IMG/VR virus record: IMGVR_UViG_3300035703_000009
Span: 1 to 64,000 of that record
Strand: one strand, 5' to 3'
Length of the DNA stretch: 64,000 bases
Shown piece after piece: positions 1 to 64,000 of the stretch (positions within the stretch are counted from its first letter, which is position 1; each line of letters begins with the position of its first letter). The notes below the pieces were generated by a model. The model searched no databases, had not been told where the DNA came from, and saw only the letters and a program-made list of their open reading frames with translations. A program made the position numbers and the translations under genes.

Positions 1-13
1 GTTAGTGGTAATT

Positions 14-277
14 TTAATCTTTGTATCTACTCCATACCGCAGAACCATCAATACCATCTTTCCACATTCCTTCGTCATTTTCCTTAACAGTTTTGAAGAA
101 TTCTTTAACTAAATCCAACACTTCTTTTTTATCCATTTTTACACCTTCGTAATATACATCATCTCTTTGATTTCTGAAGAATTCTTCAAAACGATTAAAA
201 CTACCACTAACATCAGATATACGCAATTCTTTTTCTGCGTTTTCCGAAGTTTTGTCTTTATTATTTAAGTTTTCCAT
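14..277 (-). CDS. hypothetical cassette protein (87 aa)
   Basis: ORF starts inside the loop of attC-like site 1; its leader ends ...LRISDVSGS. Confidence 0.7.
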   Translation of the reverse strand: MENLNNKDKTSENAEKELRISDVSGSFNRFEEFFRNQRDDVYYEGVKMDKKEVLDLVKEFFKTVKENDEGMWKDGIDGSAVWSRYKD

Positions 278-328
278 ATCTATTTAATTTTGTGTTAGAA
301 CTGCGTATATCTACAACAGTTATAGGCA
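202..328. mobile_element. attC-like recombination site 1 (integron-type cassette boundary)
   Basis: TACCACTAAC (202-211) and GTTATAGGCA (319-328) cores flank a 16-bp inverted repeat, AGATATACGCAATTCT (215-230) / AGAACTGCGTATATCT (297-312), 15/16 match. 202-211 is the exact reverse complement of 1-10. Confidence 0.7.
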
Positions 329-520
329 ATGTCTGATGAAGTTCACAGAAAGTATCTCGTATGATGGAAATTTTCGTTTTGCTTTACCTATTGCTCCTTT
401 ATCCGTTTTGGCGAACACTACAATGTCATAATGGGCATAATCCCACCTCATTTTAACCAAGAAGGCACTGCCTATAACAGCAGGTTGCTTCAATGGCTTA
501 GTTTCGTTCTTTTTTGACAT
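320..520 (-). CDS. hypothetical cassette protein (66 aa)
   Basis: ORF starts inside the loop of attC-like site 2; its leader ends ...KQPAVIGS and its stop lies in the TAAC core. Confidence 0.65.
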   Translation of the reverse strand: MSKKNETKPLKQPAVIGSAFLVKMRWDYAHYDIVVFAKTDKGAIGKAKRKFPSYEILSVNFIRHCL

Positions 521-607
521 ATCTTCGTTTATTTAAAGGTTGTAATTCTAATTAAGTTTATCGGTTAAAGTCGCCACTAAAGCAACCTGCAAAACGTTAT
601 GTGTAAT
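469..607. mobile_element. attC-like recombination site 2
   Basis: TGCCTATAAC (469-478) and GTTATGTGTAAT (596-607) flank a perfect 11-bp inverted repeat, GCAGGTTGCTT (480-490) / AAGCAACCTGC (580-590). 469-478 is the exact reverse complement of 319-328. Confidence 0.7.
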
Positions 608-620
608 ACTATTATACTAA
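608..620 (-). promoter_or_regulatory. -10-like box (TAGTATAATAG) pointing into the cassette array
   Basis: ATTATA at 611-616 on +, between the upstream terminator and the first attC-like core. Confidence 0.55.
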
Positions 621-628
621 GTTAGATT

Positions 629-660
629 AAAAAATAAAAAAGGGATCCTAAGATCCCTTT
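629..660 (-). terminator. intrinsic terminator
   Basis: AAAGGGATC-CTAA-GATCCCTTT hairpin (639-660) followed by a T-run on the minus strand, downstream of 684..1442. Confidence 0.8.
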
Positions 661-683
661 AGAGCCTGAAATTAAAATGCGTG

Positions 684-1442
684 TTACTGTTTAGCACCGC
701 AGCTGGGACAGAACTTCCAGCTGGAATTTTTCATCCTGGTGCCGCAGTCGGTGCAATAGTTGCGAATGCTCTGCACTTCTGCTGGCTTGCTCGATTCTGG
801 CAGGATCTGCATCACGATCGATTTGCTAAACCATATAGAATAACTCGAAGAGTCCTGCACAAAGCTTTGGTCGGAGCTCTCGCCCTTTTCAGCTCTGCCG
901 GTCTCGATTGTGCTCTTGCTTTTCACCGAGTTAGTAGACATCAGGGTTCCTGAAGAGTTCGAGGTGGTCGTAAAGCTCCCACCAATTGACTGAGAAGTGC
1001 TTGAGTAATAGCAGTTTACCGTTGTTCCGCCGAATGGAGGAAAACCTGATCCGTTGTAAACGTAGCCAGTCGACCAGTTTGAGGATGGCACGATTTCGTC
1101 ATAGAACTCGATGAGTACCTTGCCGTTCTGCTCGATTGCCTTGGCGGCTTGGGTAGAGTTCTCGACATCATATGTCTCAAATAGGAACTTCTTGGCCTCA
1201 TCGATCCAACGCTCTAAGAAGACGCGTTGGCCTGGACGAAGCACGATCCCTGCAGTCGAGATGGCGACTCCATTCAAGTAGATCTTGGCTAGAACTTTTG
1301 TTTGTTTTGGGTTAAATAACTCGATCTCGAACTGGGTTCCGTTCTTAAGATAGATCGAAGTGCCGTATTGTTTTAGGCGATTGCGATTCACTGCAACGTG
1401 TGCAGTAGGTTCACCCGAACCTGTGGTTGTTGTTTGGTACAT
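684..1442 (-). CDS. conserved phage protein, beta-rich N-domain with C-terminal zinc ribbon
   Basis: 252-aa ORF; C-terminal CTDC...CPSC zinc ribbon; Ser/Thr-rich linker. Confidence 0.75.
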   Translation of the reverse strand: MYQTTTTGSGEPTAHVAVNRNRLKQYGTSIYLKNGTQFEIELFNPKQTKVLAKIYLNGVAISTAGIVLRPGQRVFLERWIDEAKKFLFETYDVENSTQAAKAIEQNGKVLIEFYDEIVPSSNWSTGYVYNGSGFPPFGGTTVNCYYSSTSQSIGGSFTTTSNSSGTLMSTNSVKSKSTIETGRAEKGESSDQSFVQDSSSYSIWFSKSIVMQILPESSKPAEVQSIRNYCTDCGTRMKNSSWKFCPSCGAKQ

Positions 1443-1467
1443 AGTTTACCTGATTATTTTTAATTTA

Positions 1468-1539
1468 AGCTAACGTCTTTGCGGCAGGTACCGCTCCAAA
1501 GCCACTGGGACTCGACGCCAACTAGAGTTTCAGGCTCTA
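1468..1539 (-). ncRNA. candidate structured 5' leader RNA (three-way junction)
   Basis: Minus strand: P1 AGUUGGCGUC/GACGUUAGCU, P2 GAGUC/GGCUU, P3 GCGG/CCGC, plus a 5' hairpin UAGAG/CUCUA. GC-rich stretch in an AT-rich intergenic region. Confidence 0.5.
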
Positions 1540-1624
1540 TTACTATATACTCTGTTAAACATCGTTGGTTTTGGAGCAATCAATTGCGTAACAAAAAATA
1601 AGGAAGCAATTAAAAGGCTTCTTT

Positions 1625-2353
1625 TCATGGTTTTGTCAGTTTTTGATGAGCATCGAGCTGTTTAACTAACTCGTTTATCCCAAAGTCAATAGGGCCGTAC
1701 TCTTCGTCTGAGCAGTCAAATACTACGCGATCGTCCACTAATTTTAGGCATGCACGACGGTTCCACTTCGATTCACCAAAATGGACCATGGTCACTACAC
1801 CACCTGAAGTCTCCTCCTTTTCTTGTAGGCCAGCTAAGATATTTTGCAAATCGCTAGTTGTTTTCCAGGACTCTTTAAAGTCAGGCTGCAATACTTTAAT
1901 TCTTTCAATCAGCTCAGCTTTGTAACCTTTTCTATAAACATACTGCTCAATTGCATCTGCTAGGTTCTGTAAGTATTGAGGAGCTGAAATATTGATACGT
2001 AGATCGTAATCGGACCATTTCGTCTTATAGTCCCACATCATGATGCCGTTAGTCAGTCTTTTTTCCAAGTTATGTAGGAATCGGTTGCGTACTCTAACGA
2101 TGGAGTTGTCGCTGCCAAATAGGTGTAAAAAACGAAGGAACCAACGAGGACACCACCAAGGTTTCGCAGCATGGTCCATTGCAACAACCAACGCCTTAAG
2201 CTCGCTCATCCCATCACCATATGGAACAGAGCCTAAATAATGATACTTCTCCCAAAAGTTCTTGGGGAAGAACACCGCTCTGATGTGATCAAGCTCAATA
2301 TCCATTGTGTGTACTGGGCCCACTTTTGCCTTTTTTCCTTTAAATATTTTCAT
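1625..2353 (-). CDS. hypothetical protein
   Basis: 242-aa ORF in a tightly packed minus-strand run. Confidence 0.7.
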   Translation of the reverse strand: MKIFKGKKAKVGPVHTMDIELDHIRAVFFPKNFWEKYHYLGSVPYGDGMSELKALVVAMDHAAKPWWCPRWFLRFLHLFGSDNSIVRVRNRFLHNLEKRLTNGIMMWDYKTKWSDYDLRINISAPQYLQNLADAIEQYVYRKGYKAELIERIKVLQPDFKESWKTTSDLQNILAGLQEKEETSGGVVTMVHFGESKWNRRACLKLVDDRVVFDCSDEEYGPIDFGINELVKQLDAHQKLTKP

Positions 2354-2356
2354 AAG

Positions 2357-2650
2357 TTATTCTTTATTTGCTAATTCAAATAAAACGTCTGCGTGACAGG
2401 CTTTTGGATGACACCAACACGCGAGTGTCTTACCCTTCAATTTAGGTAGGTGTTCCAGTAACCACTTGCCTTCGCCCTCAGTGATCCACTCACGATACTT
2501 TTCAACAGCTTCTTCTCTGGTCGCAACTATGTGCTTAGCGAGAGTCTTCTTATCGGCCAGGTGGGTGAACGGGTTCCCCCATTGGGTTGGGCGTCCAACA
2601 TAGACGTCGTAGGCTTCCTTTTTAATGTGTACTACTTTAGGATGATTCAT
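2357..2650 (-). CDS. DUF4326-family protein
   Basis: Motifs YDVYVGRPTQWGNPF and LACWCHPKACHADVL; start revised to MNHPKVVH at 2650. Confidence 0.85.
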   Translation of the reverse strand: MNHPKVVHIKKEAYDVYVGRPTQWGNPFTHLADKKTLAKHIVATREEAVEKYREWITEGEGKWLLEHLPKLKGKTLACWCHPKACHADVLFELANKE

Positions 2651-3086
2651 ACTTTTCTTTTTCGGCCGCATCAAGCAGGCCCTTACCAAATTTTTCTACT
2701 CGCTCAACATATCGAGTTTTCACCCGGTCTGAGATGGCAAGCGGCGTGCCCTCATCATCGATGCGAACGAAGGTGATGTTGGTGTGCACCACTACTGCCT
2801 GCTTACCAGTATAAACGTTGTGCTTGCGAACTTCTAAGTAAACTTTGATTGATGTAGTGCCGAACTTTACCACCTCGCCGTAGATCTTTAGGATGTTGCC
2901 GATCTTTACAGGTGTCTTGAACACCAGCTCATCGATCTTTAGGGTGACGATTCGCTGAGTATCACAGATCTGTGAAACGTAAGATGCAGCCGCATCATCG
3001 ACGATCGAAAGTATTGTGCCCCCAAACATATTGGAGTGGACTCCGATATCGCTGGCTTTGCAAATATATGTTGTGATTAGTTCCAT
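2637..3086 (-). CDS. hot-dog fold acyl-CoA thioesterase
   Basis: NMFGGTILSIVDDAA, VTLKIDELVFKTPV, GTTSIKV and ITFVRID motifs of YciA-type thioesterases. Confidence 0.85.
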   Translation of the reverse strand: MELITTYICKASDIGVHSNMFGGTILSIVDDAAASYVSQICDTQRIVTLKIDELVFKTPVKIGNILKIYGEVVKFGTTSIKVYLEVRKHNVYTGKQAVVVHTNITFVRIDDEGTPLAISDRVKTRYVERVEKFGKGLLDAAEKEKYESS

Positions 3087-3090
3087 ATAG

Positions 3091-3438
3091 TTATTTTTTG
3101 ACTACTTTAAAAAGTGCTTTTTCGATGTAGAAACCGTTATTGATGAAATACTTTAAACTATCGACGTTACAGTGCGCGTAAACGGTTTTTTGAACATCCT
3201 TTAATTTAGCATCTCGATAGTTCCATAACATTTTATAGATTCCTCGACTTCTATATTCTTCTTTTACAAATGCATGGCATAAATAAATCACTGTTTCTTG
3301 TTCAACATATGAGACTATTCCTACTAACTCTCCTTTTATGAAACATCCATAATAGGTGGCGATTGCATCAATCAAGTCAGGTTTGATTTCGCTAAATTCC
3401 TTTTTTACTTTAGAATAATCTACTTTTTTTATTTCCAT
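3091..3438 (-). CDS. GNAT-family acetyltransferase
   Basis: FVKEEYRSRGIY acetyl-CoA-binding motif; YFINNGF. Confidence 0.8.
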   Translation of the reverse strand: MEIKKVDYSKVKKEFSEIKPDLIDAIATYYGCFIKGELVGIVSYVEQETVIYLCHAFVKEEYRSRGIYKMLWNYRDAKLKDVQKTVYAHCNVDSLKYFINNGFYIEKALFKVVKK

Positions 3439-4094
3439 TAGCTTTGAATGTTTGAACCAAACGACTTGTCCTGCACAACTTGGTTAAAGGGTAGCACCAC
3501 TCTAATGTTATACTTACCGGATTGGTTATGGTTATAGCTCATGTGCTGTAGTACTTTCGCATAAAAGTTGTCGATCTCCATGCCGGACCGCGCTCCCATC
3601 TCCAAGATGTCGAGGTAAGTCGTCGACTTGAGAGCGTATGCGTGCGCACACACTATCTGATTACGAAAGAACGGCTCGACAAGGCCTCCAAAGTACAGCT
3701 GGTCCCAATCGTTAAGTATCGATTGATTGATAGTTAGCAGCTCATTAGGGTCTGTCAGGAATAGAGCATCGTCCTCTAAGATGAGGACTCTATCCCAACT
3801 CTTGCTCTTAGCCAGCTGCACGCACTTGAGGTGGCTCGCTCTACAGGAGAGGGATCCCAACCTGTACTTCATGTCGTGCTTGATAAAGTTACGATACTCG
3901 ACCTGGTCAGGTAGCTGAGTGAGCTCGACCGCTTCTACTCTCTCAAAGTTGGTGATGTTCCACTTCTTAAACTGCTGTAGCAGACTAGCCATGCGACTCG
4001 TCTCACTAGCTCGGTTAATGTAGAGAACTCGATCAAAGTAGGAGTCGATTGATGTTGCCCGATAGGTAAAGTCATGCATCATCTCCTGTTCCAA
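3438..4094 (-). CDS. GT25-like glycosyltransferase
   Basis: YINR...R start, SCRASH and LILEDDA motifs, AHAY. Confidence 0.8.
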   Translation of the reverse strand: MEQEMMHDFTYRATSIDSYFDRVLYINRASETSRMASLLQQFKKWNITNFERVEAVELTQLPDQVEYRNFIKHDMKYRLGSLSCRASHLKCVQLAKSKSWDRVLILEDDALFLTDPNELLTINQSILNDWDQLYFGGLVEPFFRNQIVCAHAYALKSTTYLDILEMGARSGMEIDNFYAKVLQHMSYNHNQSGKYNIRVVLPFNQVVQDKSFGSNIQS

Positions 4095-4291
4095 ACCACC
4101 TCACCATTTACTTTGACTTTCGTGATTCCCTTGCCGCGAGAGAGCAGAGCGTTGACGTATTTTCTGGGACTCTTGATCTTATCATAGACTCGAGAGTTTC
4201 CTTTTTCATAGATGACAGTCACAGTATCGCCGCCTGGTAAGAGGCTCAATTCGTTGATTCTGTGCTCGTCACTGACGTGTATTGTGCTCAT
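4079..4291 (-). CDS. hypothetical protein
   Basis: Overlaps its operon neighbours. Confidence 0.65.
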   Translation of the reverse strand: MSTIHVSDEHRINELSLLPGGDTVTVIYEKGNSRVYDKIKSPRKYVNALLSRGKGITKVKVNGEVVWNRR

Positions 4292-4632
4292 AGTTCAAAT
4301 TTTTTCTTTAGGAATTTATAGGAATTGGAATGACGAATTGGGTGCAACTCTTCAGTGAATTGGTCGATAAGTAAGATCAGAGAAGCTGTATGCGCATCAA
4401 TCAGGTCGACCTTCCTTTGGACAGTGACGTTTAGTCGTTCATCGATCTGCTCCTCAAGCTCTTCTTCGATCCATAGGTTGTCCTCAAGTTGGTGCTTGAA
4501 CTCGTCCATGTGCAAGTCCTCATAGACCCTGCGTGAGATGCCGTCCAGGATCAGCACTCTGGGCACGTGTGCGTACTGTTGTTCAGCGATGAGCGAGTCC
4601 TTTCCGGTGTATTTCCAACTTTTATACGGCAT
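4288..4632 (-). CDS. hypothetical protein
   Basis: Operonic 114-aa ORF. Confidence 0.65.
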   Translation of the reverse strand: MPYKSWKYTGKDSLIAEQQYAHVPRVLILDGISRRVYEDLHMDEFKHQLEDNLWIEEELEEQIDERLNVTVQRKVDLIDAHTASLILLIDQFTEELHPIRHSNSYKFLKKKFEL

Positions 4633-4634
4633 GT

Positions 4635-4904
4635 TTACTTTATTTGGATCATTGATACCGATTCTACTCCGCGATAGATCAAAAGGTTTAGCGTGTCGTT
4701 GACCTGCACTAGGTTTAGACCATGGTCAACTTCGTGAGTCAGCCTGGTAATTTCGATGCCCTTTAGGGTCACGGCGTTGGTGCGGCCGATCTCTTCCACT
4801 TGAGTCGGCAGTTTCTTTGATTTCATCTTAATAAAGTAGGAGATTCCGATCGATGTTAATATTGAGAAGATTAAGATTAAGATAAACGGTTTTAGGTTAT
4901 ACAT
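4635..4904 (-). CDS. hypothetical membrane-anchored protein
   Basis: N-terminal hydrophobic segment FILILIFSILTSIGISYFI. Confidence 0.65.
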   Translation of the reverse strand: MYNLKPFILILIFSILTSIGISYFIKMKSKKLPTQVEEIGRTNAVTLKGIEITRLTHEVDHGLNLVQVNDTLNLLIYRGVESVSMIQIK

Positions 4905-5427
4905 GGGCCTCTTGGGTTTTATTCTGGTGATTTAAGATCCTGTCTAAATGTTTCCACATCGCGCTGGCTTCGAGGTGTTCAGGTGTGAACAGGTTATCCC
5001 TAAAGTCCTGGTATTCTGAATAGTACATCTTCACGATGTCGTTGCCCATTCGTTGGCCGTGCTCGATGTTTGCGATGCGATCGGCTAGCTTCACGATGAT
5101 GGCTAACTCACCGCAAGCCCTAATCTTAGGATAGGTTTTGGCCTTGCGCTCCTTACGATTGCGACCTAGTTCGTCAGTGACTGCGAAGACTATCTCTGCC
5201 ACCCTGGTGCCAAAGGCTTGCTTGATCTTTGAATATGTTAGGTCGCCGTCCTCGATCGAGTCGTGCAACCAGCCGGCAATTAGGGCATCGCCGCTGTGAC
5301 CATACCGCTTAAGCACGTCGACCACATCGCGTAGGTGCTTTTCATATGGAAAAATATCGTATGTCTGGTTTCTGTGGGTCAACAGTGATACCATCTCAGC
5401 TTCGTGATATAGTTTTGCGTAATTCAT
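4897..5427 (-). CDS. HD-domain hydrolase, RelA/SpoT hydrolase (Mesh1/SAH)-like
   Basis: H.NQ..PY..H, AGWLHDSIED, FG.RVA.IV..VTD and VKLADRIAN motifs. Confidence 0.85.
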   Translation of the reverse strand: MNYAKLYHEAEMVSLLTHRNQTYDIFPYEKHLRDVVDVLKRYGHSGDALIAGWLHDSIEDGDLTYSKIKQAFGTRVAEIVFAVTDELGRNRKERKAKTYPKIRACGELAIIVKLADRIANIEHGQRMGNDIVKMYYSEYQDFRDNLFTPEHLEASAMWKHLDRILNHQNKTQEAHV

Positions 5428-5720
5428 AGTTTATCCTTTAGTTTAGAGTAGCTTTTTTCTATTTTTTCAATGAGACCTAAGTCAACTGTTATCTTTTTTA
5501 AGTCGCTGATCGGCATCGGAGCGTAACAACGTTTGGTTCCTCTTATTTTTCGATACTTAATTCCGAGGCGAGATGTCGTCCAGTGCTTTTTAAGCGAGTC
5601 AGTGTGGCCTAAGTTAAAAGCATCTTCACTACACAAGACCAGAAAACCGACTTGTAAATCCTTTGCCATGAGCAAGGAGTCGTCTATCCAAAGGTCTGTT
5701 AAAATGAGCTGATTGTTCAT
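5424..5720 (-). CDS. hypothetical protein
   Basis: 98-aa ORF with an upstream TAGTATCAT -10-like box. Confidence 0.55.
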   Translation of the reverse strand: MNNQLILTDLWIDDSLLMAKDLQVGFLVLCSEDAFNLGHTDSLKKHWTTSRLGIKYRKIRGTKRCYAPMPISDLKKITVDLGLIEKIEKSYSKLKDKL

Positions 5721-5761
5721 GTGTTTAATATATGATACTAAAAATAGAGACTAATTAAAAC

Positions 5762-5788
5762 AAAAAAGGAGCGATTGCTCGCTCCTTT
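5762..5788 (-). terminator. intrinsic terminator
   Basis: AAAGGAGCGA-TTGC-TCGCTCCTTT hairpin downstream of the SPFH gene. Confidence 0.8.
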
Positions 5789-5806
5789 GTAAAGATAACT
5801 CATTTA

Positions 5807-6988
5807 TTATTTTCTGTCCTCAAGCAACTTCACTCCAAGTAAGCTTTCCAATAGGTTGGCTTGACCGTTTCCGTTGCTGCCTGAAATGTAGGTATTAGGC
5901 AGAGTAACTTTAGATAGTTTTTCAGCAACTCCGACTTTCGTCTTGTACTCCCATTCAGCTTTCTCCTGTGGAGTAAGACCGGCCGCTACTAATTTTGCGT
6001 TCTGATAAGATTGAGCATCAGCTAAGATCTTAATTTTTTGGTTTTCCAACTCAGCTGCCTCTTTTTCAAGTTTAGCAACCTCTTTTCTAGTTTCAGCGGT
6101 AACTACCTGTTTAGTTTGATCTTGTTTTTGTTCATATTCTATCTCCACGAGAGCTTGTTCACCCTTTGCCTTGGCTGTGAGGGCCTGTTGTTGGGCAGTC
6201 ATCAATTCCTGCTTGGAAACGCTAGCCTTAGTCGATGCGGCAACTTTCTTTGAGATCATGTCGTCCACTTGCTTTTCATAATCAACATCAGTGACCTGAG
6301 CGTCAGCTACTGTGATATTGTATTCTTTGATTGAGGAAGTTTTACGTTTGTATGTGCCGTCTCCGTTCTTTTGGATCTCTGTCTTATACACTCGCTTGTC
6401 TTCTTTCTCGAGAGAGTCGAACACAAACTGCTCGCTGGTCATCAAGAGGAAGGATCCATTCTTTAACTGATCGATGAAGTCCTGGGCCATCTGTGCTCGA
6501 CCTCCGGAGTAGTGCATCTCTGAGCTCATCAGCTGGGCTGAAGACTGCAAGCACTCTTTGGTATAAGGAGAGAGGCGTTTGGTCACCAACGACTGCGGAG
6601 TACGATGCGTGTTGTGGATGAGTACCATGTCCTTCTCGTCATTCGGCAAGATGTACTGGGTGATACCTTTCACATTAGCAGTAGTCGCGTCTCCACCAAA
6701 TCGAATGTTAATCACTCCGATCTCGATTGAGTTGTCGTTAAGATCTAAGTCGGCTTCGTTTTGCTGGTACGAAACTGAGATTTGGTTTGGCCATGCGGTC
6801 TGCTTTGCAAAGAAACCTGCATAGTAGACACCGGACTCAAACTGAACGAATTGCTTTCCACTTAATTGCTGGACAACGGTACGTTCACCACCATCGTTCC
6901 AGGAGAATGGGTTGATTATCGAAACTACGATTAACCCTACGATTGCAAGACCGGCAATCACGGCATACTTGATTGGACTTTTTTCCAT
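5807..6988 (-). CDS. SPFH/band-7 (prohibitin/flotillin-like) membrane protein
   Basis: N-terminal TM helix, GERTVVQ, ITVADAQVTDVDY and an Ala/Glu-rich coiled-coil tail. Confidence 0.8.
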   Translation of the reverse strand: MEKSPIKYAVIAGLAIVGLIVVSIINPFSWNDGGERTVVQQLSGKQFVQFESGVYYAGFFAKQTAWPNQISVSYQQNEADLDLNDNSIEIGVINIRFGGDATTANVKGITQYILPNDEKDMVLIHNTHRTPQSLVTKRLSPYTKECLQSSAQLMSSEMHYSGGRAQMAQDFIDQLKNGSFLLMTSEQFVFDSLEKEDKRVYKTEIQKNGDGTYKRKTSSIKEYNITVADAQVTDVDYEKQVDDMISKKVAASTKASVSKQELMTAQQQALTAKAKGEQALVEIEYEQKQDQTKQVVTAETRKEVAKLEKEAAELENQKIKILADAQSYQNAKLVAAGLTPQEKAEWEYKTKVGVAEKLSKVTLPNTYISGSNGNGQANLLESLLGVKLLEDRK

Positions 6989-7007
6989 TTTATTGTTGTT
7001 TAATTGT

Positions 7008-7280
7008 TTACAGATGTGATATTTTGCTCTTTAGGTCTTGAGCACGAGTGAGCTGATTTTTATAGCTCTCAAGGCGTTGTTCTGCCTCGATGACGCCGTT
7101 TGCAGAGTCAGCTTCTGCCTCTTCAATACGCTTCTTCAGCGTCTCGATGATCTGATCGATGCTTGTAGTGTCTGCCTTTTGCTTTGCTGGTGCCAAGTAA
7201 AACTTAGCAATGTTCCAGATTGCCCAAAAGAAGAGTAGGCTAAAACCTACGATGATGAATGTTACTAATAGTTTAAACAT
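7008..7280 (-). CDS. small membrane protein with coiled coil (likely SPFH partner)
   Basis: N-terminal TM helix; lies directly upstream of the SPFH gene. Confidence 0.65.
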   Translation of the reverse strand: MFKLLVTFIIVGFSLLFFWAIWNIAKFYLAPAKQKADTTSIDQIIETLKKRIEEAEADSANGVIEAEQRLESYKNQLTRAQDLKSKISHL

Positions 7281-7291
7281 AGTTTGATTGG

Positions 7292-7717
7292 TTATACGGT
7301 GTGCTCAATTCTTACTCTAACGCAAGTCTGAGGTTTATGAAAATTCATGAAAAAGTTATTGATGTAGCCCATTATGTTAGCTGAGCCGATTGGATTTGCC
7401 GAGTGGGTGTATATTGTTGGAAAATATCCACGTTGGTGAGGGTGCCTGACCTCAAACCAGTGTTCAACTAGCCATTTAGCGCAGTCATATCCGGTCTTTT
7501 CCTTGATGTTGTCGTAATTGAGAGTGTAGTTAGGAGAGACGTTTGTGTAATATTCCTGCATCGCAGAATCTCCCAAGTCATGGTCTAACGAGATGGTCTC
7601 TATGTTGTCCAGCCCAAGTTCATTGACTTTAGCTACGAACTCATCGTAACTTCTCACCACTATCCACTCAGGATCGATGGGAGTCCTGACGTCATCTAAA
7701 TAGATTTTATGTTTCAT
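7292..7717 (-). CDS. cyclic-phosphate-processing receiver-like domain protein
   Basis: IYLDDVRTP, ISLDHDLG, TGYDCAKW and HSANPIG motifs; start revised to MKHKIYLDD at 7717. Confidence 0.8.
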   Translation of the reverse strand: MKHKIYLDDVRTPIDPEWIVVRSYDEFVAKVNELGLDNIETISLDHDLGDSAMQEYYTNVSPNYTLNYDNIKEKTGYDCAKWLVEHWFEVRHPHQRGYFPTIYTHSANPIGSANIMGYINNFFMNFHKPQTCVRVRIEHTV

Positions 7718-7773
7718 TGGAGCTATTATACTAACTTGAACTACTACTTTAAAATTTGTTTTGTGCAATGCGA

Positions 7774-7780
7774 ATAAATA
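7774..7780 (+). promoter_or_regulatory. late promoter ATAAATA
   Basis: T4-like late consensus, 18 nt before ATG 7798. Confidence 0.7.
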
Positions 7781-7797
7781 ACTAAAAAAGAAGCAAT

Positions 7798-8448
7798 ATG
7801 TCAGAACGAGTACTAAATTTCTCAGAATTCTTCACAAAATACTCAAAGGAAGGACACGTAGACCAGGCAAGCCTTGATAACTTTACAGGAGCAGCCGCTA
7901 ACTTTGAAGAAGGATTTGACAAAGACACATACGACCAAGCTCCACTGGGTCCAAAAAAACCGATCGCATCAAGCACTGAGACAACTCCTCCACAACCTGG
8001 AGAAGTAGGAGCTCCTACCTTTAACGCAGAAACAGAAGAAGACATGGTCGCGCCAGACGAGATCGTTGCTGCCGATGAACCTGAAGGAGATGCAGAAGAG
8101 CCAGCCGAAGAGGCTGATGAATCTGATGAGCCGACAGAAGAAAAAGAAGAGAATGATGAGACACCAGAACCGGAAGCCGGCGCTAATCCTAAGAAGAAAG
8201 AAGAAAAGGTAGAAGAAGGATTAGTTGTAGATTTCGCTAACTTCATCAATGAAGAGTTCGATGACTTTGAATACGAAGGAGATGATCACTATCATGAAGA
8301 GCAAGAAGAAGACGACTTATTGGGAGCTAATCCATTTGACGAAGACGATGACTTTGGCCATGAAGAAGACGAATACGAATATTGCGATCAGTGTGACGAA
8401 CCTATCTATCACACGGTAGAAGGAGCAAGCTGCGGATGTAACATGTAA
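7798..8448 (+). CDS. acidic low-complexity late protein, putative internal head protein
   Basis: Late promoter; N-terminal VLNFSEFF and internal VVDFANFINE motifs; D/E-rich; C-terminal CxxC...CxC. Confidence 0.7.
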   Translation: MSERVLNFSEFFTKYSKEGHVDQASLDNFTGAAANFEEGFDKDTYDQAPLGPKKPIASSTETTPPQPGEVGAPTFNAETEEDMVAPDEIVAADEPEGDAEEPAEEADESDEPTEEKEENDETPEPEAGANPKKKEEKVEEGLVVDFANFINEEFDDFEYEGDDHYHEEQEEDDLLGANPFDEDDDFGHEEDEYEYCDQCDEPIYHTVEGASCGCNM

Positions 8449-8460
8449 AAAACTTAACGA

Positions 8461-9054
8461 ATGACTGGAATAATTATTGCATTCTTAGCAGGAGCGACGG
8501 CCGCAACATCTGCCTTGCTTGCCAAAAAATACTTGGCAACTAAAAAAAGACCTGACCTGATCGCTGACACAGTGAACAACGCTAACGTGATACACGATCA
8601 ATTAGATAAAATGCTAATAGAGTTTGAAGCCAACCGAATTTGGATAGCACAGTTTCACAATGGCGGACACTATTATCCAACCGGTAAGTCAATCCAAAAA
8701 TTTAGCTTCTTTTTTGAAGTAGTAAAGAACACAAAGGACGCTATTCAATCTAATTTTCAAAACATACCAGTGAACCTGTTTAGCAGAGCGCTAGGACAGA
8801 TACTTGAGAACGACATAATCGCTATCCCAGACTATAAAGACAAGAAGGTCGCTACCTATGGATTAAAATATGTGGCTGAGACCCACAAGTCAAAGAGCTC
8901 ATACCTTTTTGCCATCCGCAACGTTGACAACCGACTGATTGGTGTCATCGGGATCGACTATACCGAAAAAACTAAAAAACTTGATCCTCTTGATGTGACC
9001 CTACTTAAGTTAGAGGCAACCAAGATCGGTGGAGTGTTGATGAGTCACCTATGA
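8461..9054 (+). CDS. TM + GAF-like domain protein, putative T4 gpT-type holin
   Basis: Single N-terminal TM helix followed by ANRIWIAQFHNG...LIGVIGIDY, a GAF-fold pattern. Confidence 0.6.
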   Translation: MTGIIIAFLAGATAATSALLAKKYLATKKRPDLIADTVNNANVIHDQLDKMLIEFEANRIWIAQFHNGGHYYPTGKSIQKFSFFFEVVKNTKDAIQSNFQNIPVNLFSRALGQILENDIIAIPDYKDKKVATYGLKYVAETHKSKSSYLFAIRNVDNRLIGVIGIDYTEKTKKLDPLDVTLLKLEATKIGGVLMSHL

Positions 9055-9326
9055 GACTATTAGAAAGCTTTATGGAGTTCATTCAATCTGCTGCAGTGCA
9101 CCAACAACCCGATGCATATTCATATTATGGCAGCAATCCACGTAGAGCAGGAAAACGACTGATTGATAACTTACGAGAATTTTCTCAATCGTCAAACTCG
9201 TCATCATCAAAATCGTCTAAGTCTCCAGTCGGAGCAGAAGGCACTGAACCTAGTGTAGGAAAGTCCCAATTGAGCAAGACGTCGTCTAACTCATCGCTGA
9301 CCATCGTCAAGACTTGTAAGTCTTGA
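9051..9326 (+). CDS. hypothetical late protein (3' half overlaps an antisense gene)
   Basis: ATGA-coupled to the upstream gene; N-terminus MRLLESFMEFI. Confidence 0.45.
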   Translation: MRLLESFMEFIQSAAVHQQPDAYSYYGSNPRRAGKRLIDNLREFSQSSNSSSSKSSKSPVGAEGTEPSVGKSQLSKTSSNSSLTIVKTCKS

Positions 9327-9442
9327 ATCGCATGCCCGCTACTCTTCGTTAAAACTCGAGTCTTAATGGCTTCAAGCTTTTTTAAGATCTCATTTTCAAT
9401 CTCTTTAAGCGCAATCTTGATTTCTGGTGATTCTTGTGACAT
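9185..9442 (-). CDS. hypothetical protein with acidic tail
   Basis: Own AAAAC-N18-TACTAT promoter ending 5 nt before the ATG. Confidence 0.65.
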   Translation of the reverse strand: MSQESPEIKIALKEIENEILKKLEAIKTRVLTKSSGHAIQDLQVLTMVSDELDDVLLNWDFPTLGSVPSAPTGDLDDFDDDEFDD

Positions 9443-9478
9443 GTTCTATAGTACTAGTAAAAGTTTTTCGAGTTTTAG

Positions 9479-9485
9479 ATAAATA
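9479..9485 (+). promoter_or_regulatory. late promoter ATAAATA
   Basis: 18 nt before ATG 9503. Confidence 0.7.
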
Positions 9486-9502
9486 ATCAAGACAAATAAC
9501 TT

Positions 9503-9895
9503 ATGAACATGCTTAAACTTAGAAGACTAGTAGAACAAGATGAACCGATGTCAGCAATGACTGCACCGGCTCAGCCTGACATGCAAATGCCAGCCATGCC
9601 AGCTGACTTACCTGCACAGCTACCTACTCCAGCTCAATCGACTGTACCTGTTGATCCGATGACAATGACTGTTAGGGACTTTTTAGATAAGTGCAAGTCA
9701 CTTGACCCTCTAGTTTGCATGGGCATAGAGTCATTCATAGAAAAAAATACTGAAGCTTTCGGCGCAGATCAAGCACAAAGTGAGCCAGACCTTACTTTCT
9801 CAAATGCAGTTCAACCTGCAGCACCTCAAGCACCAGCTCAAGTTGAACCATTTTCCCTAGATCAAGCACCGGACGCTCTTAACTTCCCGGGATAA
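9503..9895 (+). CDS. Pro/Ala-rich late protein
   Basis: Late promoter; N-terminal LRRLVEQ. Confidence 0.65.
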   Translation: MNMLKLRRLVEQDEPMSAMTAPAQPDMQMPAMPADLPAQLPTPAQSTVPVDPMTMTVRDFLDKCKSLDPLVCMGIESFIEKNTEAFGADQAQSEPDLTFSNAVQPAAPQAPAQVEPFSLDQAPDALNFPG

Positions 9896-10179
9896 TGAGA
9901 GCAAAGAACTTCGATCAATACTTAAATGAAGTGCTAGGAGCAAATTCGATGGAAACCGACCCATTGGACTTAATCTTACGTCCAGACATTATTAGGCCCA
10001 ACCCAGTGACTTTGGGAGCTGGCTCAAGCTCGACAATACCTATGCATTGGAACAACTCACCATTTCTATCAGGAAGCAGGCTGACCAGTGCTTTTGGAAT
10101 AAATCCAAAGGCTCCGACTAGAAAGAAAGCATTACGCTTCCATGAGTTCATAGGAGCAGTTAAGAAGCTCACTAAATAA
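9895..10179 (+). CDS. putative internal head protein
   Basis: N-terminus MRAKNFDQYLNE; C-terminal LRFHEFI. Confidence 0.65.
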   Translation: MRAKNFDQYLNEVLGANSMETDPLDLILRPDIIRPNPVTLGAGSSSTIPMHWNNSPFLSGSRLTSAFGINPKAPTRKKALRFHEFIGAVKKLTK

Positions 10180-10182
10180 ATA
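10176..10182 (+). promoter_or_regulatory. late promoter ATAAATA
   Basis: 15 nt before ATG 10197. Confidence 0.7.
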
Positions 10183-10196
10183 ATAAAAAGAAGACC

Positions 10197-10562
10197 ATGG
10201 CATACGTCTCAAACTTTAAGAAATTCATCAAAACAGAAGAAAAGAAAACGACTGAAACTGGTGCGAACCCATCAATAGAGGAACAGGTTACATCGACTGA
10301 ACCTACTACTGATACTCCAGACACGAATGCTGCTCAGACCGAGACTCCGGCTGCTCCGGCAAGCGTAGAAGCAGATCCTGCGGTTGCAGCAGCTCGTCAA
10401 TCAGTCGCTCAAGCTATCGCAAATCGTGATAAGACGGTAATGGCAAAACAGGCTGAACTAGATAAACTAAAGACTGATCAGAATAACTTGGTTAACACAG
10501 CTAACACTAACTTAAATAAAGCCCTGCAAGACGCAGCTAAAAAACAAACAACTCAAGCCTAA
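10197..10562 (+). CDS. putative internal head protein, Thr/Ala-rich
   Basis: N-terminus MAYVSNFKKFI; late promoter. Confidence 0.65.
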   Translation: MAYVSNFKKFIKTEEKKTTETGANPSIEEQVTSTEPTTDTPDTNAAQTETPAAPASVEADPAVAAARQSVAQAIANRDKTVMAKQAELDKLKTDQNNLVNTANTNLNKALQDAAKKQTTQA

Positions 10563-11005
10563 TGGAACCCGTAAAGTCATACTCTGAGTTCGTCAACGAA
10601 GGCACCAAAGAAGTGGTGTACCCTACCAACTTTAAGGGCATGGTACAGAGCACACTAGCCAGCGTTTATACATCAGTGATGGCGATTGCCCAGGAACTAG
10701 CTAACGAAAAGGCAGCTCGTAATCCTTCGCGATATACCGGCACTATCGAGGAAGTTGACATCACCAGAGCGTTGAACATGATCTTTCACAGCGACTGGAA
10801 AAAGAAGCTAAAGCAGAAGGCCCTAGGCCAAATGATGTTAAAATCGGCGGAACGCGCCGGCAAGCAGGACGCAGTCGTCGCTAAGAAGAATCAACGTGCG
10901 ATGGGTAGAATGCTTGGAGACAAGAAATTTAACCTGGAAGTCGATAAACAGAGCGTTCGTTTTAGCGACGAACGTGGAGGTTTTGGACCCGGCTCAAACC
11001 AATAA
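10562..11005 (+). CDS. putative internal head protein
   Basis: N-terminus MEPVKSYSEFVNE resembles the T4 capsid-targeting sequence. Confidence 0.65.
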   Translation: MEPVKSYSEFVNEGTKEVVYPTNFKGMVQSTLASVYTSVMAIAQELANEKAARNPSRYTGTIEEVDITRALNMIFHSDWKKKLKQKALGQMMLKSAERAGKQDAVVAKKNQRAMGRMLGDKKFNLEVDKQSVRFSDERGGFGPGSNQ

Positions 11006-11011
11006 AGAGAA

Positions 11012-11746
11012 ATGACTGAACATGAACTCATACGCGACATAAACGACGAGATCACCTTCTCAGGCTCTCTACCTTACTCTTTGCCAGAAAGGGAGATCAA
11101 ACGTATCCTTACTAACGATTCTAGGTTCTTTTGGGACAATTGGAGACACGCAGTTGAGAGTAGATACTTACTCTTACCGACTGAGTTATTTGATACTCCA
11201 CAGTTCAAGAAGCATCGCCAGCTTCAACTACCAGATTGCGTGCAGTTCGTGGTAGACTTTAAAGAGGCCAAGGGTGGATCGATCTTCGCAACAATAGACC
11301 GCGACTTCTCAGAACAAAAATTTATTGGTTCCGAGATCTACTTGACCCCATTCATCGGCGAGAGCATCATGTATCGTACTGTGATCTTCTCATTTTTAGA
11401 CCTAACTAAGGGTCTAATGCTCGATACTATCGCATATGACTATAATAAGAATACCAAGATGCTTGGAGTATTAGGTAGGACTCCAAAGACTAATGCAGTA
11501 CTTAGGATCTATAAAAAGCTAGAACAGGAGAAGCTCTTTGAGGACGAACTCTTTCAGAGATATGTGCGTGCCCATGCAAAGGTAAGACTATCTCACATGC
11601 TACAGACATTTAACTATACCTTACCTGGAGACGTCACTGTGAACTATGCTAACATTGTCACCACTGCTGAAAAGGAGATGGAAGACGTTAAAGCTATGAT
11701 GAAAGGTGAGAATACGCCGGATTGGCTGTACCTTTATCATCAATAA
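11012..11746 (+). CDS. neck/head-tail adaptor protein (T4 gp13-like)
   Basis: C-terminal FQRYVRAHAK...FNYTLPGDVTVNY...AEKE pattern resembles gp13; late operon. Confidence 0.65.
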   Translation: MTEHELIRDINDEITFSGSLPYSLPEREIKRILTNDSRFFWDNWRHAVESRYLLLPTELFDTPQFKKHRQLQLPDCVQFVVDFKEAKGGSIFATIDRDFSEQKFIGSEIYLTPFIGESIMYRTVIFSFLDLTKGLMLDTIAYDYNKNTKMLGVLGRTPKTNAVLRIYKKLEQEKLFEDELFQRYVRAHAKVRLSHMLQTFNYTLPGDVTVNYANIVTTAEKEMEDVKAMMKGENTPDWLYLYHQ

Positions 11747-11755
11747 TCTATTAAA

Positions 11756-12133
11756 ATGCCACAAATTAGAGACTTTTACTTTAGAGACCAAACTGATCCT
11801 GCTTTTAGAGCTGACCAGCTAGAAGTATACGATAGCTTAGAAGAGACTCTACAGCAGGTGAAGATGACTCTGTTTACTCGTAAGGGCGAGGTGCTCGGCG
11901 AACCTAACTTTGGGATCGATGTTGAGAAGTATCTCTTTGAGTTTACAGTAGACCCTTTTTCCCTTTCTAAAGAAGCGACTGACCAGCTCAACACATATGT
12001 TGGTGAAGGTCGCTCTCGCAATATCACGACCCGCCCTGCAACCTATAAAGATTCCAGAGCTGGTCGTGAAATTTTCGTTCTTCTAATTGATATTCCTGAA
12101 TTGAAGAATCCTCTTTCTATTTTTTACGATTAA
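11756..12133 (+). CDS. baseplate wedge/sheath initiator (T4 gp25-like)
   Basis: LFTRKGEVLGEPNFGIDVEKYLFE motif. Confidence 0.8.
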   Translation: MPQIRDFYFRDQTDPAFRADQLEVYDSLEETLQQVKMTLFTRKGEVLGEPNFGIDVEKYLFEFTVDPFSLSKEATDQLNTYVGEGRSRNITTRPATYKDSRAGREIFVLLIDIPELKNPLSIFYD

Positions 12134-12135
12134 AT

Positions 12136-13845
12136 TTATAGAGCGCCTGCGCCTTTAGTTTCTCCGCCTTCTATGGTCTCAGCTCCTGCGGCAGGCTGTT
12201 CTGCTGTTGCTGCTGGTGCAGCAGCTGATGCACCTCCTCCTGCTGGAGCAGCCGCTTCTGATGCTGCAGCTTTTTCTTCAGCTGCCTTGCTCGCATCGAT
12301 CCAGTGTTTGTTAGAATCAATTTCGTCAGCAGTTAACCTTAGTTCTTTTCTAATGAGGTATTCGGTTGAGAAATATGGTGTACCATCGTCCTTCATGATT
12401 CCTTTCTTCGCAGTAAACGAAGCGATTCTCTTGGATTCAAGCTCATTCTGCTTCATTTCTTCAAAGACGTTATCGTTATTGAAAGTTATTCCAAGACCAT
12501 TACCGAACTTATAATCAGTCGCAAGATCAGGAAAGTCTAGGCACATCTGCAGGTAAAAAGGTTTAGTAATTAGTTCGGCAAAGACCGTACGCAGACGTCG
12601 AACGAATTTCTGATAACGAATCTCCTCACGAGTGATGCCCTCAGCGTTTAGCGTGAAGGCCCCCATACCGCTCTGTCCTTCCCAACGTGAGTAAGGAATC
12701 TTGGAGTCCATCTTCAGTTTCTTATAGAAGTAGTTTAGCAATTCAGAACCAGATAAGTTTGGGCCAGGCCATTGTAGAGGTTCGATCTTTACTTGTTGGT
12801 TCTGGTCATTGACTGGTAGCACATAGTTCTTATAGAACATCACGTTCGGCTTGCCCTCAACGCTCAGCTCACCAGTGTCACCGTTAAAGTAGATGTCCTC
12901 CTTAAGCAAGTTCATGAACTCTCTAACGTCTTCCTGACTCTTCTGTAAGCTCTTAGAACCAATCGGCACAGTAGTCGTCAGACGAATCGGTGCGTTCATC
13001 ACGTGCCAAATTACTTTGCTGTGTTCGATGATGCGTAATAAGTTAAAAGACCTGATCAAGCGCTCGGTGAAAGAGACGCGTTTGGTCCTAAAGTGGTTTG
13101 AGTAGGAAAGGTAGATGATTTGTGAGTCGTTTAGCACTCTAGTCGAACCGTTTGACTGGTCGTACTGTACCCATTGCAAGAATAACTTGCCCTTAGCATC
13201 CTTTTGTAACTGAGGAGCTAGACTCACAGGATCAAGCTCTTTAAAGCCGATGATCTCGGTAGGTTTCTGTAGGTTGTCATACAGAATCTCAAAGGCCAGG
13301 TGACCCTCAACCAGGAACTGGAAGGCGTACTGCCATGCCGTGATAGCTGTGTCAAACCCCCAAGCTGTATAGATCTTCTCAAAGTTCTCGTTGTACTTGG
13401 TGACAACCTTTTCTTGATAGTTTAGACGCTCGTCCTTAGTATTACCTTGATAGATCATCTTACCGGTAAGGTCTCGGCTGTAACAAAACCTGTTCTCCTC
13501 GTCATAGACGATCATGTCGTCGACGATGGTTTCGAGAATGAATTCAATCTCGCCATTGGCCGCAACGTCACGTAGTCGTTCACGCTTGACAGCATAGTCC
13601 AATTGGAAAAAGGCGATCGCTTTGGTCCTCAGCTGGGAGGTAGTATCGGCGATTGCCATCGAAAACTTGAGCAGGTCTGAGCTGTCTGCGCTAAGCTTGT
13701 TTGAGCGAGCTGCGATCTGGCTCTCGATGAAGCCGATCGCCTGTGAGTTTTTTAGGAGAAGGTCCTCGTATCGAGTGCCGAACTTACTAAGTCCTTCAAG
13801 CGCTCCTCCTGCTCTGTTTTTACGTACGTCTAAGAATCCTGCCAT
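12136..13845 (-). CDS. gp20: portal protein (T4 gp20-like)
   Basis: EIEFILETIVDDMIVYD, FLVEGHL, YFYKKL...KIPYSR, ITREEIRYQKFVRRLR and EEMKQNEL. Confidence 0.9.
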   Translation of the reverse strand: MAGFLDVRKNRAGGALEGLSKFGTRYEDLLLKNSQAIGFIESQIAARSNKLSADSSDLLKFSMAIADTTSQLRTKAIAFFQLDYAVKRERLRDVAANGEIEFILETIVDDMIVYDEENRFCYSRDLTGKMIYQGNTKDERLNYQEKVVTKYNENFEKIYTAWGFDTAITAWQYAFQFLVEGHLAFEILYDNLQKPTEIIGFKELDPVSLAPQLQKDAKGKLFLQWVQYDQSNGSTRVLNDSQIIYLSYSNHFRTKRVSFTERLIRSFNLLRIIEHSKVIWHVMNAPIRLTTTVPIGSKSLQKSQEDVREFMNLLKEDIYFNGDTGELSVEGKPNVMFYKNYVLPVNDQNQQVKIEPLQWPGPNLSGSELLNYFYKKLKMDSKIPYSRWEGQSGMGAFTLNAEGITREEIRYQKFVRRLRTVFAELITKPFYLQMCLDFPDLATDYKFGNGLGITFNNDNVFEEMKQNELESKRIASFTAKKGIMKDDGTPYFSTEYLIRKELRLTADEIDSNKHWIDASKAAEEKAAASEAAAPAGGGASAAAPAATAEQPAAGAETIEGGETKGAGAL

Positions 13846-13848
13846 GTA

Positions 13849-14469
13849 TTAAAGTGTTGATTTTTCTATGAATTCCTCAAAGACTAGCTCCATGTTTAGC
13901 ATTTCTGGAAAGAGCCCAAGTGGTGAGAACTTTGGTCGAACTAGGAGCCCAAATTGATCGAAATCAATGAGCCGAGCTTCGACTACGTCCTCTATTTTAT
14001 ATTTATTTATAGCATAGTCGAGGTTTGTTGCTCCAATCGACTGTGCAAGTAAGCTGGGTGGAAAGAGATAGAACCTCTTGTCAAGGAGACGACGTTGTTC
14101 GATCGGAAGTAAATTACCGTCTTCGAAAAGAGTAGGCAGGCCATTTCGTGAAGCTAACTCATAGTATGCCTCAAGTAGTTTAGATGCGATTTTTGCCGGA
14201 ATCACCTTCAAGTTTAGCATCAACATCGTCTGTTGCCAGTTATCATGATAGAGTAGCAGACCAGTCGGCATCATGTCATAGTATCGCCGACCTCTGGTGA
14301 GAGTCGGTACTGTCTGTTCAGTAAGGGCGACTGCTGGGCTGATCATAGTAAGCGAATAGAATCTTCCAGGAATGATCTGCAGCTTTGGCTGCGGAATTCC
14401 GACCTCCTGGCCTACTGCTGTCAGGGAAAGGCGTCCGTCGTTCTTTTTTATTTGGCTAAAGGTCTTCAC
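13849..14469 (-). CDS. putative DNA end protector (T4 gp2-like)
   Basis: IPGRFY, YYDMMP and LNL motifs; located next to the gp4-like gene as in T4. Confidence 0.5.
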   Translation of the reverse strand: MKTFSQIKKNDGRLSLTAVGQEVGIPQPKLQIIPGRFYSLTMISPAVALTEQTVPTLTRGRRYYDMMPTGLLLYHDNWQQTMLMLNLKVIPAKIASKLLEAYYELASRNGLPTLFEDGNLLPIEQRRLLDKRFYLFPPSLLAQSIGATNLDYAINKYKIEDVVEARLIDFDQFGLLVRPKFSPLGLFPEMLNMELVFEEFIEKSTL

Positions 14470-14481
14470 TAATTATTTCTT

Positions 14482-14982
14482 TTACATGTTATTGAACAGA
14501 AAGTTTTCGGTGATGATACCAAACTTCATGTTTTGACTCAACGCATACGCTTGAGCGGCCTTAAACTTTGCAGTATTGATGATATACATCTTCGCATGAC
14601 GCGCATAGTTTAATGTCTGTTTTTCAGTGAGCCGAGTAGGAGGCTCAGGTGGAGTCAAGTACTTGTTGGGTTTGATCTCGATAAGCCACTTCGTCACAGA
14701 ATCATCCTGGTTCCTCGTGCACATATAACAGTCGATCCAATATGTACTCTCCTTTTTGAGAATCGGATTAAAGTAAGGGATCCCGTGAGGTTCTGAGGCA
14801 TACTCAAGGACTCGGATATGATTGTCACAGTACTCTAAGAACTTAAATTCCCAGCTAGAACGATAGATGATCTTAGTAAGGTCTCCCTTGTACTTTTCTG
14901 GGTTCTTGGGAGTAAAATAACCCTGACGAACTCTGCCGTTTTGCGGCTTGAGAAAATCATGGATGTCCTTTTTAGCTTTCAT
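14482..14982 (-). CDS. gp4: head completion nuclease (T4 gp4-like, TnsA-N fold)
   Basis: PKNPEKYKGD...IIYRSSWE.KF..YCD, IPY, IEIKP, N.AK..AA and IITE. Confidence 0.85.
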   Translation of the reverse strand: MKAKKDIHDFLKPQNGRVRQGYFTPKNPEKYKGDLTKIIYRSSWEFKFLEYCDNHIRVLEYASEPHGIPYFNPILKKESTYWIDCYMCTRNQDDSVTKWLIEIKPNKYLTPPEPPTRLTEKQTLNYARHAKMYIINTAKFKAAQAYALSQNMKFGIITENFLFNNM

Positions 14983-14989
14983 ATAGGAT

Positions 14990-14996
14990 TATTTAT
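14990..14996 (-). promoter_or_regulatory. late promoter ATAAATA (gp4-gp2-portal operon)
   Basis: GGATAAATAATCC on the minus strand just upstream of gp4. Confidence 0.65.
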
Positions 14997-15000
14997 CCAA

Positions 15001-15031
15001 AAATAAAAATGGAGCCGACTTGGGCTCCATT
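15001..15031 (-). terminator. intrinsic terminator
   Basis: AATGGAGCC/GGCTCCATT hairpin followed by a T-rich tract on the minus strand. Confidence 0.7.
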
Positions 15032-15051
15032 CAGTTATCTGTGAGTTAGGC

Positions 15052-15363
15052 TTAACCTACGTTGTCTGCGATGAATTGGTCTGCGTCCTCTGGGCCGATT
15101 TTGCCCTGCTCAACGAGCTTTAGGATTAGTGAGGCAATCGCCAGCTTTTCAGGCACTGCGTCCTCGTCGATCTCTACTTCATTACGTTCGAAAGCGGCGA
15201 CTAGGTCCTCGTGAGCTTCCTTTGCGGCAGCCTCAACTTCTTCTTCAGAACCAACTAGCTCAACCAGTTCGTCCAGCATTTGAGTGTCTAGGTCGAGCGC
15301 ATTTTCCTCATCCGGATTGGCACCAACCACATAATTTTCATCGAGTCTAAGTAACTTAACCAT
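15052..15363 (-). CDS. acidic late protein
   Basis: Late promoter at 15380-15386; N-terminus MVKLLRLDEN. Confidence 0.7.
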   Translation of the reverse strand: MVKLLRLDENYVVGANPDEENALDLDTQMLDELVELVGSEEEVEAAAKEAHEDLVAAFERNEVEIDEDAVPEKLAIASLILKLVEQGKIGPEDADQFIADNVG

Positions 15364-15379
15364 GGTGGTATGTTTTTAT

Positions 15380-15386
15380 TATTTAT
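15380..15386 (-). promoter_or_regulatory. late promoter ATAAATA
   Basis: 17 nt before ATG 15363. Confidence 0.7.
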
Positions 15387-15395
15387 CAACCCAAC

Positions 15396-16544
15396 TTACG
15401 CTAAAATGAGATCAAATGCCGAGTCTGAAAAGTATTGAGCGAGCATGGAATTAAAGCTCACAAAGGTTAAAGAAGAATCTCGAATCGAGAGGAAGAGGTA
15501 AAGGTCATTGATGTCTTTCACATCAAGCAAGAGTCGAGCCGATTGGGGATATTTCTTCTTTAGGTCGCTTATCAGCTTGGTCCACAAGAAGACTTGATAT
15601 CCCTGCTTCAGAAGCTCAATCGATTGCTGCTTACCGGCCTTGTCGTTGTCGAAGAGAATACGAGAGTTCTTTTTGGTGACCAAGTTACCGAGTAAGGCCT
15701 TGCTCTTTGTCACGCCGGTGGTGGCGATCGAGTTGTCAAGGAACATCGAATCGATCTGGCCCTCAGTAATAATTATGGGACGCGAGAAGTCAACGTTCAG
15801 CACGTTGAAGTAGTTATTTAACGAGTCGATTTCTTGAATCAGGCTGTCCTCCAGGTCCCTCACGAGGCCGTTCTTTTTGAGTTCAGAATAGTTCTTGATG
15901 TTGTACTTTGGTCCGGGCATGGAATCATCGAGCTTACGTAGGGCAAAGCCCAGCATTCGGCCCGACTTGAGGTCTAGGTTGAATAAGTACACCTTGTCCT
16001 GTCGAGAGTCATAATAACAACTCGACTCAAACACAGGTAGACTGTCAATCTTACGCTTTTTGACGAATCGGCCGACTGGGCTCTCAGGATCGGCCTCACT
16101 GCAAGGTAACAGAGAAAACCTCTCGACTAGGTCATCAAACATTAGCAGTTTCTGACCGATCTCACGATTGATGAGAAGCTCTATTAAAAAGCCTCTCTTC
16201 TTTAGCGTGGTCTCAGGCTTGAACTCTACTCGCTTCTTCTCTAACCCAGGTAGGGTCAAGTTATACTTGGTTGAAAAGTGGGAGATGAACTTTGCAAGCG
16301 GCACCCACACCATGCAACCGTCGTTGTAACACTTATAGGTATGGGTTTTGAGGTAGAGGTTACCTCGTTTCTTGTGTGAATCGGATGCGGAGTCGCCACA
16401 GTAAGGGCAGGCAATGTTTATCTTGTCTCCGTCTGACTCATATATCTCTTGCTTAGTCAACTCGTTTGGAAACCTTCGCTTCAGTACTGCCTTACAGAAC
16501 TGTTGCAGAGAGTAGTCGGTCTTCAGGTCCAGTTGGTTATTCAT
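15396..16544 (-). CDS. gp61: DNA primase (T4 gp61-like)
   Basis: Zinc finger CPYCGDS...YKCYNDGC and TOPRIM motifs ITEGQIDSMF and FDND; likely start MNNQLD at 16544. Confidence 0.88.
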   Translation of the reverse strand: MNNQLDLKTDYSLQQFCKAVLKRRFPNELTKQEIYESDGDKINIACPYCGDSASDSHKKRGNLYLKTHTYKCYNDGCMVWVPLAKFISHFSTKYNLTLPGLEKKRVEFKPETTLKKRGFLIELLINREIGQKLLMFDDLVERFSLLPCSEADPESPVGRFVKKRKIDSLPVFESSCYYDSRQDKVYLFNLDLKSGRMLGFALRKLDDSMPGPKYNIKNYSELKKNGLVRDLEDSLIQEIDSLNNYFNVLNVDFSRPIIITEGQIDSMFLDNSIATTGVTKSKALLGNLVTKKNSRILFDNDKAGKQQSIELLKQGYQVFLWTKLISDLKKKYPQSARLLLDVKDINDLYLFLSIRDSSLTFVSFNSMLAQYFSDSAFDLILA

Positions 16545-17973
16545 CGTCAGTGTCATCTTCTCCATTTTCAGCCTCGACTAGTGCGGCTTGTTTCTTCTTA
16601 GTGAGTCGTTTAATGTATTTGTCCAGCTCAAACTTCGGCACGATCACCGAGTTTAGGCCGTACTTTGTGATGGTCGCAAGGTACTCTGGAAAGTCATCCT
16701 CTGAGACTTGAGTTTCAGGATTACCGATTATCTTCCAGAACTTTTGTGGAGTCTCAATGTATTCTAGAGAGTCTTGGTTGACCACATAAAGCGGATAGAT
16801 CTGATCATCCGTGAGATCTTTTTTAGACTTAACAGTCACAACTTCGACTGCTCTTTTTAGATGCGTGTCGATTGAGCTCATCTTCATCGCGACGAGGAGT
16901 CGATTGATGGGTTCGACGATTAAGGTAAAGAATTGTTGGTCACGATCCATAGGCGGAGCGAGCTCAGTAGGATAATTTTCAGGAGCATAGGCAAATACAT
17001 CAAAGTTGTGCTCGTTTGGAGCGCAATAGTAGAACTTGATCTTGTCCTTTTCGCGAATGAGCGAGTACTTTTGGTTGAGTCCGCTCTTAAGCAGAAGATA
17101 GTTATAGTAAGCCGATGCTCGAGGATAGATTGAGATACCCTTCTTAAGGTTTAGGGTCGTAATGTCCTCGACATACTTGTTATAGACTCGCACGTTAAAG
17201 TTAAAGGCTAATTCAGTAGGGTGGAGTTCCATGAACTCTTCCTTAAGAGCTTGTAGCTTGGGAATGAGGTCACGCTCAATATTCAGCTTCTTACCGATCT
17301 CGAGGATGTATTCATCTAGCTTGATCAGGTTCTTACGAGCCCAGTCAGGATAGGAACCTTTGATCGGTTCTAAGCCCTTGATGACTAGGTAACGTTTTTC
17401 TTTAGGCATCAGTGCCAAGTTAGGATTCGGATCGTAAGCTACCTTGATCGCATAGTTCTTTTTCTTGAGCCAGATGCCATACTCAGACAGGTTCTCAAGC
17501 TTGAACTTGAGACGGTTCTTCGTGTTGAAGATCTTTCCGTACTTTTCAAAGCACTGGTCAAAGTATTTCGATAGTCTGTGATGGTCGATGGCGACACAAA
17601 TCGCTAGGGCTTCTTCACGAGTGAATGAAGCGCCTTCTATCGAATCGATAGCTGATTCAAACTGCACGTAAATGGAGTCAGTATCAGTGTAGATTGCAGC
17701 TTCACGCTCGATCTTATTGATCTTGTATCCGTCGATTTTCAATATCTGGTGAAGCTCAGTATCAAGGTGCCACTTTTCTTGAAAGTAGTAGTTCACTGCC
17801 TTGATGGAAAACTTGATCAAGTCTTGGCCCTGTAAAGTTATAGATTGGGCGATGTCTGGGTTGTAAAAATAGAACCACTTGTTACCAAAGGCTCCATAGA
17901 TTGAGTTAATTAAGATCTTGACTGCGTTTTGCTTAAGGTCTAACTTTTTGATCTGCTTTGTTATGTCTTCCAT
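16537..17973 (-). CDS. family B DNA polymerase, C-terminal subunit of a split polymerase
   Basis: Starts at motif B (KILINSIYGAFG) and contains YTDTDS, KKKNY and KGLE; no exonuclease domain or motif A. Confidence 0.88.
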   Translation of the reverse strand: MEDITKQIKKLDLKQNAVKILINSIYGAFGNKWFYFYNPDIAQSITLQGQDLIKFSIKAVNYYFQEKWHLDTELHQILKIDGYKINKIEREAAIYTDTDSIYVQFESAIDSIEGASFTREEALAICVAIDHHRLSKYFDQCFEKYGKIFNTKNRLKFKLENLSEYGIWLKKKNYAIKVAYDPNPNLALMPKEKRYLVIKGLEPIKGSYPDWARKNLIKLDEYILEIGKKLNIERDLIPKLQALKEEFMELHPTELAFNFNVRVYNKYVEDITTLNLKKGISIYPRASAYYNYLLLKSGLNQKYSLIREKDKIKFYYCAPNEHNFDVFAYAPENYPTELAPPMDRDQQFFTLIVEPINRLLVAMKMSSIDTHLKRAVEVVTVKSKKDLTDDQIYPLYVVNQDSLEYIETPQKFWKIIGNPETQVSEDDFPEYLATITKYGLNSVIVPKFELDKYIKRLTKKKQAALVEAENGEDDTDDE

Positions 17974-17981
17974 ACATGGGT

Positions 17982-18010
17982 ATTGTACTTGCTGTTTCCA
18001 TGTAAGTTTA
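17982..18010 (-). promoter_or_regulatory. TAAAC-N18-TACAAT promoter
   Basis: Recurrent bipartite motif; ends 8 nt before the polymerase ATG. Confidence 0.65.
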
Positions 18011-18109
18011 TGAAAGCGCTAAGTAAAAAAATTTTTAATTGTTTTGAGCAAGTTCGGCCCATCTGAATAAGATTACTAAATTATAGTGGTGAATTAAAAT
18101 TGACCTTCA

Positions 18110-18116
18110 ATAAATA
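18110..18116 (+). promoter_or_regulatory. late promoter ATAAATA
   Basis: 18 nt before ATG 18134. Confidence 0.7.
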
Positions 18117-18133
18117 ATAAAAAGCCACTCGGC

Positions 18134-18754
18134 ATGGTCGAAGAAGAACTGGAAAGTATTTCAGAGATATGTGACAGCTTACCTTTTATGCAGTCTTTTC
18201 CATTTAGAGACTATGCAATAACTTTGCAAGACACACCTGATCAGTCCACCCAAGACTTAGGCATTGATCCAATACTCATAAAAACATTCGGCCACCTCGA
18301 ACTCAGCAAGAGGGTACACTTTAGCTATGTAGAAGGCGACTCGACCATCATGGTCAGCTTTTACCTAGACGACCTAAAGTTCATCGATGTAAACCAAAAG
18401 AGGATCACCAAGCTGGACTCGGTTCGTGCAGAACTTGAACATGGGCTCGCTTCAAATGACGTTGATACTAAGATCAAGATGATTAAGAGGGGCAAGAGCT
18501 TCGTAAAGAAGTTTAAGTCTTCGATCCTAGACTCACCGTCTTTTGAGAGAATACTGATGGACCTTTGCGAGATAAAGGAGGCCCACCTGGCGACTAACGT
18601 GATGTTAGACTTGCACAAGTTGAATCCTAATGACTCACTTAAACATGGAGACTTTTCAAAAAGAGATCGTGAGACCATCGCAGCATATCTCAATTTTCAA
18701 CTGCACTATGCTAAGATTATCTTAGGAATCGTAATTGCAGCTAAAATATACTAA
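18134..18754 (+). CDS. hypothetical late protein
   Basis: 206-aa ORF behind a late promoter. Confidence 0.7.
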   Translation: MVEEELESISEICDSLPFMQSFPFRDYAITLQDTPDQSTQDLGIDPILIKTFGHLELSKRVHFSYVEGDSTIMVSFYLDDLKFIDVNQKRITKLDSVRAELEHGLASNDVDTKIKMIKRGKSFVKKFKSSILDSPSFERILMDLCEIKEAHLATNVMLDLHKLNPNDSLKHGDFSKRDRETIAAYLNFQLHYAKIILGIVIAAKIY

Positions 18755-18758
18755 TTAC

Positions 18759-19523
18759 ATGGCAAAAACAAGAGGACGCAGAGAAAAAGAAGAACTAGAA
18801 AATCTCGATGACTGGGACAAGAAAAACATCGCTGATCGTATGAAGGCGAGTTTTTCCCAAAAGATCGATATTAAGTGTAAGTCTAACGCACAAAAAGAAG
18901 TTCTTAATGCTATTGAACAGAATTTTATCACCATTATCACTGGTCCTCCAGGCACAGGTAAGACTTACTTATCTTGTGCAAGAGCTCTAAAATACGTAAA
19001 AGATCACAATGAACCCTATCAAAAGATAGTGTTAATTAAATCAGTTAATGTGCCAAAGGACGAGGAGATCGGTTACCTAAAAGGCACTCTCGAAGAAAAG
19101 ATGGAGATGTACATGTACCCGTTCATCTCAAACTTTCACAAGGTCATCGGCAAGACTGCAACCGAAGAGCTTAAGGCTAATGGAGTGATCGAGATCCTGC
19201 CGATCAAGTTTGCGCTTGGAGTCACTCTTGATAACTCGATCGTGCTCATCGACGAGGCTCAGCAGATTGCAAAGGATCACCTTCACACGCTCTCAACCAG
19301 AATAGGAACTAATTCTAAAATGATCTTCCTTGGGGACATCAAGCAAAAATCAGTCAATAAATCCCAAAAGAGCGCGCTGGAAATACTAATGGAACACTTT
19401 GACGGGCACGAAGGAATAGGTTCAGCGAAGCTAGGAGTCGATGACATAGTGCGCCATCCAATCATAAAAACTCTTGAGGAGATCTTCCAAAAGATAGAAG
19501 ACGCCGAGAAGCTTAATAAATAA
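18759..19523 (+). CDS. phoH: PhoH-family ATPase
   Basis: GPPGTGKT, IGYLKG, IDEAQ, GD..Q and DIVRHP; start revised to MAKTRG. Confidence 0.92.
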   Translation: MAKTRGRREKEELENLDDWDKKNIADRMKASFSQKIDIKCKSNAQKEVLNAIEQNFITIITGPPGTGKTYLSCARALKYVKDHNEPYQKIVLIKSVNVPKDEEIGYLKGTLEEKMEMYMYPFISNFHKVIGKTATEELKANGVIEILPIKFALGVTLDNSIVLIDEAQQIAKDHLHTLSTRIGTNSKMIFLGDIKQKSVNKSQKSALEILMEHFDGHEGIGSAKLGVDDIVRHPIIKTLEEIFQKIEDAEKLNK

Positions 19524-19527
19524 CTCT

Positions 19528-19872
19528 ATGAAAACATTCGTTCACTCTTTTAATTCTTTTTCTCTTAATGAGATGGCAATCAAGTCTCGAGAAGAAATGT
19601 ATCGCCCTGAAAAGATCGAGATCGATCTTTCTGGTCCAGAAGGCAACGCTTTCTACCTCATGGGTTTAGCTAGAAAGTTATACCGTCGAAAATATCCGGA
19701 GCAAAAGGAAGGATTTAACGTTTCTCAAAAGCTTGCCAAAAAGTTCGATCCAGAGATGGAACTAAAATCGGCTGAGGAACTTTTTATGGAGGAGATGATG
19801 AGTGGCGATTACGATCACCTATTAAAGGTGTTTGATGATGAGTTTGGAGACATGGTAACTTTATATCGATAA
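19528..19872 (+). CDS. conserved small phage protein with capsid-targeting-like leader
   Basis: MKTFVHSFNSFSLNE leader, then IDLSGPEGNAF...MMSGDYDHLL; ATAAATA at 19516-19522. Confidence 0.7.
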   Translation: MKTFVHSFNSFSLNEMAIKSREEMYRPEKIEIDLSGPEGNAFYLMGLARKLYRRKYPEQKEGFNVSQKLAKKFDPEMELKSAEELFMEEMMSGDYDHLLKVFDDEFGDMVTLYR

Positions 19873-19959
19873 CCACGAGAACTGGTTAAGGAGTCTTAGT
19901 ATTGAATAGTATTCTCAAATAATTTTTCATAATGTACTTAGAAGGTGTAATAGTGTGCG

Positions 19960-21573
19960 TCAATTATGCGGACTTTCTTGCGCACACACTTCCACAGATT
20001 CCTTGGAATTTAATTTAGTTAGGTCAACCTCAATCTTCGCCACCTCAAACTCCTGTTCGTGATAGATCTCTTCACGGATCTTTGCGTGCTTTTCCATGTA
20101 TCCATCGAGCAGATCAATTAGATCCCAAATGATTACCTTGTTCTTTTCGGCAAGCTTACGCATGCCTCGGCCTATAGACTGTCGAATGGTGACCTCAGCT
20201 TTAGTCGACTCTGCAAAGACGATGTGATGTACATTTTTGAGGTCTATTCCAGTAGAAAAAGTGCCGAAGCTTGCTACAATTATCACGTCATTATTGGATT
20301 CCATGATGTCCTTGAATCGATCACGGTCACTGGAGTCGACCTCGCCGTCAATGTAAAAGGTGTTTGGGTTCCACTCAAATAGTTTCTGTTGGATCTTTTT
20401 ACCATAGCCGTTCTTCACGTCAGAAAAGAGGATGAGAGTGTTTTTACTTAGCTTTCGAGTAAGCGAGTCGATAAAGTCTAGCCGTTCTTTGCTCTCAAAG
20501 ATGAATCCACGTTCAATATTAAGCATGTCACGACCATAGTCCTTAGCGCTGTTATACATGGCTTTGCCGTCCTTCTTAAGCGCCCAATACTTTTGTAAGT
20601 ATTGACTCTTGCGATCGTACTTTAGGCCGACTGCCTTTATCTTGATGTTTGGTGAGTAGCCATTGTCGATCAGGTGCTTTGCTGAAAGCACCATCACTAG
20701 CGGACCAACATTCTCTTGCACTCTAAAGAAGTCAGAGTACTGCTCGTCGATTTTTACCGTGCCAGAAAGACCAAGTCGGTACGTCCAATTGACACAAGAC
20801 AGCAGGATGTTACGAATGACGTTGCCTCTGGACTTGTGCACCTCATCGACACACACAGTATGAAATGATTGGAACATGGAGGGTTGCCAGTTCTGTAGGC
20901 TCTGGTAGGTGGAGACCACCACCTCGCTCTCGTCAAACCTCTTCTGGTCGAACTTATCTTCTCCGCCGATAGTGCAGACCTTCCACTGTCTCTTACCTAC
21001 GGAATAGAGCTCGAATTTCTCGGCTGTCTGGCCGACTAGCGAGATGTTTGGGACTATAATTAGCGACTTTTTACTGGAGTCGATCTTGCGACCGTCTCGT
21101 AAAAAAGAATTGAAGATGTAAAAGATTAAGGTCTTACCAGCAGAAGTTGCCAGCTCTTGGGTGCAGAACTTATATTTGATAGCACGGTAGGCTCCCTCGA
21201 TCTGGTAGTCTCTAGGCTTAATTAAGTTGCCATGCTCATCTAGCACTCCATCAAGGAGCTTATTAACGTACTCTAGGTAACGCTCTCTAGGTAAGTTTAG
21301 GTTGAGTAGAGCGTCGATTCCATCGATCTCACAGTCGTAACCATATCGATTGGCACAGTTGTAGACTTCTTTCCACAGGCCGACTGCGATGCGACCCTCT
21401 TTGGTGATGAACTTGTCCTTTCCGTCCCAGATTCCTCTGTCAACTAGAGGATTAAAGTCTCCCTTCTTTGACTTGCGCTTAAAAAAATTGAATAGGTCAT
21501 TGCGCTCAGAATTGAGGTCAAAATCGACTAGAGATATGAAACGTAGGTCGTCGGTTAGCTTAAACTTGAGCAA
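19960..21573 (-). CDS. uvsW: SF2 DNA helicase UvsW
   Basis: PRDYQ, ATSAGKT, DEVH, GLSGT, FSTGID and QSIGRGMR. Confidence 0.9.
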   Translation of the reverse strand: MLKFKLTDDLRFISLVDFDLNSERNDLFNFFKRKSKKGDFNPLVDRGIWDGKDKFITKEGRIAVGLWKEVYNCANRYGYDCEIDGIDALLNLNLPRERYLEYVNKLLDGVLDEHGNLIKPRDYQIEGAYRAIKYKFCTQELATSAGKTLIFYIFNSFLRDGRKIDSSKKSLIIVPNISLVGQTAEKFELYSVGKRQWKVCTIGGEDKFDQKRFDESEVVVSTYQSLQNWQPSMFQSFHTVCVDEVHKSRGNVIRNILLSCVNWTYRLGLSGTVKIDEQYSDFFRVQENVGPLVMVLSAKHLIDNGYSPNIKIKAVGLKYDRKSQYLQKYWALKKDGKAMYNSAKDYGRDMLNIERGFIFESKERLDFIDSLTRKLSKNTLILFSDVKNGYGKKIQQKLFEWNPNTFYIDGEVDSSDRDRFKDIMESNNDVIIVASFGTFSTGIDLKNVHHIVFAESTKAEVTIRQSIGRGMRKLAEKNKVIIWDLIDLLDGYMEKHAKIREEIYHEQEFEVAKIEVDLTKLNSKESVEVCAQESPHN

Positions 21574-21588
21574 TCATCATAGATTATT

Positions 21589-22035
21589 TTACAAGCCAAG
21601 CGTCTTTTCGATGTCGAGGCGAGTCTTGATGCCAAAGATCACATTATCGATTGTTTTGATCGACTCGGTGAAAAAAGAGACCTGGTTCTCAAATATCTCA
21701 AGGAATTCCTTGGTCGCAGAAGTCTTTCCGTCGATCACCATGTTCTTTTCGTTGGCTTGATAACGCAGGGCTAGATTTCTGGAAAGTGTTTCCATTTCAG
21801 CTGCCTTTTCTTCTCGCATCTTCTTACGTAGGGAGGTCAAGTGTTCAAGTAGGGAGTGATTGTCCTCTAAAAGCTGCTGACGTAGTGATAGCATGTTCAC
21901 TTGAGCGTCCTTTAGCGTCTTAAGGTTAGATAACTTTTCTATATTTGCGTAAATTGAGCTAGAAACTTCCTTTCTACGTGCTTCGAACTTCTTTGAGATG
22001 CGGTCTTTGGTCGTTTCTTGGTCTTTTTCTTCCAT
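21589..22035 (-). CDS. uvsY: UvsY-like recombination mediator
   Basis: Helical 148-aa protein adjacent to uvsW; C-terminal IKTIDNVIFGIKTRLDIE. Confidence 0.6.
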   Translation of the reverse strand: MEEKDQETTKDRISKKFEARRKEVSSSIYANIEKLSNLKTLKDAQVNMLSLRQQLLEDNHSLLEHLTSLRKKMREEKAAEMETLSRNLALRYQANEKNMVIDGKTSATKEFLEIFENQVSFFTESIKTIDNVIFGIKTRLDIEKTLGL

Positions 22036-22051
22036 ACAGTGAAATTTACCT

Positions 22052-22079
22052 TTTATACTAAAACTGGAGCTAAAGTTTA
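22052..22079 (-). promoter_or_regulatory. TAAAC-N17-TATAAA promoter (uvsY-uvsW)
   Basis: Recurrent bipartite motif. Confidence 0.6.
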
Positions 22080-22562
22080 ACCCTGAAAGTCGTAGAATTT
22101 ATAGCAAGTGGAACCTACTCTAAAGTATTCATCATTCTCAAAGTCCATTGGTTCTATCGTGGAAATGATTTCGTTGCCTAGTTCCACTGAACTGCCGTCT
22201 GGTGAGTACATTTTTGCAGTATCAACGTTGGCTTGACCCGCAATGATTAGCTTGAGGTCATACTTTTCGTAAAGACGATGTGCGGTATCCGAATAGTCTA
22301 CGTCTGAATTAAGGATGATGAAAACTGACGGGTATTTGATCTTTTTACCTTCCTTGTCAAGGGTAGCGACCTGCTTGATGATGTTTTCTTGAGCTTTATT
22401 TTCCTCTAAGTAGCTTAAATAACTGCTCCTGGTCCTAAATACTAGGATGGCAAACGGTCTTTTCATTTGCAAGGTGTCGCGGACCTCAGTCCAAGTCGGA
22501 GAAGGAGTCTCTTGCTGTTCATTAAGATAATGCTGGAAGGTTTTTAGCTTTTTTTGAGCCAC
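22077..22562 (-). CDS. putative internal head protein
   Basis: GTG start, MAQKKLKTFQHYLNE; late promoter 19 nt upstream at 22581-22587. Confidence 0.7.
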   Translation of the reverse strand: MAQKKLKTFQHYLNEQQETPSPTWTEVRDTLQMKRPFAILVFRTRSSYLSYLEENKAQENIIKQVATLDKEGKKIKYPSVFIILNSDVDYSDTAHRLYEKYDLKLIIAGQANVDTAKMYSPDGSSVELGNEIISTIEPMDFENDEYFRVGSTCYKFYDFQG

Positions 22563-22624
22563 TTGGACGAAACTTTTTATTATTTATCAATACAAGATAC
22601 TGAAATCTAATTAAGAAATTTAAC

Positions 22625-23185
22625 ATGATTACTCAACTTGACATATATGACTTTGACGAGACGTTAGTCAGAGCTCCAAGCTATACAAACAAAAAAACAG
22701 TAGAAAGAGCTCATCCTGAGCATAATTTTGACACGCCGTATGCCTTTTACGATCACTCAAAGTCCCTGTGTGAGGACTTACACCACATACAGCTCATTGC
22801 ACCAGTATATGAGTGTTGGGGTCAGGCAAACCAAAACCCATCGGCAATCACAGCATTGGTCACGCACAGAGTAGAAAGCCTAGCGGATGAAGTAAAGGAC
22901 GTGTTGAACAGACGTGGCGTATCAATGGACTACTACTTCTTTTATGGAAGGGCTATCCCAAAGTTCAAAGCGATTGAGGAACTGCTCGAAAGGTTTCCAA
23001 ACATCAAGAAAGTAAGGATATTTGATGACTCATACGAACAGATCGACATCTACTTGACATACATTAACATCATCAAAGAAATAGACCATGACATTGAATA
23101 TGAGTTGTGGGCAGTAGACAAGACCAAGATATTTAAAGTAAACTCGCTAAACATTAGCGAACCTAAACGTATAAGTCTGATATGA
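22625..23185 (+). CDS. HAD-superfamily phosphatase (RNA-repair 'Swiss army knife'-like)
   Basis: DFDETL motif I, VTHR motif II, K, FDDS motif IV. Confidence 0.8.
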   Translation: MITQLDIYDFDETLVRAPSYTNKKTVERAHPEHNFDTPYAFYDHSKSLCEDLHHIQLIAPVYECWGQANQNPSAITALVTHRVESLADEVKDVLNRRGVSMDYYFFYGRAIPKFKAIEELLERFPNIKKVRIFDDSYEQIDIYLTYINIIKEIDHDIEYELWAVDKTKIFKVNSLNISEPKRISLI

Positions 23186-23778
23186 TAGTGATGATAGAAG
23201 GCCCACGTAACGTCGGCAAGACCACACTTATGTCCTCTTTTCTTGAAAAGAACAAGGATTCTAACGTGATCTATTACAAGTTTCTCTTTGCAAAGTACAT
23301 CGATCAGTTTAACATGCGAGACCAGGAATCTGGACCAGGCATGCACTACTTTAGCTTAGGCAACATACTTAGCATCTTTGAGCTTAATCAGACTCTATTT
23401 AAAGACAAGATCATCTTATTTGACCGATGCATCCACTCAGCCTATGTCTGGGCGATCTATCGAGAAAGGTTAGGTCGTGAAAAGTTGTTGGCTGAATACT
23501 CAAAGATACTCAACAGTGAGCTCTACACCGATTGCTCTACCTTTTACATCAATCGTCGAGAATCTATCAAGACTAAAACTAGAGGAAAGGACTTATTTGA
23601 TAACTTTGAAAGTCATGATAAAGAGTTGGCCCTGTTTGAAGAGCTGCTCGACTTAAACATGAAACCCGTCTCAGACGCCAATAGAGGAAATCACTTTGTG
23701 AAGTTCATCAATGATTTTAACGATGAAAGCATTAGAGATTTCAACTACGTACTTGGTGACTTGATAAAGAGAGGGTAG
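23182..23778 (+). CDS. P-loop nucleotide kinase (dNMP/thymidylate kinase-like)
   Basis: EGPRNVGKTT Walker A; LFDR...S.YV. Confidence 0.8.
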   Translation: MIVMIEGPRNVGKTTLMSSFLEKNKDSNVIYYKFLFAKYIDQFNMRDQESGPGMHYFSLGNILSIFELNQTLFKDKIILFDRCIHSAYVWAIYRERLGREKLLAEYSKILNSELYTDCSTFYINRRESIKTKTRGKDLFDNFESHDKELALFEELLDLNMKPVSDANRGNHFVKFINDFNDESIRDFNYVLGDLIKRG

Positions 23779-23787
23779 TTTGCCTTA

Positions 23788-23794
23788 ATAAATA
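23788..23794 (+). promoter_or_regulatory. late promoter ATAAATA
   Basis: 19 nt before ATG 23813. Confidence 0.7.
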
Positions 23795-23812
23795 ATAAAA
23801 AACCAAGTAAGG

Positions 23813-24382
23813 ATGCGTAAAGAACTTAGATCCTTTGACCAATATTTAGTCGAACAAGCGGAGACAGCAGTCGCTAACCGTCCGTTAAAAGGATATACTG
23901 CCGAACAAATGATCACCAGGATCGGAGAACTAATGGAAGTTCTATCTGATGACATTCGATTTGGAGTTCCATCTGACACTCTTGGTAGAGTCACTACTTA
24001 TCGTGATGCAAACGGTGCCATCCAAAAGATCCAAGACATGCAGCACTACTATTCAAGCAAGGGCGAAGAAGTTCGCTTCTATGCATGGTCAATCAGTTAT
24101 TCAGGTAGCTGGAAGGCGACCAAGAATCTAAAGAGTAAAATCGAGGCTGCTGGAGGGTTTGGAGAAGAGAAGCTAAATATGAATCTTAAAAAGATCATAG
24201 ACTACTTTACTGAGAACGCAGAGGACTCCGACAACGTTCGTAGCATATCGATCAGCATGGACGCAGAGAGCATTCGCAAGGCCATGCAAAAGCCTGCTGA
24301 AAAACCAGAAGCCGCTGAGACTCCAGCGCCGACTGAAACCGCTAAATCTGAAGAAAAACCAGCTGAAACACCGGCTGAATAA
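23813..24382 (+). CDS. putative internal head protein
   Basis: N-terminus MRKELRSFDQYLVEQ; Pro/Ala/Glu-rich tail. Confidence 0.7.
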   Translation: MRKELRSFDQYLVEQAETAVANRPLKGYTAEQMITRIGELMEVLSDDIRFGVPSDTLGRVTTYRDANGAIQKIQDMQHYYSSKGEEVRFYAWSISYSGSWKATKNLKSKIEAAGGFGEEKLNMNLKKIIDYFTENAEDSDNVRSISISMDAESIRKAMQKPAEKPEAAETPAPTETAKSEEKPAETPAE

Positions 24383-24385
24383 TCT

Positions 24386-26296
24386 ATGGCAGGAATAAAC
24401 AACTTACGAGAAATACGCGACAAGCGCGGGGATGACTTTTTAAATGGCATGATGAATAATTACGTCATCATCAATGAGAAGGTCGATGGCACATTCTTTG
24501 GAGTAAAAAAGACTAAAGGAGACCTATTTAAGTACTTCAAGAAATCGGGAGAGATCAGCTATGTCGATCGAGTGCTGATGAAGTACTACAACCACGTGAT
24601 CGCATATTTTGAGTCGATTCCTCTCGAGAAGAGGCAACGTATTCCAACAAATTTCTTTTTTGGATTCGAGTACTTGACCAAACGTGACGCAGCGGCAAGC
24701 CGATACTCAAGGATGCCAAAGAATGGCTTGGTTCTTTCCTACATCCATAAGTTAGATGATGCTGGAAACGTCATTGCTACAGTTCAAACAAAAGAACATC
24801 TTGATAGATGGGCGGACTATCTAGGAGTAGAGAGACCGCCGATAATCTTTGAAGGCAAGCTCGACGACGAACAAAGAGCCGAGATACTTGAGTTCGTCTA
24901 TGCACCAAACGATAAGTTATACGAAAAATTCAAGACCAAGTCCTTTACCAAGTACATCATCTCGGTTCTAAACAAGGATTATGAGTCGGCCTTCTTAAAG
25001 AACTCTAAGGAAGCTGGAATCGAAGGAATCATTTTTAGGTTCTATGATCAGAACTCTGAAAACCCAGAAGCAAACGTCTTCCTAGCAAAGTTGATAGATC
25101 CGCTATTTCAAGCAAAGGTAAAAGAAGGCGAGCCTGCTCGTAAGAATTCCTCGCAAGACTATATCTGGCTGATCGTCATCGACCTAATGAACCACTTTGA
25201 GATGTATGACCTTTCCGCATTAAAGGAAATGGCAAGCACACCAGGATCCTTTGAAGAAAAGTACGTGCAAATCATCAATTCCATATTTAAAGACTTTATT
25301 AAACAATACGCTGGCAAGTATGCAGGTCTGCATCTAGAGGTTCCAGAATACTTAAATCGACCTGAGTTCAACCTTGATTTTAGCCTAATCCAGGATCCAG
25401 AAGTAAAGAAGTTGGTCGAATCCAGCGAGACCTATGCTGAGATCTATAAGATCTTGCTCAACTTTTTCAGAAAGGCTCGTAAGAAATCGACTTCGGGTTT
25501 CTTCACCAACGAGTTACTGACTCAACTCAACCTCATCGTCGCAAAGATTCGTAACGTGATCATGGGAGACGAGGTGTATGAGGGACTCTTCCCAAGCTTT
25601 AGCGAGTTTGTGGGATCAGCAAACGATGAGTACATGCTGAGCGAGAAAGAAGTCGCTGAGCGCAATAGCAAAAAAGTCGAGGCTAATGAGGTCAATGTTC
25701 TAATTGGAAGCTTTCAGCCAGTGACGATGGGTCACATCAAAGCGGCAAAGAAGCTAAAGGAAAAGAACGGGTTACCGTGCGTCTTTGTTGCGATAAAGCC
25801 TCAATCGCCCACCGCAAAGTCACCTTTTTCTCCACGCTTAACTAAAGCACTATTAGACAAGGTGCAACAGGAGTTTAACGACCTGATAGTCGACGTCAAG
25901 ATAGTCGACTCTGGCCAGATTGAGGATGTAGTAGGCACATTGACTCCAAACTATGAACCTGCTCTTTGGGGAACAACTGAGCGTCGTCTTAAGGACTTTG
26001 CTCTGCAATTAGATTACATCAAAAAAAGAAACATTCCAATAAGGCTCTCTTCGAACCTAAAGTTGACTGAATTACCAGTCTACGTTAGATCAGAAGAAGT
26101 TATTGCTGCCATAAAGAGCTCAGACTTTGCTGAATTCAAAAAGCTAGTGCCAATATCTGTCGCATCAGAGTTCTTTAACTTACAAAAAGAGCTCGGATCG
26201 AAGATTGATGAAGCGACTAATTCAATGCAGAAGATATTTGAATCCGCAGAGATCTCGATTGAGATCGAGGATCCAAAGCTAAAGGAATCGGACTAA
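24386..26296 (+). CDS. RNA ligase (Rnl2-like) fused to a HIGH-class nucleotidyltransferase domain
   Basis: Ligase motifs I EKVDGT, III FGFEY, IV EGIIFR, V LAKL; C-terminal GSFQPVTMGH (T/HxGH)...SPF...FKKLVP. Confidence 0.75.
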   Translation: MAGINNLREIRDKRGDDFLNGMMNNYVIINEKVDGTFFGVKKTKGDLFKYFKKSGEISYVDRVLMKYYNHVIAYFESIPLEKRQRIPTNFFFGFEYLTKRDAAASRYSRMPKNGLVLSYIHKLDDAGNVIATVQTKEHLDRWADYLGVERPPIIFEGKLDDEQRAEILEFVYAPNDKLYEKFKTKSFTKYIISVLNKDYESAFLKNSKEAGIEGIIFRFYDQNSENPEANVFLAKLIDPLFQAKVKEGEPARKNSSQDYIWLIVIDLMNHFEMYDLSALKEMASTPGSFEEKYVQIINSIFKDFIKQYAGKYAGLHLEVPEYLNRPEFNLDFSLIQDPEVKKLVESSETYAEIYKILLNFFRKARKKSTSGFFTNELLTQLNLIVAKIRNVIMGDEVYEGLFPSFSEFVGSANDEYMLSEKEVAERNSKKVEANEVNVLIGSFQPVTMGHIKAAKKLKEKNGLPCVFVAIKPQSPTAKSPFSPRLTKALLDKVQQEFNDLIVDVKIVDSGQIEDVVGTLTPNYEPALWGTTERRLKDFALQLDYIKKRNIPIRLSSNLKLTELPVYVRSEEVIAAIKSSDFAEFKKLVPISVASEFFNLQKELGSKIDEATNSMQKIFESAEISIEIEDPKLKESD

Positions 26297-26298
26297 AT

Positions 26299-26327
26299 TA
26301 AAACCTTTTATCAAAAAAGGATATAAT
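26299..26327 (+). promoter_or_regulatory. TAAAAC-N17-TATAAT promoter
   Basis: Recurrent bipartite motif. Confidence 0.7.
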
Positions 26328-26360
26328 ATTGGTAAGCAAAAAAAAGCTTTACTCGACCGA

Positions 26361-27932
26361 ATGAAGTATACAGAACTCGAAGAAGCTGACATAGATTACA
26401 TTTCTGAAATCTATTTCAACAAGGAAATTTCATGGGATCAGCGACTTCGCATGCTCTCTGAACGCTATAAAAGATCTGAGCGCACGATTCAACACTGGAT
26501 CTCAAAGCTAGGATTTAGCACCAAACAACAAGAAGAATCTCCGCAGCTGATCGCTGCCAAGTCCCGAGAGCTAGATCGAAGCAAATCGAAGTTCATCATC
26601 ACCTGGGCACAAAACAATACTGACGTTCACGAAAGGTTTATCACCAACCTAGAAGCATATGCTGCTGAGCTGGATGCCAGCATTCACGTGATTGCAGGTA
26701 GATACAAGAACCCAACATCTGTGTTTACCGATCGCAAGTATGACGTATGGTCAGACCGAATCGAAAGGTACTTGGACGCGAATCGTCATGATGTGCATAA
26801 GTACGTCTCAATCATGTCTGACGTGAAGATACAGCCGACTGCGGTCGATCCGATGACGGGCTTACAGGGCATGAGCGGTATCAATTCCTGCGTTTTTGGT
26901 TCGCCTAAGGTGCAGATGGAAATGATCCCAGTTTTGACTGGCAACAGACCAAAGATGATGGTAACTACTGGCGCATGCACAGTGAAGAACTACACCGACT
27001 CAAAGGCCGGTAAAAAGGGCGAGTTTCATCACACTCTAGGATTTGCCATCATTGAGATCAAGGACGATGACACTTTTTTCATAAGACAAGTAACAGCTTC
27101 AGATAACGGAGACTTTAACGACCTATACTTTAACGTAAAGTACTCTGAAGGTGAGGGTAAGAGCTCAATTAGTCGTAACTCATCGATCGCTGCACTAGTG
27201 TTAGGCGATCTACACTATGGTCAACATGATCCTCAAGTATTAGACCAATCATTTAACCTGATGGCCAAGTTAAGTCCCGATCACGTCATCATCCACGACG
27301 CGTTTGACGGAACCTCAATCAACCATCATGAGACCAAGGACCCATTTGTCCAATACCAAAAGGAAATGGCTGGCACAAACTCGCTAAAGAAGGAGATAGA
27401 TGCCTTGTTGCTTGGCCTTGAAGACTTTCAAGACTATAACGTGGTCATCGTTCGCAGCAACCACGACGACTTCATCGATCGTTGGTTAAAGGACACCGAT
27501 TGGAGAAAGACTGTCACCCCAAAGAACTCTCTCGAATACATGCAATACTCGGCAGCCATACTAAGCGGCCAAGCTCCAAACGGAGTCATTCCATACCTGA
27601 TCAACCAAAAGTTTCCTCACTTTAAGACACTAGGCAGAAACGATAGCTACCTGGTGAAGGGCTGGGAACTAGGTCAGCATGGAGATATCGGTTCGAGCGG
27701 AACCAGGGGATCGCTATTACAGTTACGCAAGCTCAACACCAAGATAGTGGTAGGCCACTATCATGCTCCAGGCAGAAAAGACGGTGCTTTGTCAGTTGGA
27801 ACCTCGACCAAGCTTCGCCTAAACTATAACCTAGGCGCTAGCAGTTGGTTACAGTCTCACGTAATCATCCATCAAGACGGAAAAGCACAACACATTAACT
27901 TTATTAACGGCGAATTCACTACTCTAGAATAA
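26361..27932 (+). CDS. HTH + calcineurin-like metallophosphoesterase (T5 A1-like)
   Basis: N-terminal HTH (SERTIQHW); GDLH, HD.FD, SNHD, QHGD and GHYH metal-binding motifs. Confidence 0.75.
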   Translation: MKYTELEEADIDYISEIYFNKEISWDQRLRMLSERYKRSERTIQHWISKLGFSTKQQEESPQLIAAKSRELDRSKSKFIITWAQNNTDVHERFITNLEAYAAELDASIHVIAGRYKNPTSVFTDRKYDVWSDRIERYLDANRHDVHKYVSIMSDVKIQPTAVDPMTGLQGMSGINSCVFGSPKVQMEMIPVLTGNRPKMMVTTGACTVKNYTDSKAGKKGEFHHTLGFAIIEIKDDDTFFIRQVTASDNGDFNDLYFNVKYSEGEGKSSISRNSSIAALVLGDLHYGQHDPQVLDQSFNLMAKLSPDHVIIHDAFDGTSINHHETKDPFVQYQKEMAGTNSLKKEIDALLLGLEDFQDYNVVIVRSNHDDFIDRWLKDTDWRKTVTPKNSLEYMQYSAAILSGQAPNGVIPYLINQKFPHFKTLGRNDSYLVKGWELGQHGDIGSSGTRGSLLQLRKLNTKIVVGHYHAPGRKDGALSVGTSTKLRLNYNLGASSWLQSHVIIHQDGKAQHINFINGEFTTLE

Positions 27933-27945
27933 ATAACTAAAAGAG

Positions 27946-28143
27946 TTGCTAGTGAAACACGTCAAAGCTAAACCAGAGAGCTGGTCAAACGTCGAAAAAT
28001 ATCGTAAGGGTAAGGCTCGATTAGAGAATGCAGTGATGCAACACCCAGAAGACGATCCAAAGACCTCAATCTACGATTTTGTGAAACGCAACATCAAGCG
28101 TAAGCTTTGGGTCATTCCTTATGACAAGCTTAAGGCAAAGTAA
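27946..28143 (+). CDS. small hypothetical late protein
   Basis: ATAAATA at 27929-27935 upstream; start uncertain (TTG or GTG). Confidence 0.55.
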   Translation: MLVKHVKAKPESWSNVEKYRKGKARLENAVMQHPEDDPKTSIYDFVKRNIKRKLWVIPYDKLKAK

Positions 28144-28158
28144 ATAATTAAACGATAG

Positions 28159-29853
28159 ATGCGACACATCACTAGAATATTTGAATCCTTTGACCTTTCA
28201 GCAATCAAGTCACAGCTTGAAGGCAAGGTCGGCGGCAACATACAGGATGATAAGACCAAGATCACTTCCTTTGAAGGACTGGAAAAGGTGTTTGACCTCA
28301 TTCCTTTAGAGCTGACTGAGTCTGCAAATTCACCGGAGATGAATGACCTAGTCGGGTTGTTGATCGATAAGGATCGAATTGACTTTCTAAAGGCATATGT
28401 CGAGAAAGAGGCCAAGGTTGTCAATCAAATAGCCAATGACCTAAAGCCGATCTTCACACCAAAGGACGAGCTCAACTTTGCTCGTTCGATCCAAGCATAC
28501 ACTACAGTCTCACAAAGACTTCTTAAGATCCATAACCTAATGAGTCCGGCTCCAGCAAAGGCTAACGAGTCGAGGCTGGTTGAGGAGTTAAATCCCGACG
28601 AAGACACAAAGAAAAAGATGGAGGAGATTGCGAGAGTGAGCAAGGAGAGCCTAGCGAACAGCTACGCCAAGATCTTTAACATTCAGACAAAAAACATTGA
28701 GTCGATACCAGAGACGGGTGAAGGCGCTGACAAGCTAGAGAGCCTCATTGAGTTATTAAGTTCGCTTGGAGTGCTATCCCTAGTTAAGGAAGAAGCGGCA
28801 AAGAAAAAGAGTCGCATGCCCAAAGAAGAGTCCCTCTCCACCAAAAAGAAGAAAAGGATTAGCGTACGACTACTTAGAGCGATAGCCATCTCGCAGTTGC
28901 CGGCAATCTCAAACCAACAGATAGACAAACCCGGTGACTATTTTAGACTATTCAAGTCATTAGAGTCCCAAAACCCAGCATGGATGGACCTTTCAATCGA
29001 AAAATACGTCTTTGGTGGAAACGCCAAGGAGGTATCTGACTTCAACGCTACTGCTCGTGGCACTGAAAGCGCGACCGAAGAGAACCAGATCAACTACTTG
29101 CGAGCGAATCGTTCATGGATCCTAAGCTACATCAAGAGCGACAAGGACGGAACCTTGACCGATAAGGAAGAAAATAATTATGTCTCACAGCTTGAGACCA
29201 CCTGCACTGAAAAGGAAAAGGAGATCAAGAACTATTACTTGTCCCGTGACTTCAACATCAGTAACGTGAGCGGCATACAAATTAAGCCAGAGATTAAGCT
29301 TCCTCTCTACTCAAAAGTAAGGTTAGCTGTGTCTGAAAGCGACAGGCTAAAGGAAAGCCCGCTTAGAAACATCGTAGGAGGAGCTCTGGCAATAGTCGGT
29401 GGACTCTTTTCAAGAATAGAGGACAAAGTTGACTCAGGAGCGCTGGCTGCATCCAAAGCTAGAAACGAAGCCATATTCAAGGGAATTAGTGCAATCGCTA
29501 AAGGAACTGTAACACTAGTCGGTGGCAAACAAGCCGGTCGAGACTATGAAGCTGGCCTAGAGAAGATAAGTTCTAAGTTAAACCCAGAACGCATCACCCT
29601 ATCCCAAGACGAAAGGAAAGGTAGAGTTAAAGAAGATATGATCGCGACGACTGATGCGACAGGATATGCTCCAGTGAATCCAGAAGCACCAGGTCAGTTC
29701 ATGCAGACTCCTAATTCCATGGCAGGTACCATGGACACTTTCTCACTACTTGGTCCAGGTAAAAAGAGCGAGGCTAAGAAAAAGTCAAAGACTGCAGGTT
29801 CAAAGGTGTTAACCTTTGCCGATTTCATCGATAGTAAAAGCAAAGTTGATTAA
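28159..29853 (+). CDS. large late protein, putative internal head/ejected protein
   Basis: N-terminus MRHITRIFESF, C-terminal VLTFADFID, hydrophobic Gly-rich helices; GTAAATAAT upstream. Confidence 0.7.
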   Translation: MRHITRIFESFDLSAIKSQLEGKVGGNIQDDKTKITSFEGLEKVFDLIPLELTESANSPEMNDLVGLLIDKDRIDFLKAYVEKEAKVVNQIANDLKPIFTPKDELNFARSIQAYTTVSQRLLKIHNLMSPAPAKANESRLVEELNPDEDTKKKMEEIARVSKESLANSYAKIFNIQTKNIESIPETGEGADKLESLIELLSSLGVLSLVKEEAAKKKSRMPKEESLSTKKKKRISVRLLRAIAISQLPAISNQQIDKPGDYFRLFKSLESQNPAWMDLSIEKYVFGGNAKEVSDFNATARGTESATEENQINYLRANRSWILSYIKSDKDGTLTDKEENNYVSQLETTCTEKEKEIKNYYLSRDFNISNVSGIQIKPEIKLPLYSKVRLAVSESDRLKESPLRNIVGGALAIVGGLFSRIEDKVDSGALAASKARNEAIFKGISAIAKGTVTLVGGKQAGRDYEAGLEKISSKLNPERITLSQDERKGRVKEDMIATTDATGYAPVNPEAPGQFMQTPNSMAGTMDTFSLLGPGKKSEAKKKSKTAGSKVLTFADFIDSKSKVD

Positions 29854-29875
29854 TTATCACCTGCTTCTTATCTCA

Positions 29876-29882
29876 ATAAATA
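29876..29882 (+). promoter_or_regulatory. late promoter ATAAATA (baseplate operon)
   Basis: 20 nt before ATG 29902; sits inside a GCTTCTT/AAGAAGC hairpin. Confidence 0.7.
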
Positions 29883-29901
29883 ATAAAAAGAAGCGCAGCT
29901 C

Positions 29902-31773
29902 ATGAGAAACATAATTAAGATGGGTCAGAACTCAAATCCTACTGGAGGAGAGAATGAGCCAGCATTTGGAAAGTCTCTTGATAGCCTGCTCAATGTTGAT
30001 CAGGACACCTTTAACCACCTGGCATCCACATATGATCCCAACGTCAAGCCAATCGGCGTGACTGATGGACCAGGAGCAGAAGGAATCACGGTCGAGGCAG
30101 CTGACTCTATTTTCAACCCATTCTACCTATTTAGATACGCAAAGTATGGAAATGTTGCAGGTGCATCTAAGGGTTATTCAACTGAGTATCACCGAGATGT
30201 CAATCCAATTTCTCAGAACTCAAACAGTGCTGTGCAGAAGGATACCGTTACCTTAATCAACGAAAACAAGAAGTTCATCAATAACCCGACTGCAAGTCAA
30301 ATCATCGAGTGGGCAGCAAATGATGCCGATCGCAAGACAGCAAACACTTTGGGTCCGACTCCATATCAGTGGAACGACTTTTTATGGTGTAAGTGGTATG
30401 GTCGTATACCAAACAATCGTCTATTGACTCTGCGTAGGTACCCGATTCCGGTAGAAGATAACCTGCTTATCGCGTCTGAAAAGATGCCGCTTGTTCCAAT
30501 CGCTCAAGCTGTGACTTGGTGGGGAGGAGAGACTGAAAACTCGTTAGACAACATACTTGGTCTATCATATGGTTTTAATTGGACGTCAAAGACCGCTGAA
30601 GTCACTGATGCTAACGGTAATGAGATTTCAGTCGACGCGTTAAATGGATCGCTCGGAATAGAAAATAAGACTTTGCGACAGTTCTTAAACGCTGCTCTTG
30701 GAGGAAGTGATAATCCGTACGCTGCGACTGGCTTGGATAAAAAGTTACAAGACTGGGTCAAAGAATCATACACGAAGGGACCGTATTGGAACCGAGTGTT
30801 AGGTCCGATTAACGTGATCAACAAGACTCAAATCAGAGACACTGGCTATACTTTCACTCACCAAATCCAATTAAAGTTTTCCTATGCGTTAAGGTCATTT
30901 AATAACATCAATCCTAAGATCGCGATGTTGGACCTAATTACTAACTTTTTAGCTTTGACTTACAATAAAGCTGAGTTCTGGGGAGGCAGCATACGTTATT
31001 TTAAACAAACAGGCTTGCTCTTACCGGGTTTGCCGCAGGCTGATTTTGAAAAAGGCGACTACATCACTGGAATCAAGGAAACGCTCAAGGCTCTCTTACA
31101 AAGGGCTCAAGAACAAGCAAAAGATGTTTCAACGCTAATCGGAAAGGTGGTTGCCAAAGAAGAGTCTATTGATGCAGCACTGGCTAAGGTTGAGAGCTCA
31201 CAGATAGCTCGAAACATTGCCGGCTCTTGGGTAAAGGACTTGATTCAGGGACCGATTGCGATGCGTGCTATCCTAGACGGCAGGGCCGTTGGTGAATGGC
31301 ACTTAACAGTTGGCAACCCAATCGATCCGATCGCAGTGATTGGGAACTTGTGTCTAAAGAACACTAAAATAAAGTTTTCTGACGCTCTTGGACTAGATGA
31401 CTTTCCTACCGAAGTAAGCTTCACGGTCACGTTAGAGCCAGGCAGAGCCAGAGCAAAGCAAGACATTGAGTCGATGTTTAATGCTGGTGGCGGAGACATG
31501 TCATTCACTCCACTACCTCTTCCTTCTTCTGCATACAACTCATATGGAGAAAGAAACTCAATTGTTGCAAACTCGCTTAGGGCTGGAAACAATGCTGACC
31601 CTAATGCAAAGGATGCATACACTGGATCAAACAAGTCAGTTACATCAAACCAATCTGGAGCAGAAAACATTGCAAACTACTTTAGAACAAACGTCACTAA
31701 GGCATACGGTTCAAAGTTTGCAGCATCGCCTGTGTTAGATGACTACTTTTTACAACTAAAAACTAAGGACTAA
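29902..31773 (+). CDS. baseplate/tail-tube initiator-like structural protein
   Basis: Late promoter; tube-like HLTVGNP...DDFPTEVSFTVTL segment; precedes the gp53-like gene. Confidence 0.55.
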   Translation: MRNIIKMGQNSNPTGGENEPAFGKSLDSLLNVDQDTFNHLASTYDPNVKPIGVTDGPGAEGITVEAADSIFNPFYLFRYAKYGNVAGASKGYSTEYHRDVNPISQNSNSAVQKDTVTLINENKKFINNPTASQIIEWAANDADRKTANTLGPTPYQWNDFLWCKWYGRIPNNRLLTLRRYPIPVEDNLLIASEKMPLVPIAQAVTWWGGETENSLDNILGLSYGFNWTSKTAEVTDANGNEISVDALNGSLGIENKTLRQFLNAALGGSDNPYAATGLDKKLQDWVKESYTKGPYWNRVLGPINVINKTQIRDTGYTFTHQIQLKFSYALRSFNNINPKIAMLDLITNFLALTYNKAEFWGGSIRYFKQTGLLLPGLPQADFEKGDYITGIKETLKALLQRAQEQAKDVSTLIGKVVAKEESIDAALAKVESSQIARNIAGSWVKDLIQGPIAMRAILDGRAVGEWHLTVGNPIDPIAVIGNLCLKNTKIKFSDALGLDDFPTEVSFTVTLEPGRARAKQDIESMFNAGGGDMSFTPLPLPSSAYNSYGERNSIVANSLRAGNNADPNAKDAYTGSNKSVTSNQSGAENIANYFRTNVTKAYGSKFAASPVLDDYFLQLKTKD

Positions 31774-31774
31774 T

Positions 31775-32362
31775 ATGTTACTAGGCAGAATACTAAGGGC
31801 AAAACGAACTTTCACGACTAAGCTAAACGATGTCATCATTGACTTAATTAGCTCTACGTTCAATTTTGAAGCGGCCAGTGGACCTGCTCAAGGTTACGTT
31901 AGAGTAAAAGAGTTTGAAGTGATGCGTCCAGACCTGATCTCGATTAGGATGTATGCCGATCACCAGTACTATGAGCCATTGTTAAAGTACAATGGAATCT
32001 CCAATCCTTTTTCCCTAGACGTAAACGAAGTGTTACTCGCTCCGCCATTTAAGAACTTAGACGCGATGGTGGTTGCACCAAAGAGTGTTGTCGAAAAAGG
32101 ATTAGAGCTTGCAGCAAACAACGAGTCTAAACTAGTCGTGCCAAAAACAGTTAAAGATAAGAAGAGACTTGATGCTCTCAAAGATAAGGTAAAGGAGATA
32201 GTTCCACCTAATGTTAATACCTCAGGAAACAAAAACGTGAAAGTAAGAGATGGAAAGGTCATATTCGGTGAGGACGTGACCCAAGTGAACAAGGATAACT
32301 GTCCGGTGCCAATATCAAGAGCAAGACTCATTCAACAACTCACAAAAGCTAACCTATTCTAA
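31775..32362 (+). CDS. baseplate wedge protein (gp53/LysM-like)
   Basis: RPDLIS..Y...LLKYNGISNPF motif. Confidence 0.75.
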   Translation: MLLGRILRAKRTFTTKLNDVIIDLISSTFNFEAASGPAQGYVRVKEFEVMRPDLISIRMYADHQYYEPLLKYNGISNPFSLDVNEVLLAPPFKNLDAMVVAPKSVVEKGLELAANNESKLVVPKTVKDKKRLDALKDKVKEIVPPNVNTSGNKNVKVRDGKVIFGEDVTQVNKDNCPVPISRARLIQQLTKANLF

Positions 32363-33855
32363 TGTCATTTAACCAGACCATAAAAGGCACGGTGTTGCCA
32401 AAGGTTCCCTTAAAAACTCTGTTTGAGGAGGACACTTCAGTCGATAGCCAGAGCGATGCCTCAAGGAAGGCTCCAAAGTACATGCCGGACTCAGGGCAGC
32501 TGACTGGCGCAAGGGAACCCTATGTCAAAATAGGAGGACAGATCGTCAAAGGGATTGACATGTTGACAATCGATGAGACTGGATTTATCCCTACTGTCTC
32601 AATGACGTTCGTCGATCCATTAGGCGAGTTTGCCGGCGATTACTTTCCAAAGACGAATCTTATCATGAACGTCTACCTAAAATCAGGTAGCGAGAAGTTT
32701 AAGCCGATTCGCTGTGATTTCTTAATCAAGTCAGTAAAATCGATTCCGCCTAAGTTTACAGGTAAAAAGGATGCGATTGCAATGGGCACCACTTACATGG
32801 TAAAAGGAGAGCTCTACATTCCTAACATCTATCGTAGCATCTCAAAGAGTTATGCTAAGTTGAACTCTAAGGACGCCTTAAAAAAGATATGTGATGAGTT
32901 AGGCTTAGGATTTGCAGAAAATGAGAGCAAGCCTGCCGATTCAATGACTTGGATCAATACTAACATGAGTAATCTACAGTTCATCCAAAAGATAGTTGAA
33001 CACTCATATCAGAGCGATGACACTTTTTTCATGGCATTCATCGACAAGTACTATTACTTAAACTTTATTGAAGTCAATGAGCAGTTAAAAGTAGGTGAAG
33101 CACAAAAGACATTCATCACTTCAGGCAATGCGTTATTGCCTAGTTTTAACCAAAGATCAAAGGACGATGCAGGTGCGGCTGCCATTCAAGACGACACTAC
33201 TTACAACTATTTGACTACTGAAGTCGACTATAAGAACTCGATAAACTACATTCACACATTGAACTTGGTCTCGGCACAAGGGGACGTTTTAAAAAACCAG
33301 GGATATAAAAAGGAGATCTACTATTATGATCACCTTAAAAAAGCAGACACGCCGAGGGACAAGTTCATCAACTTCTTCATGGCTCCGCTACGTAGTCAGG
33401 ATCGAGATACCTCGACTTTTCTAATTCCAGAAGAGCAAAGCCTAGCTGAAAACAAGATAAAAAAGTGGATGAACATTGACTACGGTAACACTCACATCCA
33501 TTGGAACGCGGCTAGAGTCATAAATAACCATAACTTGAAGGAGTTGGAGAAAATTAAGCTAAAGGTCGTGCTAAATAACATTAACTTTCAAGCTATTCGA
33601 GGATTCATGATACCTGTGGCGATAACCGTTCAACAGGCTGAAAAGATATTAAAATCAACTGAATCTGGCGATGAGGCTAATCAAAAGGCTAATGTTAGAA
33701 CTAATCTTAATGACCAAGCGATTGACGAACAACTTACGGGTTACTACTACATTAGCGGAGCAAAATATCACTATGACGCATTGCACCCGAATGGCCTCTA
33801 CACTGAGCTTTTCCTCGCACGTAGAGAGTGGAGACCTTCGAAAAAAACTAGTTAA
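32362..33855 (+). CDS. baseplate hub protein (gp27-like)
   Basis: Position between gp53-like and gp5-like genes; C-terminal LTGYYYISG...TELFLARRE. Confidence 0.6.
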   Translation: MSFNQTIKGTVLPKVPLKTLFEEDTSVDSQSDASRKAPKYMPDSGQLTGAREPYVKIGGQIVKGIDMLTIDETGFIPTVSMTFVDPLGEFAGDYFPKTNLIMNVYLKSGSEKFKPIRCDFLIKSVKSIPPKFTGKKDAIAMGTTYMVKGELYIPNIYRSISKSYAKLNSKDALKKICDELGLGFAENESKPADSMTWINTNMSNLQFIQKIVEHSYQSDDTFFMAFIDKYYYLNFIEVNEQLKVGEAQKTFITSGNALLPSFNQRSKDDAGAAAIQDDTTYNYLTTEVDYKNSINYIHTLNLVSAQGDVLKNQGYKKEIYYYDHLKKADTPRDKFINFFMAPLRSQDRDTSTFLIPEEQSLAENKIKKWMNIDYGNTHIHWNAARVINNHNLKELEKIKLKVVLNNINFQAIRGFMIPVAITVQQAEKILKSTESGDEANQKANVRTNLNDQAIDEQLTGYYYISGAKYHYDALHPNGLYTELFLARREWRPSKKTS

Positions 33856-33857
33856 CG

Positions 33858-34916
33858 ATGCATAATTTTTTGGGAATAAGATATAAGACCGATAACTTTC
33901 GTAAGGGAGTCTTTACTGATCCTTATGATGAGCCTACTTTCTTGACCTTTGCCATCGACTTTAAGTTTGAAGACACAGCGGCTAGCGTCATCACCAGTCA
34001 CCACCTATGGGACTCTCCTCTCTTTAACGAAAAGAGTGGCAGCGCCCTTAAGTTCTTAGAGAATCGAGGATACGCAGATGACGCGCATGGAGTCAAGGTC
34101 TTTAAGGAGATCCTACGTTACTTGACGTTTGATGCACCTTGGTACTTTCAGTCGATTTCCGGTCTGAATGGAATGTGGAAACAGGCGACTGACATGGCTT
34201 CAGGCAACAAGACTAAGGGCACATCTCTTACTATCGAGACGCTAGAGGCAGTAGATCTACGCATCACTGAGCTGGCCAGCATCTATCGCAAGGCCATGTT
34301 CGATAAGGTCCACATGCGTGAAAAGGTTCCAGATAACCTGCGATGGTTTGCAATGGACATCTACATCGCAGAGGCACGTAATCTTAGGTATCGTCTACCA
34401 GGCATAGGTCAAAACACGGCTCAACTCTTTGGTGTAAACACGGCGGCAATCGGTAACGTGCTAGGAGGAGGCAACATCTTATCCAACGTGTTGGAGCAGT
34501 ATGGCTACGTCAAATTTAGGTGCAGACAGTGTGAGTTTGACTTTTCAGACTCTTTTGCCGGAGGCAGCAAGCTCGACGTCACCACGACCAATAAACCGGC
34601 GACTAACTCATTTAAGATCAATGTAGGTTACTTTGAGGAGGAGACTAGGTTTGCAGACGGCTCGAGAATATTCGATGACCTAATCAGGTCTGAGATCGAG
34701 AATCCATGGAGCTTACGCAATGTGGGAACTGACATCAAGAATGCAGGTTCGTTCTTGTCAGGCTTACCCCTGATCGGAGACGACATACAGAGGGCAGGTC
34801 AGAAAGTACAGAATGCTTTTGCTCAAGTCGGAGGACTCTTGAATCCTGCGCTGGGTGCAGCCTCTCAATTCATTGACCCGCCAGTAAAAACGCTAGGTAA
34901 CGCATATCGTCGATAA
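33858..34916 (+). CDS. tail-tube-like/baseplate protein (gp19/gp54-like)
   Basis: WYFQSISGL, IETLEAVDLRI, FRCRQCEFD; structural operon context. Confidence 0.5.
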   Translation: MHNFLGIRYKTDNFRKGVFTDPYDEPTFLTFAIDFKFEDTAASVITSHHLWDSPLFNEKSGSALKFLENRGYADDAHGVKVFKEILRYLTFDAPWYFQSISGLNGMWKQATDMASGNKTKGTSLTIETLEAVDLRITELASIYRKAMFDKVHMREKVPDNLRWFAMDIYIAEARNLRYRLPGIGQNTAQLFGVNTAAIGNVLGGGNILSNVLEQYGYVKFRCRQCEFDFSDSFAGGSKLDVTTTNKPATNSFKINVGYFEEETRFADGSRIFDDLIRSEIENPWSLRNVGTDIKNAGSFLSGLPLIGDDIQRAGQKVQNAFAQVGGLLNPALGAASQFIDPPVKTLGNAYRR

Positions 34917-34942
34917 AACTTTAGTGCTTAACTTGATATAAT
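34914..34942 (+). promoter_or_regulatory. TAAAAC-N17-TATAAT promoter
   Basis: -10 box ends 6 nt before ATG 34949. Confidence 0.65.
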
Positions 34943-34948
34943 TAAAAG

Positions 34949-35743
34949 ATGGAAGAACGTTATCATGACATTAACCGCCGGGAGATTGACCTAATCGACA
35001 AACAATTCTTGGGAGTCGTCGAAGACCCAAACGATCCTCGAAAGGAGGGCCGTGCCAAAGTAAGAGTAGTCAGCATATATGACGATATTCCAGTCGATGA
35101 CCTACCTTGGGCATATCCCAAGCAGAAGAGCGCCTTTTTTGGTAAGGAAGGCAGAGGCGGGTCGCTTTCAGTGCCGAAAAAAGGCTCGATAGTTGCAGTT
35201 AGGTTCGATAACGGTAACCCATACTGTCCAGAGTATTACTCGCTACATGAGATTGCTGAAGACGTTCGAGAAGAACTGGGCAAGAACGGTGAGTATTTAG
35301 GTTCTCACGTGGTTCTCTTTGATGGAGATGAGGAACTAAAGATTTGGTTTACCATCTCAAAGGGAATCACCATGCAGCTTAAGGGATCCCGAGTAAATAT
35401 AGGTCGAGACAAGGCCATCACCATTGAACACGACCAGACTCAATCGATCATCGAATTACGAGGAGGTAATATCTCTATACACGCGAATTCAAGAGTCGAG
35501 GTGACCTCCGGAAGCGAAATAGAGGCGGCCTCCAACGACATATGGATTAACGGTAATTTCGTGAAGGTGGGTCATAATCCAGTAACTGGACCAGCTGTGC
35601 TCGGAGACACTTTATTTTTGCTGCTTAGTGCCATGGCCAGCGCAATCGACGGCAAGTTCCCACCGACTCCAGGTGCGGTCACAGCAGCGGTCAATGCCGC
35701 AAAGGAGGCGGTCCTCTCTAAGACCGTTAAAGTCTCAATGTAA
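34949..35743 (+). CDS. baseplate central spike (gp5/GpV OB-fold), no lysozyme domain
   Basis: GVVEDPNDP..EGRAKVRV...LPWA...VPKKGS.V.V.F..GNP, followed by a short beta-helix. Confidence 0.85.
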   Translation: MEERYHDINRREIDLIDKQFLGVVEDPNDPRKEGRAKVRVVSIYDDIPVDDLPWAYPKQKSAFFGKEGRGGSLSVPKKGSIVAVRFDNGNPYCPEYYSLHEIAEDVREELGKNGEYLGSHVVLFDGDEELKIWFTISKGITMQLKGSRVNIGRDKAITIEHDQTQSIIELRGGNISIHANSRVEVTSGSEIEAASNDIWINGNFVKVGHNPVTGPAVLGDTLFLLLSAMASAIDGKFPPTPGAVTAAVNAAKEAVLSKTVKVSM

Positions 35744-35747
35744 GAAT

Positions 35748-36101
35748 ATGGAAAAATTTGAAATTAGACCTTGGGGCTGGTTTGAAGTGTTAACTGAAGA
35801 CGTTAACTATAAAGTTAAAAGATTAGTAGTATGTCCAGGCAAAAGACTCTCATATCAATACCATAATAAAAGAAAAGAACATTGGGTTGTTGTGCAAGGA
35901 GATGGAGTTTTTATCTATGGAAATGATAATTCGACTTTTGAAAAAACTGTGGAAACAGGTAGTTCAATTTTTATTGAAATTGGTGAGTATCATCGTATAC
36001 AAAATACAGGAGAAAGTGATCTGATCATCATTGAAACCCAATTAGGTCAGTGTGATGAAGAAGACATTGTAAGAATAGTTGACGACTTCAATCGAGTCTA
36101 A
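35748..36101 (+). CDS. mannose-6-phosphate isomerase type II cupin domain
   Basis: RPWG, VKRL.V.PG.RLSYQYH..R.EHWVVV, HRIQN, IETQLG and EEDIVR; start revised to 35748. Confidence 0.88.
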   Translation: MEKFEIRPWGWFEVLTEDVNYKVKRLVVCPGKRLSYQYHNKRKEHWVVVQGDGVFIYGNDNSTFEKTVETGSSIFIEIGEYHRIQNTGESDLIIIETQLGQCDEEDIVRIVDDFNRV

Positions 36102-36694
36102 CGATATAGAGTTTCAATGCTCTCATACCTTAAAAAAGAATTAAGGCTTGAATTTGGATTGACTGAAACCATTGAAATCCCTTTACTTTTAAGCAGCTGC
36201 ATATTGAATTTAATCTTTTCAAATCTAGGTAGATACCAATCAGCTCCAACTGAATGGCCGATTTGATTTGAGGAGGAGTTGGATTTTTTCCAAAAATGAC
36301 TGGGGTCTTGCCACTTCAATGAGACTCCAGCAATGTAAAAAATTGAATTTGGAATGTAGTTTGTGTTGAAAAGATCAATTGCGTTTGAAATTGAGTCAGG
36401 AAAGAGTCTCGTATTTTTTCTAGAGTAAACTTTAGTCCATCCTGGTATTTTATTTTTGATGTTCTTTTGTAACCAGTCACTTGAATAAATTGTGGAATTT
36501 CTTTTAAGCTCTTCTAGTTTTTCAGGATAGCGCGAAAGTTCATTTGAAATGATAAGATCAGAAAAAAAGAAATAATTAGGAATAAATTTAAGCCAAATTC
36601 GATTTACACCGAGCGTCACAATGTTTGGATGAATTTTCTCAAAGTCAATTGAATTGATTTGTGGATCGTTACCTAAAACTAAAACTTTAGCCAT
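36098..36694 (-). CDS. sialyltransferase-like (Maf/DUF115/GT42-type) protein
   Basis: VLVLGN.P, TLGVNR, P.Y.FF.D and IAGV pattern. Confidence 0.55.
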   Translation of the reverse strand: MAKVLVLGNDPQINSIDFEKIHPNIVTLGVNRIWLKFIPNYFFFSDLIISNELSRYPEKLEELKRNSTIYSSDWLQKNIKNKIPGWTKVYSRKNTRLFPDSISNAIDLFNTNYIPNSIFYIAGVSLKWQDPSHFWKKSNSSSNQIGHSVGADWYLPRFEKIKFNMQLLKSKGISMVSVNPNSSLNSFLRYESIETLYR

Positions 36695-36986
36695 TCAACC
36701 AGTCTCTAGAGTTCATATTTTTATCGTCAATGAAGACATCATATGCTGGCTTACCAAACTTTAGTTCGTGATACTGGACACCCCAAGTCCTAAGTTGTTG
36801 CTCAGTTAATTGTCTCCAATCGATTCCACTTTTAGTGCCCCTGGCAGTCCAGAAAACGATCTGGTGACCTTCCTCGTATAAAGCATTGACTTTTGCGATT
36901 GCCTGAGGAATCGGAGTCGCAGTTTCATACTTTAGGGACTCAGCTAGAGTGCAGATGGTGTCGTCAATGTCGATGTAGTAGGTCAT
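36687..36986 (-). CDS. capless HAD phosphatase (capsule-biosynthesis type)
   Basis: IDIDDT, WTARG and GKP..DVFIDDK. Confidence 0.85.
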   Translation of the reverse strand: MTYYIDIDDTICTLAESLKYETATPIPQAIAKVNALYEEGHQIVFWTARGTKSGIDWRQLTEQQLRTWGVQYHELKFGKPAYDVFIDDKNMNSRDWLNG

Positions 36987-37266
36987 CTATCTTAATGTTG
37001 TTTTCTTCTTTGAACTTTTCCCAAGCAGCCGCATCCATCATGTCTGGAAAGCGTGAGCCTCCATTGCAAGACTCCTTTACATAGATCTTGCCGGGAAAGG
37101 AACATCCGCAATTGATGCAAAATTCATATACGGCACAGTCATTCTTACAGACCTGTGAACGATAAAAGACTTGCTCTTTTTCGTGCTTAGGCAAGAGGTG
37201 GAACTGGTCGCCCAGCATCTTTAGGTTGCCCTCAATGAACTGGTAGATTTTCTTAGGGGTTATCAT
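36964..37266 (-). CDS. Cys-rich hypothetical protein
   Basis: CxxxC...CxxCGC...C metal-binding pattern. Confidence 0.65.
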   Translation of the reverse strand: MITPKKIYQFIEGNLKMLGDQFHLLPKHEKEQVFYRSQVCKNDCAVYEFCINCGCSFPGKIYVKESCNGGSRFPDMMDAAAWEKFKEENNIKIDDLLHRH

Positions 37267-38153
37267 TTTCCTCTTAATGTTTTTCTTTTGTCAAGTTCAG
37301 ACTTAAGAACTTCTCTGGGGCCGTAACCTCCTCTAGCGCTTTCGATATCACGAATGCTCTTTATCAGCTTAATGAGTCCTTGGGGCTCGACTGAAGCTAT
37401 TTGATCACTGCCCCAAAGAGAACGATCGACTGTGATGTGACGTTCGATCCAGGTGGCTCCAAGCAAAGTTGCAGCAATGGTCGTAGTAAGTCCAAACTCA
37501 TGACCGGAATACCCCACCGCAAATGACTTTGGAAAGTCTTTACCCTTACTGATGTGGCTCAAGTAGGTGATATAGTCGAGATTAAGTTCATGATTTGGAG
37601 CAGGATAAGTAGAGTTAGTATGAAAAACTACATCAGGTCTACATTCAACTACTGCTAAGTCTATTTCCTCTTGTGTGCTCATACCGGTGGAGATAAGGAG
37701 AAAGTCTGAACAGTCTCGTGCGTATTGAATTAGCTCGAGGTCATGGATTAGGGCCGATGGTATTTTCATCATCACTCCCCACTTGCCATTAGGTAAGAGG
37801 GTCTCAAATTTTCGCGCAAAGTCAACTGACTTTTTGTCCCACACTGAGGTAAACCAACGCATTTTTCGAGCTTCGCAATAGTCATCTATTTCCTTGTACT
37901 GTTCATGGGAAAGCTCAATGTCGAGTTTATATTGAAAGTAAGTGGTCGCCTCTTTGCGCCAGGGCACCCTTTTTGTTTTTGACCTTTCCGCTTGAGGAAC
38001 ACACGATTCAGGATCACGTTTTTGAAACTTTACATAATCAACTCCGGAAACTGCCGCAATATCAATAAGTTTTTTTACATTATTGATGAATTCCTTCGTA
38101 GAGGAACCATATGCATAATTTATGCCTATTTCTGCAATTATCGTGGTTTTCAT
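37263..38153 (-). CDS. neuB: N-acetylneuraminate/nonulosonate synthase lacking the C-terminal AFP/SAF domain
   Basis: IIAEIGIN, VKFQKR, KIPSA, ISTGMS, STYP, GYSGHE, IERHIT and GSDQ; start revised to 38153 (ATGA overlap). Confidence 0.92.
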   Translation of the reverse strand: MKTTIIAEIGINYAYGSSTKEFINNVKKLIDIAAVSGVDYVKFQKRDPESCVPQAERSKTKRVPWRKEATTYFQYKLDIELSHEQYKEIDDYCEARKMRWFTSVWDKKSVDFARKFETLLPNGKWGVMMKIPSALIHDLELIQYARDCSDFLLISTGMSTQEEIDLAVVECRPDVVFHTNSTYPAPNHELNLDYITYLSHISKGKDFPKSFAVGYSGHEFGLTTTIAATLLGATWIERHITVDRSLWGSDQIASVEPQGLIKLIKSIRDIESARGGYGPREVLKSELDKRKTLRGK

Positions 38154-39184
38154 GAGTTTACTAGAGAGTTTATCCAAGAAAAAGTTTTTTTCATTCCATC
38201 TACTAAAGGCTGGGAGACTTTCCAACCCATTTTTTCTTCATAAAGTTGGTTGTCTGAATTTCTACCTTTGACTCCAATTGGACACTTGAATCCGTACTTT
38301 TTCTTGAATTCTTCGCCTTCTATATTTTCAATAGAGATATTTTTATTTGAGATTAAGATCGCCATTTCAGCAAGTTGATTAATTGTAACCATCTCTTCAG
38401 AACCGATGTTGACAGGTCCTAAGAATCCATCTTGTCTCATGAATCTAAGAACTGCTTCAACACAATCATCAATGTACAAAAAAGAGCGAGTCTGCATACC
38501 GTCTCCCCAAACTTCTATGATACCTCCGCTCTGGGTTTCTGCTACTTTGCGGCACATTGCAGCGGGAGCCTTTTCCTTACCTCCTTTCCAAGTTCCATAG
38601 GGGCCAAATATGTTATGGAACCTGGCAATTCGCACGTCTAGCCCGTAGTTTCTATGAAAAGCTAAATAAAGTCGCTCACTAAAAAGTTTTTCCCAACCGT
38701 ATTCTGAGTCAGGATTTGCTGGATATGCTGATGACTCTTCACAATTTGGGTTATTTGGATCGAGCTGATTGTGCTCTGGGTACATGCACGCAGAAGAGCT
38801 ATAGAAAATCTTCTTTACTGATTTTTTGACGGCTTCATGTGCAACATTTAAGTTTATTAGAGATGAGTTATGCATTACATTAGCATCGTTATTACCTGTA
38901 AAAATATAACCAGCTCCTCCCATGTCAGCAGCAAGTTGATAAACTTCATCGAAAGATTTTTCTCTGTCCCCTTCAAAAGTTTGATTAGGAGATAACATGA
39001 CACAACTTACAAACTTAGGGTCTCTAAGATCACCTAAAATAAACTCATCACAAAAATCATCTTTATCAAAGTACTCATGAACTTTAATGTCAACTGCTCT
39101 GACCCAAAAGCCTTCTTCCTTTAATTTTTTAGCCAGGTGGCCTCCTATGAAGCCTCCTCCACCAAGTACTAGTGCCTTTTTCAT
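38150..39184 (-). CDS. NAD-dependent epimerase, GDP-mannose 3,5-epimerase-like
   Basis: GGGGFIG, QLAADMGGAGYI, YSSSACMYPE, YGWEK, RFHNIFGP and EKAPAAMCRK. Confidence 0.88.
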   Translation of the reverse strand: MKKALVLGGGGFIGGHLAKKLKEEGFWVRAVDIKVHEYFDKDDFCDEFILGDLRDPKFVSCVMLSPNQTFEGDREKSFDEVYQLAADMGGAGYIFTGNNDANVMHNSSLINLNVAHEAVKKSVKKIFYSSSACMYPEHNQLDPNNPNCEESSAYPANPDSEYGWEKLFSERLYLAFHRNYGLDVRIARFHNIFGPYGTWKGGKEKAPAAMCRKVAETQSGGIIEVWGDGMQTRSFLYIDDCVEAVLRFMRQDGFLGPVNIGSEEMVTINQLAEMAILISNKNISIENIEGEEFKKKYGFKCPIGVKGRNSDNQLYEEKMGWKVSQPLVDGMKKTFSWINSLVNS

Positions 39185-39921
39185 AATTTTCTTTTATTTT
39201 TTTCAAAAATTTTGTCTCCTGGAAAGGAGGCTGTATTTATGAATCCTTTTTGAGTTAAGAAAGCCATCATTTCATCTAGTGAATTTCCTGCCTGAACCGT
39301 ATGCTTTTGGTCCCACTCAATTATAAGAGTAAGGTTATTTGCTTTTTCTAAAAAATCGCTCATACCTTTTAATACATTCATCTCAAACCCTTGAACATCA
39401 ATTTTTATTAACCCAATATCGTAACTTGGATTTTCAAGTAAAAACGTGTCTAATTTTTTACAGACAACTTGCTCAGTAATGTAATTTTTAGAATTCATAT
39501 TAGAGATCGCAACCTCTTTGTTAAAGGAAGCATTGTCTGAGCAATAAGGAATGAATATTTCTTGAGTAGTATCAGAATCAAATAGAGCAAAGTTTAGAAT
39601 TTGCATGTTTTTACAAGAGTTTGCACTTTTACTCTGCTCTAACAATGAAACATTCATACTAAGCGGCTCAACTGATAGTACGGAATAACCATATTTTTCA
39701 GCAGGTATTGAAAACATTCCGCAATTTGCACCAACATCTAACACAGACCTAGATTTATCCATTTTTCTTACAAGATTAAGCATCATAGTGTAATCCTTCA
39801 TCTCATTGAGGTTTGTTCTAGCTTTTATTTTATAGTCAGTGACAAAATAGTCAAAATTAAAGATTACGTATTCAAAATTAGCGTTTTTAAAAATAAATCT
39901 TTCAGGTTTAGTAGAAATCAT
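39181..39921 (-). CDS. FkbM-family methyltransferase
   Basis: LDVGANCG, VEP and IKIDVQGFE. Confidence 0.85.
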   Translation of the reverse strand: MISTKPERFIFKNANFEYVIFNFDYFVTDYKIKARTNLNEMKDYTMMLNLVRKMDKSRSVLDVGANCGMFSIPAEKYGYSVLSVEPLSMNVSLLEQSKSANSCKNMQILNFALFDSDTTQEIFIPYCSDNASFNKEVAISNMNSKNYITEQVVCKKLDTFLLENPSYDIGLIKIDVQGFEMNVLKGMSDFLEKANNLTLIIEWDQKHTVQAGNSLDEMMAFLTQKGFINTASFPGDKIFEKNKRKL

Positions 39922-39932
39922 GAGCGTTTAGA

Positions 39933-40715
39933 TTATTTGAAGTAAGAATCATAATTAAAATCAGATAACTTATTTGAATAGTAATGAGGTCCTATTATTT
40001 TTAAGAATGCGTTTTGGTCCTTGATTCCACCGTCAGTGTCGCTAGCATTAGTCAACTGATTAGCCATACCGGGAGTAAATGAATAGCAGTTTAACGAAGG
40101 CTCAATTAGTATGAATGAGTGATCTATTGCTCGAGATCGGTGCACACACGCGTCCAGTAACTCTACTATTTTAGGTATTGAACTTGGATTAATTAAATAT
40201 GAGTGGCCGCAAAAAGAACCATATACTCGGTGTATGTACTTGATTCCAGTTAACTCATAATCCCCTCCTTTATTCCAACGACTGGGATCATTGTTTAGAT
40301 GATAAAAAGAAGAAAGGAAAAATATGTCCCAATCTAGGTTAAATTTTTCTTCAATGTACTTAAATCTTTCGTTAAAATCTTCGCAGAGAATGACATCATC
40401 TTCAAATATTCCAAGTATCTTATCACTGCTAGTATCGTATTCTTTAATTAGAGTGTAGTGGGAGCGATAGCATTTTTTCTGTCCTTCAGAAAAGGCTGAA
40501 CTAAATGGTATGCTGCAGCCAGATAAGTCTTCGTACGCTCTAAATTTTTTAGCATCGATGTTATGCTTTTTTAATTCAGAATTAACGTGGGCAAGTCTGT
40601 CTACTCTTCTGTCTAAATTTATGAAATAGAAGTCAATGTTCTTTCTTTCTATTTTTAAGAAGGTTTTTGTGTGAGCCATATACTTATGTATTATTTTTGT
40701 CTTATTTTTATCCAT
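39933..40715 (-). CDS. GT25 glycosyltransferase
   Basis: INLDRRVDR, CYRSH and IFEDD. Confidence 0.82.
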   Translation of the reverse strand: MDKNKTKIIHKYMAHTKTFLKIERKNIDFYFINLDRRVDRLAHVNSELKKHNIDAKKFRAYEDLSGCSIPFSSAFSEGQKKCYRSHYTLIKEYDTSSDKILGIFEDDVILCEDFNERFKYIEEKFNLDWDIFFLSSFYHLNNDPSRWNKGGDYELTGIKYIHRVYGSFCGHSYLINPSSIPKIVELLDACVHRSRAIDHSFILIEPSLNCYSFTPGMANQLTNASDTDGGIKDQNAFLKIIGPHYYSNKLSDFNYDSYFK

Positions 40716-41530
40716 CTTTCTGGAGTCAAAGCATTAGTATCAAAGCTTTGATAGTCTGGTCCAAACCACTCATCTGGATAAGGACAGTAAACAAGCTTAT
40801 CCGTAGATTTTGATAAATATGCAGCCCACCATGAAAAAGTACTGTTTGCAATAATGAAGTGGTCACACAAAGACTGAGCTATGAAGTCACTAATATAATC
40901 ATCGCTATAGTCAAAATAAGTAATAGGTTTTTGATATTTTTCAAATTTTCCAAATATGAATTCTTTAGTATCTTCATTATCAGTAAAGATGCATATTTCA
41001 TCGATGCTTTTTTTAGATAAAATGTCTTCTATACTTCTTTGATAGTATTCTAAAGTAAGAACTGGGTGTCTATGCTCGACACCTTTATGCCCTCCTCCAA
41101 ATTTACGATCATACTGATCACCCCAGCGTATGTGAATCGAAAGTTTCTTTGAGTTCTGATTCATTTTACTATTAACCTTTTCTATAATAGTTGGGTCAAA
41201 GACCAAATACTCAAGTACTTTTTTTTCATAATCATCAAAAAACAAAGAGGACTGAAAATATCCTACTATTTCTACTAATTTATCACTAGTTGGAATATTG
41301 TGGATTCCAAATTTAGATTCCTTATGAGTCAGTGAAATATTTGACTTTATTTTGACAGAGGAACGTGTAGGTAGATTTGGAAAAAGCTTTGCGTGCTCCC
41401 ACTCAGATGGAACAAAAAAGCTACTGTTGTTCTTAATTGCTTGACCAATAATAGTCGCAACTCTAAACAATTGATTGCCAAGGCGTCCATGACGATGGTC
41501 TAATATTTGCAAAGTAGTGAAACCTTTCAT
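40691..41530 (-). CDS. GT11 alpha-1,2-fucosyltransferase-like
   Basis: GRLGNQLF, GYFQS, HIRWGD and IIANSTFSWWAAYL. Confidence 0.9.
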   Translation of the reverse strand: MKGFTTLQILDHRHGRLGNQLFRVATIIGQAIKNNSSFFVPSEWEHAKLFPNLPTRSSVKIKSNISLTHKESKFGIHNIPTSDKLVEIVGYFQSSLFFDDYEKKVLEYLVFDPTIIEKVNSKMNQNSKKLSIHIRWGDQYDRKFGGGHKGVEHRHPVLTLEYYQRSIEDILSKKSIDEICIFTDNEDTKEFIFGKFEKYQKPITYFDYSDDYISDFIAQSLCDHFIIANSTFSWWAAYLSKSTDKLVYCPYPDEWFGPDYQSFDTNALTPERWIKIRQK

Positions 41531-41546
41531 ATTTAAAAATTGTTTT

Positions 41547-42464
41547 TTATGAGTTTTGTACTACACTAGACTCAATGAGTTTAGACGGAAGCATTATTTT
41601 CGGTTCACTGAAACTTGCACTTTTAAAAAATTTATCATTATAATTGATAGTGTTTCGAGTAAGTGTGTGATGAAAGATTCCATCGTAATAGCTTTGGCTA
41701 TGATATACACTAGCTACATAGCTAAGAGAACTCTTTGACATTATGAATGCATCTGATTTGATTATTCTATCTAGCGTTTTTACAGGGTGCTCATCTAAAT
41801 GAAAAAATACTTTTCCATGCGCATTAAGTTCATTAAAATATTGAAAATCTAAAATGTCACCTTGAGAGTAAATATGAAATTGAATATTTTTATTAGTGGG
41901 CATGATTTCTTTAACGAAGTCAATGGAGCCGTTAGGAATATTGGGGTAATAATATCTACGCCATTCGGAGAAATCAGTGTCCTCGTCAGTAGCTCGTCTA
42001 ACATGAATAGAAATAATGAAATCTGAATTTTCTTCTCTTGGGTATTTTTTAATTAACTCTTCTTGAATATTGTTTAATAGAAAAATGTTATGGTCAGTTA
42101 GTGTCTTTAGATCTGCCCAGTGAAGATTAACTATTGATTTTTCTAAAGAGGAAGGATTATATATTAAAGTGTCTAACAATTCATATACACTCAGCTCTAC
42201 TACAGGAAGCGAATCAGACTCAGTAATCGAGTCTCTTAATAAAAAATCTCGAGTATATTCAAAAAAATGAAGATCCCATTCTTCTTGAGAAAAATTAAAT
42301 TTTTGAATGTGTCCAACGTTTTTCATTGGAGTTAATAAAAAATCAACTCCATAGTGTTTAGCCAATGCATAGCCGCCTAATTGAAGTTGAAAGGCAGAAC
42401 CAAAACCTTCGTTGTGTCCAGGAAGGTATAAATTTGAACAATCTATCTCACATTTTATTATCAT
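41547..42464 (-). CDS. GT11/GT23-like GDP-sugar transferase
   Basis: EGFGSAFQ, IHVRR, FHIYSQG and MSKSSLSY. Confidence 0.65.
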   Translation of the reverse strand: MIIKCEIDCSNLYLPGHNEGFGSAFQLQLGGYALAKHYGVDFLLTPMKNVGHIQKFNFSQEEWDLHFFEYTRDFLLRDSITESDSLPVVELSVYELLDTLIYNPSSLEKSIVNLHWADLKTLTDHNIFLLNNIQEELIKKYPREENSDFIISIHVRRATDEDTDFSEWRRYYYPNIPNGSIDFVKEIMPTNKNIQFHIYSQGDILDFQYFNELNAHGKVFFHLDEHPVKTLDRIIKSDAFIMSKSSLSYVASVYHSQSYYDGIFHHTLTRNTINYNDKFFKSASFSEPKIMLPSKLIESSVVQNS

Positions 42465-43171
42465 TACATTCCTCCAGTAAAATTTGAAAAATCTTTATTT
42501 AAAATTATATTATTCTGAAAACGAAGATTTCCATCAAAAGTTTGATAAAAAGTAAAATTTTGAGTTTTCATAAAATCTAATATTTCTTCTCTAGAAGAAG
42601 CATTTTCATACTGATATCGACAATCGTCTTCCATGTCCAAAAATTGAACTCTACGCAAATGTGGACCTAAACTCTTTGTAATATCTAAATCTTTTCCTTG
42701 AGCATCTATTTTTATTAATTCGATGTGTTCATATACTAGTGAGTCCAATAACATCTTAAGAGAAAAGGTTTCCACGTCAATTTCGCAATCTATTTCACAC
42801 TCTGGAATATTTTGCAATTTTGGAGTCAATAGACTAGAACAGCCAACATTTCCACTAAGAAGGTAAAATTTACTTTCACGTAAGGTGTCAACATTATCAC
42901 AAGCACCAATTATATGATAATAGTTTTCTTTTTGTTCATTTTCTTTAAATACATCTAATATGTTCCAGGTTTTTCCATCCCACTCATTTATTCCATCCAA
43001 ACAATAAGGATTAGGTTCGATTCCAATTACAAAAATATTTTTGACATTAGAGAACCACTGACGTGTGACTGGAGCGCTTATTGACGTGCCTATGTCAAAT
43101 CGCAATTTTTTATTTTTTAACTTTGAATTTAGTAATTTAAAATCACAATTTGAAAATTTACTAAAATTCAT
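42464..43171 (-). CDS. FkbM-family methyltransferase
   Basis: DIG, GIEPNP and IKIDAQGKD. Confidence 0.8.
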   Translation of the reverse strand: MNFSKFSNCDFKLLNSKLKNKKLRFDIGTSISAPVTRQWFSNVKNIFVIGIEPNPYCLDGINEWDGKTWNILDVFKENEQKENYYHIIGACDNVDTLRESKFYLLSGNVGCSSLLTPKLQNIPECEIDCEIDVETFSLKMLLDSLVYEHIELIKIDAQGKDLDITKSLGPHLRRVQFLDMEDDCRYQYENASSREEILDFMKTQNFTFYQTFDGNLRFQNNIILNKDFSNFTGGM

Positions 43172-43809
43172 TTTGTAAAAATATAATTTTCTCCATCAAA
43201 AACTTCTTTTTCAAAATATCCTATTGACTCCAAGTAATTTTTAGCATCTTGAATAGTATGACCTCGCTTTTCAAGAGCGTGATTGAGCTCTATGATAATT
43301 AAAGGAGACTGCTCTCTTAAAAACTTTTCACCGCCTAAGAGCACTTCATAATCATAGGAGTCAACATCAATTTTTATTAAGTCTATTTTTTTTCCAATTT
43401 GTTCAACAAAAGAATTTAGAGTTATGAAATCATGTTCGCGATCATCAGTTATACCTTGAGACCAAACTTTAAAAATTTTATCTAGTTTAAGGCCATCTTC
43501 TTTTCCAAGAGGTCTATTAATTAGAATTACGTTCTCTTTACAGTCATTGTATGCCAAGTTTTTCTCTAACATATCGACAATATCAGTAGGTTCAAATGCA
43601 TAAACTGTTCCTTTTGATGCAAGTTTAGAAAAAGGAATTGTGTACATTCCTATGTTTGCACCTGCGTCTATGATATTAAATTCAGGCTTTACGTAAGAAT
43701 GTATAAACTTTTTAGTGGAAATCTCAGCAGAAGAAAACCAGCCGGCGTCACATTCGTTATATGATGGAAAAGAATATGAAATTTCTGAAGTATATTGAAT
43801 TGAGATCAT
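43168..43809 (-). CDS. FkbM-family methyltransferase
   Basis: IDAGANIG, AFEP and IKIDVDSYD. Confidence 0.85.
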   Translation of the reverse strand: MISIQYTSEISYSFPSYNECDAGWFSSAEISTKKFIHSYVKPEFNIIDAGANIGMYTIPFSKLASKGTVYAFEPTDIVDMLEKNLAYNDCKENVILINRPLGKEDGLKLDKIFKVWSQGITDDREHDFITLNSFVEQIGKKIDLIKIDVDSYDYEVLLGGEKFLREQSPLIIIELNHALEKRGHTIQDAKNYLESIGYFEKEVFDGENYIFTK

Positions 43810-44366
43810 AGTTGTGGGGTTATGTAAGCTACACCGCTATTTGTGAGGCTAGACGTGCTAAAGGTTACAGTATAATTAAGTTTTCCATAAATTTCATCTA
43901 GCGAGTTGTTCACGTAGCTCAAATTAAGAGGTTGGCCTCGATAGATATCGTATCCGAACTTAGGATTTTCATTTTCATCAGGAACAAAAAAATCATGAAT
44001 AGCAATAACTGGGATTATTTGCTTTTTTTTAATCTCAAAAAGTTCATCTAAAAGAGGCCAGTACTCTTCCCAATGCGCATCTAAAAAGAAAAAAGTATTT
44101 GAAGTTAAGGATTTGCTGCGTATAATTTCTGGGCTATTTCCTAAAATTAGCTCACAATTTGTAATCTCTTTTAAAGTCTGTTCAGCTATCTTGTAGTTTT
44201 GCAAATCATTTTCTACTGTAAAAACCTTGGAAAAATACGGCGCAACTATCCTGGCAGATTCTCCAAGATAAGATCCAGTTTCAAAAAAAACATCTATTTT
44301 GTATTTTTTGGATAAGTTAATAGTCCACTCTAATAGTTGAGGATCTGAATACGCAGGTCTAGTCAT
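43806..44366 (-). CDS. class I SAM-dependent methyltransferase-like protein
   Basis: FFETGSYLG, GNS, FFLDAH and IHD. Confidence 0.75.
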   Translation of the reverse strand: MTRPAYSDPQLLEWTINLSKKYKIDVFFETGSYLGESARIVAPYFSKVFTVENDLQNYKIAEQTLKEITNCELILGNSPEIIRSKSLTSNTFFFLDAHWEEYWPLLDELFEIKKKQIIPVIAIHDFFVPDENENPKFGYDIYRGQPLNLSYVNNSLDEIYGKLNYTVTFSTSSLTNSGVAYITPQL

Positions 44367-44376
44367 CGTAGTTCAT

Positions 44377-45138
44377 TTATTTTTTAAACACTGGGATGTT
44401 TTGCATCTTGTGTGAATTTTGAGTGTTAAAACTTCGGTAAATCCCTATTACTTCTTTTTCTCTAGCTGAAAGCTTGTCCAGATCAGCGGCAGTAAAATAA
44501 GGATTTTTTTCTAAAAACTGCATAGCCCATTCAAGTTCAGCATAGGAAGCACCTATTTGATCTTCATCGCTTCGTCCGTCTTCCCAGAGTCCATCAGTTG
44601 GTTTTGCTTTAATAATTGATCTAGATATTCCCAAATCTTCCCCTAGCTCCCATACCTCAGTTTTTAATAAATCAGCAATAGGGCTAATATCTACTCCTCC
44701 ATCTCCATATTTTGTAAAGAAACCGACTCCAAAGTCTTCTACTTTGTTGCCTGTTCCAACAACCAGCCCATGATTCTCAGTAGCGATTTGATAGAGAGTC
44801 ATCATTCTGAGTCTTGACCTAGAGTTAGCCAACGCAAGTTTGTTATCTTTTGTAAACAACGACTTAAAATTTTCAAAAACTTGGGTAAGATTCAACTCAA
44901 TTGATTCAACATTTGAGAAGTTGCTCTTTAACCAAGAAATGTGTTCATCTGCTCTAGTTAACTGATCTGGCGCTTGATGAATAGGCATGCTTACAACAAT
45001 GGTTTTTATTCCGGTCATTGCACAAAGAGTAGAAACAACGGCAGAGTCTATTCCTCCAGAAACTCCTATAATAAATGTTTTAAGATTAGCCGATTTTAAA
45101 TAATCATTCAACCACTTTGAAATTTGTTGTTGTAACAT
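44377..45138 (-). CDS. nadE: NH3-dependent NAD+ synthetase
   Basis: GVSGGIDS, NSRSRLRM, GTGNKVE, GFFTKYGDGG, PTDGLW and DEDQIG. Confidence 0.93.
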   Translation of the reverse strand: MLQQQISKWLNDYLKSANLKTFIIGVSGGIDSAVVSTLCAMTGIKTIVVSMPIHQAPDQLTRADEHISWLKSNFSNVESIELNLTQVFENFKSLFTKDNKLALANSRSRLRMMTLYQIATENHGLVVGTGNKVEDFGVGFFTKYGDGGVDISPIADLLKTEVWELGEDLGISRSIIKAKPTDGLWEDGRSDEDQIGASYAELEWAMQFLEKNPYFTAADLDKLSAREKEVIGIYRSFNTQNSHKMQNIPVFKK

Positions 45139-46204
45139 TCTTGATTTGATTTTTTACTTCTTCTCGATTATCTAATACTAACACTTCATATCCAAGTTCT
45201 GCTAAAGCTACTGCGTATTTTAGCTGTTGAGACTCCTCAATTAAGGTACTTTCTGCCTTATATGTAACGTATGGTAACTCTACTTTAATTGATTTATCGG
45301 GATTAGCTTTAATAAAGTCCTCGATTTGATATTGTAAATGTTTTTCATTCATTTCATCGGTTGCTTTAGAGATTACTGCATCGATTCCTACTTCTTCGCC
45401 ACACTTAGCTAGTGCTCTATTATCCCTAGGAAAACAGGGACCTCCGAATCCAAAACCAGGTCTTAAATATTTGTTTCCAATTCTTGAGTCAGTTCCGATC
45501 GCCTTTAAAACGACATCTGCATTGCACTCTAGTCTTTTTGCAATATCGCCGACCATGTTTGCAAAACTGATCTTGGTTGTCAAAAAGCAGTTTACTGAAA
45601 GTTTAGTCAATTCAGCTTCGGTGCAGCTCATCCTATTAAAAATTGGGCTAGAATCACACAGTCTTTCGTAAACTTGCTGTATACGATTGCCTGCATCAAG
45701 GTCAGCTTGCCCAATCAATACGTTATCACAATTTAGTTGATCTTTAATGATTGTGCCTTGTGCTATAAATTCTGGATTATAGGAGACTTTATAATTGTAT
45801 TCAGATAGCTTATTTTGAAGAGTCTCGCAATATCCAGGAAAGGTGGTACAATTTATTATTAAGTCTTTTCTTGTTTCTTGTTTTCCAAAAGAGATTAGCT
45901 TTTCTGCAATCTGCTCTATTTGTGAATGGTCATATTTCCAATCGTTAGTTGAAGGAGTTCTGACCACAACAAAAATGAGATTACTCTCTAGCGCTCTTTC
46001 CAAATTAGTTGTAAATTCTACATTTTTAGATTCAATCAAAAATTCATTTACGTATGGTTCTGATGTTCGAAAAGACTTTGAAGAAAGAGCATCTATGTAA
46101 TCTTGAGAAACATCTACGCCTAGTACAAAATATCCTTTTCTCTCTAAATTTAAAGCTAAACATAAGCCAAGTTTACCTACTCCGATTATCGAAATTTTGT
46201 TCAT
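45104..46204 (-). CDS. ugd: UDP-glucose/GDP-mannose 6-dehydrogenase
   Basis: GVGKLG, YNPEF, KISFAN and GFGGPCFPRD. Confidence 0.9.
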   Translation of the reverse strand: MNKISIIGVGKLGLCLALNLERKGYFVLGVDVSQDYIDALSSKSFRTSEPYVNEFLIESKNVEFTTNLERALESNLIFVVVRTPSTNDWKYDHSQIEQIAEKLISFGKQETRKDLIINCTTFPGYCETLQNKLSEYNYKVSYNPEFIAQGTIIKDQLNCDNVLIGQADLDAGNRIQQVYERLCDSSPIFNRMSCTEAELTKLSVNCFLTTKISFANMVGDIAKRLECNADVVLKAIGTDSRIGNKYLRPGFGFGGPCFPRDNRALAKCGEEVGIDAVISKATDEMNEKHLQYQIEDFIKANPDKSIKVELPYVTYKAESTLIEESQQLKYAVALAELGYEVLVLDNREEVKNQIKNVTTTNFKVVE

Positions 46205-46868
46205 TTTTTACCATTTTTTGATTATTTATCGTTTTTTTAGTTAAGTGCTTAGTATTTTTGATAAAACGATCTATTATGAAATCGTAATTTACTTCTTTTT
46301 TTTCTATGTCGCTATGTCCTGGAATCTGAATAGCAGCTAACGGATAGCTACCGAAACACTCAAACTTACTTTGAACATTTTTTGCGAGCCATACATCAAT
46401 TATTTCGATGTTATTATTTTCAAAAGCATGCAATATAAAGTCAAATATTGTAGAATTATACGCTATTGCGTGTGCAGCATAACAGTTAGTTATTTTTAAG
46501 AGGTTTGGGCTCACTTGACTAAGTGAGGAATGACTATTATATCCAAGGTAATAGAGAGCCCAATGAGTCCTCTGTAGCTGATCTATCGCAGGAGGAATAA
46601 AGTTAATATTCATTAGTTCAAAGTCATCTTCGAAGACCAAAACATTTTTTAAGCCTAATGCTTTTGCTCTTTTGATTGTTTCTATGTGAGAAAGTAGACA
46701 GCCTTGACGACCGTTGCCGTCTGGAGGAACTATGCCTGAGAGTCTCTCAACGCGATCAGCTATTCCTAGCTGGTTAAAAATAGTCAACGCTCTAGCTAAG
46801 CGATCTGGTCTAGAATCTAAATTAATTAAGTAAATCTTTTGAAAATAATTAAATGCTTCCTTTATCAT
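46173..46868 (-). CDS. GT25 glycosyltransferase
   Basis: INLDSRPDR, GCLLSH and VFEDD. Confidence 0.85.
   Translation of the reverse strand: MIKEAFNYFQKIYLINLDSRPDRLARALTIFNQLGIADRVERLSGIVPPDGNGRQGCLLSHIETIKRAKALGLKNVLVFEDDFELMNINFIPPAIDQLQRTHWALYYLGYNSHSSLSQVSPNLLKITNCYAAHAIAYNSTIFDFILHAFENNNIEIIDVWLAKNVQSKFECFGSYPLAAIQIPGHSDIEKKEVNYDFIIDRFIKNTKHLTKKTINNQKMVKNEQNFDNRSR
46223..46229 (-). promoter_or_regulatory. late promoter ATAAATA inside the glycan island
   Basis: GATAAATAAT on the minus strand, 19 nt before the ugd ATG, matching the spacing at structural genes. Confidence 0.6.
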
Positions 46869-47482
46869 GCGTCAATTTTACCCAGATGACAAACAACGTA
46901 ATCTGGAGTATCTATTTTATAGTGTTTTTCCTTTAAGATATGACTAATACTGGTCCAATCATGGCCATATCCGTCCGCCCATTGAAATGAGCAAGCACGA
47001 CGGTGGCAAATTGAACTTGTACCGATCCTATTTGCCTTGGGCTCGACCGTCCTTTTCCATTTTTTTTCTCCATTAAAGATATAATCGTCATAGTAACACC
47101 AAACATACTCTGAATCTTTAAAGCCACTAAGTATCTCAAGGTGTGTACTTCCAAAATAATCATCACTGTCTAAATAGCACACAATCTCGCCTGTGGATTG
47201 AGTTAAACCGGCTTGCCTAACTGTTCCGCTAAATAAGGGTTGTTTTGGAAGTTCAATCAAACGCACAGCTGAAAAATTAGAGTATTTTTCTCGAGTTATT
47301 TTTGAAGTTTTTTCGCAGCCGTCACTCACAATTATGAGCTCAGCACTCTTAAAAGTCTGGTCCAAAAAAGAATTTACTGCGCGTCTAAATTTGAACTCAC
47401 GATTTGAGGCAGCTTCAAACCCTCCACTAGTGTAGTGATCTAAATATGAAGCCATGATTACAGTTATCCTTGGAGAATTCAT
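46865..47482 (-). CDS. GT2 glycosyltransferase
   Basis: ITVIMASY, ELIIVSDG and YLDSDD. Confidence 0.85.
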   Translation of the reverse strand: MNSPRITVIMASYLDHYTSGGFEAASNREFKFRRAVNSFLDQTFKSAELIIVSDGCEKTSKITREKYSNFSAVRLIELPKQPLFSGTVRQAGLTQSTGEIVCYLDSDDYFGSTHLEILSGFKDSEYVWCYYDDYIFNGEKKWKRTVEPKANRIGTSSICHRRACSFQWADGYGHDWTSISHILKEKHYKIDTPDYVVCHLGKIDA

Positions 47483-48195
47483 GACAGTTCGTTGATTTTT
47501 AAAAAAGTTGGCTTAAAAGCACATAGATCAAAACATACATCCAGCTTTCCATGAGAAAAACCCATCTTTTTATACTCAGAAACATCACGATTTGAGATCC
47601 CAGGAATCCTAGGAGTTATTCCTTGAAAATGTATTATTGGAGAACTAGTAATGATTGCAAAATTCCATCCTTTTCTATAGAGCATATCATATAGGTAATC
47701 ATCTCCGCAAAAAAAGTGCAGATTTCTTGGAATTTGAGAGTATGCGGACCTACGCATGGTAAAGTCCCAACCTTGACGGTACTTACCATGAAAAATTCGA
47801 TATTCAAGTTGTGTACAAGACTGATAATTTGGGTGATTTGTTGAGTGAGCAACGCAGCCTACTCGCGGTTCTCTTTCAAAGACGTCAAGAGTGTCCTTAA
47901 TGAAATTTTTTGGAATTATTAGGTCGTTATTTAAAAAACAGCACAACTCATAATTATTTTTAAGAGCAAAATCGTTCCACACGTGGTTTAGTGGACGATT
48001 TTGTCCTGTATATTCTATCTTCTTTAAAAAGGAAAAAGAAAGTTGATCTAGGGACTCTCTAGTGCCGGGCTCAGTAGACCCATTATCGACGACTGTCAAC
48101 TCGAAATCCAGGCAACTCTGAACCGACAGTTGCGTAATTAGATCAATTGTATACTTTATATGATTTCTGTTAATTATTATTACGCCTAATTTCAT
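47479..48195 (-). CDS. GT2 glycosyltransferase
   Basis: VVDNGS, FLNND and GDD. Confidence 0.85.
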   Translation of the reverse strand: MKLGVIIINRNHIKYTIDLITQLSVQSCLDFELTVVDNGSTEPGTRESLDQLSFSFLKKIEYTGQNRPLNHVWNDFALKNNYELCCFLNNDLIIPKNFIKDTLDVFEREPRVGCVAHSTNHPNYQSCTQLEYRIFHGKYRQGWDFTMRRSAYSQIPRNLHFFCGDDYLYDMLYRKGWNFAIITSSPIIHFQGITPRIPGISNRDVSEYKKMGFSHGKLDVCFDLCAFKPTFLKINELS

Positions 48196-49052
48196 AAAGA
48201 ATCGTATATTTTAGTAAATTCGTTTACTATTGTTTGAGGATGCCAGTGTTGTTCCATCCAACTCCTACTTTCCTTTCCTTTTTCAAGAATAAAATCAAGA
48301 CCGGCATCGACTATTTTGTTTAGTTCCGTCTCAAGGGAATTGATCCAAACGTTGAAAAAAGGAGAAACTTGAGCACCAGAGGAAGAGAGTAGTATTTTTT
48401 CAACGTCTGGAGAAAGAGAGCATATTGTGAGTTTGCCAAGTGCAAGTCCTTCTAAACCTGATCTATGATAGCTTGAAGTAACGCACTCATCTATAATTAT
48501 GTTGCATTTTGATTTGCGAGCAATACAAGCATCAAGAGAGACTCCAGTTATCACATCAATTTCTACAGAGGTGCCATACTCTCTTTTAATCTTGTTAAGT
48601 ACTGCAAGAGTCTGATCATATCCCTTATCGTGCCACTTACCGAGTTTTTTTGTTCGGCTTGGAGAAAAACCTATTTTAATTGCATGTGAAACCTGCTGAG
48701 AAGAATATTGCGGAGTTGTGAAGTCAATCACATTTCTAACTATTGAGCAGCCTGAATACTCTGGCAGAGTTGCATGATATTGAGAAATTACTAACTTGCG
48801 GTCAACTCGGCTTTTTAGGTCTACTTGAAAAGGTTCGCTATGGTATTGCAAAACAGTTTTGATCCCATGCCGATTGCCAGGTAAGAGATTATGAGCATGT
48901 AGAATACTACCTGCTGGGAAGGCACGCATAGCCGGTGCACCTAATCCTGCCATCTCGCATCGATAGCCTTGACCGAATTTATTGATGGCTTTAGCTAATT
49001 CTAAAGGAGCTTGAGCAATAGGTGTTTGTCTATAGTGATAAACTATTTTCAT
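48192..49052 (-). CDS. GT-B (GT4-like) glycosyltransferase
   Basis: KG...NIIIDE...SGLEGLALGK C-terminal GT-B motif. Confidence 0.65.
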   Translation of the reverse strand: MKIVYHYRQTPIAQAPLELAKAINKFGQGYRCEMAGLGAPAMRAFPAGSILHAHNLLPGNRHGIKTVLQYHSEPFQVDLKSRVDRKLVISQYHATLPEYSGCSIVRNVIDFTTPQYSSQQVSHAIKIGFSPSRTKKLGKWHDKGYDQTLAVLNKIKREYGTSVEIDVITGVSLDACIARKSKCNIIIDECVTSSYHRSGLEGLALGKLTICSLSPDVEKILLSSSGAQVSPFFNVWINSLETELNKIVDAGLDFILEKGKESRSWMEQHWHPQTIVNEFTKIYDSL

Positions 49053-49055
49053 TAT

Positions 49056-50513
49056 TTACTTTTTTTTTAATATTCCTGGTTCGCCTTTTTCAAATTTACA
49101 AGTAAGATACTTTAACTCTAACAAGTAATTATGCACACTAGAAATATTCTTATCTGAATTTGATCTAAATATTGAATTTAATCCGTTTGTGTAGCCGTTA
49201 AAACCAAACAGGGACAGTGAATAGTGCGGAATCTTTAACTCCTCTAATAACAAAATCATGCTAAGTCCACTAGTTGGAAGAAGATAGCTTTTTTTTAAAG
49301 CGGCAGATATAGAAATTAGAGCAGGGTAGTGGTAGTTTAGTATTTTCTTGCTAGGATAACTAGCACAAATGTCACTGACTGCTTTGTGCCAAAGATCAAT
49401 AGGTTTTGAGAAAACTATCAAATAATCTGAGGGTTGGTCTAAATTAAATCTAGCCTGCCGAAATATGCAGTGAACGCTTGTTTTAGTGCCGGTGTGAGTA
49501 GGTTCGATTGGATAACCGTTGAATCTAATAACTACATCATGTGAATCAATTAGTTCTCCATGTTGGTGTTCTAAAAGTTCTGAAGAATTTGCGATTATTG
49601 CTATTTTTTTGCCAGTTAAATACTCTTTGAATGAACTTAATGAAGTTAACTTAGATTTAAGTAAAAATCTGTTTTCAGAAGATCTATTCAGTGTAATTGG
49701 TATTGAACTATTTTGCTGTTTTACATGAGGAATCGGCCTAGGTTGTTCTTCGGCATTTATAGTTTGTCTATCAGAATTAAAAGAACTCGGCTGGACTAAA
49801 AATTGGCTACTTTCTTTGTTTTTAAAAAGCCACACTTGATTGATTTTAGAATATTGAGCTGAGTTGTTTAGAGTTGTGAAAAGAATTACATCTTTAGACT
49901 CTAAGGAAGCTCGCATAGTTATAAATTTAGAGTCTAAGTATTCATTTGAAAAAGAAATGTTAGCTTCAGAATAAAAACTAGGATTTAGACAAGAATTCAA
50001 GTGATTATTTAGTTGTAAATCTAACGAATTGGAAGTTAACATTCTATTTGAGAGTTCATGGTAAACTTCTTCAGATAATGATATTTTTTCACTTAGGTGA
50101 AAAAAGAGAACTGAATTGAGCGCTTTGCCTAACTTATTTTCAGATATGAAATTACAGCTTTTTTGAAAAATTGAATAGTTAGAAAAGTATAGTAAACTTT
50201 CGTTTTCTGTAGATTCATTAAATACTGTCCATTTTAGAGCAGAGTTCACCAGTTCAAAATATTGCACTCGTCCCTTATATTTGTCTATTACACTAAAAAT
50301 AGGATGCGACGTTTGTAATTTTATTGCGAGCTTTGGATAAATTTTAAGAAGAATGTCATAATTCCTAGTGGATAATTGATCCATAGGATGATCGAGTAGG
50401 TTAATTGTACCAGTAAACCATGGATTGTTTTTTATAAAAGAAAAAATACTGGTTCTAAGTAGGTGAAAATTTTTGTTAGTGGCCTCAGTATACGCATTAA
50501 CTATCTTATCCAT
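49056..50513 (-). CDS. two-domain protein with C-terminal GT29 sialyltransferase-like domain
   Basis: IAIIANS..LL...GELIDSHDVVIRFN...GTKT (sialylmotif L), PTSG...LFGF (S) and VH (VS-like). Confidence 0.75.
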   Translation of the reverse strand: MDKIVNAYTEATNKNFHLLRTSIFSFIKNNPWFTGTINLLDHPMDQLSTRNYDILLKIYPKLAIKLQTSHPIFSVIDKYKGRVQYFELVNSALKWTVFNESTENESLLYFSNYSIFQKSCNFISENKLGKALNSVLFFHLSEKISLSEEVYHELSNRMLTSNSLDLQLNNHLNSCLNPSFYSEANISFSNEYLDSKFITMRASLESKDVILFTTLNNSAQYSKINQVWLFKNKESSQFLVQPSSFNSDRQTINAEEQPRPIPHVKQQNSSIPITLNRSSENRFLLKSKLTSLSSFKEYLTGKKIAIIANSSELLEHQHGELIDSHDVVIRFNGYPIEPTHTGTKTSVHCIFRQARFNLDQPSDYLIVFSKPIDLWHKAVSDICASYPSKKILNYHYPALISISAALKKSYLLPTSGLSMILLLEELKIPHYSLSLFGFNGYTNGLNSIFRSNSDKNISSVHNYLLELKYLTCKFEKGEPGILKKK

Positions 50514-51151
50514 TTTACTTGATCTAAGTCTTTTTGAGTGTCGACGTCAACTACATCTTCGATCGGGTAGAACACGGTAGACGGGCCGTACATATTCTTA
50601 TTTAATTTATAGAGAGCAGAAGCTCTAAAGATGCACATGTAGTGACTGATCTCAAAGCACTTTGGATAGTCTTGGCGTCGGTATAGATCGTGTTCAAGTA
50701 AAGGCTTGCCGAAAACGCCGTCTGCTCCATGCTCCTGTAACATGAGATAAGGTGAGACTTTAAGTTCCTTCTTACATAGCATAGAATCAGCAAGACCTAA
50801 GTCAGCAAACTGACAGTAATATTCATAAGCCGCGTAAATCTCTTTCCAGGTCCTCTCTGGATAGGTTAAGTAGAGCATTATTACTTCAGCAGACATGGGA
50901 AGCCCGACGTTTTTTACGGCGTGTTGCATCACGTCCCGAATGTTAGCAGAGTCGTCTGATAGTTCAGAAGGACGATCGATTGCACAACACCCATGCTTAA
51001 TGGCTAACTGAAATATCTCAGGGTCGTCGGTCGTCACAAAAACACGTCTACGAAGAGACTCTGGAATCGAGTCTATTGTCGCTTTAAAAAGCTTACGGTT
51101 CTTAAAGGGTAGGCCCTTGGAACCCAGTCTGGCTGGAATGATGATGTTCAT
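50501..51151 (-). CDS. neuA: CMP-nonulosonate (acylneuraminate) cytidylyltransferase
   Basis: IIPARLGSKGLPFKN, VTTDD, RP.ELS.D, RRQD and DVDT..D. Confidence 0.92.
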   Translation of the reverse strand: MNIIIPARLGSKGLPFKNRKLFKATIDSIPESLRRRVFVTTDDPEIFQLAIKHGCCAIDRPSELSDDSANIRDVMQHAVKNVGLPMSAEVIMLYLTYPERTWKEIYAAYEYYCQFADLGLADSMLCKKELKVSPYLMLQEHGADGVFGKPLLEHDLYRRQDYPKCFEISHYMCIFRASALYKLNKNMYGPSTVFYPIEDVVDVDTQKDLDQVKWIR

Positions 51152-51765
51152 AGTTGATCGAACTCTTTGAGAGTTATTTTTGGAATCTGTAGGTTACTAG
51201 ACTCGCTCAAGTTGTAAAAAGATACTCCGCGCCTTTCAAGCTCAGCTCTAAGCTTTTGATAAGCAAGATTGACCTTAGTCAGGTGCTTAGTCTTAACGAC
51301 ACTGTGCGCTCCATCCTTGGGATTATAAAAGTGCCCGTCTGTAAAGTCGACACCAATAACGCCGATGTGTTTTGCTCCCAATCGATACGCTAGGCAGACC
51401 GCACAATACGGCGAATTCAAATAGTGATCGAGATGGTTCTTTTTATCTAGACAAGTCAGCTCTCGAGTACCTAACTCAAAATAGATTAGGCTAGTGTGTC
51501 GCCAGCCCCTGGCGCAAGTAAAGAGGTGTTTTGACTTTGACTGTACTACTAGGTCCTTGCGTTTACCGACAAACCGTAATGGGCTGTCTGTGACTAGTAA
51601 ATAGGTCGGAGTAAAAAGGGCCGGCACGTCGTTGACTCCGATCGTGGTGTATCGTTCCGCATGTTCAGCAAAGCCCAGCAGAGAAGTGCCACAGCCACAG
51701 ACTATGATCTTTTCACCTGAATGCGGACGGTCAATGTCCTTAAGAGATTTGATTAAGCTAGACAC
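51148..51765 (-). CDS. sialyltransferase-like (Maf/DUF115/GT42-type) protein
   Basis: VCGCGTSL, TIGVND and AYRLGAKHIGVIGVDF...HFY. Confidence 0.65.
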   Translation of the reverse strand: MSSLIKSLKDIDRPHSGEKIIVCGCGTSLLGFAEHAERYTTIGVNDVPALFTPTYLLVTDSPLRFVGKRKDLVVQSKSKHLFTCARGWRHTSLIYFELGTRELTCLDKKNHLDHYLNSPYCAVCLAYRLGAKHIGVIGVDFTDGHFYNPKDGAHSVVKTKHLTKVNLAYQKLRAELERRGVSFYNLSESSNLQIPKITLKEFDQL

Positions 51766-51799
51766 TTAGATAAATTATTTTAAAACCTAGTCTTCAATT

Positions 51800-51828
51800 T
51801 TTATACAAGATCAGGAACATAAGTTTTA
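51800..51828 (-). promoter_or_regulatory. TAAAAC-N17-TATAAA promoter for the glycan island
   Basis: Recurrent motif; overlaps a divergent TAAAAC-N17-TACAAG site facing dnaJ. Confidence 0.6.
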
Positions 51829-51830
51829 AA

Positions 51831-52826
51831 ATGGATCATTATTCAACCCTTGGTGTCTCTAAGAACGCAACAGACGATGAGATTAAAAAAGCCTATCGTC
51901 AAATGACGTTAAAGTACCATCCCGACAGAAATCAGGACGATCCAGGAGCGGCTGACCAGTTTAAGAAGATAGCGGCTGCTTATGAAGTGTTAAGCGATTT
52001 AAAAAAGAAGGCAGAATACGATGGAGCTGCACAAAAGGCCTCACATGACTGGAACTATAACTTTAACGACGATTTTACCACCTTTTCAAATAACTTTAGG
52101 AACTCAGAGTTTAGAAGAAAGTCAAACGAACGTGCTAGAGCCTCACAGGGCAAGACCCACATGGGTCCAGTCGATACTTCATACTTGGACATCAATTTAA
52201 ACTGTGAAATCGATTTTAAAGAGACTGTCTTGGGTAAAAAGGTCGACATCACGTTTACTCGCAAAAAAATCGTCTATACTGGAGCGGCTGGCAACTTACT
52301 TAAGTACGTCAAAGAGGACGAAGAGAAGGAGATCAAGGTAAACTTTGACTTGCGTAAAACCTATTTACAGATCAAAAAGGAGGGACAAAACTATGTGGCT
52401 AAGGTCCGAGTGAGTAAGTTCGGTAACGAGGACGTCTCAGTAAGACCCAACATCTGGGGAGACATGGAGCAGTATCCTCTTACTGGAGAGTTATACATCA
52501 CAGTAACTATCATTATGCCTCCAGGAGTCGAACTTGAAAACAATAACATCATACACAGGGTTGAGATCCCACTATATAAGGCAATCATACCTGGAGAAAA
52601 AGTAGAGATTGAGACCGTCCTAGATAAAAAATATGAGGCTGAGATCAAGAGCCCAACTCACCTAAACGATCTTAAGCTAGTGATTAAGGAACAGGGCATA
52701 GCCGACTCATTTGGCACGATCGGTGATTATATCGTTAGATTCTCCATACTGGCTCCAAGAGTTGCTGATTTTAGTAAATCCAAAGTAGAGAGTTTGCGTA
52801 CAATATTGGTTGACTCCGGCGCATAA
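51831..52826 (+). CDS. dnaJ: DnaJ-family co-chaperone (class B, no zinc finger)
   Basis: J domain with YHPD and AYEVLSD; C-terminal substrate-binding domain. Confidence 0.88.
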
Positions 52827-52851
52827 CTTAAAAAATCTCCCAAAAGCCTTA

Positions 52852-52858
52852 ATAAATA
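52852..52858 (+). promoter_or_regulatory. late promoter in the loop of a 10-bp hairpin
   Basis: AAAGCCTTAA (52843-52852) / TTAAGGCTTT (52869-52878); 19 nt before the TTG start. Confidence 0.75.
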
Positions 52859-52876
52859 ATAAAAAAATTTAAGGCT

Positions 52877-54856
52877 TTGACAAGTACAAATTTAAGCTTC
52901 AATGGAGACAATCAGGACTGGGTCCTTATTGTTGAGAACATCGGCGAGACACTGGCTCAAGTCAAGTCTGGCGAAAACAACTCAGTTCTCGAAGGAGTCT
53001 GTGCAGTATTCGGCAGAATGAACAACAATCGCCGCGTTTACGAAAAAGAAGAATATTTACCCCACCTTTCATACTTAAAGGATAAGATCGCAAAACGACA
53101 ACTTGTCGGAGACTTGGATCATCCACCTCACTTTGATGTTAGCTTAAAGAGCGCATCACACATCATCGAAGAGCTTAAATATGATGGCGGAGACAAGGTT
53201 TACATTAAACTACGTATCCTCGAAAACACTCCAAACGGAAAAATTGCAAAGGCACTATTGGATGGCGGAGTTCAACTTTCGATCTCATCCAGAGCAGCCG
53301 GTCAAGTCTTTGAAGGCGGCAAAGTAAAACTACAAAGAATCTTTACTTACGATCTAGTAGGAGAGCCTGGATTCACAGAAGCGATCCTTAGAAAAACAGT
53401 TAGCGAGTCACTTAAGCATGACTTTCAGATGATAACTGAGAGCTACAACCACCTTAAAGAGGAGTCAGTAGTACAAACTCAAAACTTGACAGACATTTCA
53501 GAAAGTCTCAATTTTTCTGAAAATTTCAAAGTCTACAAGATAAATAAAACTAATGAAGATCTAGGATTAAACTTCCAATCGTCTTCAATTCAACAAAAAA
53601 ATAAAACAACCATGGTTGAATATGTAACTAAAGATCAGATGGATCAGTACTCTGAAGTATTAAAGAACCAGTTCGCCGGTCTTAAGAAAGAAATCAAATC
53701 TCAAAAGGAGCTACTTGAGTCAGCTAACTCATCTAATCCTACTGACATTAAGTTAGTTGGTTTTGTGAATTACTTGGCAGAACAACTCGAAGGAGTTGTA
53801 AACTATGCTAACTACATTTCAGGTAAGCTTAATGAGTCGATCAAGTACTCAGAGCACGTTGCAGAGACCACTAACAATTCTATCGCGTACTCAAGCTATG
53901 TTGGTGAACAGCTAAACAAATCGATCCAACATCAAGATCACATCGCTGAAAAGCTCAACCAAACTATTAACTATTCCGAGTACATCAAGGAAAACTTAAA
54001 TAACTCAATCAAATATCAAAACTATTTAGCTGAAGAGATAGACAAAGGAATCCAGTACACTGAATACGTTGCTGAAGGCTCAAACCGCGGCTTAGAATTC
54101 TCTGACTACTTAGCAGAACAACTCAACCTTAACCGCGATTACGCAGGCTATATTGCTGAAAAGCTTGGTCAGAGCATTGGTTATACTGAGTATATCGTTG
54201 AGTCTCTAAACGAAGGCACAACTGTTGGAAGCAAACGAAACGTTCTAAACGGAGTTGAAAAACTCGATGAGTCAGTTTCAGTTGACGCTCTAATCGCTAA
54301 GGTTGACCAAGTGATAACTGAAGTAAGCGACAAGTCTTCTAAAGCGGTTCTTGAAAGCAGATACCCATTCTTAAAGGTAATGAGTGAAGCTAAAAAGAAA
54401 GCATTCTTCGCTCTTGAAACAGACACTAAACAAGCGATTGTTGAAGCCCTAAACGGAGCTATCTGGTTCAACGAAAACGATGTAGCTGGAATCATGGAAG
54501 CAGTGGTTGATCATAAGACTCAAAACCTACCAGTTCACATAAGATTTATGCCTGCTGACTACAAAGCACTATGGAACGAGATGCATGAGAGCGAAAAGAA
54601 TCGCATCCACGCTAAGTCTCAGATGTATGACATTCGTACTCCATACCAAGCAAAAGCTTTCTGGGATGAAATGGACCTAAGAGGAGTTCAAGAAAGAATC
54701 GCAATCGAAAAGAATAACACAAAAATACAAGCACAGCTCAACGAAAGCCAAAGTACAGAAGGCCTAATACCTGTAAACCAGGTGGTTGAGATGCAGAGAG
54801 GTTACTCTCAAAACTATCTCGAGAAACTCCAACGCCAGGCGGACTATCGTAGATAA
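52877..54856 (+). CDS. gp21: prohead protease (gp21-like) fused to scaffold/core protein (gp22-like)
   Basis: N.NRRVY, GDLDHP, TPNG.IAK, ISSRAAG and YDLVGEPGF, then about 400 aa of helical repeats; directly upstream of the capsid gene. Confidence 0.88.
   Translation: MTSTNLSFNGDNQDWVLIVENIGETLAQVKSGENNSVLEGVCAVFGRMNNNRRVYEKEEYLPHLSYLKDKIAKRQLVGDLDHPPHFDVSLKSASHIIEELKYDGGDKVYIKLRILENTPNGKIAKALLDGGVQLSISSRAAGQVFEGGKVKLQRIFTYDLVGEPGFTEAILRKTVSESLKHDFQMITESYNHLKEESVVQTQNLTDISESLNFSENFKVYKINKTNEDLGLNFQSSSIQQKNKTTMVEYVTKDQMDQYSEVLKNQFAGLKKEIKSQKELLESANSSNPTDIKLVGFVNYLAEQLEGVVNYANYISGKLNESIKYSEHVAETTNNSIAYSSYVGEQLNKSIQHQDHIAEKLNQTINYSEYIKENLNNSIKYQNYLAEEIDKGIQYTEYVAEGSNRGLEFSDYLAEQLNLNRDYAGYIAEKLGQSIGYTEYIVESLNEGTTVGSKRNVLNGVEKLDESVSVDALIAKVDQVITEVSDKSSKAVLESRYPFLKVMSEAKKKAFFALETDTKQAIVEALNGAIWFNENDVAGIMEAVVDHKTQNLPVHIRFMPADYKALWNEMHESEKNRIHAKSQMYDIRTPYQAKAFWDEMDLRGVQERIAIEKNNTKIQAQLNESQSTEGLIPVNQVVEMQRGYSQNYLEKLQRQADYRR
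53612..54856 (+). CDS. putative nested in-frame scaffold protein (414 aa)
   Basis: Internal ATAAATA at 53540-53546 and an A-rich tract before an in-frame ATG (codon 246). Confidence 0.55.
   Translation: MVEYVTKDQMDQYSEVLKNQFAGLKKEIKSQKELLESANSSNPTDIKLVGFVNYLAEQLEGVVNYANYISGKLNESIKYSEHVAETTNNSIAYSSYVGEQLNKSIQHQDHIAEKLNQTINYSEYIKENLNNSIKYQNYLAEEIDKGIQYTEYVAEGSNRGLEFSDYLAEQLNLNRDYAGYIAEKLGQSIGYTEYIVESLNEGTTVGSKRNVLNGVEKLDESVSVDALIAKVDQVITEVSDKSSKAVLESRYPFLKVMSEAKKKAFFALETDTKQAIVEALNGAIWFNENDVAGIMEAVVDHKTQNLPVHIRFMPADYKALWNEMHESEKNRIHAKSQMYDIRTPYQAKAFWDEMDLRGVQERIAIEKNNTKIQAQLNESQSTEGLIPVNQVVEMQRGYSQNYLEKLQRQADYRR
53771..54211 (+). repeat. about 10.5 copies of a 14-aa repeat (Y/H-x-AE-x-LN-x-SI-x-Y-x-E)
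   Basis: YLAEQLEGVVNYAN, YISGKLNESIKYSE, HVAETTNNSIAYSS and following units. Confidence 0.85.
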
Positions 54857-54883
54857 TCAAAAACTAAAAAAATCAACTCAAAA

Positions 54884-56554
54884 ATGGCACGTACTAAAAT
54901 TTTCAGACGTTCAAGTGATAAGAACTTGGCCGCAACCTGGAAGCCAGTCCTTGAGAGCTATGGTGCAAATGTTGAAAAGACACCTTGGTTAGCAGAATAT
55001 GCTCACAACCACGGAATCTTCGACAACACTACTCCATTGTTCGAACAGGCTACTGCTCCCGGTCTATTCTTCCAACAACCAGCCTCTTTAGGCGGCTATG
55101 CTGGACAGATCTCCGCACCAACTAACTCGATGACTCCGTTCTCGGGTGGTGCAAAAAATGCATACGGTAACGTAGGCGACACCGTAGGTTCTGGTGACAA
55201 ATTTCCTTCATTGCTTCCTGTAGCTATCCAAGTTGCAGCTAAGACAATTGGATTTGACCTTGTTCCAGTTATCCCAATGGATTCTCCAGTAGGATTCCTT
55301 CCTTATCTTGATTACTTGTACACAGGTGGTCGTACAGATAAAGCATTTGATCCTTACATGGTAAAAGTTGTAGGAATCAACGCGAATGACTTCCCAGCTG
55401 GTCCAGCGTATGGTGATTCAATCACTGTATCTGGTAGTGGAGCTGGCGATTTCGATCTAGAATTCGTAGGCTACTCTCGTGTTGACGGTAACTTGATCAT
55501 CAAAATAGTTGCAGATAATGGCTCAAACATCATCGCTACTTCTCTTGAAGGTAACACTTTGACGATTGGAGTTGATACTTCAGCTACAGTTGATGCTGGT
55601 GCAGTACAATTAGTTTCTGCTCTTGAAAACCACATCTCTGGTTTCACTTCAGTATCTGATGATGACTATGCAAATTCTGGAAACTTTGTTGGTCCTTACC
55701 TTCCAACTACCGGAGCAGTTCCTGGTTCAATGAAGCGTGAAGCTTCTGAGCTTTCTAAGTTCCGTCAAATGGGCTTAAGAATGTTTACCAAATTCGTTGA
55801 GGCTGAAACTGATCAAGTTGCTATCTCTGCAACTGTTGAGCAGATCCAAGACCTTAACCGCGTTTGGAACTATGACGTTATCTCAATGCTTGAGAACGTT
55901 GCAGTTAACGACATCGCTCAATCAATCAACAAGCGTCTTGTAGACCGCGTGTTCACCCTTGCTGACGTTCACTCTAATGAAATCGATCTAGTTGAAGGTA
56001 CTGGAATCACTAACCTAGACTTAACTGCAGGTTCTGGTGGTTTCGAAAACATCTCAACTTTACAACGTAGAGTTGTTACCAAGATCCTTGAACTTGCTAA
56101 CTTGATCTACCACAGAGGTCGTTTCGGAGCAGCTTCTTACCTTGTTACCACAGGTCGTGTTGCTTCTGCTCTTGCAGACGTAGCTGGTTACTCAATCGCT
56201 CAAGTTCCATCTGACATGTCAACTACTGCAGGTCAATTGTACCCAGCAGGTAAAGTGTATGGCGTTCAGGTATATGTTGATCCTAACTTAAGTTGGGGAG
56301 ATACGCGTATCGTTCTTGGACGTAAGGGTGCTGACGAAGAACCAGGTGTTAAATTCATGCCTTACATCATGGCGGAATCACTTCAAACTATCGCTGAAGG
56401 AACAATGTCTCCTAAGATCGGTATGAAGTCGCGTTACGCTATCACCGAGGCTGGATGGCATCCTGAGACTCAGTATGTTAGCATGAACCTTCAAGGTCAA
56501 GACCTTGGTGTTCTAACTGGTAGCATCGCTCCACAGCCAAGCGGCACGCTATAA
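54884..56554 (+). CDS. gp23: major capsid protein (T4 gp23-like)
   Basis: W.PVLE, FDLVPVIPM.SP.G, EQIQDL, RGRFGAA, VYVDP, FMPY and SPKIGMKSRYA. Confidence 0.92.
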   Translation: MARTKIFRRSSDKNLAATWKPVLESYGANVEKTPWLAEYAHNHGIFDNTTPLFEQATAPGLFFQQPASLGGYAGQISAPTNSMTPFSGGAKNAYGNVGDTVGSGDKFPSLLPVAIQVAAKTIGFDLVPVIPMDSPVGFLPYLDYLYTGGRTDKAFDPYMVKVVGINANDFPAGPAYGDSITVSGSGAGDFDLEFVGYSRVDGNLIIKIVADNGSNIIATSLEGNTLTIGVDTSATVDAGAVQLVSALENHISGFTSVSDDDYANSGNFVGPYLPTTGAVPGSMKREASELSKFRQMGLRMFTKFVEAETDQVAISATVEQIQDLNRVWNYDVISMLENVAVNDIAQSINKRLVDRVFTLADVHSNEIDLVEGTGITNLDLTAGSGGFENISTLQRRVVTKILELANLIYHRGRFGAASYLVTTGRVASALADVAGYSIAQVPSDMSTTAGQLYPAGKVYGVQVYVDPNLSWGDTRIVLGRKGADEEPGVKFMPYIMAESLQTIAEGTMSPKIGMKSRYAITEAGWHPETQYVSMNLQGQDLGVLTGSIAPQPSGTL

Positions 56555-56583
56555 GCGAACCTTTTAGCTAAACTAGCTATATC

Positions 56584-56614
56584 AAAAAAGAGGACCCGTA
56601 AGTCCTCTTTTTTT
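56584..56614 (+). terminator. intrinsic terminator after the capsid gene
   Basis: AAAAAAGAGGAC-CCGTAA-GTCCTCTTTTTTT. Confidence 0.88.
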
Positions 56615-56625
56615 GTTTTAGCGGG

Positions 56626-56632
56626 ATAAATA
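56626..56632 (+). promoter_or_regulatory. late promoter ATAAATA
   Basis: 20 nt before ATG 56652. Confidence 0.72.
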
Positions 56633-56651
56633 ATAAAAACTTACAGATCAC

Positions 56652-57020
56652 ATGGCAACTATCATGTCAACTTTTTTGGGAATACAAGCACAGTTTAAAG
56701 TGCTACACTGGCAGACCCAAACCTACTCAAAACACATGGCCTATGGAGGCATATACGAGACTCTTGACGGACTAGTCGACGAGTTCATGGAAACTTACAT
56801 GGGCAAGCATGGTCGTATCGCTCTAGAAGGAGAAAAAGACGCAATCATCCTAAGCAACATCGGCGAGATGAAAATCGAGGACTTCCTAGAAACTCTTACA
56901 GGTTTCTTATTGTCCTTTAATAATCAACTAGATAGTAGCAAGGACAGCGATCTCCTGAACCTTAGGGACGAAATGTTAGGGGCAGTCAACAAGCTAAAAT
57001 ACTTGCTCACCTTAAAATAA
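56652..57020 (+). CDS. Dps/ferritin-like four-helix protein (DUF5856-type)
   Basis: LHWQT..YSKH.A....YE.L..LVDEF.E and NLRDEM....NKLKYLLTL. Confidence 0.8.
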   Translation: MATIMSTFLGIQAQFKVLHWQTQTYSKHMAYGGIYETLDGLVDEFMETYMGKHGRIALEGEKDAIILSNIGEMKIEDFLETLTGFLLSFNNQLDSSKDSDLLNLRDEMLGAVNKLKYLLTLK

Positions 57021-57029
57021 TAAGAAAAG

Positions 57030-57278
57030 ATGTTTGCAATACTCATACAATATGGAGCGCTTGGTGTCCTGATCCTTGGGTTGGGTGCAGCACTCTGGTA
57101 TCTACTTAAAAGGCAGATCGAAAACGAAGAAAAACTAAAGGCTAGACTCGATGCAGTCGAGCAAGACCTAGGCGATTATCTTAGAGCTGATCAGGGAAAG
57201 ATGCTGCAGGTGATTGAAAACAACACTAAGGCGCTAAAGGAACTAAGAGAAATAATCGTCAAATCCAATGAAGAATAA
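57030..57278 (+). CDS. putative holin-like membrane protein
   Basis: QYGALG-containing TM helix followed by a coiled coil; late operon. Confidence 0.5.
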   Translation: MFAILIQYGALGVLILGLGAALWYLLKRQIENEEKLKARLDAVEQDLGDYLRADQGKMLQVIENNTKALKELREIIVKSNEE

Positions 57279-57729
57279 AGTACTACTTCCGATCGTCTTT
57301 TTTGCGACCATTGCTGTTGCCATCGGGTACATAGCGGTCAGCGGTAAGAATCACGTAGATGCGGTCCAAGAGTCGGCTGTTCTAATTGAGCAAAGGGCTC
57401 AATTGAAAGACTCAGTCGTTAGCCTAGAATGCGTTAAGAAAGAGTCGATCAAAAAGCTAAAGGAGGCAGACTCAGTTCTCACTTCCCAAAATGAGCTGAT
57501 CACCAGCCAACAGAAAAAGATCGTCTCGCTCGACAAGGAGGCGAAGGTGGCAAAGGCCCAACCCAAGTCAGTGATGGCTATTGAGCCCAAGATAATCTAT
57601 GTGCACGACACGGTGTTCGTCACCGAAAAGAAAAACTTTTGGGGCAGGACCAAAAAGACAGTCGTCTCAGTGCAGGCCATCGACAGCGTGTTCAGCGAAG
57701 AGCAGGTCGATAGCTTAGAGACCAAATAA
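57268..57729 (+). CDS. membrane-anchored coiled-coil protein (i-spanin-like)
   Basis: N-terminal TM helix, long coiled coil, follows the holin-like gene. Confidence 0.45.
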   Translation: MKNKVLLPIVFFATIAVAIGYIAVSGKNHVDAVQESAVLIEQRAQLKDSVVSLECVKKESIKKLKEADSVLTSQNELITSQQKKIVSLDKEAKVAKAQPKSVMAIEPKIIYVHDTVFVTEKKNFWGRTKKTVVSVQAIDSVFSEEQVDSLETK

Positions 57730-57745
57730 AATAATTAACTAGCCA

Positions 57746-59518
57746 ATGTACTCATCTGGAATCGAAATACCTAAAGTCCAATTTTCTCTGATCGCTTTTA
57801 GCCAGATCGAGCCCGGAAGCTTTTTCTTGGGCTTTGACCTGGACAATGCAGGTACGCTATCAAAAATAGACAATACTGGAACCATTACTGTGATCGAGGG
57901 AGCCGGCGGAGGCAGCTCAATTATGATTGAGGACAGTGGGTTAGGCTCAACTGTTCGTATCAATAACTGTAATTCAGCAAGCAGTTGCTCTTCAACAGTC
58001 AGTGGCGGTTATTCAAACACTGCATCGGGTAATTATGCCACAGTTAGTGGCGGTTATTCAAACACTGCATCGGGTAATTATGCCACAGTTAGTGGCGGTG
58101 AGAGCAATACCGCATCGGTTTATCATTCCACAGTTAGTGGCGGTTTTGGCAACACGACATCGGGTGGTGCTTCCACCATTGGCGGCGGGTGTAGCAACAC
58201 GGCATCGGGTTATATTTCCACAGTTAGTGGCGGTAGCCAAAATACGGCATCGGGTTATAATTCCACAGTTAGTGGCGGTATATGCAACACGTCATCGAGT
58301 AGTTCTTCCACAGTCGGCGGTGGTGCGAGCAACACGGCATCGGGTTATTGTTTTTCCACAGTCAGTGGCGGTGTGGTTAACACCGCATCGGGTGCTGCTT
58401 CCACAGTGGGTGGCGGTAGCCAAAATACGGCATCTGGTGCTGTTTCTACAGTCGGTGGCGGATGTAACAACACGGCATCGGGTTGTTCTTCCACAGTGGG
58501 TGGCGGTAGACAAAACACGGCATCGGGTTGTAATTCAACAGTCAGTGGCGGTTGCGGTAATACTATTAATGCTTTTACAACATGTTTAGGTTATAGCGTA
58601 GTTGGAAATACCATAGGCGGTGGTCAACAAAATACAATAAATTCAAATAGCGCTTATAATGCAAATGCTGGTGGTGTTACAATAGCAGGCGGTTTTAACA
58701 ATACAACATGTTCAGGTTCTTATGGGTTTAATACCATAGGTGGTGGTCGTAGCAACACGTCATCTGGTGATTATTCCACAGTAAGCGGCGGAAATGCCAA
58801 CATGGCATCGGGTTATTTTTCCACATTAAGTGGCGGTTTTAGCAACACGGCATCGAATTCTTCTTCCACAGTCGGTGGCGGTAGCCAAAATACGGCATCT
58901 GGTGCTGTTTCAACAGTCGGTGGCGGATGTAGAAACACGGCATCAGGTTATTGTTCAACAGTCGGTGGCGGTTTTTGCAATAATGCATCGGGTGCTCGCT
59001 CTACTATTGGAGGAGGGTGTCGCAACACGGCATCGTGTACTTATTCTACAGTCGGTGGCGGTAGGAGCAACACGGCATCGGGTGCTTATTCCACAGTCGG
59101 TGGCGGTTTTTGCAACACGACATCGGGTTCTATTTCCACAGTTGGTGGCGGATATTGCAACACGGCGTCGAGTAATTCTTCCACAGTGGGTGGCGGATGT
59201 TGCAACACAGCATCTGGTGCTTGTTCCACAGTAAGCGGCGGGGTTAACAACACGGTATCGGGTGGTTATTCCACAGTCGGTGGCGGATGTAGAAACACGG
59301 CATCGGGTTGTAGAAGTTTTGTTGCAGGTGGTCAATGTAATAACACAAACAGTTGCAATGACGCTATGATAGTGGGCAGCTGTATCACGGCTGATCGCGC
59401 ATGTGCTACATTTGTCAATAACCTATCAATCAAGAGCATACCTACTTCGAGCGCGGGCTTACCTAGCGGCTCAGTCTGGCGGTGCACAGCTGACAATACT
59501 TTGCGTATCATTGCATAA
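57746..59518 (+). CDS. fibre/adhesin-like protein with Gly/Ser/Cys-rich beta-roll repeats
   Basis: About 29 copies of the 15-aa unit STV(S/G)GGxxNTASxxx; C-terminal PTSSAGLPSGSVW. Confidence 0.8.
   Translation: MYSSGIEIPKVQFSLIAFSQIEPGSFFLGFDLDNAGTLSKIDNTGTITVIEGAGGGSSIMIEDSGLGSTVRINNCNSASSCSSTVSGGYSNTASGNYATVSGGYSNTASGNYATVSGGESNTASVYHSTVSGGFGNTTSGGASTIGGGCSNTASGYISTVSGGSQNTASGYNSTVSGGICNTSSSSSSTVGGGASNTASGYCFSTVSGGVVNTASGAASTVGGGSQNTASGAVSTVGGGCNNTASGCSSTVGGGRQNTASGCNSTVSGGCGNTINAFTTCLGYSVVGNTIGGGQQNTINSNSAYNANAGGVTIAGGFNNTTCSGSYGFNTIGGGRSNTSSGDYSTVSGGNANMASGYFSTLSGGFSNTASNSSSTVGGGSQNTASGAVSTVGGGCRNTASGYCSTVGGGFCNNASGARSTIGGGCRNTASCTYSTVGGGRSNTASGAYSTVGGGFCNTTSGSISTVGGGYCNTASSNSSTVGGGCCNTASGACSTVSGGVNNTVSGGYSTVGGGCRNTASGCRSFVAGGQCNNTNSCNDAMIVGSCITADRACATFVNNLSIKSIPTSSAGLPSGSVWRCTADNTLRIIA
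57992..59346 (+). repeat. 45-bp (15-codon) degenerate tandem repeat in two blocks of about 13 units
   Basis: 58001-58045 is exactly duplicated at 58046-58090; the other units are degenerate. Confidence 0.9.
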
Positions 59519-59522
59519 AAAT

Positions 59523-59550
59523 AAAAAAGGAGAACTTAACGTTCTCCTTT
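59523..59550. terminator. intrinsic terminator between convergent units
   Basis: AAAGGAGAAC-TTAAC-GTTCTCCTTT hairpin; the longer T-run is on the minus strand. Confidence 0.8.
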
Positions 59551-59562
59551 GTATTATAAGGT

Positions 59563-59744
59563 GGGCAGCCTTTAACTTTGGAAATTAGAGATTATAAATG
59601 ATTTTTGAATTCTTACAGTTATACTCTTTGAAATCTTGAATCTTGAAGTTTGTACGGCAATATCATATCCGGCATCCTGATCAAGTATTGTTAAAACCAA
59701 ACGGTTTCGACGATAATTCTAGTTGCCTCAGTCTCCGGCTACCC
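59563..59744 (-). ncRNA. candidate about 180-nt RNA with closing stem and UUCAA repeats
   Basis: Ends GGGUAGCC / GGCUGCCC pair over 8 bp; internal UUCAAGAUUCAAGAUUUCAAAG...UUCAAAA; lies between a stop codon and a terminator. Confidence 0.5.
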
Positions 59745-59750
59745 TTTTCT

Positions 59751-60182
59751 TTAAATTTCTGTGGTATGATTAAACGTGTCCAGCTTTTCTTGGATAGATT
59801 CAATAGTCTGTTCCAACACCTCAACTTGTGTGTCCTTCCACTTGATGTCGAAGTGTGCTACCATTTCGATAGGTGTAGCTGAATCATAACGATTCGTTTG
59901 CTTACCCTTGTTTGTGCTGACTGATTGAATACGATTCATGTGGCTCTTTAGCTCAGACAAGGAAAAGATCTCAGATCGAACTGGAGCTGACGCCAGGTGA
60001 ATACGTGTCTTTAGACTGATTAGCTCGGAGGTCTCCTTATTGAGTTCTTCCCAAACTTTGTCCAGGTCATATGGAGTCTCAGACTCAGCTATTACTGAGT
60101 TGTACGAATAGATTTTCTGCCACAGCTTATTGATCTTAGCTGCCTTCTTGTTTTTCTCCTTTAGAGCTTGTGCGATTGTCAT
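59751..60182 (-). CDS. DIP1984/septicolysin-like helical protein
   Basis: MTIAQALK.K, L..LKTRIH and IESIQEKLDTFN..TEI. Confidence 0.65.
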   Translation of the reverse strand: MTIAQALKEKNKKAAKINKLWQKIYSYNSVIAESETPYDLDKVWEELNKETSELISLKTRIHLASAPVRSEIFSLSELKSHMNRIQSVSTNKGKQTNRYDSATPIEMVAHFDIKWKDTQVEVLEQTIESIQEKLDTFNHTTEI

Positions 60183-60197
60183 GTTTATTGATGGTTT

Positions 60198-60482
60198 TTA
60201 GTTTTCGTTGATTTTAGTCCATTCACCGGCTGGAGGAACCACTACTTCTTCATAATTTTTCCAAACACAAGGAGTTCCCTCCTTAACGGTTTCAGCACCA
60301 GTCGGTACTGCTAATAAGATCTGGCCGGTGTCGTCCTTAGCGATTGCCAAGAAGCCGAATCCTTCGCAAATGATCTCGGTGTATTCTTCGTTGTTTAAAC
60401 CATCCGCGATTTCAAGTATATCAAAGTCGTGCGGCATTTCTGGATCGTGTAGTTCGCAATACTGCTTGGAAAAGTCTGCCAT
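60198..60482 (-). CDS. hypothetical protein
   Basis: MADFSKQYC...ICEGFG; preceded by TAAAC-N17-TACAAT. Confidence 0.7.
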   Translation of the reverse strand: MADFSKQYCELHDPEMPHDFDILEIADGLNNEEYTEIICEGFGFLAIAKDDTGQILLAVPTGAETVKEGTPCVWKNYEEVVVPPAGEWTKINEN

Positions 60483-60500
60483 AGTTATGAGTGTTTAGCT

Positions 60501-60528
60501 ATTGTACTTGGTTTGGGTAAAGAGTTTA
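60501..60528 (-). promoter_or_regulatory. TAAAC-N17-TACAAT promoter
   Basis: Recurrent bipartite motif. Confidence 0.65.
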
Positions 60529-60580
60529 AATTTTGGCTAAAAATTATTAGAGATTACCGGTTAGGCCTGAGTCTACCGGA

Positions 60581-61942
60581 TCAATATGACTTAACTGCCA
60601 CTTTTTTAAGGTCTAGAAGGTCCTCCTTGTACATCTGGGAAGGATCCTTCTGCTTAATTGAGTCTAACTCTTTTTCTTTTTGAGCCACCTGTACGAGCAG
60701 TTCCTCGTATTTTTCCTTAGTCAAGGTATGGATCGGCATCGAGAGCAAGTATGAATAGGAACCGTCAATCTCGTCAAAGCCATTTGTTTGTAGATAAGCG
60801 ATGATGTCCTTACGTGGCACGTTATTGATCTTTAGCTTGCCATCAATGATCGATTTGATGAAGTTTGCACGGTTAGTGAGCAAGCTCAGCTCGGCTGAGA
60901 TGGTCGAGATTAGGTATGCCTTACGCTTATGATAGTAAGTCAGTCTAAACTTCACAAAGTAGTCGATGATCTCAGATGCAGAATTAAAGACTTTAAGCTC
61001 GCCGTTCTCGTCAAGCACCGTGAAATTTTCGCTCTGCTTTTCTTCCATCTTCAAGAATCGATCAAGTCGACCGCTGTCTTGTAACTGCTTAAGGTCTTCA
61101 CGACGAAACTTTAGCGTGTAGCTGATGTTTGACTTGCAGTTGTTTTCGTAACCAGCGACCCGTCGAGAGTCTTCTAAGTCGCTCAGATAGTTGTCAAACT
61201 TCTCATAAGTCATTGAAGGAGGTAGCTCAGAGATCTCGACAGTCGAGGTATTTTTTACCTCGTACTTGCCCTTAAATATCCACGACTTTTCGGTTTCTTC
61301 CACCTGAAAGCATCCACCGCTAAATCCATTGAACCATGGAGCAGGGTCCTTAAACGTTTTGCCCTCAAGCGATTTTAAGCAGGCTTCGATGAGCTCGACT
61401 GGGTTACGGTTTAGGATGTTAGTCGCAAAGCCGACTGCGATACCGCTGCCGCCATTAAGCAATATCGTTGGAATTACTGGCAAGAAGAACTTAGGTTCGA
61501 TCTCACAGCCCTCTTCCCAACGCGACTCCAGCAACTCAAAGTCCTTGTATAGAGACCTAAAGTTAGGGTGCAGTTTAGTTGAGATGTAACGTGGAGCGCC
61601 GGCTTCAGGCGAACGCAAGGAGCCGAACTGGCCGATTGCATCAAGCACTGGCATCGAGTTCTTAAAGGACTGGGCCATGCCGACTATCGCGCCGTTGAGC
61701 GAGCCGTCACCGTGATGGTAGTGAGCATCACTCGCGACTTTACCGGCCAACTGAAAGATCTTTAACGGTTTTTCGCTGCCGCTTTTCCAGACCCTATCGG
61801 CCACAAAGATGACCTTACGTTGAGTTGGCTTGAATCCATCGATCACTGATGGAATGGCGCGTTCTTCGACCACATAGATCGCATATTCTCGATAGTCTTG
61901 ATCGAGATATTGGGTGACTGTTTTTATTTCAGGCTTTTGCAT
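60581..61942 (-). CDS. gp52: type IIA DNA topoisomerase, breakage-reunion subunit (T4 gp52-like)
   Basis: RAIPSVIDGFKPTQRK, YHHGD, GAPRYI (catalytic Tyr) and GIAVGFAT. Confidence 0.93.
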   Translation of the reverse strand: MQKPEIKTVTQYLDQDYREYAIYVVEERAIPSVIDGFKPTQRKVIFVADRVWKSGSEKPLKIFQLAGKVASDAHYHHGDGSLNGAIVGMAQSFKNSMPVLDAIGQFGSLRSPEAGAPRYISTKLHPNFRSLYKDFELLESRWEEGCEIEPKFFLPVIPTILLNGGSGIAVGFATNILNRNPVELIEACLKSLEGKTFKDPAPWFNGFSGGCFQVEETEKSWIFKGKYEVKNTSTVEISELPPSMTYEKFDNYLSDLEDSRRVAGYENNCKSNISYTLKFRREDLKQLQDSGRLDRFLKMEEKQSENFTVLDENGELKVFNSASEIIDYFVKFRLTYYHKRKAYLISTISAELSLLTNRANFIKSIIDGKLKINNVPRKDIIAYLQTNGFDEIDGSYSYLLSMPIHTLTKEKYEELLVQVAQKEKELDSIKQKDPSQMYKEDLLDLKKVAVKSY

Positions 61943-62264
61943 CAGTTATAGGTACTTTAAAATAGTTATTTTTTACTAGATACTCATAAAGACCCTTAAG
62001 GTCTTCACAGATCGGAGTTTCGTCGTCGTGTGCAGTAAGATCAGCACGACCGACACCATCACCAACATAATCCTTTTCGTACATGAACCACATGAACCAA
62101 TCGAACCCATGGTCAGTTAATATACACGACCATAATTTGTGAACCAGATCGGCATATTGCTCGGTAAAATCATATAACTTGATGCCGAGTTGAAGTGCAG
62201 AATCTGTCCTTTCTGTTTGTTTTACCATGAGATCGGTAAGTTCTTTGAAGTGAGTAAACGTCAT
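61929..62264 (-). CDS. hypothetical protein between the topoisomerase subunits
   Basis: 111-aa ORF overlapping both neighbours; DWFMWFMYE. Confidence 0.7.
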   Translation of the reverse strand: MTFTHFKELTDLMVKQTERTDSALQLGIKLYDFTEQYADLVHKLWSCILTDHGFDWFMWFMYEKDYVGDGVGRADLTAHDDETPICEDLKGLYEYLVKNNYFKVPITDAKA

Positions 62265-64000
62265 TATTCTTGAGGTATGTTTAAAATTCTTTCTTTACGA
62301 GGAGCAGAGTCAGCACCGAACCACACATTTAAGGAGTCGCGGTGAGCAATGTCGTTTTTGATCTGCACGATCTTGGGATCCTTAATGATCTCAGCATACT
62401 CAAAATCTTCGAGTGCAGCTAATCCTTTCTTATATTCTATGTTCCAACCTTTTGATTGGCTTTTTTGTGACCATTGGTCAAACTCCTGATTAGTATAAAA
62501 ATTGAGCACGTCCTTGCCTTTTTTTGCGACTACTAGCGGAGTCATCACCTTGTAGACTCTGCCTTGGTCGAAGAGCTCTGGCCAAAATCGGTTAAAGAAG
62601 TTGATGAGTAGAGCAGCGATCGAGTTTCCGTCTGGATCGGCATCAGTGTAGATGTAGATGCGGCCATATCGTAAGCCTCGAGGCTCTTCTCCAAGCTTTA
62701 GTCCTAATGATGCCATTAGCTGAACTGCCTCGTCGTTCTTGATGATCTCTGAGCTCTTCATTTCGCTAACGTTAAGGAACTTACCTTTGAGAGGAAAGGC
62801 TCCCTGGGTTTGAGTATCGCGAAACTTGCGCACTGCGGAAAGGGCTGAAAGTCCTTCATAGATTCCCAAGATGCAGGGACCACGGTCTCCTTTCTTTTGA
62901 GCGTCGATTAACTTTGGAATCTTCGTCTTATCTAACGTGCTGTTGAGCTTACGTAGCTCTGCACGTTCTTGGGCAAGTGCTTTCTTTTCTACCCAGTCAA
63001 GCACCGATTGAATAATCTCCGACTTAAATATCGCTTTAGCTAGCTTGTCGCTAACCTCGTGCGAGGTCTCGAACTCCTTGGGCTCGGTGATCAGCTTTTC
63101 TTTGGTTTGTGAGCTAAATGCGGAGTTGACTATCGTGCAGTCTATAAAGACCATCATGTGTTGGCGAATGTCGCTGGGTTTTACGTCAACTTTGTGCTTC
63201 TTTTTGATCATCTCACGCAGCTGTGCGATGAGCTGATTGGTGATGTACTCGACGTGAGTACCTCCGTCTTTAGTGTGGACAGAGTTCACAAAGCTTACGG
63301 TAGCGAACCCCTTTTCAGACTTAGCAAAGCCTATGTTCCAGTCCTTTGACTCTTCGTAATGGAAGTCGGTCGTGTAGAGCTTGATGTACTCTTCAAAGCT
63401 CTTAAACTTGATCGTGTGTTCCCAACTCTGACCATTGTCAGTCTTTGCAAACTTTAAGGTCAGCTTAGGGTTGCAGGCAACCACGTCCAAGCAGCGCTTA
63501 AAGATCATGAAATAAGTAGTCTCATCGATTGAGCTCATCTTAAAGCGCTCAAGGTCAGGTTGATACACGATTTGGGTAAATCCGCGCTTGGCTGGAGTGA
63601 TCACTGCTTTGCTGCGTTTGTGCATGTTATCAGTGAACTCCTGCTCAAACTTATTTTTTCCATCACAAGTAGCGATGAAGAAACTCTTACTGAAGATGTT
63701 GGTGAGAGTCGCACCCACGCCATTGGTTCCAGCAACAGTTCTCTTTTCAGAGTCATCGAAGTTTGAACCGGCCTTGAGATTGGAAAAGATCATTTCTGGA
63801 ATCCACTCTTTGTGCACTCGGTGTTTCTCGACTGGAATTCCACCATTATCCATCACTGAGATGGCGTTGGTGGTCATGTTGATTGCTACCTGGATCTCAT
63901 TGAGCTTTGGATTGCGACGATGTTCGTCGACCGAGTTAGAGATGATCTCATCGAAAAGCTTAATAAAGCCTGGATTGTAGGTCACCTCTTGCGACCAAAT
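62264..64000 (-). CDS. gp39: type IIA DNA topoisomerase, ATPase/TOPRIM subunit (T4 gp39+60-like), 5'-truncated by the window
   Basis: EIISNSVDE, DNGGIP, GTNGVG, EGLSA, PLKGK, DADPDG and YKKGL; the frame is open to the window edge. Confidence 0.93.
   Translation of the reverse strand: MWSQEVTYNPGFIKLFDEIISNSVDEHRRNPKLNEIQVAINMTTNAISVMDNGGIPVEKHRVHKEWIPEMIFSNLKAGSNFDDSEKRTVAGTNGVGATLTNIFSKSFFIATCDGKNKFEQEFTDNMHKRSKAVITPAKRGFTQIVYQPDLERFKMSSIDETTYFMIFKRCLDVVACNPKLTLKFAKTDNGQSWEHTIKFKSFEEYIKLYTTDFHYEESKDWNIGFAKSEKGFATVSFVNSVHTKDGGTHVEYITNQLIAQLREMIKKKHKVDVKPSDIRQHMMVFIDCTIVNSAFSSQTKEKLITEPKEFETSHEVSDKLAKAIFKSEIIQSVLDWVEKKALAQERAELRKLNSTLDKTKIPKLIDAQKKGDRGPCILGIYEGLSALSAVRKFRDTQTQGAFPLKGKFLNVSEMKSSEIIKNDEAVQLMASLGLKLGEEPRGLRYGRIYIYTDADPDGNSIAALLINFFNRFWPELFDQGRVYKVMTPLVVAKKGKDVLNFYTNQEFDQWSQKSQSKGWNIEYKKGLAALEDFEYAEIIKDPKIVQIKNDIAHRDSLNVWFGADSAPRKERILNIPQE

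What the first reader, a model, noticed from the sequence alone, without database searches (positions are those of the whole stretch)
24386..26296. Late-expressed RNA-ligase / HIGH-nucleotidyltransferase fusion
Seen: intact covalent nucleotidyltransferase motifs I, III, IV and V, a helical linker containing a targeting-like FPSFSEFV peptide, then a cytidylyltransferase/NMNAT-like domain starting near 25691 (FQPVTMGH). It is co-transcribed from the late promoter at 23788. Inference: a virion-delivered, possibly protease-processed two-enzyme protein linking nucleotide-cofactor synthesis (for example NAD) to ligation or adenylylation.
Basis: partly seen in the sequence, partly recalled or inferred. 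Interest (0 to 1): 0.62.

Follow-up and report, generated by a model that had tools for sequence, protein, structure and literature searches.

The report
Phage RNA-ligase fused to adenylyltransferase
A jumbo phage gene encodes an RNA-ligase-like enzyme joined to an NMNAT/PPAT-type adenylyltransferase; the same unstudied fusion is found across huge phages, and many copies have lost the lysine that ligases normally cannot work without.

Summary
The ORF 24386-26296 (+, 636 aa) is real and the domain call is right. Residues 1-250 fold as an ATP-dependent RNA-ligase adenylyltransferase domain (T4 Rnl2/NgrRnl, Z about 11). Residues 255-395 form a helical subdomain. Residues 432-605 form a HIGH-superfamily adenylyltransferase of the NMNAT/NaMNAT/PPAT class.

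The fusion is a large, unstudied family of at least 502 clusters. It occurred once per record in 11 of the 12 jumbo or huge phage records searched (56-462 kb).

The promoter at 23788 is one of 21 copies of ATAAATAATAAAAA. This T4-late-like element also precedes tail-sheath, head-protease and portal genes, so late expression is plausible.

- **Virion delivery:** distant relatives carry the gene inside replication and nucleotide-metabolism modules.
- **Protease processing:** FPSFSEF-like sequences also lie at or near the C-terminus of most standalone ligase relatives.
- **NAD link:** these phages carry complete NARP1- or NARP2-type NAD pathways, or none, regardless of the fusion.

The motif I lysine (K32, present here) is missing in 42 of 243 relatives. 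The state changed at least 17 times, and every loss is in a multi-domain form. The HIGH motif stays 95-98% conserved. This raises an untested idea: the HIGH domain adenylylates the 5'-phosphate end and the ligase domain only seals it.

The parts
23788..23801 (+). Promoter-like element ATAAATAATAAAAA. Its core ATAAATA matches 7 of 8 bases of the T4 late -10 element TATAAATA. It lies 12 nt before the ATG of ORF 23813.
   Evidence: The window has 8 exact copies plus 1 near copy against 0.05 expected. The genome has 21 sites, each close upstream of a same-strand ORF; measured distances are 8-16 nt. Downstream genes include tail sheath, head maturation protease, the portal operon and the baseplate cluster.
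23813..24382 (+). Upstream ORF of 189 aa with no family match. It ends in an acidic P/E/A/T-rich tail, and its stop lies 3 nt before the fusion's ATG.
   Evidence: A 61%-identical relative keeps a similar ORF in the same position.
24386..26296 (+). The fusion gene: 636 aa, RNA-ligase-like module plus HIGH adenylyltransferase.
24386..25129 (+). Adenylyltransferase (NTase) domain of the ATP-dependent RNA-ligase fold, aa 1-248. Motif I EKVDG is at 24476-24490, Ia KKSG follows, III FGFEY is at 24659-24673, IV EGIIFR at 25022-25039 and V LAKLID at 25082-25099.
   Evidence: VIA-align gives Z 11.2-11.5 against NgrRnl and T4 Rnl2 (rmsd 3.5 A, about 190 aa), Z 9.9 against Trl1-LIG and Z 9.4 against T4 Rnl1. 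Foldseek gives probability 1.0. hhalign to T4 Rnl2 maps the motifs. Pfam RNA_ligase scores 21.4 bits, below the cut-off of 27, but relatives reach 32-33 bits.
25148..25570 (+). All-helical C-terminal subdomain of the ligase module, aa 255-395.
   Evidence: The model is confident with helices only. The Trl1 ligase-domain alignment extends to residue 325. Standalone ligase-only relatives also have it.
25577..25612 (+). Conserved aromatic motif YEGLFPSFSEFV at the end of the ligase module. The looser family pattern is roughly [hydrophobic]-x-[ST]-F-x-[ED]-[FYW].
   Evidence: F405 is at least 90% conserved in A3. A strict pattern matched 26 of 87 diverse fusions. Similar sequences are visible by eye at or near the C-terminus of about 15 of 19 standalone forms. 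Model confidence is low here (pLDDT 58-70).
25679..26200 (+). HIGH-superfamily (Rossmann-like) adenylyltransferase domain, aa 432-605. GSFQPVTMGH is at 25706-25735, SPFSP at 25820-25834, WGTTERR at 25967-25987 and VRSEEV at 26084-26101.
   Evidence: Foldseek matches NadD 8aih, M. thermoautotrophicum NMNAT 4yp5/1m8g and PPATs, with target TM-scores mostly 0.6-0.7 and probability 1.0. The family profile hits NadM, archaeal NMNAT, NadD and PPAT in PDB at about E 1e-7. Pfam CTP_transf_like scores 21.1 bits against a cut-off of 21.
26201..26296 (+). Variable acidic C-terminal tail, predicted with low confidence, plus the stop codon.
22625..23185 (+). Neighbouring HAD-type phosphatase with an intact DxDxT motif (DFDET). 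It may heal RNA 3' ends. The adjacency is specific to this lineage.
   Evidence: Pfam HAD_SAK_1 scores 25.8 bits against a cut-off of 25.6. The sequence was checked. No homologue was detected beside the fusion in distant relatives.
23182..23778 (+). Neighbouring P-loop kinase with Walker A motif GPRNVGKT. Its start overlaps the HAD ORF by 4 nt. It could act on polynucleotides or on nucleotides; this is unresolved.
   Evidence: Only weak hits were found: AAA_14, dNK, AAA_28 and phrog_761 thymidylate kinase.

Best explanation
The gene encodes a cytoplasmic two-enzyme protein of the phage's nucleic-acid and nucleotide metabolism. It is not a virion cargo protein.

**Shown**
- The N-terminal 400 aa form an ATP-dependent RNA-ligase module: an Rnl2/Rnl5/Trl1-like adenylyltransferase domain plus a helical subdomain.
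- In this phage the module keeps the AMP-accepting Lys32 and motifs Ia, III, IV and V.
- The C-terminal 200 aa form a HIGH-superfamily adenylyltransferase of the NMNAT/NaMNAT/PPAT class. It has an intact T-x-G-H motif and a PPAT/NMNAT-like K-S-P-F-S block.

**Inferred**
- The ligase module seals 3'-OH/5'-PO4 RNA breaks by the classical three steps: Lys-AMP, then AppRNA, then phosphodiester.
- In this lineage it may be helped by the adjacent HAD phosphatase and P-loop kinase acting as end-healing enzymes.
- The HIGH domain uses ATP to adenylylate a phosphomonoester acceptor, giving an A-5'pp-X product. The acceptor is unknown.
- Comparative genomics argues against the domain being the phage's NAD-salvage NMNAT.
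- The fusion persists down to about 25% identity, so the two activities probably serve one pathway. Counter-defence RNA repair or processing is the leading guess.
- Transcription probably starts at the T4-late-like element at 23788, with possible read-through from upstream.
For: - Folds.
- Motif mapping onto T4 Rnl2.
- Family profile hits to NMNAT, NadD and PPAT.
- Relatives pass the Pfam cut-offs for RNA_ligase (32-33 bits) and for full-length CTP_transf_like (31.8 bits).
- Family size and conserved architecture: at least 494 close and 502 diverse clusters. One copy in 11 of the 12 phage records searched, and two in the twelfth.
- Replication and nucleotide-metabolism context in four distant lineages.
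- The genome has a separate canonical ATP-dependent DNA ligase.
- The HAD_SAK_1 neighbour has an intact DxDxT motif.
- Jumbo phages commonly pair ATP-grasp RNA ligases with SAK-type HAD phosphatases and kinases for tRNA repair (PMC7824862).
- Promoter motif and the genes it precedes.
Against: - No biochemical data exist for any family member.
- The motif I lysine is missing in 17% of relatives, with at least 17 state changes on the tree. In much of the family the ligase module therefore cannot work classically.
- Motif V lacks the second lysine in every member.
- P0001 itself scores below the Pfam RNA_ligase cut-off.
- The HAD and kinase neighbours are not detectably conserved beside the gene in distant relatives, and the kinase looks more like a nucleotide kinase.
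- In the P0001 clade the second HIGH motif reads V(K/R)SEE rather than the ISxT(K/R) of the wider family.
- No RlaP, KptA or tRNA genes were found to back up an RNA-repair programme.
- RNA rather than DNA as the substrate is inferred from fold similarity only.
Confidence: 0.5

Rival explanations
1. Division of labour in ligation. The HIGH domain transfers AMP from ATP directly onto the 5'-phosphate of the broken strand, making A5'pp5'N-RNA. This is the same chemistry as NMN plus ATP giving NAD. The ligase-like domain then only binds the App-end and catalyses step 3. The lysyl-AMP route becomes optional, which would explain why it is repeatedly lost.
For: - K32 is lost in 42 of 243 members, with at least 17 state changes on the tree. 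It is lost in 0 of 19 standalone forms. F443-Q444-P445 and H450 remain 95-98% conserved.
- K32-less proteins keep most of the rest of the pocket: K52 98%, G157 100%, F219 98%, K/R218 90%, K235 90%, D238 88%. Decay is concentrated at E31, E95 and D/E213.
- Motif I lysine mutants of MthRnl, T4 Rnl2 and Chlorella virus ligase still seal pre-adenylylated ends (PMC3514331).
- The fusion persists down to 25% identity.
Against: - No HIGH-family enzyme is known to adenylylate a polynucleotide end.
- Loss of K32 and loss of the HIGH motif are not demonstrably exclusive: 152/36/5/1 observed, with about 1.1 double losses expected by chance.
- The link between fusion status and K loss is weak: Fisher p = 0.05, and the phylogenetically independent pairs test has no power.
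- A few K32-less forms (P0165, P0185, P0206) have no detectable HIGH domain.
- The domain-docking prediction gave no verdict.
Confidence: 0.2
2. The C-domain is an NMN/NaMN adenylyltransferase that makes NAD, coupled to ligation or to counter-defence against NAD-depleting systems.
For: - The best sequence and structure matches include archaeal and NadM-type NMNATs and NadD. The family consensus GRFQPFxxGH...PF[ST] resembles the NMNAT signature.
- The genome encodes a Nampt-family enzyme.
Against: - The Nampt-family gene sits with a Prs/Adps homologue. This is the NARP1 arrangement, which needs no NMNAT.
- The same pairing occurs in G001, G002, G004 and G014.
- LR756500 has Nampt plus its own 388-aa HIGH protein as well as the fusion.
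- G003, G005 and G006 are complete, lack Nampt, and still have the fusion.
- PPATs match as well as NMNATs do.
- The profile alignment to NMNAT stops around residue 513, so the rest of the domain is not matched at sequence level.
- ATP-dependent ligases do not use NAD.
Confidence: 0.12
3. The ligase-like module is mainly a nucleic-acid or nucleotide-binding module that directs the HIGH enzyme to an RNA or DNA substrate. One possibility is adenylate-forming RNA modification of the TmcAL or citrate-lyase-ligase type. Another is a replisome-linked role at RNA-DNA junctions, with the C-terminal aromatic motif acting as a partner-binding peptide.
For: - The nucleophile is recurrently lost while the HIGH motif is constant.
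- The HIGH domains of some relatives show weak Citrate_ly_lig, HIGH_NTase1 and MJ0951 similarities.
- The gene is consistently placed beside gp32, UvsW and PolB.
- A short aromatic motif lies at the end of the ligase module, including at or near the C-terminus of most standalone forms.
Against: - 83% of members, including this one, keep K32 and all the ligase motifs.
- The citrate-lyase-ligase and TmcAL similarities cover only the generic terminal motif.
- No partner was identified or tested.
- A canonical DNA ligase already exists in the genome.
Confidence: 0.13
4. A virion-packaged, protease-processed enzyme that is delivered into the host with the DNA.
For: - The upstream promoter element is of the type that precedes structural genes.
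- Tail and baseplate genes follow a few kb downstream on the same strand.
- The phage encodes a head maturation protease.
Against: - In four distant lineages the gene is in the replication and nucleotide-metabolism module.
- The proposed 'targeting' peptide is a family-wide ligase motif that standalone forms also carry.
- No N-terminal targeting sequence or cleavage evidence was found.
- The same motif also precedes non-structural operons such as PhoH and UvsW.
Confidence: 0.04

Closest known systems
T4 RNA ligase 2 (Rnl2) and Naegleria/Deinococcus Rnl5 nick-sealing RNA ligases (Pfam PF09414)
   Same: The adenylyltransferase-domain fold matches at Z about 11.3. The E-K-x-[DH]-G motif I, motif Ia K(K/R)xG, motif III Glu, motif IV acidic residue and motif V Lys fall in the same order and positions.
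   Different: - Sequence identity is only 12-15%.
- Motif V has a single Lys, and motif IV has Arg.
- The helical C-subdomain differs from the Rnl2 C-domain.
- The protein is fused to a HIGH adenylyltransferase.
- The nucleophile lysine is not invariant across the family.
Fungal tRNA ligase Trl1 (LIG domain) and T4 Rnl1 with Pnkp (tRNA healing and sealing)
   Same: - The ligase domain is followed by a helical subdomain. The structural alignment to Trl1-LIG extends to residue 325, Z 9.9.
- Like Trl1, it is a multi-enzyme polypeptide.
- This phage has a HAD phosphatase and a P-loop kinase next door, as in the T4 Pnkp logic.
   Different: - The fused partner is a HIGH NTase, not a kinase or CPD.
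- The HAD/kinase adjacency is not conserved in distant relatives.
- No 2'-phosphotransferase (KptA/Tpt1) is present.
Archaeal/NadM-type NMNAT, bacterial NadD and PPAT (CoaD): small HIGH-superfamily adenylyltransferases (Pfam PF01467)
   Same: The Rossmann-like fold matches with target TM-scores mostly 0.6-0.7. The protein has the GxFxPx(T/H)xGH motif, and a K-x-P-F-[ST] block after strand 2. An (R/W)G...R...DF...QL-like segment resembles PPAT; this last comparison was made by eye from my memory of the E. coli CoaD sequence.
   Different: - The domain is fused behind a ligase.
- In this clade the second nucleotide-binding motif reads V(K/R)SEE.
- No acceptor-specific residues could be matched.
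- Genomic context does not tie it to NAD or CoA pathways.
Phage NAD reconstitution pathways NARP1 (Adps+Namat), NARP2 (Nampt+Nmnat) and NARP3 (NadR+PnuC)
   Same: These are phage-encoded systems, and NARP2 and NARP3 use HIGH-type NMNAT chemistry. The same genome carries a NARP1-like cluster.
   Different: The fusion occurs regardless of which NARP genes are present. None of the described systems contains a ligase domain.
Bacterial Pnkp/Hen1 and HNH-Rnl2 fusions in jumbo phages (PMC7824862)
   Same: They are precedents for RNA ligase domains fused to other enzymes in repair or conflict systems.
   Different: Their partners are kinase/phosphatase or HNH nuclease domains. A ligase-HIGH fusion is not listed in that survey.

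Membership tests
ATP-dependent RNA ligase (covalent nucleotidyltransferase superfamily; Rnl2/Rnl5-like, PF09414) | Adenylyltransferase-domain fold | tested here: met
   Model pLDDT is 88.7. Foldseek matches T4 Rnl2 at E 5.6e-7 with probability 1.0. VIA-align gives Z 11.2-11.5, rmsd 3.5 A, about 190 aa.
ATP-dependent RNA ligase (covalent nucleotidyltransferase superfamily; Rnl2/Rnl5-like, PF09414) | Motif I lysine nucleophile (KxDG) | tested here: met
   K32 in EKVDG aligns with Rnl2 K35. Across the family it is not invariant: it is absent in 42 of 243 members, with at least 17 changes.
ATP-dependent RNA ligase (covalent nucleotidyltransferase superfamily; Rnl2/Rnl5-like, PF09414) | Motifs III, IV and V with their catalytic Glu, Glu/Lys and Lys-x-Lys | tested here: inconclusive
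   E95, E213, R218 and K235 are present. The second motif V lysine is absent (position 237 is V or I in the whole family), and motif IV has Arg.
ATP-dependent RNA ligase (covalent nucleotidyltransferase superfamily; Rnl2/Rnl5-like, PF09414) | Score above the Pfam gathering threshold | tested here: not met
   P0001 scores 21.4 bits against a cut-off of 27. Relatives P0196 (33.2 bits) and P0122 (32.0 bits) pass.
ATP-dependent RNA ligase (covalent nucleotidyltransferase superfamily; Rnl2/Rnl5-like, PF09414) | Self-adenylylation and joining of 3'-OH/5'-PO4 RNA ends | not testable with these tools
   This needs a biochemical assay.
HIGH-superfamily nucleotidyltransferase (PF01467; NMNAT/NadD/PPAT class) | Rossmann-like fold of the small adenylyltransferases | tested here: met
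   Model pLDDT is 90.2. Foldseek matches 8aih, 4yp5, 1m8g and PPATs at E about 1e-7 to 1e-6, with target TM-scores mostly 0.6-0.7.
HIGH-superfamily nucleotidyltransferase (PF01467; NMNAT/NadD/PPAT class) | (H/T)xGH signature after strand 1 | tested here: met
   The sequence is GSFQPVTMGH. F443, Q444, P445 and H450 are 95-98% conserved in distant relatives.
HIGH-superfamily nucleotidyltransferase (PF01467; NMNAT/NadD/PPAT class) | Second nucleotide-binding motif (ISxTxxR / SxxxxR type) | tested here: inconclusive
   Distant relatives have I-S-[AS]-T-K. The P0001 clade has V-[KR]-S-E-E, with S569 conserved.
HIGH-superfamily nucleotidyltransferase (PF01467; NMNAT/NadD/PPAT class) | Score above the Pfam gathering threshold | tested here: met
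   P0001 scores 21.1 bits against a cut-off of 21, which is marginal. The relative in LR756500 scores 31.8 bits over the full profile.
NMN adenylyltransferase acting in phage NAD salvage (NARP2-type Nampt+Nmnat pair) | Acts as the NMNAT partner of a phage Nampt, shown by co-occurrence and no alternative route | tested here: not met
   Where no other HIGH gene exists, Nampt-family genes are accompanied by an Adps/Prs homologue (G000, G001, G002, G004, G014). LR756500 has a separate HIGH protein. G003, G005 and G006 have the fusion without Nampt.
NMN adenylyltransferase acting in phage NAD salvage (NARP2-type Nampt+Nmnat pair) | NMN/NaMN-dependent NAD synthesis activity | not testable with these tools
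   This needs an enzyme assay.
T4-type RNA healing-and-sealing system (Pnkp + Rnl) | A 3'-phosphatase and a 5'-kinase encoded with the ligase | tested here: inconclusive
   HAD_SAK_1 scores 25.8 bits against 25.6, with DxDxT intact. The P-loop ORF has a Walker A motif, but its family is unresolved. The linkage was not detected in distant relatives.
Virion-packaged or ejected phage proteins | Encoded in the structural module, or carrying a capsid-targeting or cleavage signal, or present in virions | tested here: not met
   Distant relatives place the gene in replication modules. The proposed peptide is a ligase-family motif. Virion presence cannot be tested here.

The most novel reading that the evidence does not exclude
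A lysine-independent, two-domain ligation mechanism. The HIGH (NMNAT/PPAT-like) domain adenylylates the 5'-phosphate of a broken RNA, or of an RNA-DNA junction, directly from ATP. This bypasses the lysyl-AMP intermediate that defines all classical polynucleotide ligases. The ligase-fold domain then performs only the sealing step. It would be a new way of making AppRNA and a new activity for the HIGH superfamily, present as a conserved gene of huge phages.
Probability: 0.2. Interest if true: 0.85.

Novelty: new variant of a known kind. Interest (0 to 1): 0.6.

Why it matters
Polynucleotide ligases are defined by a lysyl-AMP intermediate. This family has hundreds of sequence clusters, occurred in all 12 jumbo or huge phage records searched (56-462 kb), and is annotated in databases only as 'cytidyltransferase-like'.

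Its ligase fold is permanently joined to a second ATP-dependent adenylyltransferase, and the ligase nucleophile has been lost many times. Either this is a new bifunctional RNA-repair or counter-defence enzyme, or adenylyl transfer to the nucleic-acid end has been handed to a different enzyme fold.

Both options can be tested directly with simple assays. Natural K32-less members provide ready-made controls.

The work also corrects a tempting mis-annotation. NMNAT-like does not mean NAD salvage here, because these phages carry separate NARP1- or NARP2-type pathways.

Tried and rejected
- **Near-identical DNA:** megablast of 22-30 kb against annotated phages found nothing. A protein search found only six uncultured huge-phage genomes.
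- **Sequence-level PDB searches for the N-module:** both the single sequence and the 88-sequence profile gave nothing. Only fold comparison identified it.
- **Replicative DNA ligase rival:** weakened. A canonical ATP-dependent DNA ligase lies at about 174.2 kb and there is no LigA.
- **Orphan Nampt needing the fusion's NMNAT:** it looked promising. I rejected it after finding Adps/Prs homologues next to the Nampt-family genes.
- **Mutual exclusivity of K32 loss and HIGH-motif loss:** 152/36/5/1, not different from independence.
- **K loss against fusion status:** Fisher p = 0.05, and the phylogenetically independent pairs test has no power.
- **Conservation of the HAD and kinase neighbours:** none detected in distant relatives. 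The 421-430 aa ORFs upstream of the fusion there are not ligase paralogues either.
- **Rosetta-stone test:** the ORF after a standalone ligase turned out to be a second family copy, not a separate HIGH gene. Tandem copies occur in that lineage only.
- **Third domain of the 950-1290 aa relatives:** no Pfam, PHROG or PDB match. The Atlas gave only a weak restriction-endonuclease-like lead at 0.80.
- **Docking of the N and C domains (complex prediction):** no verdict, with scores 0.01, 0.50 and 0.00. This is not evidence either way.
- **Other markers:** KptA/Tpt1, RlaP and tRNA genes were not found.
- **Neighbour ORFs against PDB:** uninformative.
- **Constraints:** no alternative genetic code was needed.
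Full report
**1. What is there**

The window is the first 64 kb of a 207 kb IMG/VR viral contig, estimated 81% complete. It is a jumbo phage with T4-like core genes:
- UvsW-like helicase, a PolB fragment, primase, PhoH, portal and a gp5-like baseplate hub.
- A weak gp55-like small sigma ORF at about 114.0-114.4 kb.

The ORF 24386-26296 (+) encodes 636 aa, stored as P0001.
- EKVDG at 24476-24490.
- FGFEY at 24659-24673.
- EGIIFR at 25022-25039.
- LAKLID at 25082-25099.
- YEGLFPSFSEFV at 25577-25612.
- GSFQPVTMGH at 25706-25735. The first strand of the C-domain starts at nt 25691.

**2. Domain identities**

Single-sequence scans are weak:
- Pfam RNA_ligase scores 21.4 bits, below the cut-off of 27.
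- CTP_transf_like scores 21.1 bits against a cut-off of 21.
- PHROG 'RNA ligase' and 'cytidyltransferase' hits have E about 1e-3.

I built alignments from 88 diverse relatives per domain (A3 and A4) and folded each domain.

*N-module (aa 1-410, pLDDT 88.7)*
- Foldseek matches only polynucleotide ligases, and RNA ligases first: T4 Rnl2 at E 5.6e-7, then the Trl1 ligase domain, REL1, Rnl3, Rnl5 and T4 Rnl1.
- VIA-align superposes residues 1-247 on the adenylyltransferase domains of NgrRnl and T4 Rnl2 at Z 11.2-11.5 (rmsd 3.5 A, about 190 residues).
- Trl1-LIG scores Z 9.9, with the alignment running into the helical subdomain to residue 325. T4 Rnl1 scores Z 9.4.
- hhalign against T4 Rnl2 aligns INEKVDG with AREKIHG. 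This gives K32 = K35, E31 = E34, KKSG = KRTG (motif Ia) and E95 = E99.
- Some relatives pass the Pfam RNA_ligase threshold at 33.2 and 32.0 bits.

*C-module (aa 405-636, pLDDT 90.2)*
- It matches NadD, archaeal NMNAT and PPAT structures with target TM-scores mostly 0.6-0.7.
- Its family profile hits NadM, MJ0541 NMNAT, NadD and PPAT sequences at about E 1e-7.

FPSFSEF-like sequences appear at or near the C-terminus of about 15 of the 19 standalone forms, for example ...FQTFENFRLI and ...LTFKQFIK. A strict search pattern matched only 2 of those 19 and 26 of 87 diverse fusions, so the motif is loosely conserved. It belongs to the ligase module and is not a fusion-specific targeting or cleavage signal.

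**3. The family**

- The word-based search found at least 494 full-length relatives (57-99% identity, 610-646 aa) on contigs up to 275 kb.
- The exhaustive search found 502 clusters at 50% identity.
- Of the 149 diverse representatives listed, 87 have both domains by phmmer.
- Nineteen complete standalone ligase-only proteins are 371-429 aa long.
- Thirty-two representatives are 750-1290 aa long. Twenty of them share an unannotated third domain.
- IMG/VR holds 76 loci at 25-69% identity, on contigs up to 434 kb.
- Eleven of the 12 records searched have exactly one copy. One 56 kb fragment has two tandem copies.
- UniProt/BFVD names members only 'Cytidyltransferase-like domain-containing protein' or 'Uncharacterized'.
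- None of the papers I checked describes a ligase-HIGH fusion: the jumbo-phage comparative survey, the NARP1/2 preprint, the NARP3 paper and a freshwater jumbophage paper.

**4. An unexpected pattern: the ligase nucleophile is dispensable in many members**

I aligned 243 N-domains and 206 C-domains.
- K32 is Lys in 107 of 121 close relatives and 94 of 122 distant ones. The replacements are Q, N, R, L, V, D and M.
- On a tree built without the motif columns, the K/non-K state changes at least 17 times.
- All 42 losses are in multi-domain proteins, and none is in the 19 standalone ligases. The statistics are weak, though: Fisher p = 0.05, and the independent pairs test has no power.
- F443, Q444, P445 and H450 of the HIGH motif are 95-98% conserved even among distant relatives.
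- K32-less proteins keep most other pocket residues: K52 98%, D61 98%, G157 100%, F219 98%, K/R218 90%, K235 90% and D238 88%. Decay is concentrated at E31 (83%), E95 (48%) and D/E213 (81%).
- Published work shows that motif I lysine mutants of RNA and DNA ligases lose steps 1-2 but still seal pre-adenylylated ends (PMC3514331).
- NMNAT and PPAT chemistry (ATP plus a phosphomonoester giving A-5'pp-X) is formally the reaction that makes AppRNA. The HIGH domain may therefore supply the activated end. This is inference.
- Loss of K32 and loss of the HIGH motif are not demonstrably exclusive (152/36/5/1).

The protein in this window has K32, so it could work classically.

**5. Context and expression**

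The element at 23788-23801 is real.
- The window has 8 exact copies plus 1 near copy against 0.05 expected.
- The genome has 21 sites with at most one mismatch, each close upstream of a same-strand ORF. For the 17 where my ORF caller found the gene, the distance to the ATG is 8-16 nt.
- Its core is 7 of 8 bases of the T4 late element TATAAATA. That consensus is quoted from general knowledge.
- It precedes the tail sheath, the head maturation protease, the portal operon, the baseplate cluster and a structural-like protein.
- It also precedes the PhoH and UvsW operons and a regulator.

Late expression of ORF 23813 plus the fusion is therefore plausible. The two are 3 nt apart and no + strand terminator is predicted. 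Read-through from the HAD-kinase pair upstream is equally possible. After the fusion's stop codon come a small AT-rich hairpin and a sigma-70-like TTAAAA-18-TATAAT before the next gene.

Late timing does not imply packaging. In four independent distant lineages the gene lies among gp32, UvsW, PolB, dUTPase, RNR, thymidylate synthase and a FEN-type exonuclease.

In this lineage only, the gene is preceded by two possible end-healing enzymes:
- a HAD_SAK_1 phosphatase (25.8 bits against 25.6, DxDxT intact);
- a P-loop kinase of unresolved type.

**6. The NAD hypothesis, tested**

The genome has a Nampt-family gene at about 108.9 kb and only one other HIGH ORF. That ORF is 136 aa and sits with an APS kinase, a sulfotransferase and a GT9-like gene, which looks like a different pathway. 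This first suggested that the fusion could be the missing NMNAT. Further checks argue against it:
- A clear Prs/Adps homologue lies about 1.5 kb from the Nampt-family gene. This is the NARP1 arrangement, which needs no NMNAT.
- The same pair occurs in G001, G002, G004 and G014.
- LR756500 has Nampt plus its own 388-aa HIGH protein.
- G003, G005 and G006 are 92-100% complete and have neither gene.
- All of these records carry the fusion.

The fusion is therefore independent of the NAD reconstitution genes.

**7. Verdict**

- **Best-supported reading (about 0.5):** a cytoplasmic bifunctional enzyme of phage nucleic-acid metabolism. It combines a classical-looking RNA ligase with a HIGH adenylyltransferase whose phosphomonoester acceptor is unknown. 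The two probably act in one RNA repair or processing pathway.
- **Most interesting reading not excluded (about 0.2):** the HIGH domain makes the App-end and the ligase fold only seals.
- **Less likely:** NAD synthesis about 0.12, a targeting or replisome role about 0.13, and virion cargo about 0.04.

I rate it a new variant of known kinds and moderately to highly interesting, because it is widespread, unannotated and directly testable.

**Procedural notes**
- Complex prediction gave no verdict.
- The first Atlas call failed because the machine was busy.
- No other genetic code was used.

Noticed in passing
window 10176, 15373(-), 18110, 22574(-), 23788, 29876, 46216(-), 52852, 56626; 12 further sites in the rest of the genome: ATAAATAATAAAAA is a tightly positioned promoter-like element with 21 sites in 207 kb. 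Each lies close upstream of a same-strand ORF, at a measured 8-16 nt before the start. It resembles the T4 late -10 element. A gp55-like 132-aa ORF (G000:114025-114423) lies directly upstream of one site.
   Followed up: partly
outside the window, G000:C1 about 108.8-113.1 kb (- strand); loci L024, L104: A NARP1-like NAD reconstitution cluster. It holds a Nampt/Namat-family protein (512 aa), a Macro-like ORF, two nucleoside-2-deoxyribosyltransferase-like ORFs, a Prs/Adps homologue (294 aa) and a UvdE endonuclease.
   Followed up: partly
outside the window, G000:C1 about 182.1-184.4 kb (- strand); locus L011: A small HIGH nucleotidyltransferase (136 aa, GRYQSPHKGH...ISATEIRR) sits next to an APS kinase, a sulfotransferase and a GT9-like glycosyltransferase. 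This may be a sulfation or PAPS-type module in a phage.
   Followed up: partly
window about 37000-51800 (- strand): A low-GC block (31-36%, against about 44% elsewhere) holds about 16 co-oriented, overlapping ORFs, including a UDP-glucose dehydrogenase (45104-46204). It looks like an acquired glycan or sugar-modification island.
   Followed up: no
window 26361-27932 (+): The gene just downstream strongly matches phrog_1745 'DNA transfer protein' (T5 A1-like, E 5e-146) and has a metallophosphoesterase core. An AT-rich hairpin and a sigma-70-like TTAAAA-18-TATAAT precede it.
   Followed up: no
relatives P0122, P0124, P0134, P0150, P0159 and others (residues about 620 to the end): Relatives of 950-1290 aa carry a shared third domain of about 360-500 aa with no Pfam, PHROG or PDB match. 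The Atlas nearest named clusters are restriction-endonuclease-like at score 0.80, which is only a lead.
   Followed up: partly
L005 / IMGVR_UViG_3300010357_001192 (G020:3-1894): A canonical standalone ligase (P0196, 387 aa, passes PF09414) is followed immediately by a second, core-family copy that the contig end cuts off. These tandem paralogues were seen in this lineage only.
   Followed up: yes
window 16537-17973 (-) and relatives L002, L006: Family-B DNA polymerase appears to be split. Here a 478-aa ORF covers only the C-terminal polymerase part. Relatives have similarly separate PolB ORFs.
   Followed up: no
window 23813-24382 (+): The 189-aa ORF translationally adjacent to the fusion has no family match and ends in an acidic P/E/A/T-rich low-complexity tail. 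Close relatives keep it in the same position.
   Followed up: no
L003 7704-8969, L006 5705-6997: Huge-phage relatives share a conserved ORF of 421-430 aa with no family match, immediately upstream of the fusion (E 1e-88 between the two). It is related neither to the ligase family nor to the window's HAD and kinase ORFs.
   Followed up: partly

What the first reader, a model, noticed from the sequence alone, without database searches (positions are those of the whole stretch)
35748..51765. Phage-encoded nonulosonic (sialic/KDN-type) acid synthesis, activation and transfer pathway
Seen: NeuB synthase, a HAD phosphatase two genes away, NeuA CMP-transferase, three sialyltransferase-like proteins (36098, 49056, 51148) and a mannose-6-P isomerase cupin. 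No NeuC epimerase or Pse/Leg aminotransferase is present in the window. Known: KDN is made from mannose-6-P plus PEP via KDN-9-P synthase, a HAD phosphatase and CMP-KDN synthetase. Inference: the phage builds a KDN- or sialic-capped glycan from central metabolites. The island sits between baseplate and capsid genes, suggesting virion glycosylation; host-surface remodelling is the alternative.
Basis: partly seen in the sequence, partly recalled or inferred. Interest (0 to 1): 0.8.

Follow-up and report, generated by a model that had tools for sequence, protein, structure and literature searches.

The report
Phage-encoded sialic-type sugar glycan island
A 207-kb freshwater phage carries a 21-gene island that can probably make, activate and attach a nine-carbon sialic-acid-type sugar (most likely Kdn) as part of a larger methylated glycan, a capacity I found in almost no deposited phage genome, though what the glycan decorates is still unknown.

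Summary
Window 36098-51765 holds 21 tightly packed minus-strand genes between the baseplate hub and the DnaJ, prohead protease and capsid genes. Its GC is 0.36, against 0.43 for the rest of the window.

Related lake phages keep the same insertion site and the same two end modules, but swap the middle genes. NeuB lacks the SAF domain and is nearly always next to the HAD gene. No ManNAc-forming or Pse/Leg enzyme was found in the window. These points fit a 9-phosphate route with Kdn as the best guess, but this is untested.

None of the 21 proteins has a membrane segment, so the glycan is assembled in the cytoplasm. Virion proteins and host lipooligosaccharide both remain possible targets.

The cupin is absent from every relative and could equally feed GDP-mannose.

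Verdict: new variant of a known kind; interest about 0.6.

The parts
35748..36101 (+). Stand-alone cupin of the mannose-6-phosphate isomerase (type II PMI C-terminal) family, 117 aa. It converges on the island, and its stop overlaps the stop of the 198-aa gene.
   Evidence: PF01050 5e-26 and Cupin_2 5.9e-8. Only generic cupins match in PDB. No homologue in any of 31 related viral loci.
36098..36694 (-). 198-aa sialyltransferase-fold protein (GT42/CstII- and Maf-like). Conserved end module.
   Evidence: No Pfam, NCBIfam or PHROG hit. AF2 pLDDT 84. Foldseek top 9 are CstII 1.9e-5, Pasteurella sialyltransferase 9c08, CstI 2p56 and Maf 5mu5. Atlas neighbours are MptE-like/WaaZ_KDO_III/Maf. 45-61% identical in 11 relatives.
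36687..36986 (-). Minimal HAD phosphatase, 99 aa, with motifs DxDxT, T, K and D all conserved.
   Evidence: Sequence. Invariant D6, D8, T10, T47, K79, D88 in 15 homologues. PDB 9iqw capsule biosynthesis protein 6.4e-18, 1xpj, BT0820 2obb. phrog_1238 7e-28. Adjacent to NeuB in near and distant viral loci.
36964..37266 (-). Cys-rich 100-aa protein of unknown function, always between NeuB and HAD in near relatives.
   Evidence: phrog_13610 1.7e-19. 17 loci carry it. Phage-only Atlas clusters with no SAF-like features.
37263..38153 (-). NeuB-family nonulosonate (or nonulosonate-9-P) synthase, 296 aa, without the C-terminal SAF/antifreeze-like domain.
   Evidence: PF03102 5.6e-55. Below the NeuB_NnaB and PseI equivalog cut-offs. 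PDB hits at 1e-15 or weaker. The 119 listed relatives are 59-84% identical and 283-320 aa long. Sits in a virus-only clade next to SAF-less cellular NeuB.
38150..39184 (-). GDP-mannose 3,5-epimerase (makes GDP-L-galactose and GDP-L-gulose).
   Evidence: 3e-90, full length, to Arabidopsis GME 2c59. 82% identical copy in L009.
39181..39921 (-). FkbM-family methyltransferase (RfbT-like).
   Evidence: TIGR01444 5.1e-24, PF05050 1e-17, RfbT 5.4e-8.
39933..40715 (-). GT25 glycosyltransferase.
   Evidence: PF01755 2.1e-12.
40691..41530 (-). GT11 (alpha-1,2-fucosyltransferase family) glycosyltransferase. Likely partner of the GME product.
   Evidence: PF01531 3.4e-14. GT11 genes also occur in relatives' islands.
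41547..42464 (-). 305-aa protein, unknown.
   Evidence: No hit in Pfam, NCBIfam or PHROGs.
42464..43171 (-). Weak FkbM-like methyltransferase.
   Evidence: PF05050 5.2e-4, TIGR01444 4.6e-5, both below cut-off.
43168..43809 (-). FkbM-family methyltransferase.
   Evidence: TIGR01444 2.1e-20, PF05050 8.5e-16.
43806..44366 (-). 186-aa protein, unknown.
   Evidence: No hit.
44377..45138 (-). NadE-type NH3-dependent NAD+ synthetase homologue.
   Evidence: TIGR00552 6e-52 (above cut-off), PF02540 4.2e-50, phrog_11189 4.6e-86. Absent from sampled relatives.
45104..46204 (-). Nucleotide-sugar 6-dehydrogenase (best match UDP-glucose dehydrogenase).
   Evidence: TIGR03026 5.3e-72, above cut-off. PF00984 and PF03721 at about 2e-29.
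46173..46868 (-). GT25 glycosyltransferase.
   Evidence: PF01755 5.7e-7.
46865..47482 (-). GT2 glycosyltransferase.
   Evidence: PF00535 3.5e-12. 73% identical copy in L015.
47479..48195 (-). GT2 glycosyltransferase, part of the conserved right-hand module.
   Evidence: PF00535 4.1e-10. 68-71% identical in L015 and L017. Same position in L034, L117 and L119.
48192..49052 (-). 286-aa conserved protein of unknown function. Follows the GT29 gene in most relatives; L119 has an unannotated 225-aa gene there.
   Evidence: No family or PDB hit. 214 homologues, none with a Pfam family or an informative name.
49056..50513 (-). Two-domain protein. The N-terminal GT8/glycogenin-fold domain has FSN where GT8 enzymes have DxD. 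The C-terminal domain is GT29-like sialyltransferase.
   Evidence: PF00777 9.7e-9. ST3Gal1 3.6e-6, or 7.6e-9 with a profile. AF2 pLDDT 74. Foldseek: glycogenin 1.4e-8, ST6Gal1 6e-6. BFVD top hit is a 'GT29' of an uncultured phage, 8e-31. Only 18 full-length relatives found. Invariant motifs listed.
50501..51151 (-). CMP-nonulosonate synthetase (NeuA/PseF-like cytidylyltransferase).
   Evidence: PF02348 8e-8. TIGR03584 PseF 2.4e-17. CMP-Neu5Ac synthetases 6ifd 5e-12 and 1eyr 2.3e-10.
51148..51765 (-). 205-aa MptE/Maf-like putative CMP-sugar transferase. First gene of the island.
   Evidence: phrog_4603 alpha-2,3-sialyltransferase 6.2e-5. PF01973 0.084. hhalign to the 198-aa family E 2e-4. Atlas MptE-like/WaaZ_KDO_III. 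50-61% identical in 6 relatives.
34949..35743 (+). Left flank: baseplate hub (gp5-like). Conserved anchor of the insertion site.
   Evidence: phrog_430 2e-19. 77-86% identical in 11 near relatives and 52-60% in two partial matches.
51831..56554 (+). Right flank: DnaJ, prohead protease and T4-type major capsid protein.
   Evidence: PF00226 5e-27. phrog_207 and phrog_138. MCP is 38% identical to a 462-kb uncultured phage and 32% to Lak phages.

Best explanation
The island is a working glycan factory of a large freshwater myovirus. Its two conserved ends form a self-contained nonulosonic-acid module. In this module a SAF-less NeuB condenses PEP with a hexose 6-phosphate, most likely mannose-6-P, giving Kdn-9-P. 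The adjacent small HAD phosphatase removes the 9-phosphate. The NeuA-like enzyme makes the CMP-sugar. Up to three sialyltransferase-fold proteins then attach it: a GT29-like domain fused to a degenerate GT8 domain, and two small CstII/Maf/MptE-like proteins. The variable middle supplies further donors (GDP-L-galactose from GDP-mannose via GME, and a uronic acid via the dehydrogenase), linkage enzymes (GT2 x2, GT25 x2, GT11) and O-methyl caps (FkbM x2-3). All 21 products are soluble, so assembly takes place in the infected cell's cytoplasm on a soluble or inner-leaflet acceptor. I rate phage structural proteins (virion glycosylation) as the most likely acceptor. Shown here: gene identities, folds, conserved catalytic motifs, conserved synteny, and the conserved-ends/variable-middle architecture. 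Inferred: the substrate (Kdn), the order of steps, activity of the enzymes, and the acceptor.
For: Enzyme identities. Sialyltransferase folds. Conserved catalytic residues across relatives. Same insertion site and end modules on many independent viral and metagenome contigs, with a different middle in each. All 8 new loci with strong homologues of the GT29 protein (L120-L127) also carry NeuB, the CMP-synthetase and the HAD gene. NeuB-HAD adjacency also holds in distant viral loci with NeuB only 34-52% identical, in either gene order. NeuB has no SAF domain. That domain carries R314, the residue tied to substrate binding in N. meningitidis NeuB (PMC8208679). The nearest cellular NeuB clade is SAF-less and includes about 37 distinct Streptomyces sequences, several with NeuA just upstream. 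In S. coelicolor, NeuA and NeuB lie in the Kdn-teichulosonic-acid cluster (PMC3479208, PMC13011467, PMC11481543). The known Kdn routes use Man-6-P, then a phosphatase, then a CMP-synthetase (PMC6200933). No protein has a hydrophobic segment. The position between baseplate and head genes is conserved. Transferases diverge much faster than flanking genes: GT29 is 37-39% identical where NeuB is 67-77% and the baseplate hub 84-86%. Island GC is below flank GC in every relative. The phage sequence occurs in about 20 metagenome runs, mostly lake water, from many studies.
Against: There is no biochemical, transcript or glycan evidence; no RNA run was listed. NeuB scores below the equivalog cut-offs for both Neu5Ac and pseudaminic acid synthases, and it could not be compared with a characterised Kdn-9-P synthase. 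The HAD belongs to a different HAD subgroup from the known Kdn-9-P and Neu5Ac-9-P phosphatases, and members of its family also occur in viral loci without NeuB. Only 64 of 207 kb were visible, so precursor genes such as NeuC or NanE could lie elsewhere or be supplied by the host. Some relatives carry DegT- and PglD-like genes in the middle. GT25, GT8, GT11 and GT42-type soluble enzymes are typical of lipooligosaccharide outer-core synthesis, so a host-envelope target fits the same data. Sialylmotifs S, III and VS of the GT29 domain are only tentatively identified.
Confidence: 0.45

Rival explanations
1. Same chemistry, different target. The island remodels the infected host's envelope (LOS/LPS core or capsule precursors at the inner leaflet). 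This could block superinfection, or stop progeny being lost on infected cells and debris, as proposed for cyanophage LPS gene clusters and shown for seroconverting phages.
For: GT25, GT8-fold, GT11, GT2 and CstII-like enzymes are the families that build LOS outer cores as soluble or peripheral enzymes (established knowledge of Neisseria, Haemophilus and Campylobacter LOS loci). No phage-encoded flippase or ligase would be needed, which matches the lack of any membrane protein. The two small transferases resemble the WaaZ Kdo-III transferase family. There is an extra GT25 elsewhere in the genome. Predicted hosts of similar freshwater jumbo phages are Gram-negative Bacteroidota (PMC12619734).
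Against: The island sits inside the structural module at a site conserved across the lineage. The phage looks lytic, since no integrase was seen in the window. Maf-type relatives are protein O-glycosyltransferases. Virion glycosylation by phage-encoded transferases has precedent (Freeman 2023, cited in PMC12619734).
Confidence: 0.3
2. The sugar is not Kdn. NeuB uses ManNAc-6-P or ManNAc (giving Neu5Ac), or another hexose derivative supplied by the host or by genes outside the window. In that case the HAD serves another sugar-phosphate step.
For: Best named matches are Neu5Ac and pseudaminic acid synthases and CMP-Neu5Ac synthetases. The HAD family also occurs without NeuB, and PHROGs files it under heptose metabolism. 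143 kb of the genome was unseen. DegT- and PglD-like genes occur in relatives. The S. coelicolor cluster also holds a putative ManNAc-6-P 2-epimerase (PMC3479208).
Against: No NeuC, GNE, NanE, PseB/C/H/G or LegB/C/H/G in the island or among the window ORFs checked. NeuB orthologues 77% identical sit in islands with and without DegT/PglD genes, so those genes are not tied to NeuB. The SAF domain with R314 is missing (PMC8208679). NeuB-HAD pairing is conserved.
Confidence: 0.3
3. The glycan hypermodifies phage DNA rather than protein or lipid, as T4-like and other phages do with glycosyltransferases.
For: The phage has a T4-type capsid protein. Virus glycosyltransferases can decorate DNA with diverse glycans (Pyle 2024, cited in PMC12619734). 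All island enzymes are cytoplasmic.
Against: No hydroxymethylase or base-modifying gene was seen in the island or among the window ORFs scanned. None of the transferases resembles a known DNA glucosyltransferase. A methylated, nonulosonate-capped, multi-sugar chain on DNA has no precedent.
Confidence: 0.03
4. Artefact: an assembly chimera or bacterial DNA mis-binned as phage, or a decaying gene cluster.
For: Lower GC than the flanks. The nearest named homologues are bacterial or eukaryotic.
Against: The same flanks and end modules recur on many independent contigs from IMG/VR, ENA and Logan. 66-91% of sampled 31-mers from 46000-52000 occur in about 20 runs from other studies. All 21 ORFs are intact, with overlapping stop/start junctions and conserved catalytic motifs.
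Confidence: 0.02

Closest known systems
Kdn pathway of Bacteroides thetaiotaomicron and Prymnesium parvum (Kdn-9-P synthase, Kdn-9-P phosphatase, CMP-Kdn synthetase; PMC6200933)
   Same: A NeuB-family synthase, a HAD phosphatase and a CMP-synthetase are encoded together, with no ManNAc-forming enzyme. Man-6-P is a universal precursor.
   Different: Activity is untested. NeuB has no SAF domain. The phosphatase is a 99-aa member of the 'capsule biosynthesis phosphatase'/BT0820-like HAD group, not the known Kdn-9-P phosphatase type. The genes sit in a phage and are split across the two ends of a glycosyltransferase cassette.
Streptomyces teichulosonic-acid (Kdn-Gal polymer) cluster SCO4873-SCO4882 (PMC3479208, PMC13011467, PMC11481543)
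   Same: A SAF-less NeuB belongs to the nearest cellular clade (43% identity). In several loci NeuA lies directly upstream. Glycosyltransferases are adjacent.
   Different: The Streptomyces transferases are GT38-like, GT2 and DUF6716, not GT29/GT42-like. No phage-type HAD is present. The product is a wall polymer of a Gram-positive bacterium.
LOS sialylation loci of Campylobacter, Neisseria and Haemophilus (neuBCA plus cst/lst with GT25, GT8 and GT2 transferases)
   Same: Soluble sequential glycosyltransferases of the same families, a CstII-fold sialyltransferase, and hypervariable gene content between strains.
   Different: No NeuC. NeuB lacks SAF. A GT29-like enzyme and FkbM methyltransferases are present. 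The carrier is a virus and the acceptor is unknown.
Eukaryotic and viral GT29 sialyltransferases (PMC10225777)
   Same: Sialylmotif L is significant at sequence level. The fold is the GT-A variant. A colinear PTSG motif and an invariant H-x4-E are candidates for motifs S and VS.
   Different: No transmembrane anchor. No conserved motif L/S cysteines. Fused to a DxD-less GT8-fold domain. Only about 30% identical over the motif. Automatic 'GT29' labels already exist for uncultured phage and giant-virus proteins.
Virus-encoded virion glycosylation (mycobacteriophage capsid and tail-tube glycans; chlorovirus and mimivirus glycan gene clusters) and glycosyltransferase-rich freshwater jumbo 'moraphages' (PMC12619734)
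   Same: Glycosyltransferase clusters encoded by the virus next to structural genes. The setting is a freshwater jumbo phage with DnaJ and a Lak-like capsid protein.
   Different: None of those reports, as far as my searches reached, describes a nonulosonate pathway. Membership of this phage in the moraphage lineage was not tested.

Membership tests
NeuB / nonulosonate synthase family (PF03102) | NeuB TIM-barrel domain | tested here: met
   PF03102 5.6e-55 over residues 53-299 of the 320-aa ORF.
NeuB / nonulosonate synthase family (PF03102) | Conserved catalytic and metal-binding residues (Lys/Gln, Ser, two His, Glu, Asp) | tested here: met
   Invariant K42, Q44, K130, S133, S155, S216, H218, E237, H239 and D250 in 20 viral homologues. 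The mapping onto N. meningitidis residues is from memory and PMC8208679.
NeuB / nonulosonate synthase family (PF03102) | C-terminal SAF/antifreeze-like domain carrying R314 | tested here: not met
   296 aa with no SAF hit. The 119 listed relatives are 283-320 aa. This matches the SAF-less 'environmental' group of PMC8208679.
Neu5Ac synthase or pseudaminic acid synthase equivalogs (TIGR03569, TIGR03586) | Score above NCBIfam's equivalog cut-off | tested here: not met
   161.5 bits against a 399.65 cut-off, and 114 bits against 340.25.
Kdn pathway (Kdn-9-P synthase, phosphatase, CMP-Kdn synthetase) | Synthase uses mannose-6-phosphate | not testable with these tools
   Needs an enzyme assay, or at least a phylogeny with characterised Kdn-9-P synthases.
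Kdn pathway (Kdn-9-P synthase, phosphatase, CMP-Kdn synthetase) | A dedicated phosphatase encoded with the synthase | tested here: met
   A HAD with complete motifs lies two genes from NeuB. The adjacency is conserved in near and distant viral loci.
Kdn pathway (Kdn-9-P synthase, phosphatase, CMP-Kdn synthetase) | Phosphatase homologous to the known Kdn-9-P or Neu5Ac-9-P phosphatases | tested here: not met
   Best matches are 9iqw 'capsule biosynthesis protein', 1xpj, BT0820 (2obb), TIGR01689 and HAD_PNKP. No match named as a Kdn-9-P or Neu5Ac-9-P phosphatase was returned.
Kdn pathway (Kdn-9-P synthase, phosphatase, CMP-Kdn synthetase) | CMP-nonulosonate synthetase present | tested here: met
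GT29 sialyltransferases | Sialylmotif L (donor binding) | tested here: met
   PF00777 9.7e-9. ST3Gal1 7.6e-9 with the family profile. Invariant ANS..L..G..IDS.D..IRFN.
GT29 sialyltransferases | Sialylmotifs S, III and VS with a catalytic His | tested here: inconclusive
   PTSG aligns colinearly with motif S of ST6Gal1, but below threshold. H461 and E466 are invariant but lie in or beside a low-confidence stretch of the model, 442-462. Motif III was not identified.
GT29 sialyltransferases | GT-A variant 2 fold | tested here: met
   Foldseek ST6Gal1 6.4e-6, TM 0.50 on the target.
GT29 sialyltransferases | Type II membrane anchor and conserved motif L/S disulfide | tested here: not met
   No hydrophobic segment. 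The invariant columns of the family alignment, which include the motif L and S positions, contain no cysteine.
GT42 / Maf / MptE-like CMP-ulosonate transferases (198-aa and 205-aa proteins) | CstII/Maf-type fold | tested here: met
   For the 198-aa protein, the nine best PDB matches are all CstII, CstI, a Pasteurella sialyltransferase or Maf. The 205-aa protein was not modelled; it is linked only by hhalign E 2e-4 and the Atlas.
GT42 / Maf / MptE-like CMP-ulosonate transferases (198-aa and 205-aa proteins) | Significant match to the family's sequence model (PF01973 or a GT42 member) | tested here: not met
   198 aa: no hit. 205 aa: PF01973 E 0.084, 13.1 bits against a 34.6 cut-off. Profiles of both families find nothing in PDB.
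GDP-mannose 3,5-epimerase | Full-length similarity to characterised GME | tested here: met
   3e-90, residues 4-341 against 32-341 of Arabidopsis GME.
Phage virion-glycosylation systems | Glycan detected on capsid or tail proteins | not testable with these tools
   Needs virions. Only the genomic position next to structural genes is shown.

The most novel reading that the evidence does not exclude
A widespread lineage of freshwater jumbo phages coats its own virions with a strain-specific, O-methylated glycan capped by Kdn. The sugar would be made entirely from central metabolites by a phage-borne pathway and attached by a cytoplasmic, anchor-less GT29-type sialyltransferase. This would be a phage 'glycocalyx' under diversifying selection. 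The phage and prokaryote GT29-like clade might also bear on where eukaryotic sialyltransferases came from.
Probability: 0.25. Interest if true: 0.8.

Novelty: new variant of a known kind. Interest (0 to 1): 0.6.

Why it matters
Nonulosonic acids are usually discussed as cell-surface sugars that viruses bind, not sugars that phages make. In 50,697 deposited phage records only two carry a NeuB homologue and none carries this GT29 fusion. My literature searches found no report of a phage nonulosonate pathway. The lineage is nonetheless common in lake metagenomes.

If the enzymes are active, several things follow:
- The known range of viral glycobiology extends to sialic-type sugars in bacteriophages.
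- Compact soluble enzymes become available for chemoenzymatic sialylation or Kdn-ylation: a 296-aa synthase, a 99-aa phosphatase, and 200-aa and anchor-less GT29-type transferases.
- The conserved-ends/variable-middle island gives a natural system for asking what selects for glycan diversity on, or caused by, phages.

Tried and rejected
- **Nucleotide similarity.** Megablast of 24 kb against GenBank phages found no match.
- **Promoters and terminators.** Counts equalled the shuffled expectation, so the scan was uninformative. The host may also not use sigma-70-type promoters.
- **tRNAs.** None were found.
- **PDB profile searches.** The 198-aa and 205-aa family profiles hit nothing. The 286-aa protein also gave nothing.
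- **Is the Cys-rich 100-aa ORF a split-off SAF domain of NeuB?** Rejected. It belongs to a phage-only family with no SAF-like features.
- **Are the 99-aa and 100-aa ORFs a frameshifted single HAD?** Rejected. The 99-aa protein alone carries all four HAD motifs, and both ORFs are kept separate in every relative.
- **Does NadE amidate the uronic acid made by the neighbouring dehydrogenase?** Unsupported. It scores as a bona fide NadE domain and belongs to a phage NAD-synthetase PHROG.
- **Expression evidence.** No RNA run was listed.
- **PDB entry 9iqw.** A literature search for it found nothing.
- **Characterised Kdn-9-P synthases.** Their sequences could not be obtained, so the NeuB tree has no functional anchors.
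- **Does every GT29-motif phage protein travel with NeuB?** No. Only 11 of the 78 new loci carrying such a protein have NeuB within 10 kb. The 8 strongest homologues (E 1e-61 or better) all do.

Full report
**What the window is.** The window is the first 64 kb of a 207,110-bp IMG/VR contig (IMGVR_UViG_3300035703_000009), and window coordinates equal contig coordinates. It encodes portal, DNA polymerase, helicase, topoisomerase II, baseplate hub, prohead protease, a T4-type major capsid protein, MazG and PhoH. The capsid protein is nearest to an uncultured 462-kb phage (38%) and to Lak phages (32%). There is no nucleotide-level match in GenBank phages. For the stretch 46000-52000, 66-91% of the sampled 31-mers occur in about 20 runs from many studies, mostly lake-water metagenomes. 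The general description fits the recently described freshwater 'moraphages' (PMC12619734): a jumbo genome, DnaJ beside the head genes, a Lak-like capsid, many glycosyltransferases, and predicted Bacteroidota hosts. I did not test membership of that lineage.

**The observation.** Between the baseplate hub (34949-35743, +) and DnaJ (51831-52826, +) lie 21 minus-strand ORFs, 36098-51765. Most have overlapping stop/start junctions. Island GC is 0.357 against 0.434 for the rest of the window.
- NeuB: PF03102 5.6e-55.
- HAD phosphatase, 99 aa: it carries DxDxT, T, K and D motifs that are invariant in 15 homologues. Its family profile hits the PDB 'capsule biosynthesis protein' 9iqw at 6.4e-18.
- Cytidylyltransferase: nearest to PseF and to CMP-Neu5Ac synthetases.
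- PMI-type cupin at 35748-36101 on the plus strand: PF01050 5e-26.

**The three 'sialyltransferase-like' proteins.** All three are supported, to different degrees.
- The 485-aa protein hits GT29 sialylmotif L by Pfam (9.7e-9) and pig ST3Gal1 with the family profile (7.6e-9). Its AlphaFold model (pLDDT 74) splits into two domains. The N-terminal domain has a glycogenin/GT8 fold (1.4e-8). The C-terminal domain resembles ST6Gal1 (6e-6).
- In the 17-sequence family alignment the N-terminal domain has FSN where GT8 enzymes have DxD, and it has almost no invariant residues. The C-terminal domain keeps ANS..L..G..IDS.D..IRFN, PTSG, and H461-x4-E466.
- The 198-aa protein has no sequence-family hit at all. 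Its model (pLDDT 84) nonetheless finds only CMP-nonulosonate transferases as its nine best PDB matches: CstII 1.9e-5, a Pasteurella sialyltransferase, CstI and Maf.
- The 205-aa protein has only weak links: a PHROG alpha-2,3-sialyltransferase hit (6e-5), a profile-profile match to the 198-aa family (E 2e-4), and MptE-like/WaaZ/Maf neighbours in the Atlas.

The nonulosonate genes make up the two ends of a much larger glycan cassette. In transcription order the island reads:
- 205-aa transferase, CMP-synthetase, GT8-like+GT29 protein, a conserved 286-aa unknown, then GT2, GT2 and GT25;
- a nucleotide-sugar dehydrogenase (TIGR03026 5.3e-72) and a NadE-type NAD synthetase (TIGR00552 6e-52);
- an unknown, an FkbM methyltransferase, a weak FkbM-like gene, and another unknown;
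- GT11, GT25, another FkbM methyltransferase, and a full-length GDP-mannose 3,5-epimerase (3e-90 to Arabidopsis GME);
- NeuB, a Cys-rich 100-aa unknown, the HAD, and the 198-aa transferase.

GME together with a GT11 'fucosyltransferase-family' enzyme suggests L-galactose or L-gulose in the glycan. The FkbM enzymes, one of them RfbT-like, suggest O-methyl caps.

**Comparative anatomy.**
- NeuB retrieved 31 related viral loci, and further contexts came from ENA and Logan assemblies.
- In the near lineage the insertion site is fixed, with the baseplate hub on one side and DnaJ, protease and capsid protein on the other. Both end modules are conserved.
- The middle differs between relatives. L034, L117 and L119 carry a short DegT-like gene, a PglD/hexapeptide acetyltransferase, MaoC or PhyH, GT11 and GT2 where the window has its own set. 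Island length ranges from 7.4 to 10.9 kb in relatives, against 15.7 kb here.
- The transferases diverge much faster than their neighbours. In L006, L015 and L017 the GT29 protein is 37-39% identical, while NeuB is 67-77% and the baseplate hub 84-86%.
- Island GC is below flank GC in every relative.
- The cupin has no homologue in any relative.

**Which sugar.**
- NeuB is 296 aa, because the database gene call starts at M25. It lacks the SAF/antifreeze-like domain, and it scores below the equivalog cut-offs for both Neu5Ac and pseudaminic acid synthases.
- The catalytic residues are invariant across 20 viral homologues.
- In a 106-sequence tree, one branch (SH-aLRT 98) separates all the viral NeuBs from the 80 cellular sequences. 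Those 80 are SAF-less enzymes of Planctomycetota, Chloroflexota, Bacteroidota, Chlorobiota, Ignavibacteriota and about 37 Streptomyces. The tree is unrooted, and no donor can be named.
- In several of these Streptomyces loci a NeuA homologue lies directly upstream of NeuB. In S. coelicolor the NeuA/NeuB pair belongs to the cluster for teichulosonic acid, a Kdn-galactose polymer (PMC3479208, PMC13011467, PMC11481543).
- NeuB and the small HAD gene are adjacent throughout the near lineage. They are also adjacent, in either order, in distant viral loci whose NeuB is only 34-52% identical.
- In known biology a phosphatase is needed only when the synthase uses a hexose 6-phosphate (PMC6200933).
- No NeuC, GNE, NanE or Pse/Leg enzymes occur in the island or in the window ORFs I checked.

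Together these points make a 9-phosphate route likely and Kdn the best single guess. The caveats are real:
- There is no functional anchor in the tree.
- The HAD is from a different subgroup than the known Kdn-9-P and Neu5Ac-9-P phosphatases, and its family also occurs without NeuB.
- 143 kb of the genome is unseen.

**Linkage of transferase and pathway.**
- A profile search found 78 further viral loci carrying GT29-motif proteins. The 8 with the strongest homologues (L120-L127, E 1e-61 or better) all carry NeuB, the CMP-synthetase and the HAD gene.
- Of the other 70, which mostly have short (about 230 aa) weak relatives, only 3 have NeuB within 10 kb.
- So this fusion protein is tied to the pathway. 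The wider family probably uses a host CMP-sugar, for which CMP-Kdo is the obvious candidate. One or both of the small transferases here might do the same.

**Where the glycan goes.**
- None of the 21 proteins has a hydrophobic segment long enough for a membrane helix or a signal peptide. The one window above the 1.6 threshold is at residue 33 of NadE, inside its NAD-synthase domain match (residues 4-245).
- There is no flippase, polymerase, ligase or initiating phosphoglycosyltransferase. Assembly is therefore cytoplasmic.
- This fits direct glycosylation of phage proteins, as with Maf on flagellin or the mycobacteriophage capsid and tail glycans. The conserved position inside the structural module and the fast-evolving transferases point the same way.
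- It also fits stepwise extension of lipid A-core at the inner leaflet. That needs only soluble GT25, GT8, GT11 and GT42-type enzymes and would be exported by host machinery.
- I rate the targets at roughly 45% virion proteins, 30% host envelope, and the remainder other or unknown. A 590-aa fibre-like protein with UspA1-type repeats just downstream of the capsid gene is an untested candidate acceptor.

**Novelty.**
- Only 2 of 50,697 deposited phage records have a NeuB homologue, a 484-kb uncultured phage and a marine single-cell virus. None has the GT29 fusion.
- Full-text searches found no report of a phage nonulosonate pathway. The moraphage paper mentions core glycosyltransferases but not sialic acids.
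- On the other hand, JGI and UniProt already label such genes automatically as 'N-acetylneuraminate synthase' and 'GT29'. All the enzyme families are known, and virus-encoded glycan clusters are known.
- I therefore class this as a new variant of a known kind.

Noticed in passing
window 38150-39184 (-) and 40691-41530 (-): A full-length GDP-mannose 3,5-epimerase (3e-90 to plant GME) lies two genes from a GT11 transferase. This implies a GDP-L-galactose or GDP-L-gulose branch in a phage glycan. The PMI-type cupin could serve this branch rather than Kdn.
   Followed up: partly
window 44377-45138 (-) and 45104-46204 (-): A NadE-type NAD+ synthetase overlaps a UDP-glucose-dehydrogenase-like gene inside the island. 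Both are absent from the sampled relatives. It may top up NAD+ for the dehydrogenase or relate to NAD-depleting defences. An amidation role for the uronic acid has no support.
   Followed up: partly
window 36964-37266 (-): A Cys-rich 100-aa protein (phrog_13610) always sits between NeuB and the HAD gene in near relatives. It belongs to a phage-only family of unknown function.
   Followed up: partly
window 48192-49052 (-): A 286-aa protein follows the GT29 gene in most relatives; L119 has an unannotated 225-aa gene there. It has 214 homologues, on contigs up to 484 kb, none with a Pfam family or an informative name. It has no PDB match.
   Followed up: partly
window 49056-50513 (-), residues about 1-240: The GT8/glycogenin-fold N-terminal domain has FSN where GT8 enzymes have the DxD metal-binding motif, and it has almost no invariant residues. 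It is possibly a non-catalytic acceptor-binding domain.
   Followed up: partly
loci L128-L197 (viral contigs): About 67 viral contigs carry short (about 230 aa) proteins with a GT29-type motif L but have no NeuB within 10 kb, and most have no CMP-synthetase gene either. They may use host CMP-Kdo.
   Followed up: partly
window 3438-4094 (-): There is an additional GT25 glycosyltransferase (PF01755 2.7e-9) far outside the island.
   Followed up: no
window 57746-59518 (+): A 590-aa protein with UspA1 adhesin 13-residue repeats and a beta-roll lies downstream of the capsid protein and MazG. It looks fibre-like and is a possible glycan acceptor.
   Followed up: no
window 24386-26296 (+): A 636-aa protein has weak RNA-ligase and cytidylyltransferase-like (PF01467) hits. 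With NadE, this hints at phage NAD metabolism.
   Followed up: no
L113 (Streptomyces sp. NPDC059454) 1478-8873: Next to the SAF-less NeuB lie a GT38 polysialyltransferase-like gene, a GT2 and a DUF6716 putative glycosyltransferase. There is also an ORF with weak local similarity to the phage GT29 motif (8e-9 over 86 aa).
   Followed up: partly
L020 (IMGVR_UViG_GVMAG-M-3300005613-41_000001): A contig binned as a giant-virus MAG carries a NeuB 49% identical to the phage enzyme, at the contig end.
   Followed up: no
window 5807-6988 (-), 18735-19523 (+), 56652-57020 (+): The phage also encodes an SPFH/Band-7 protein, PhoH and MazG.
   Followed up: no
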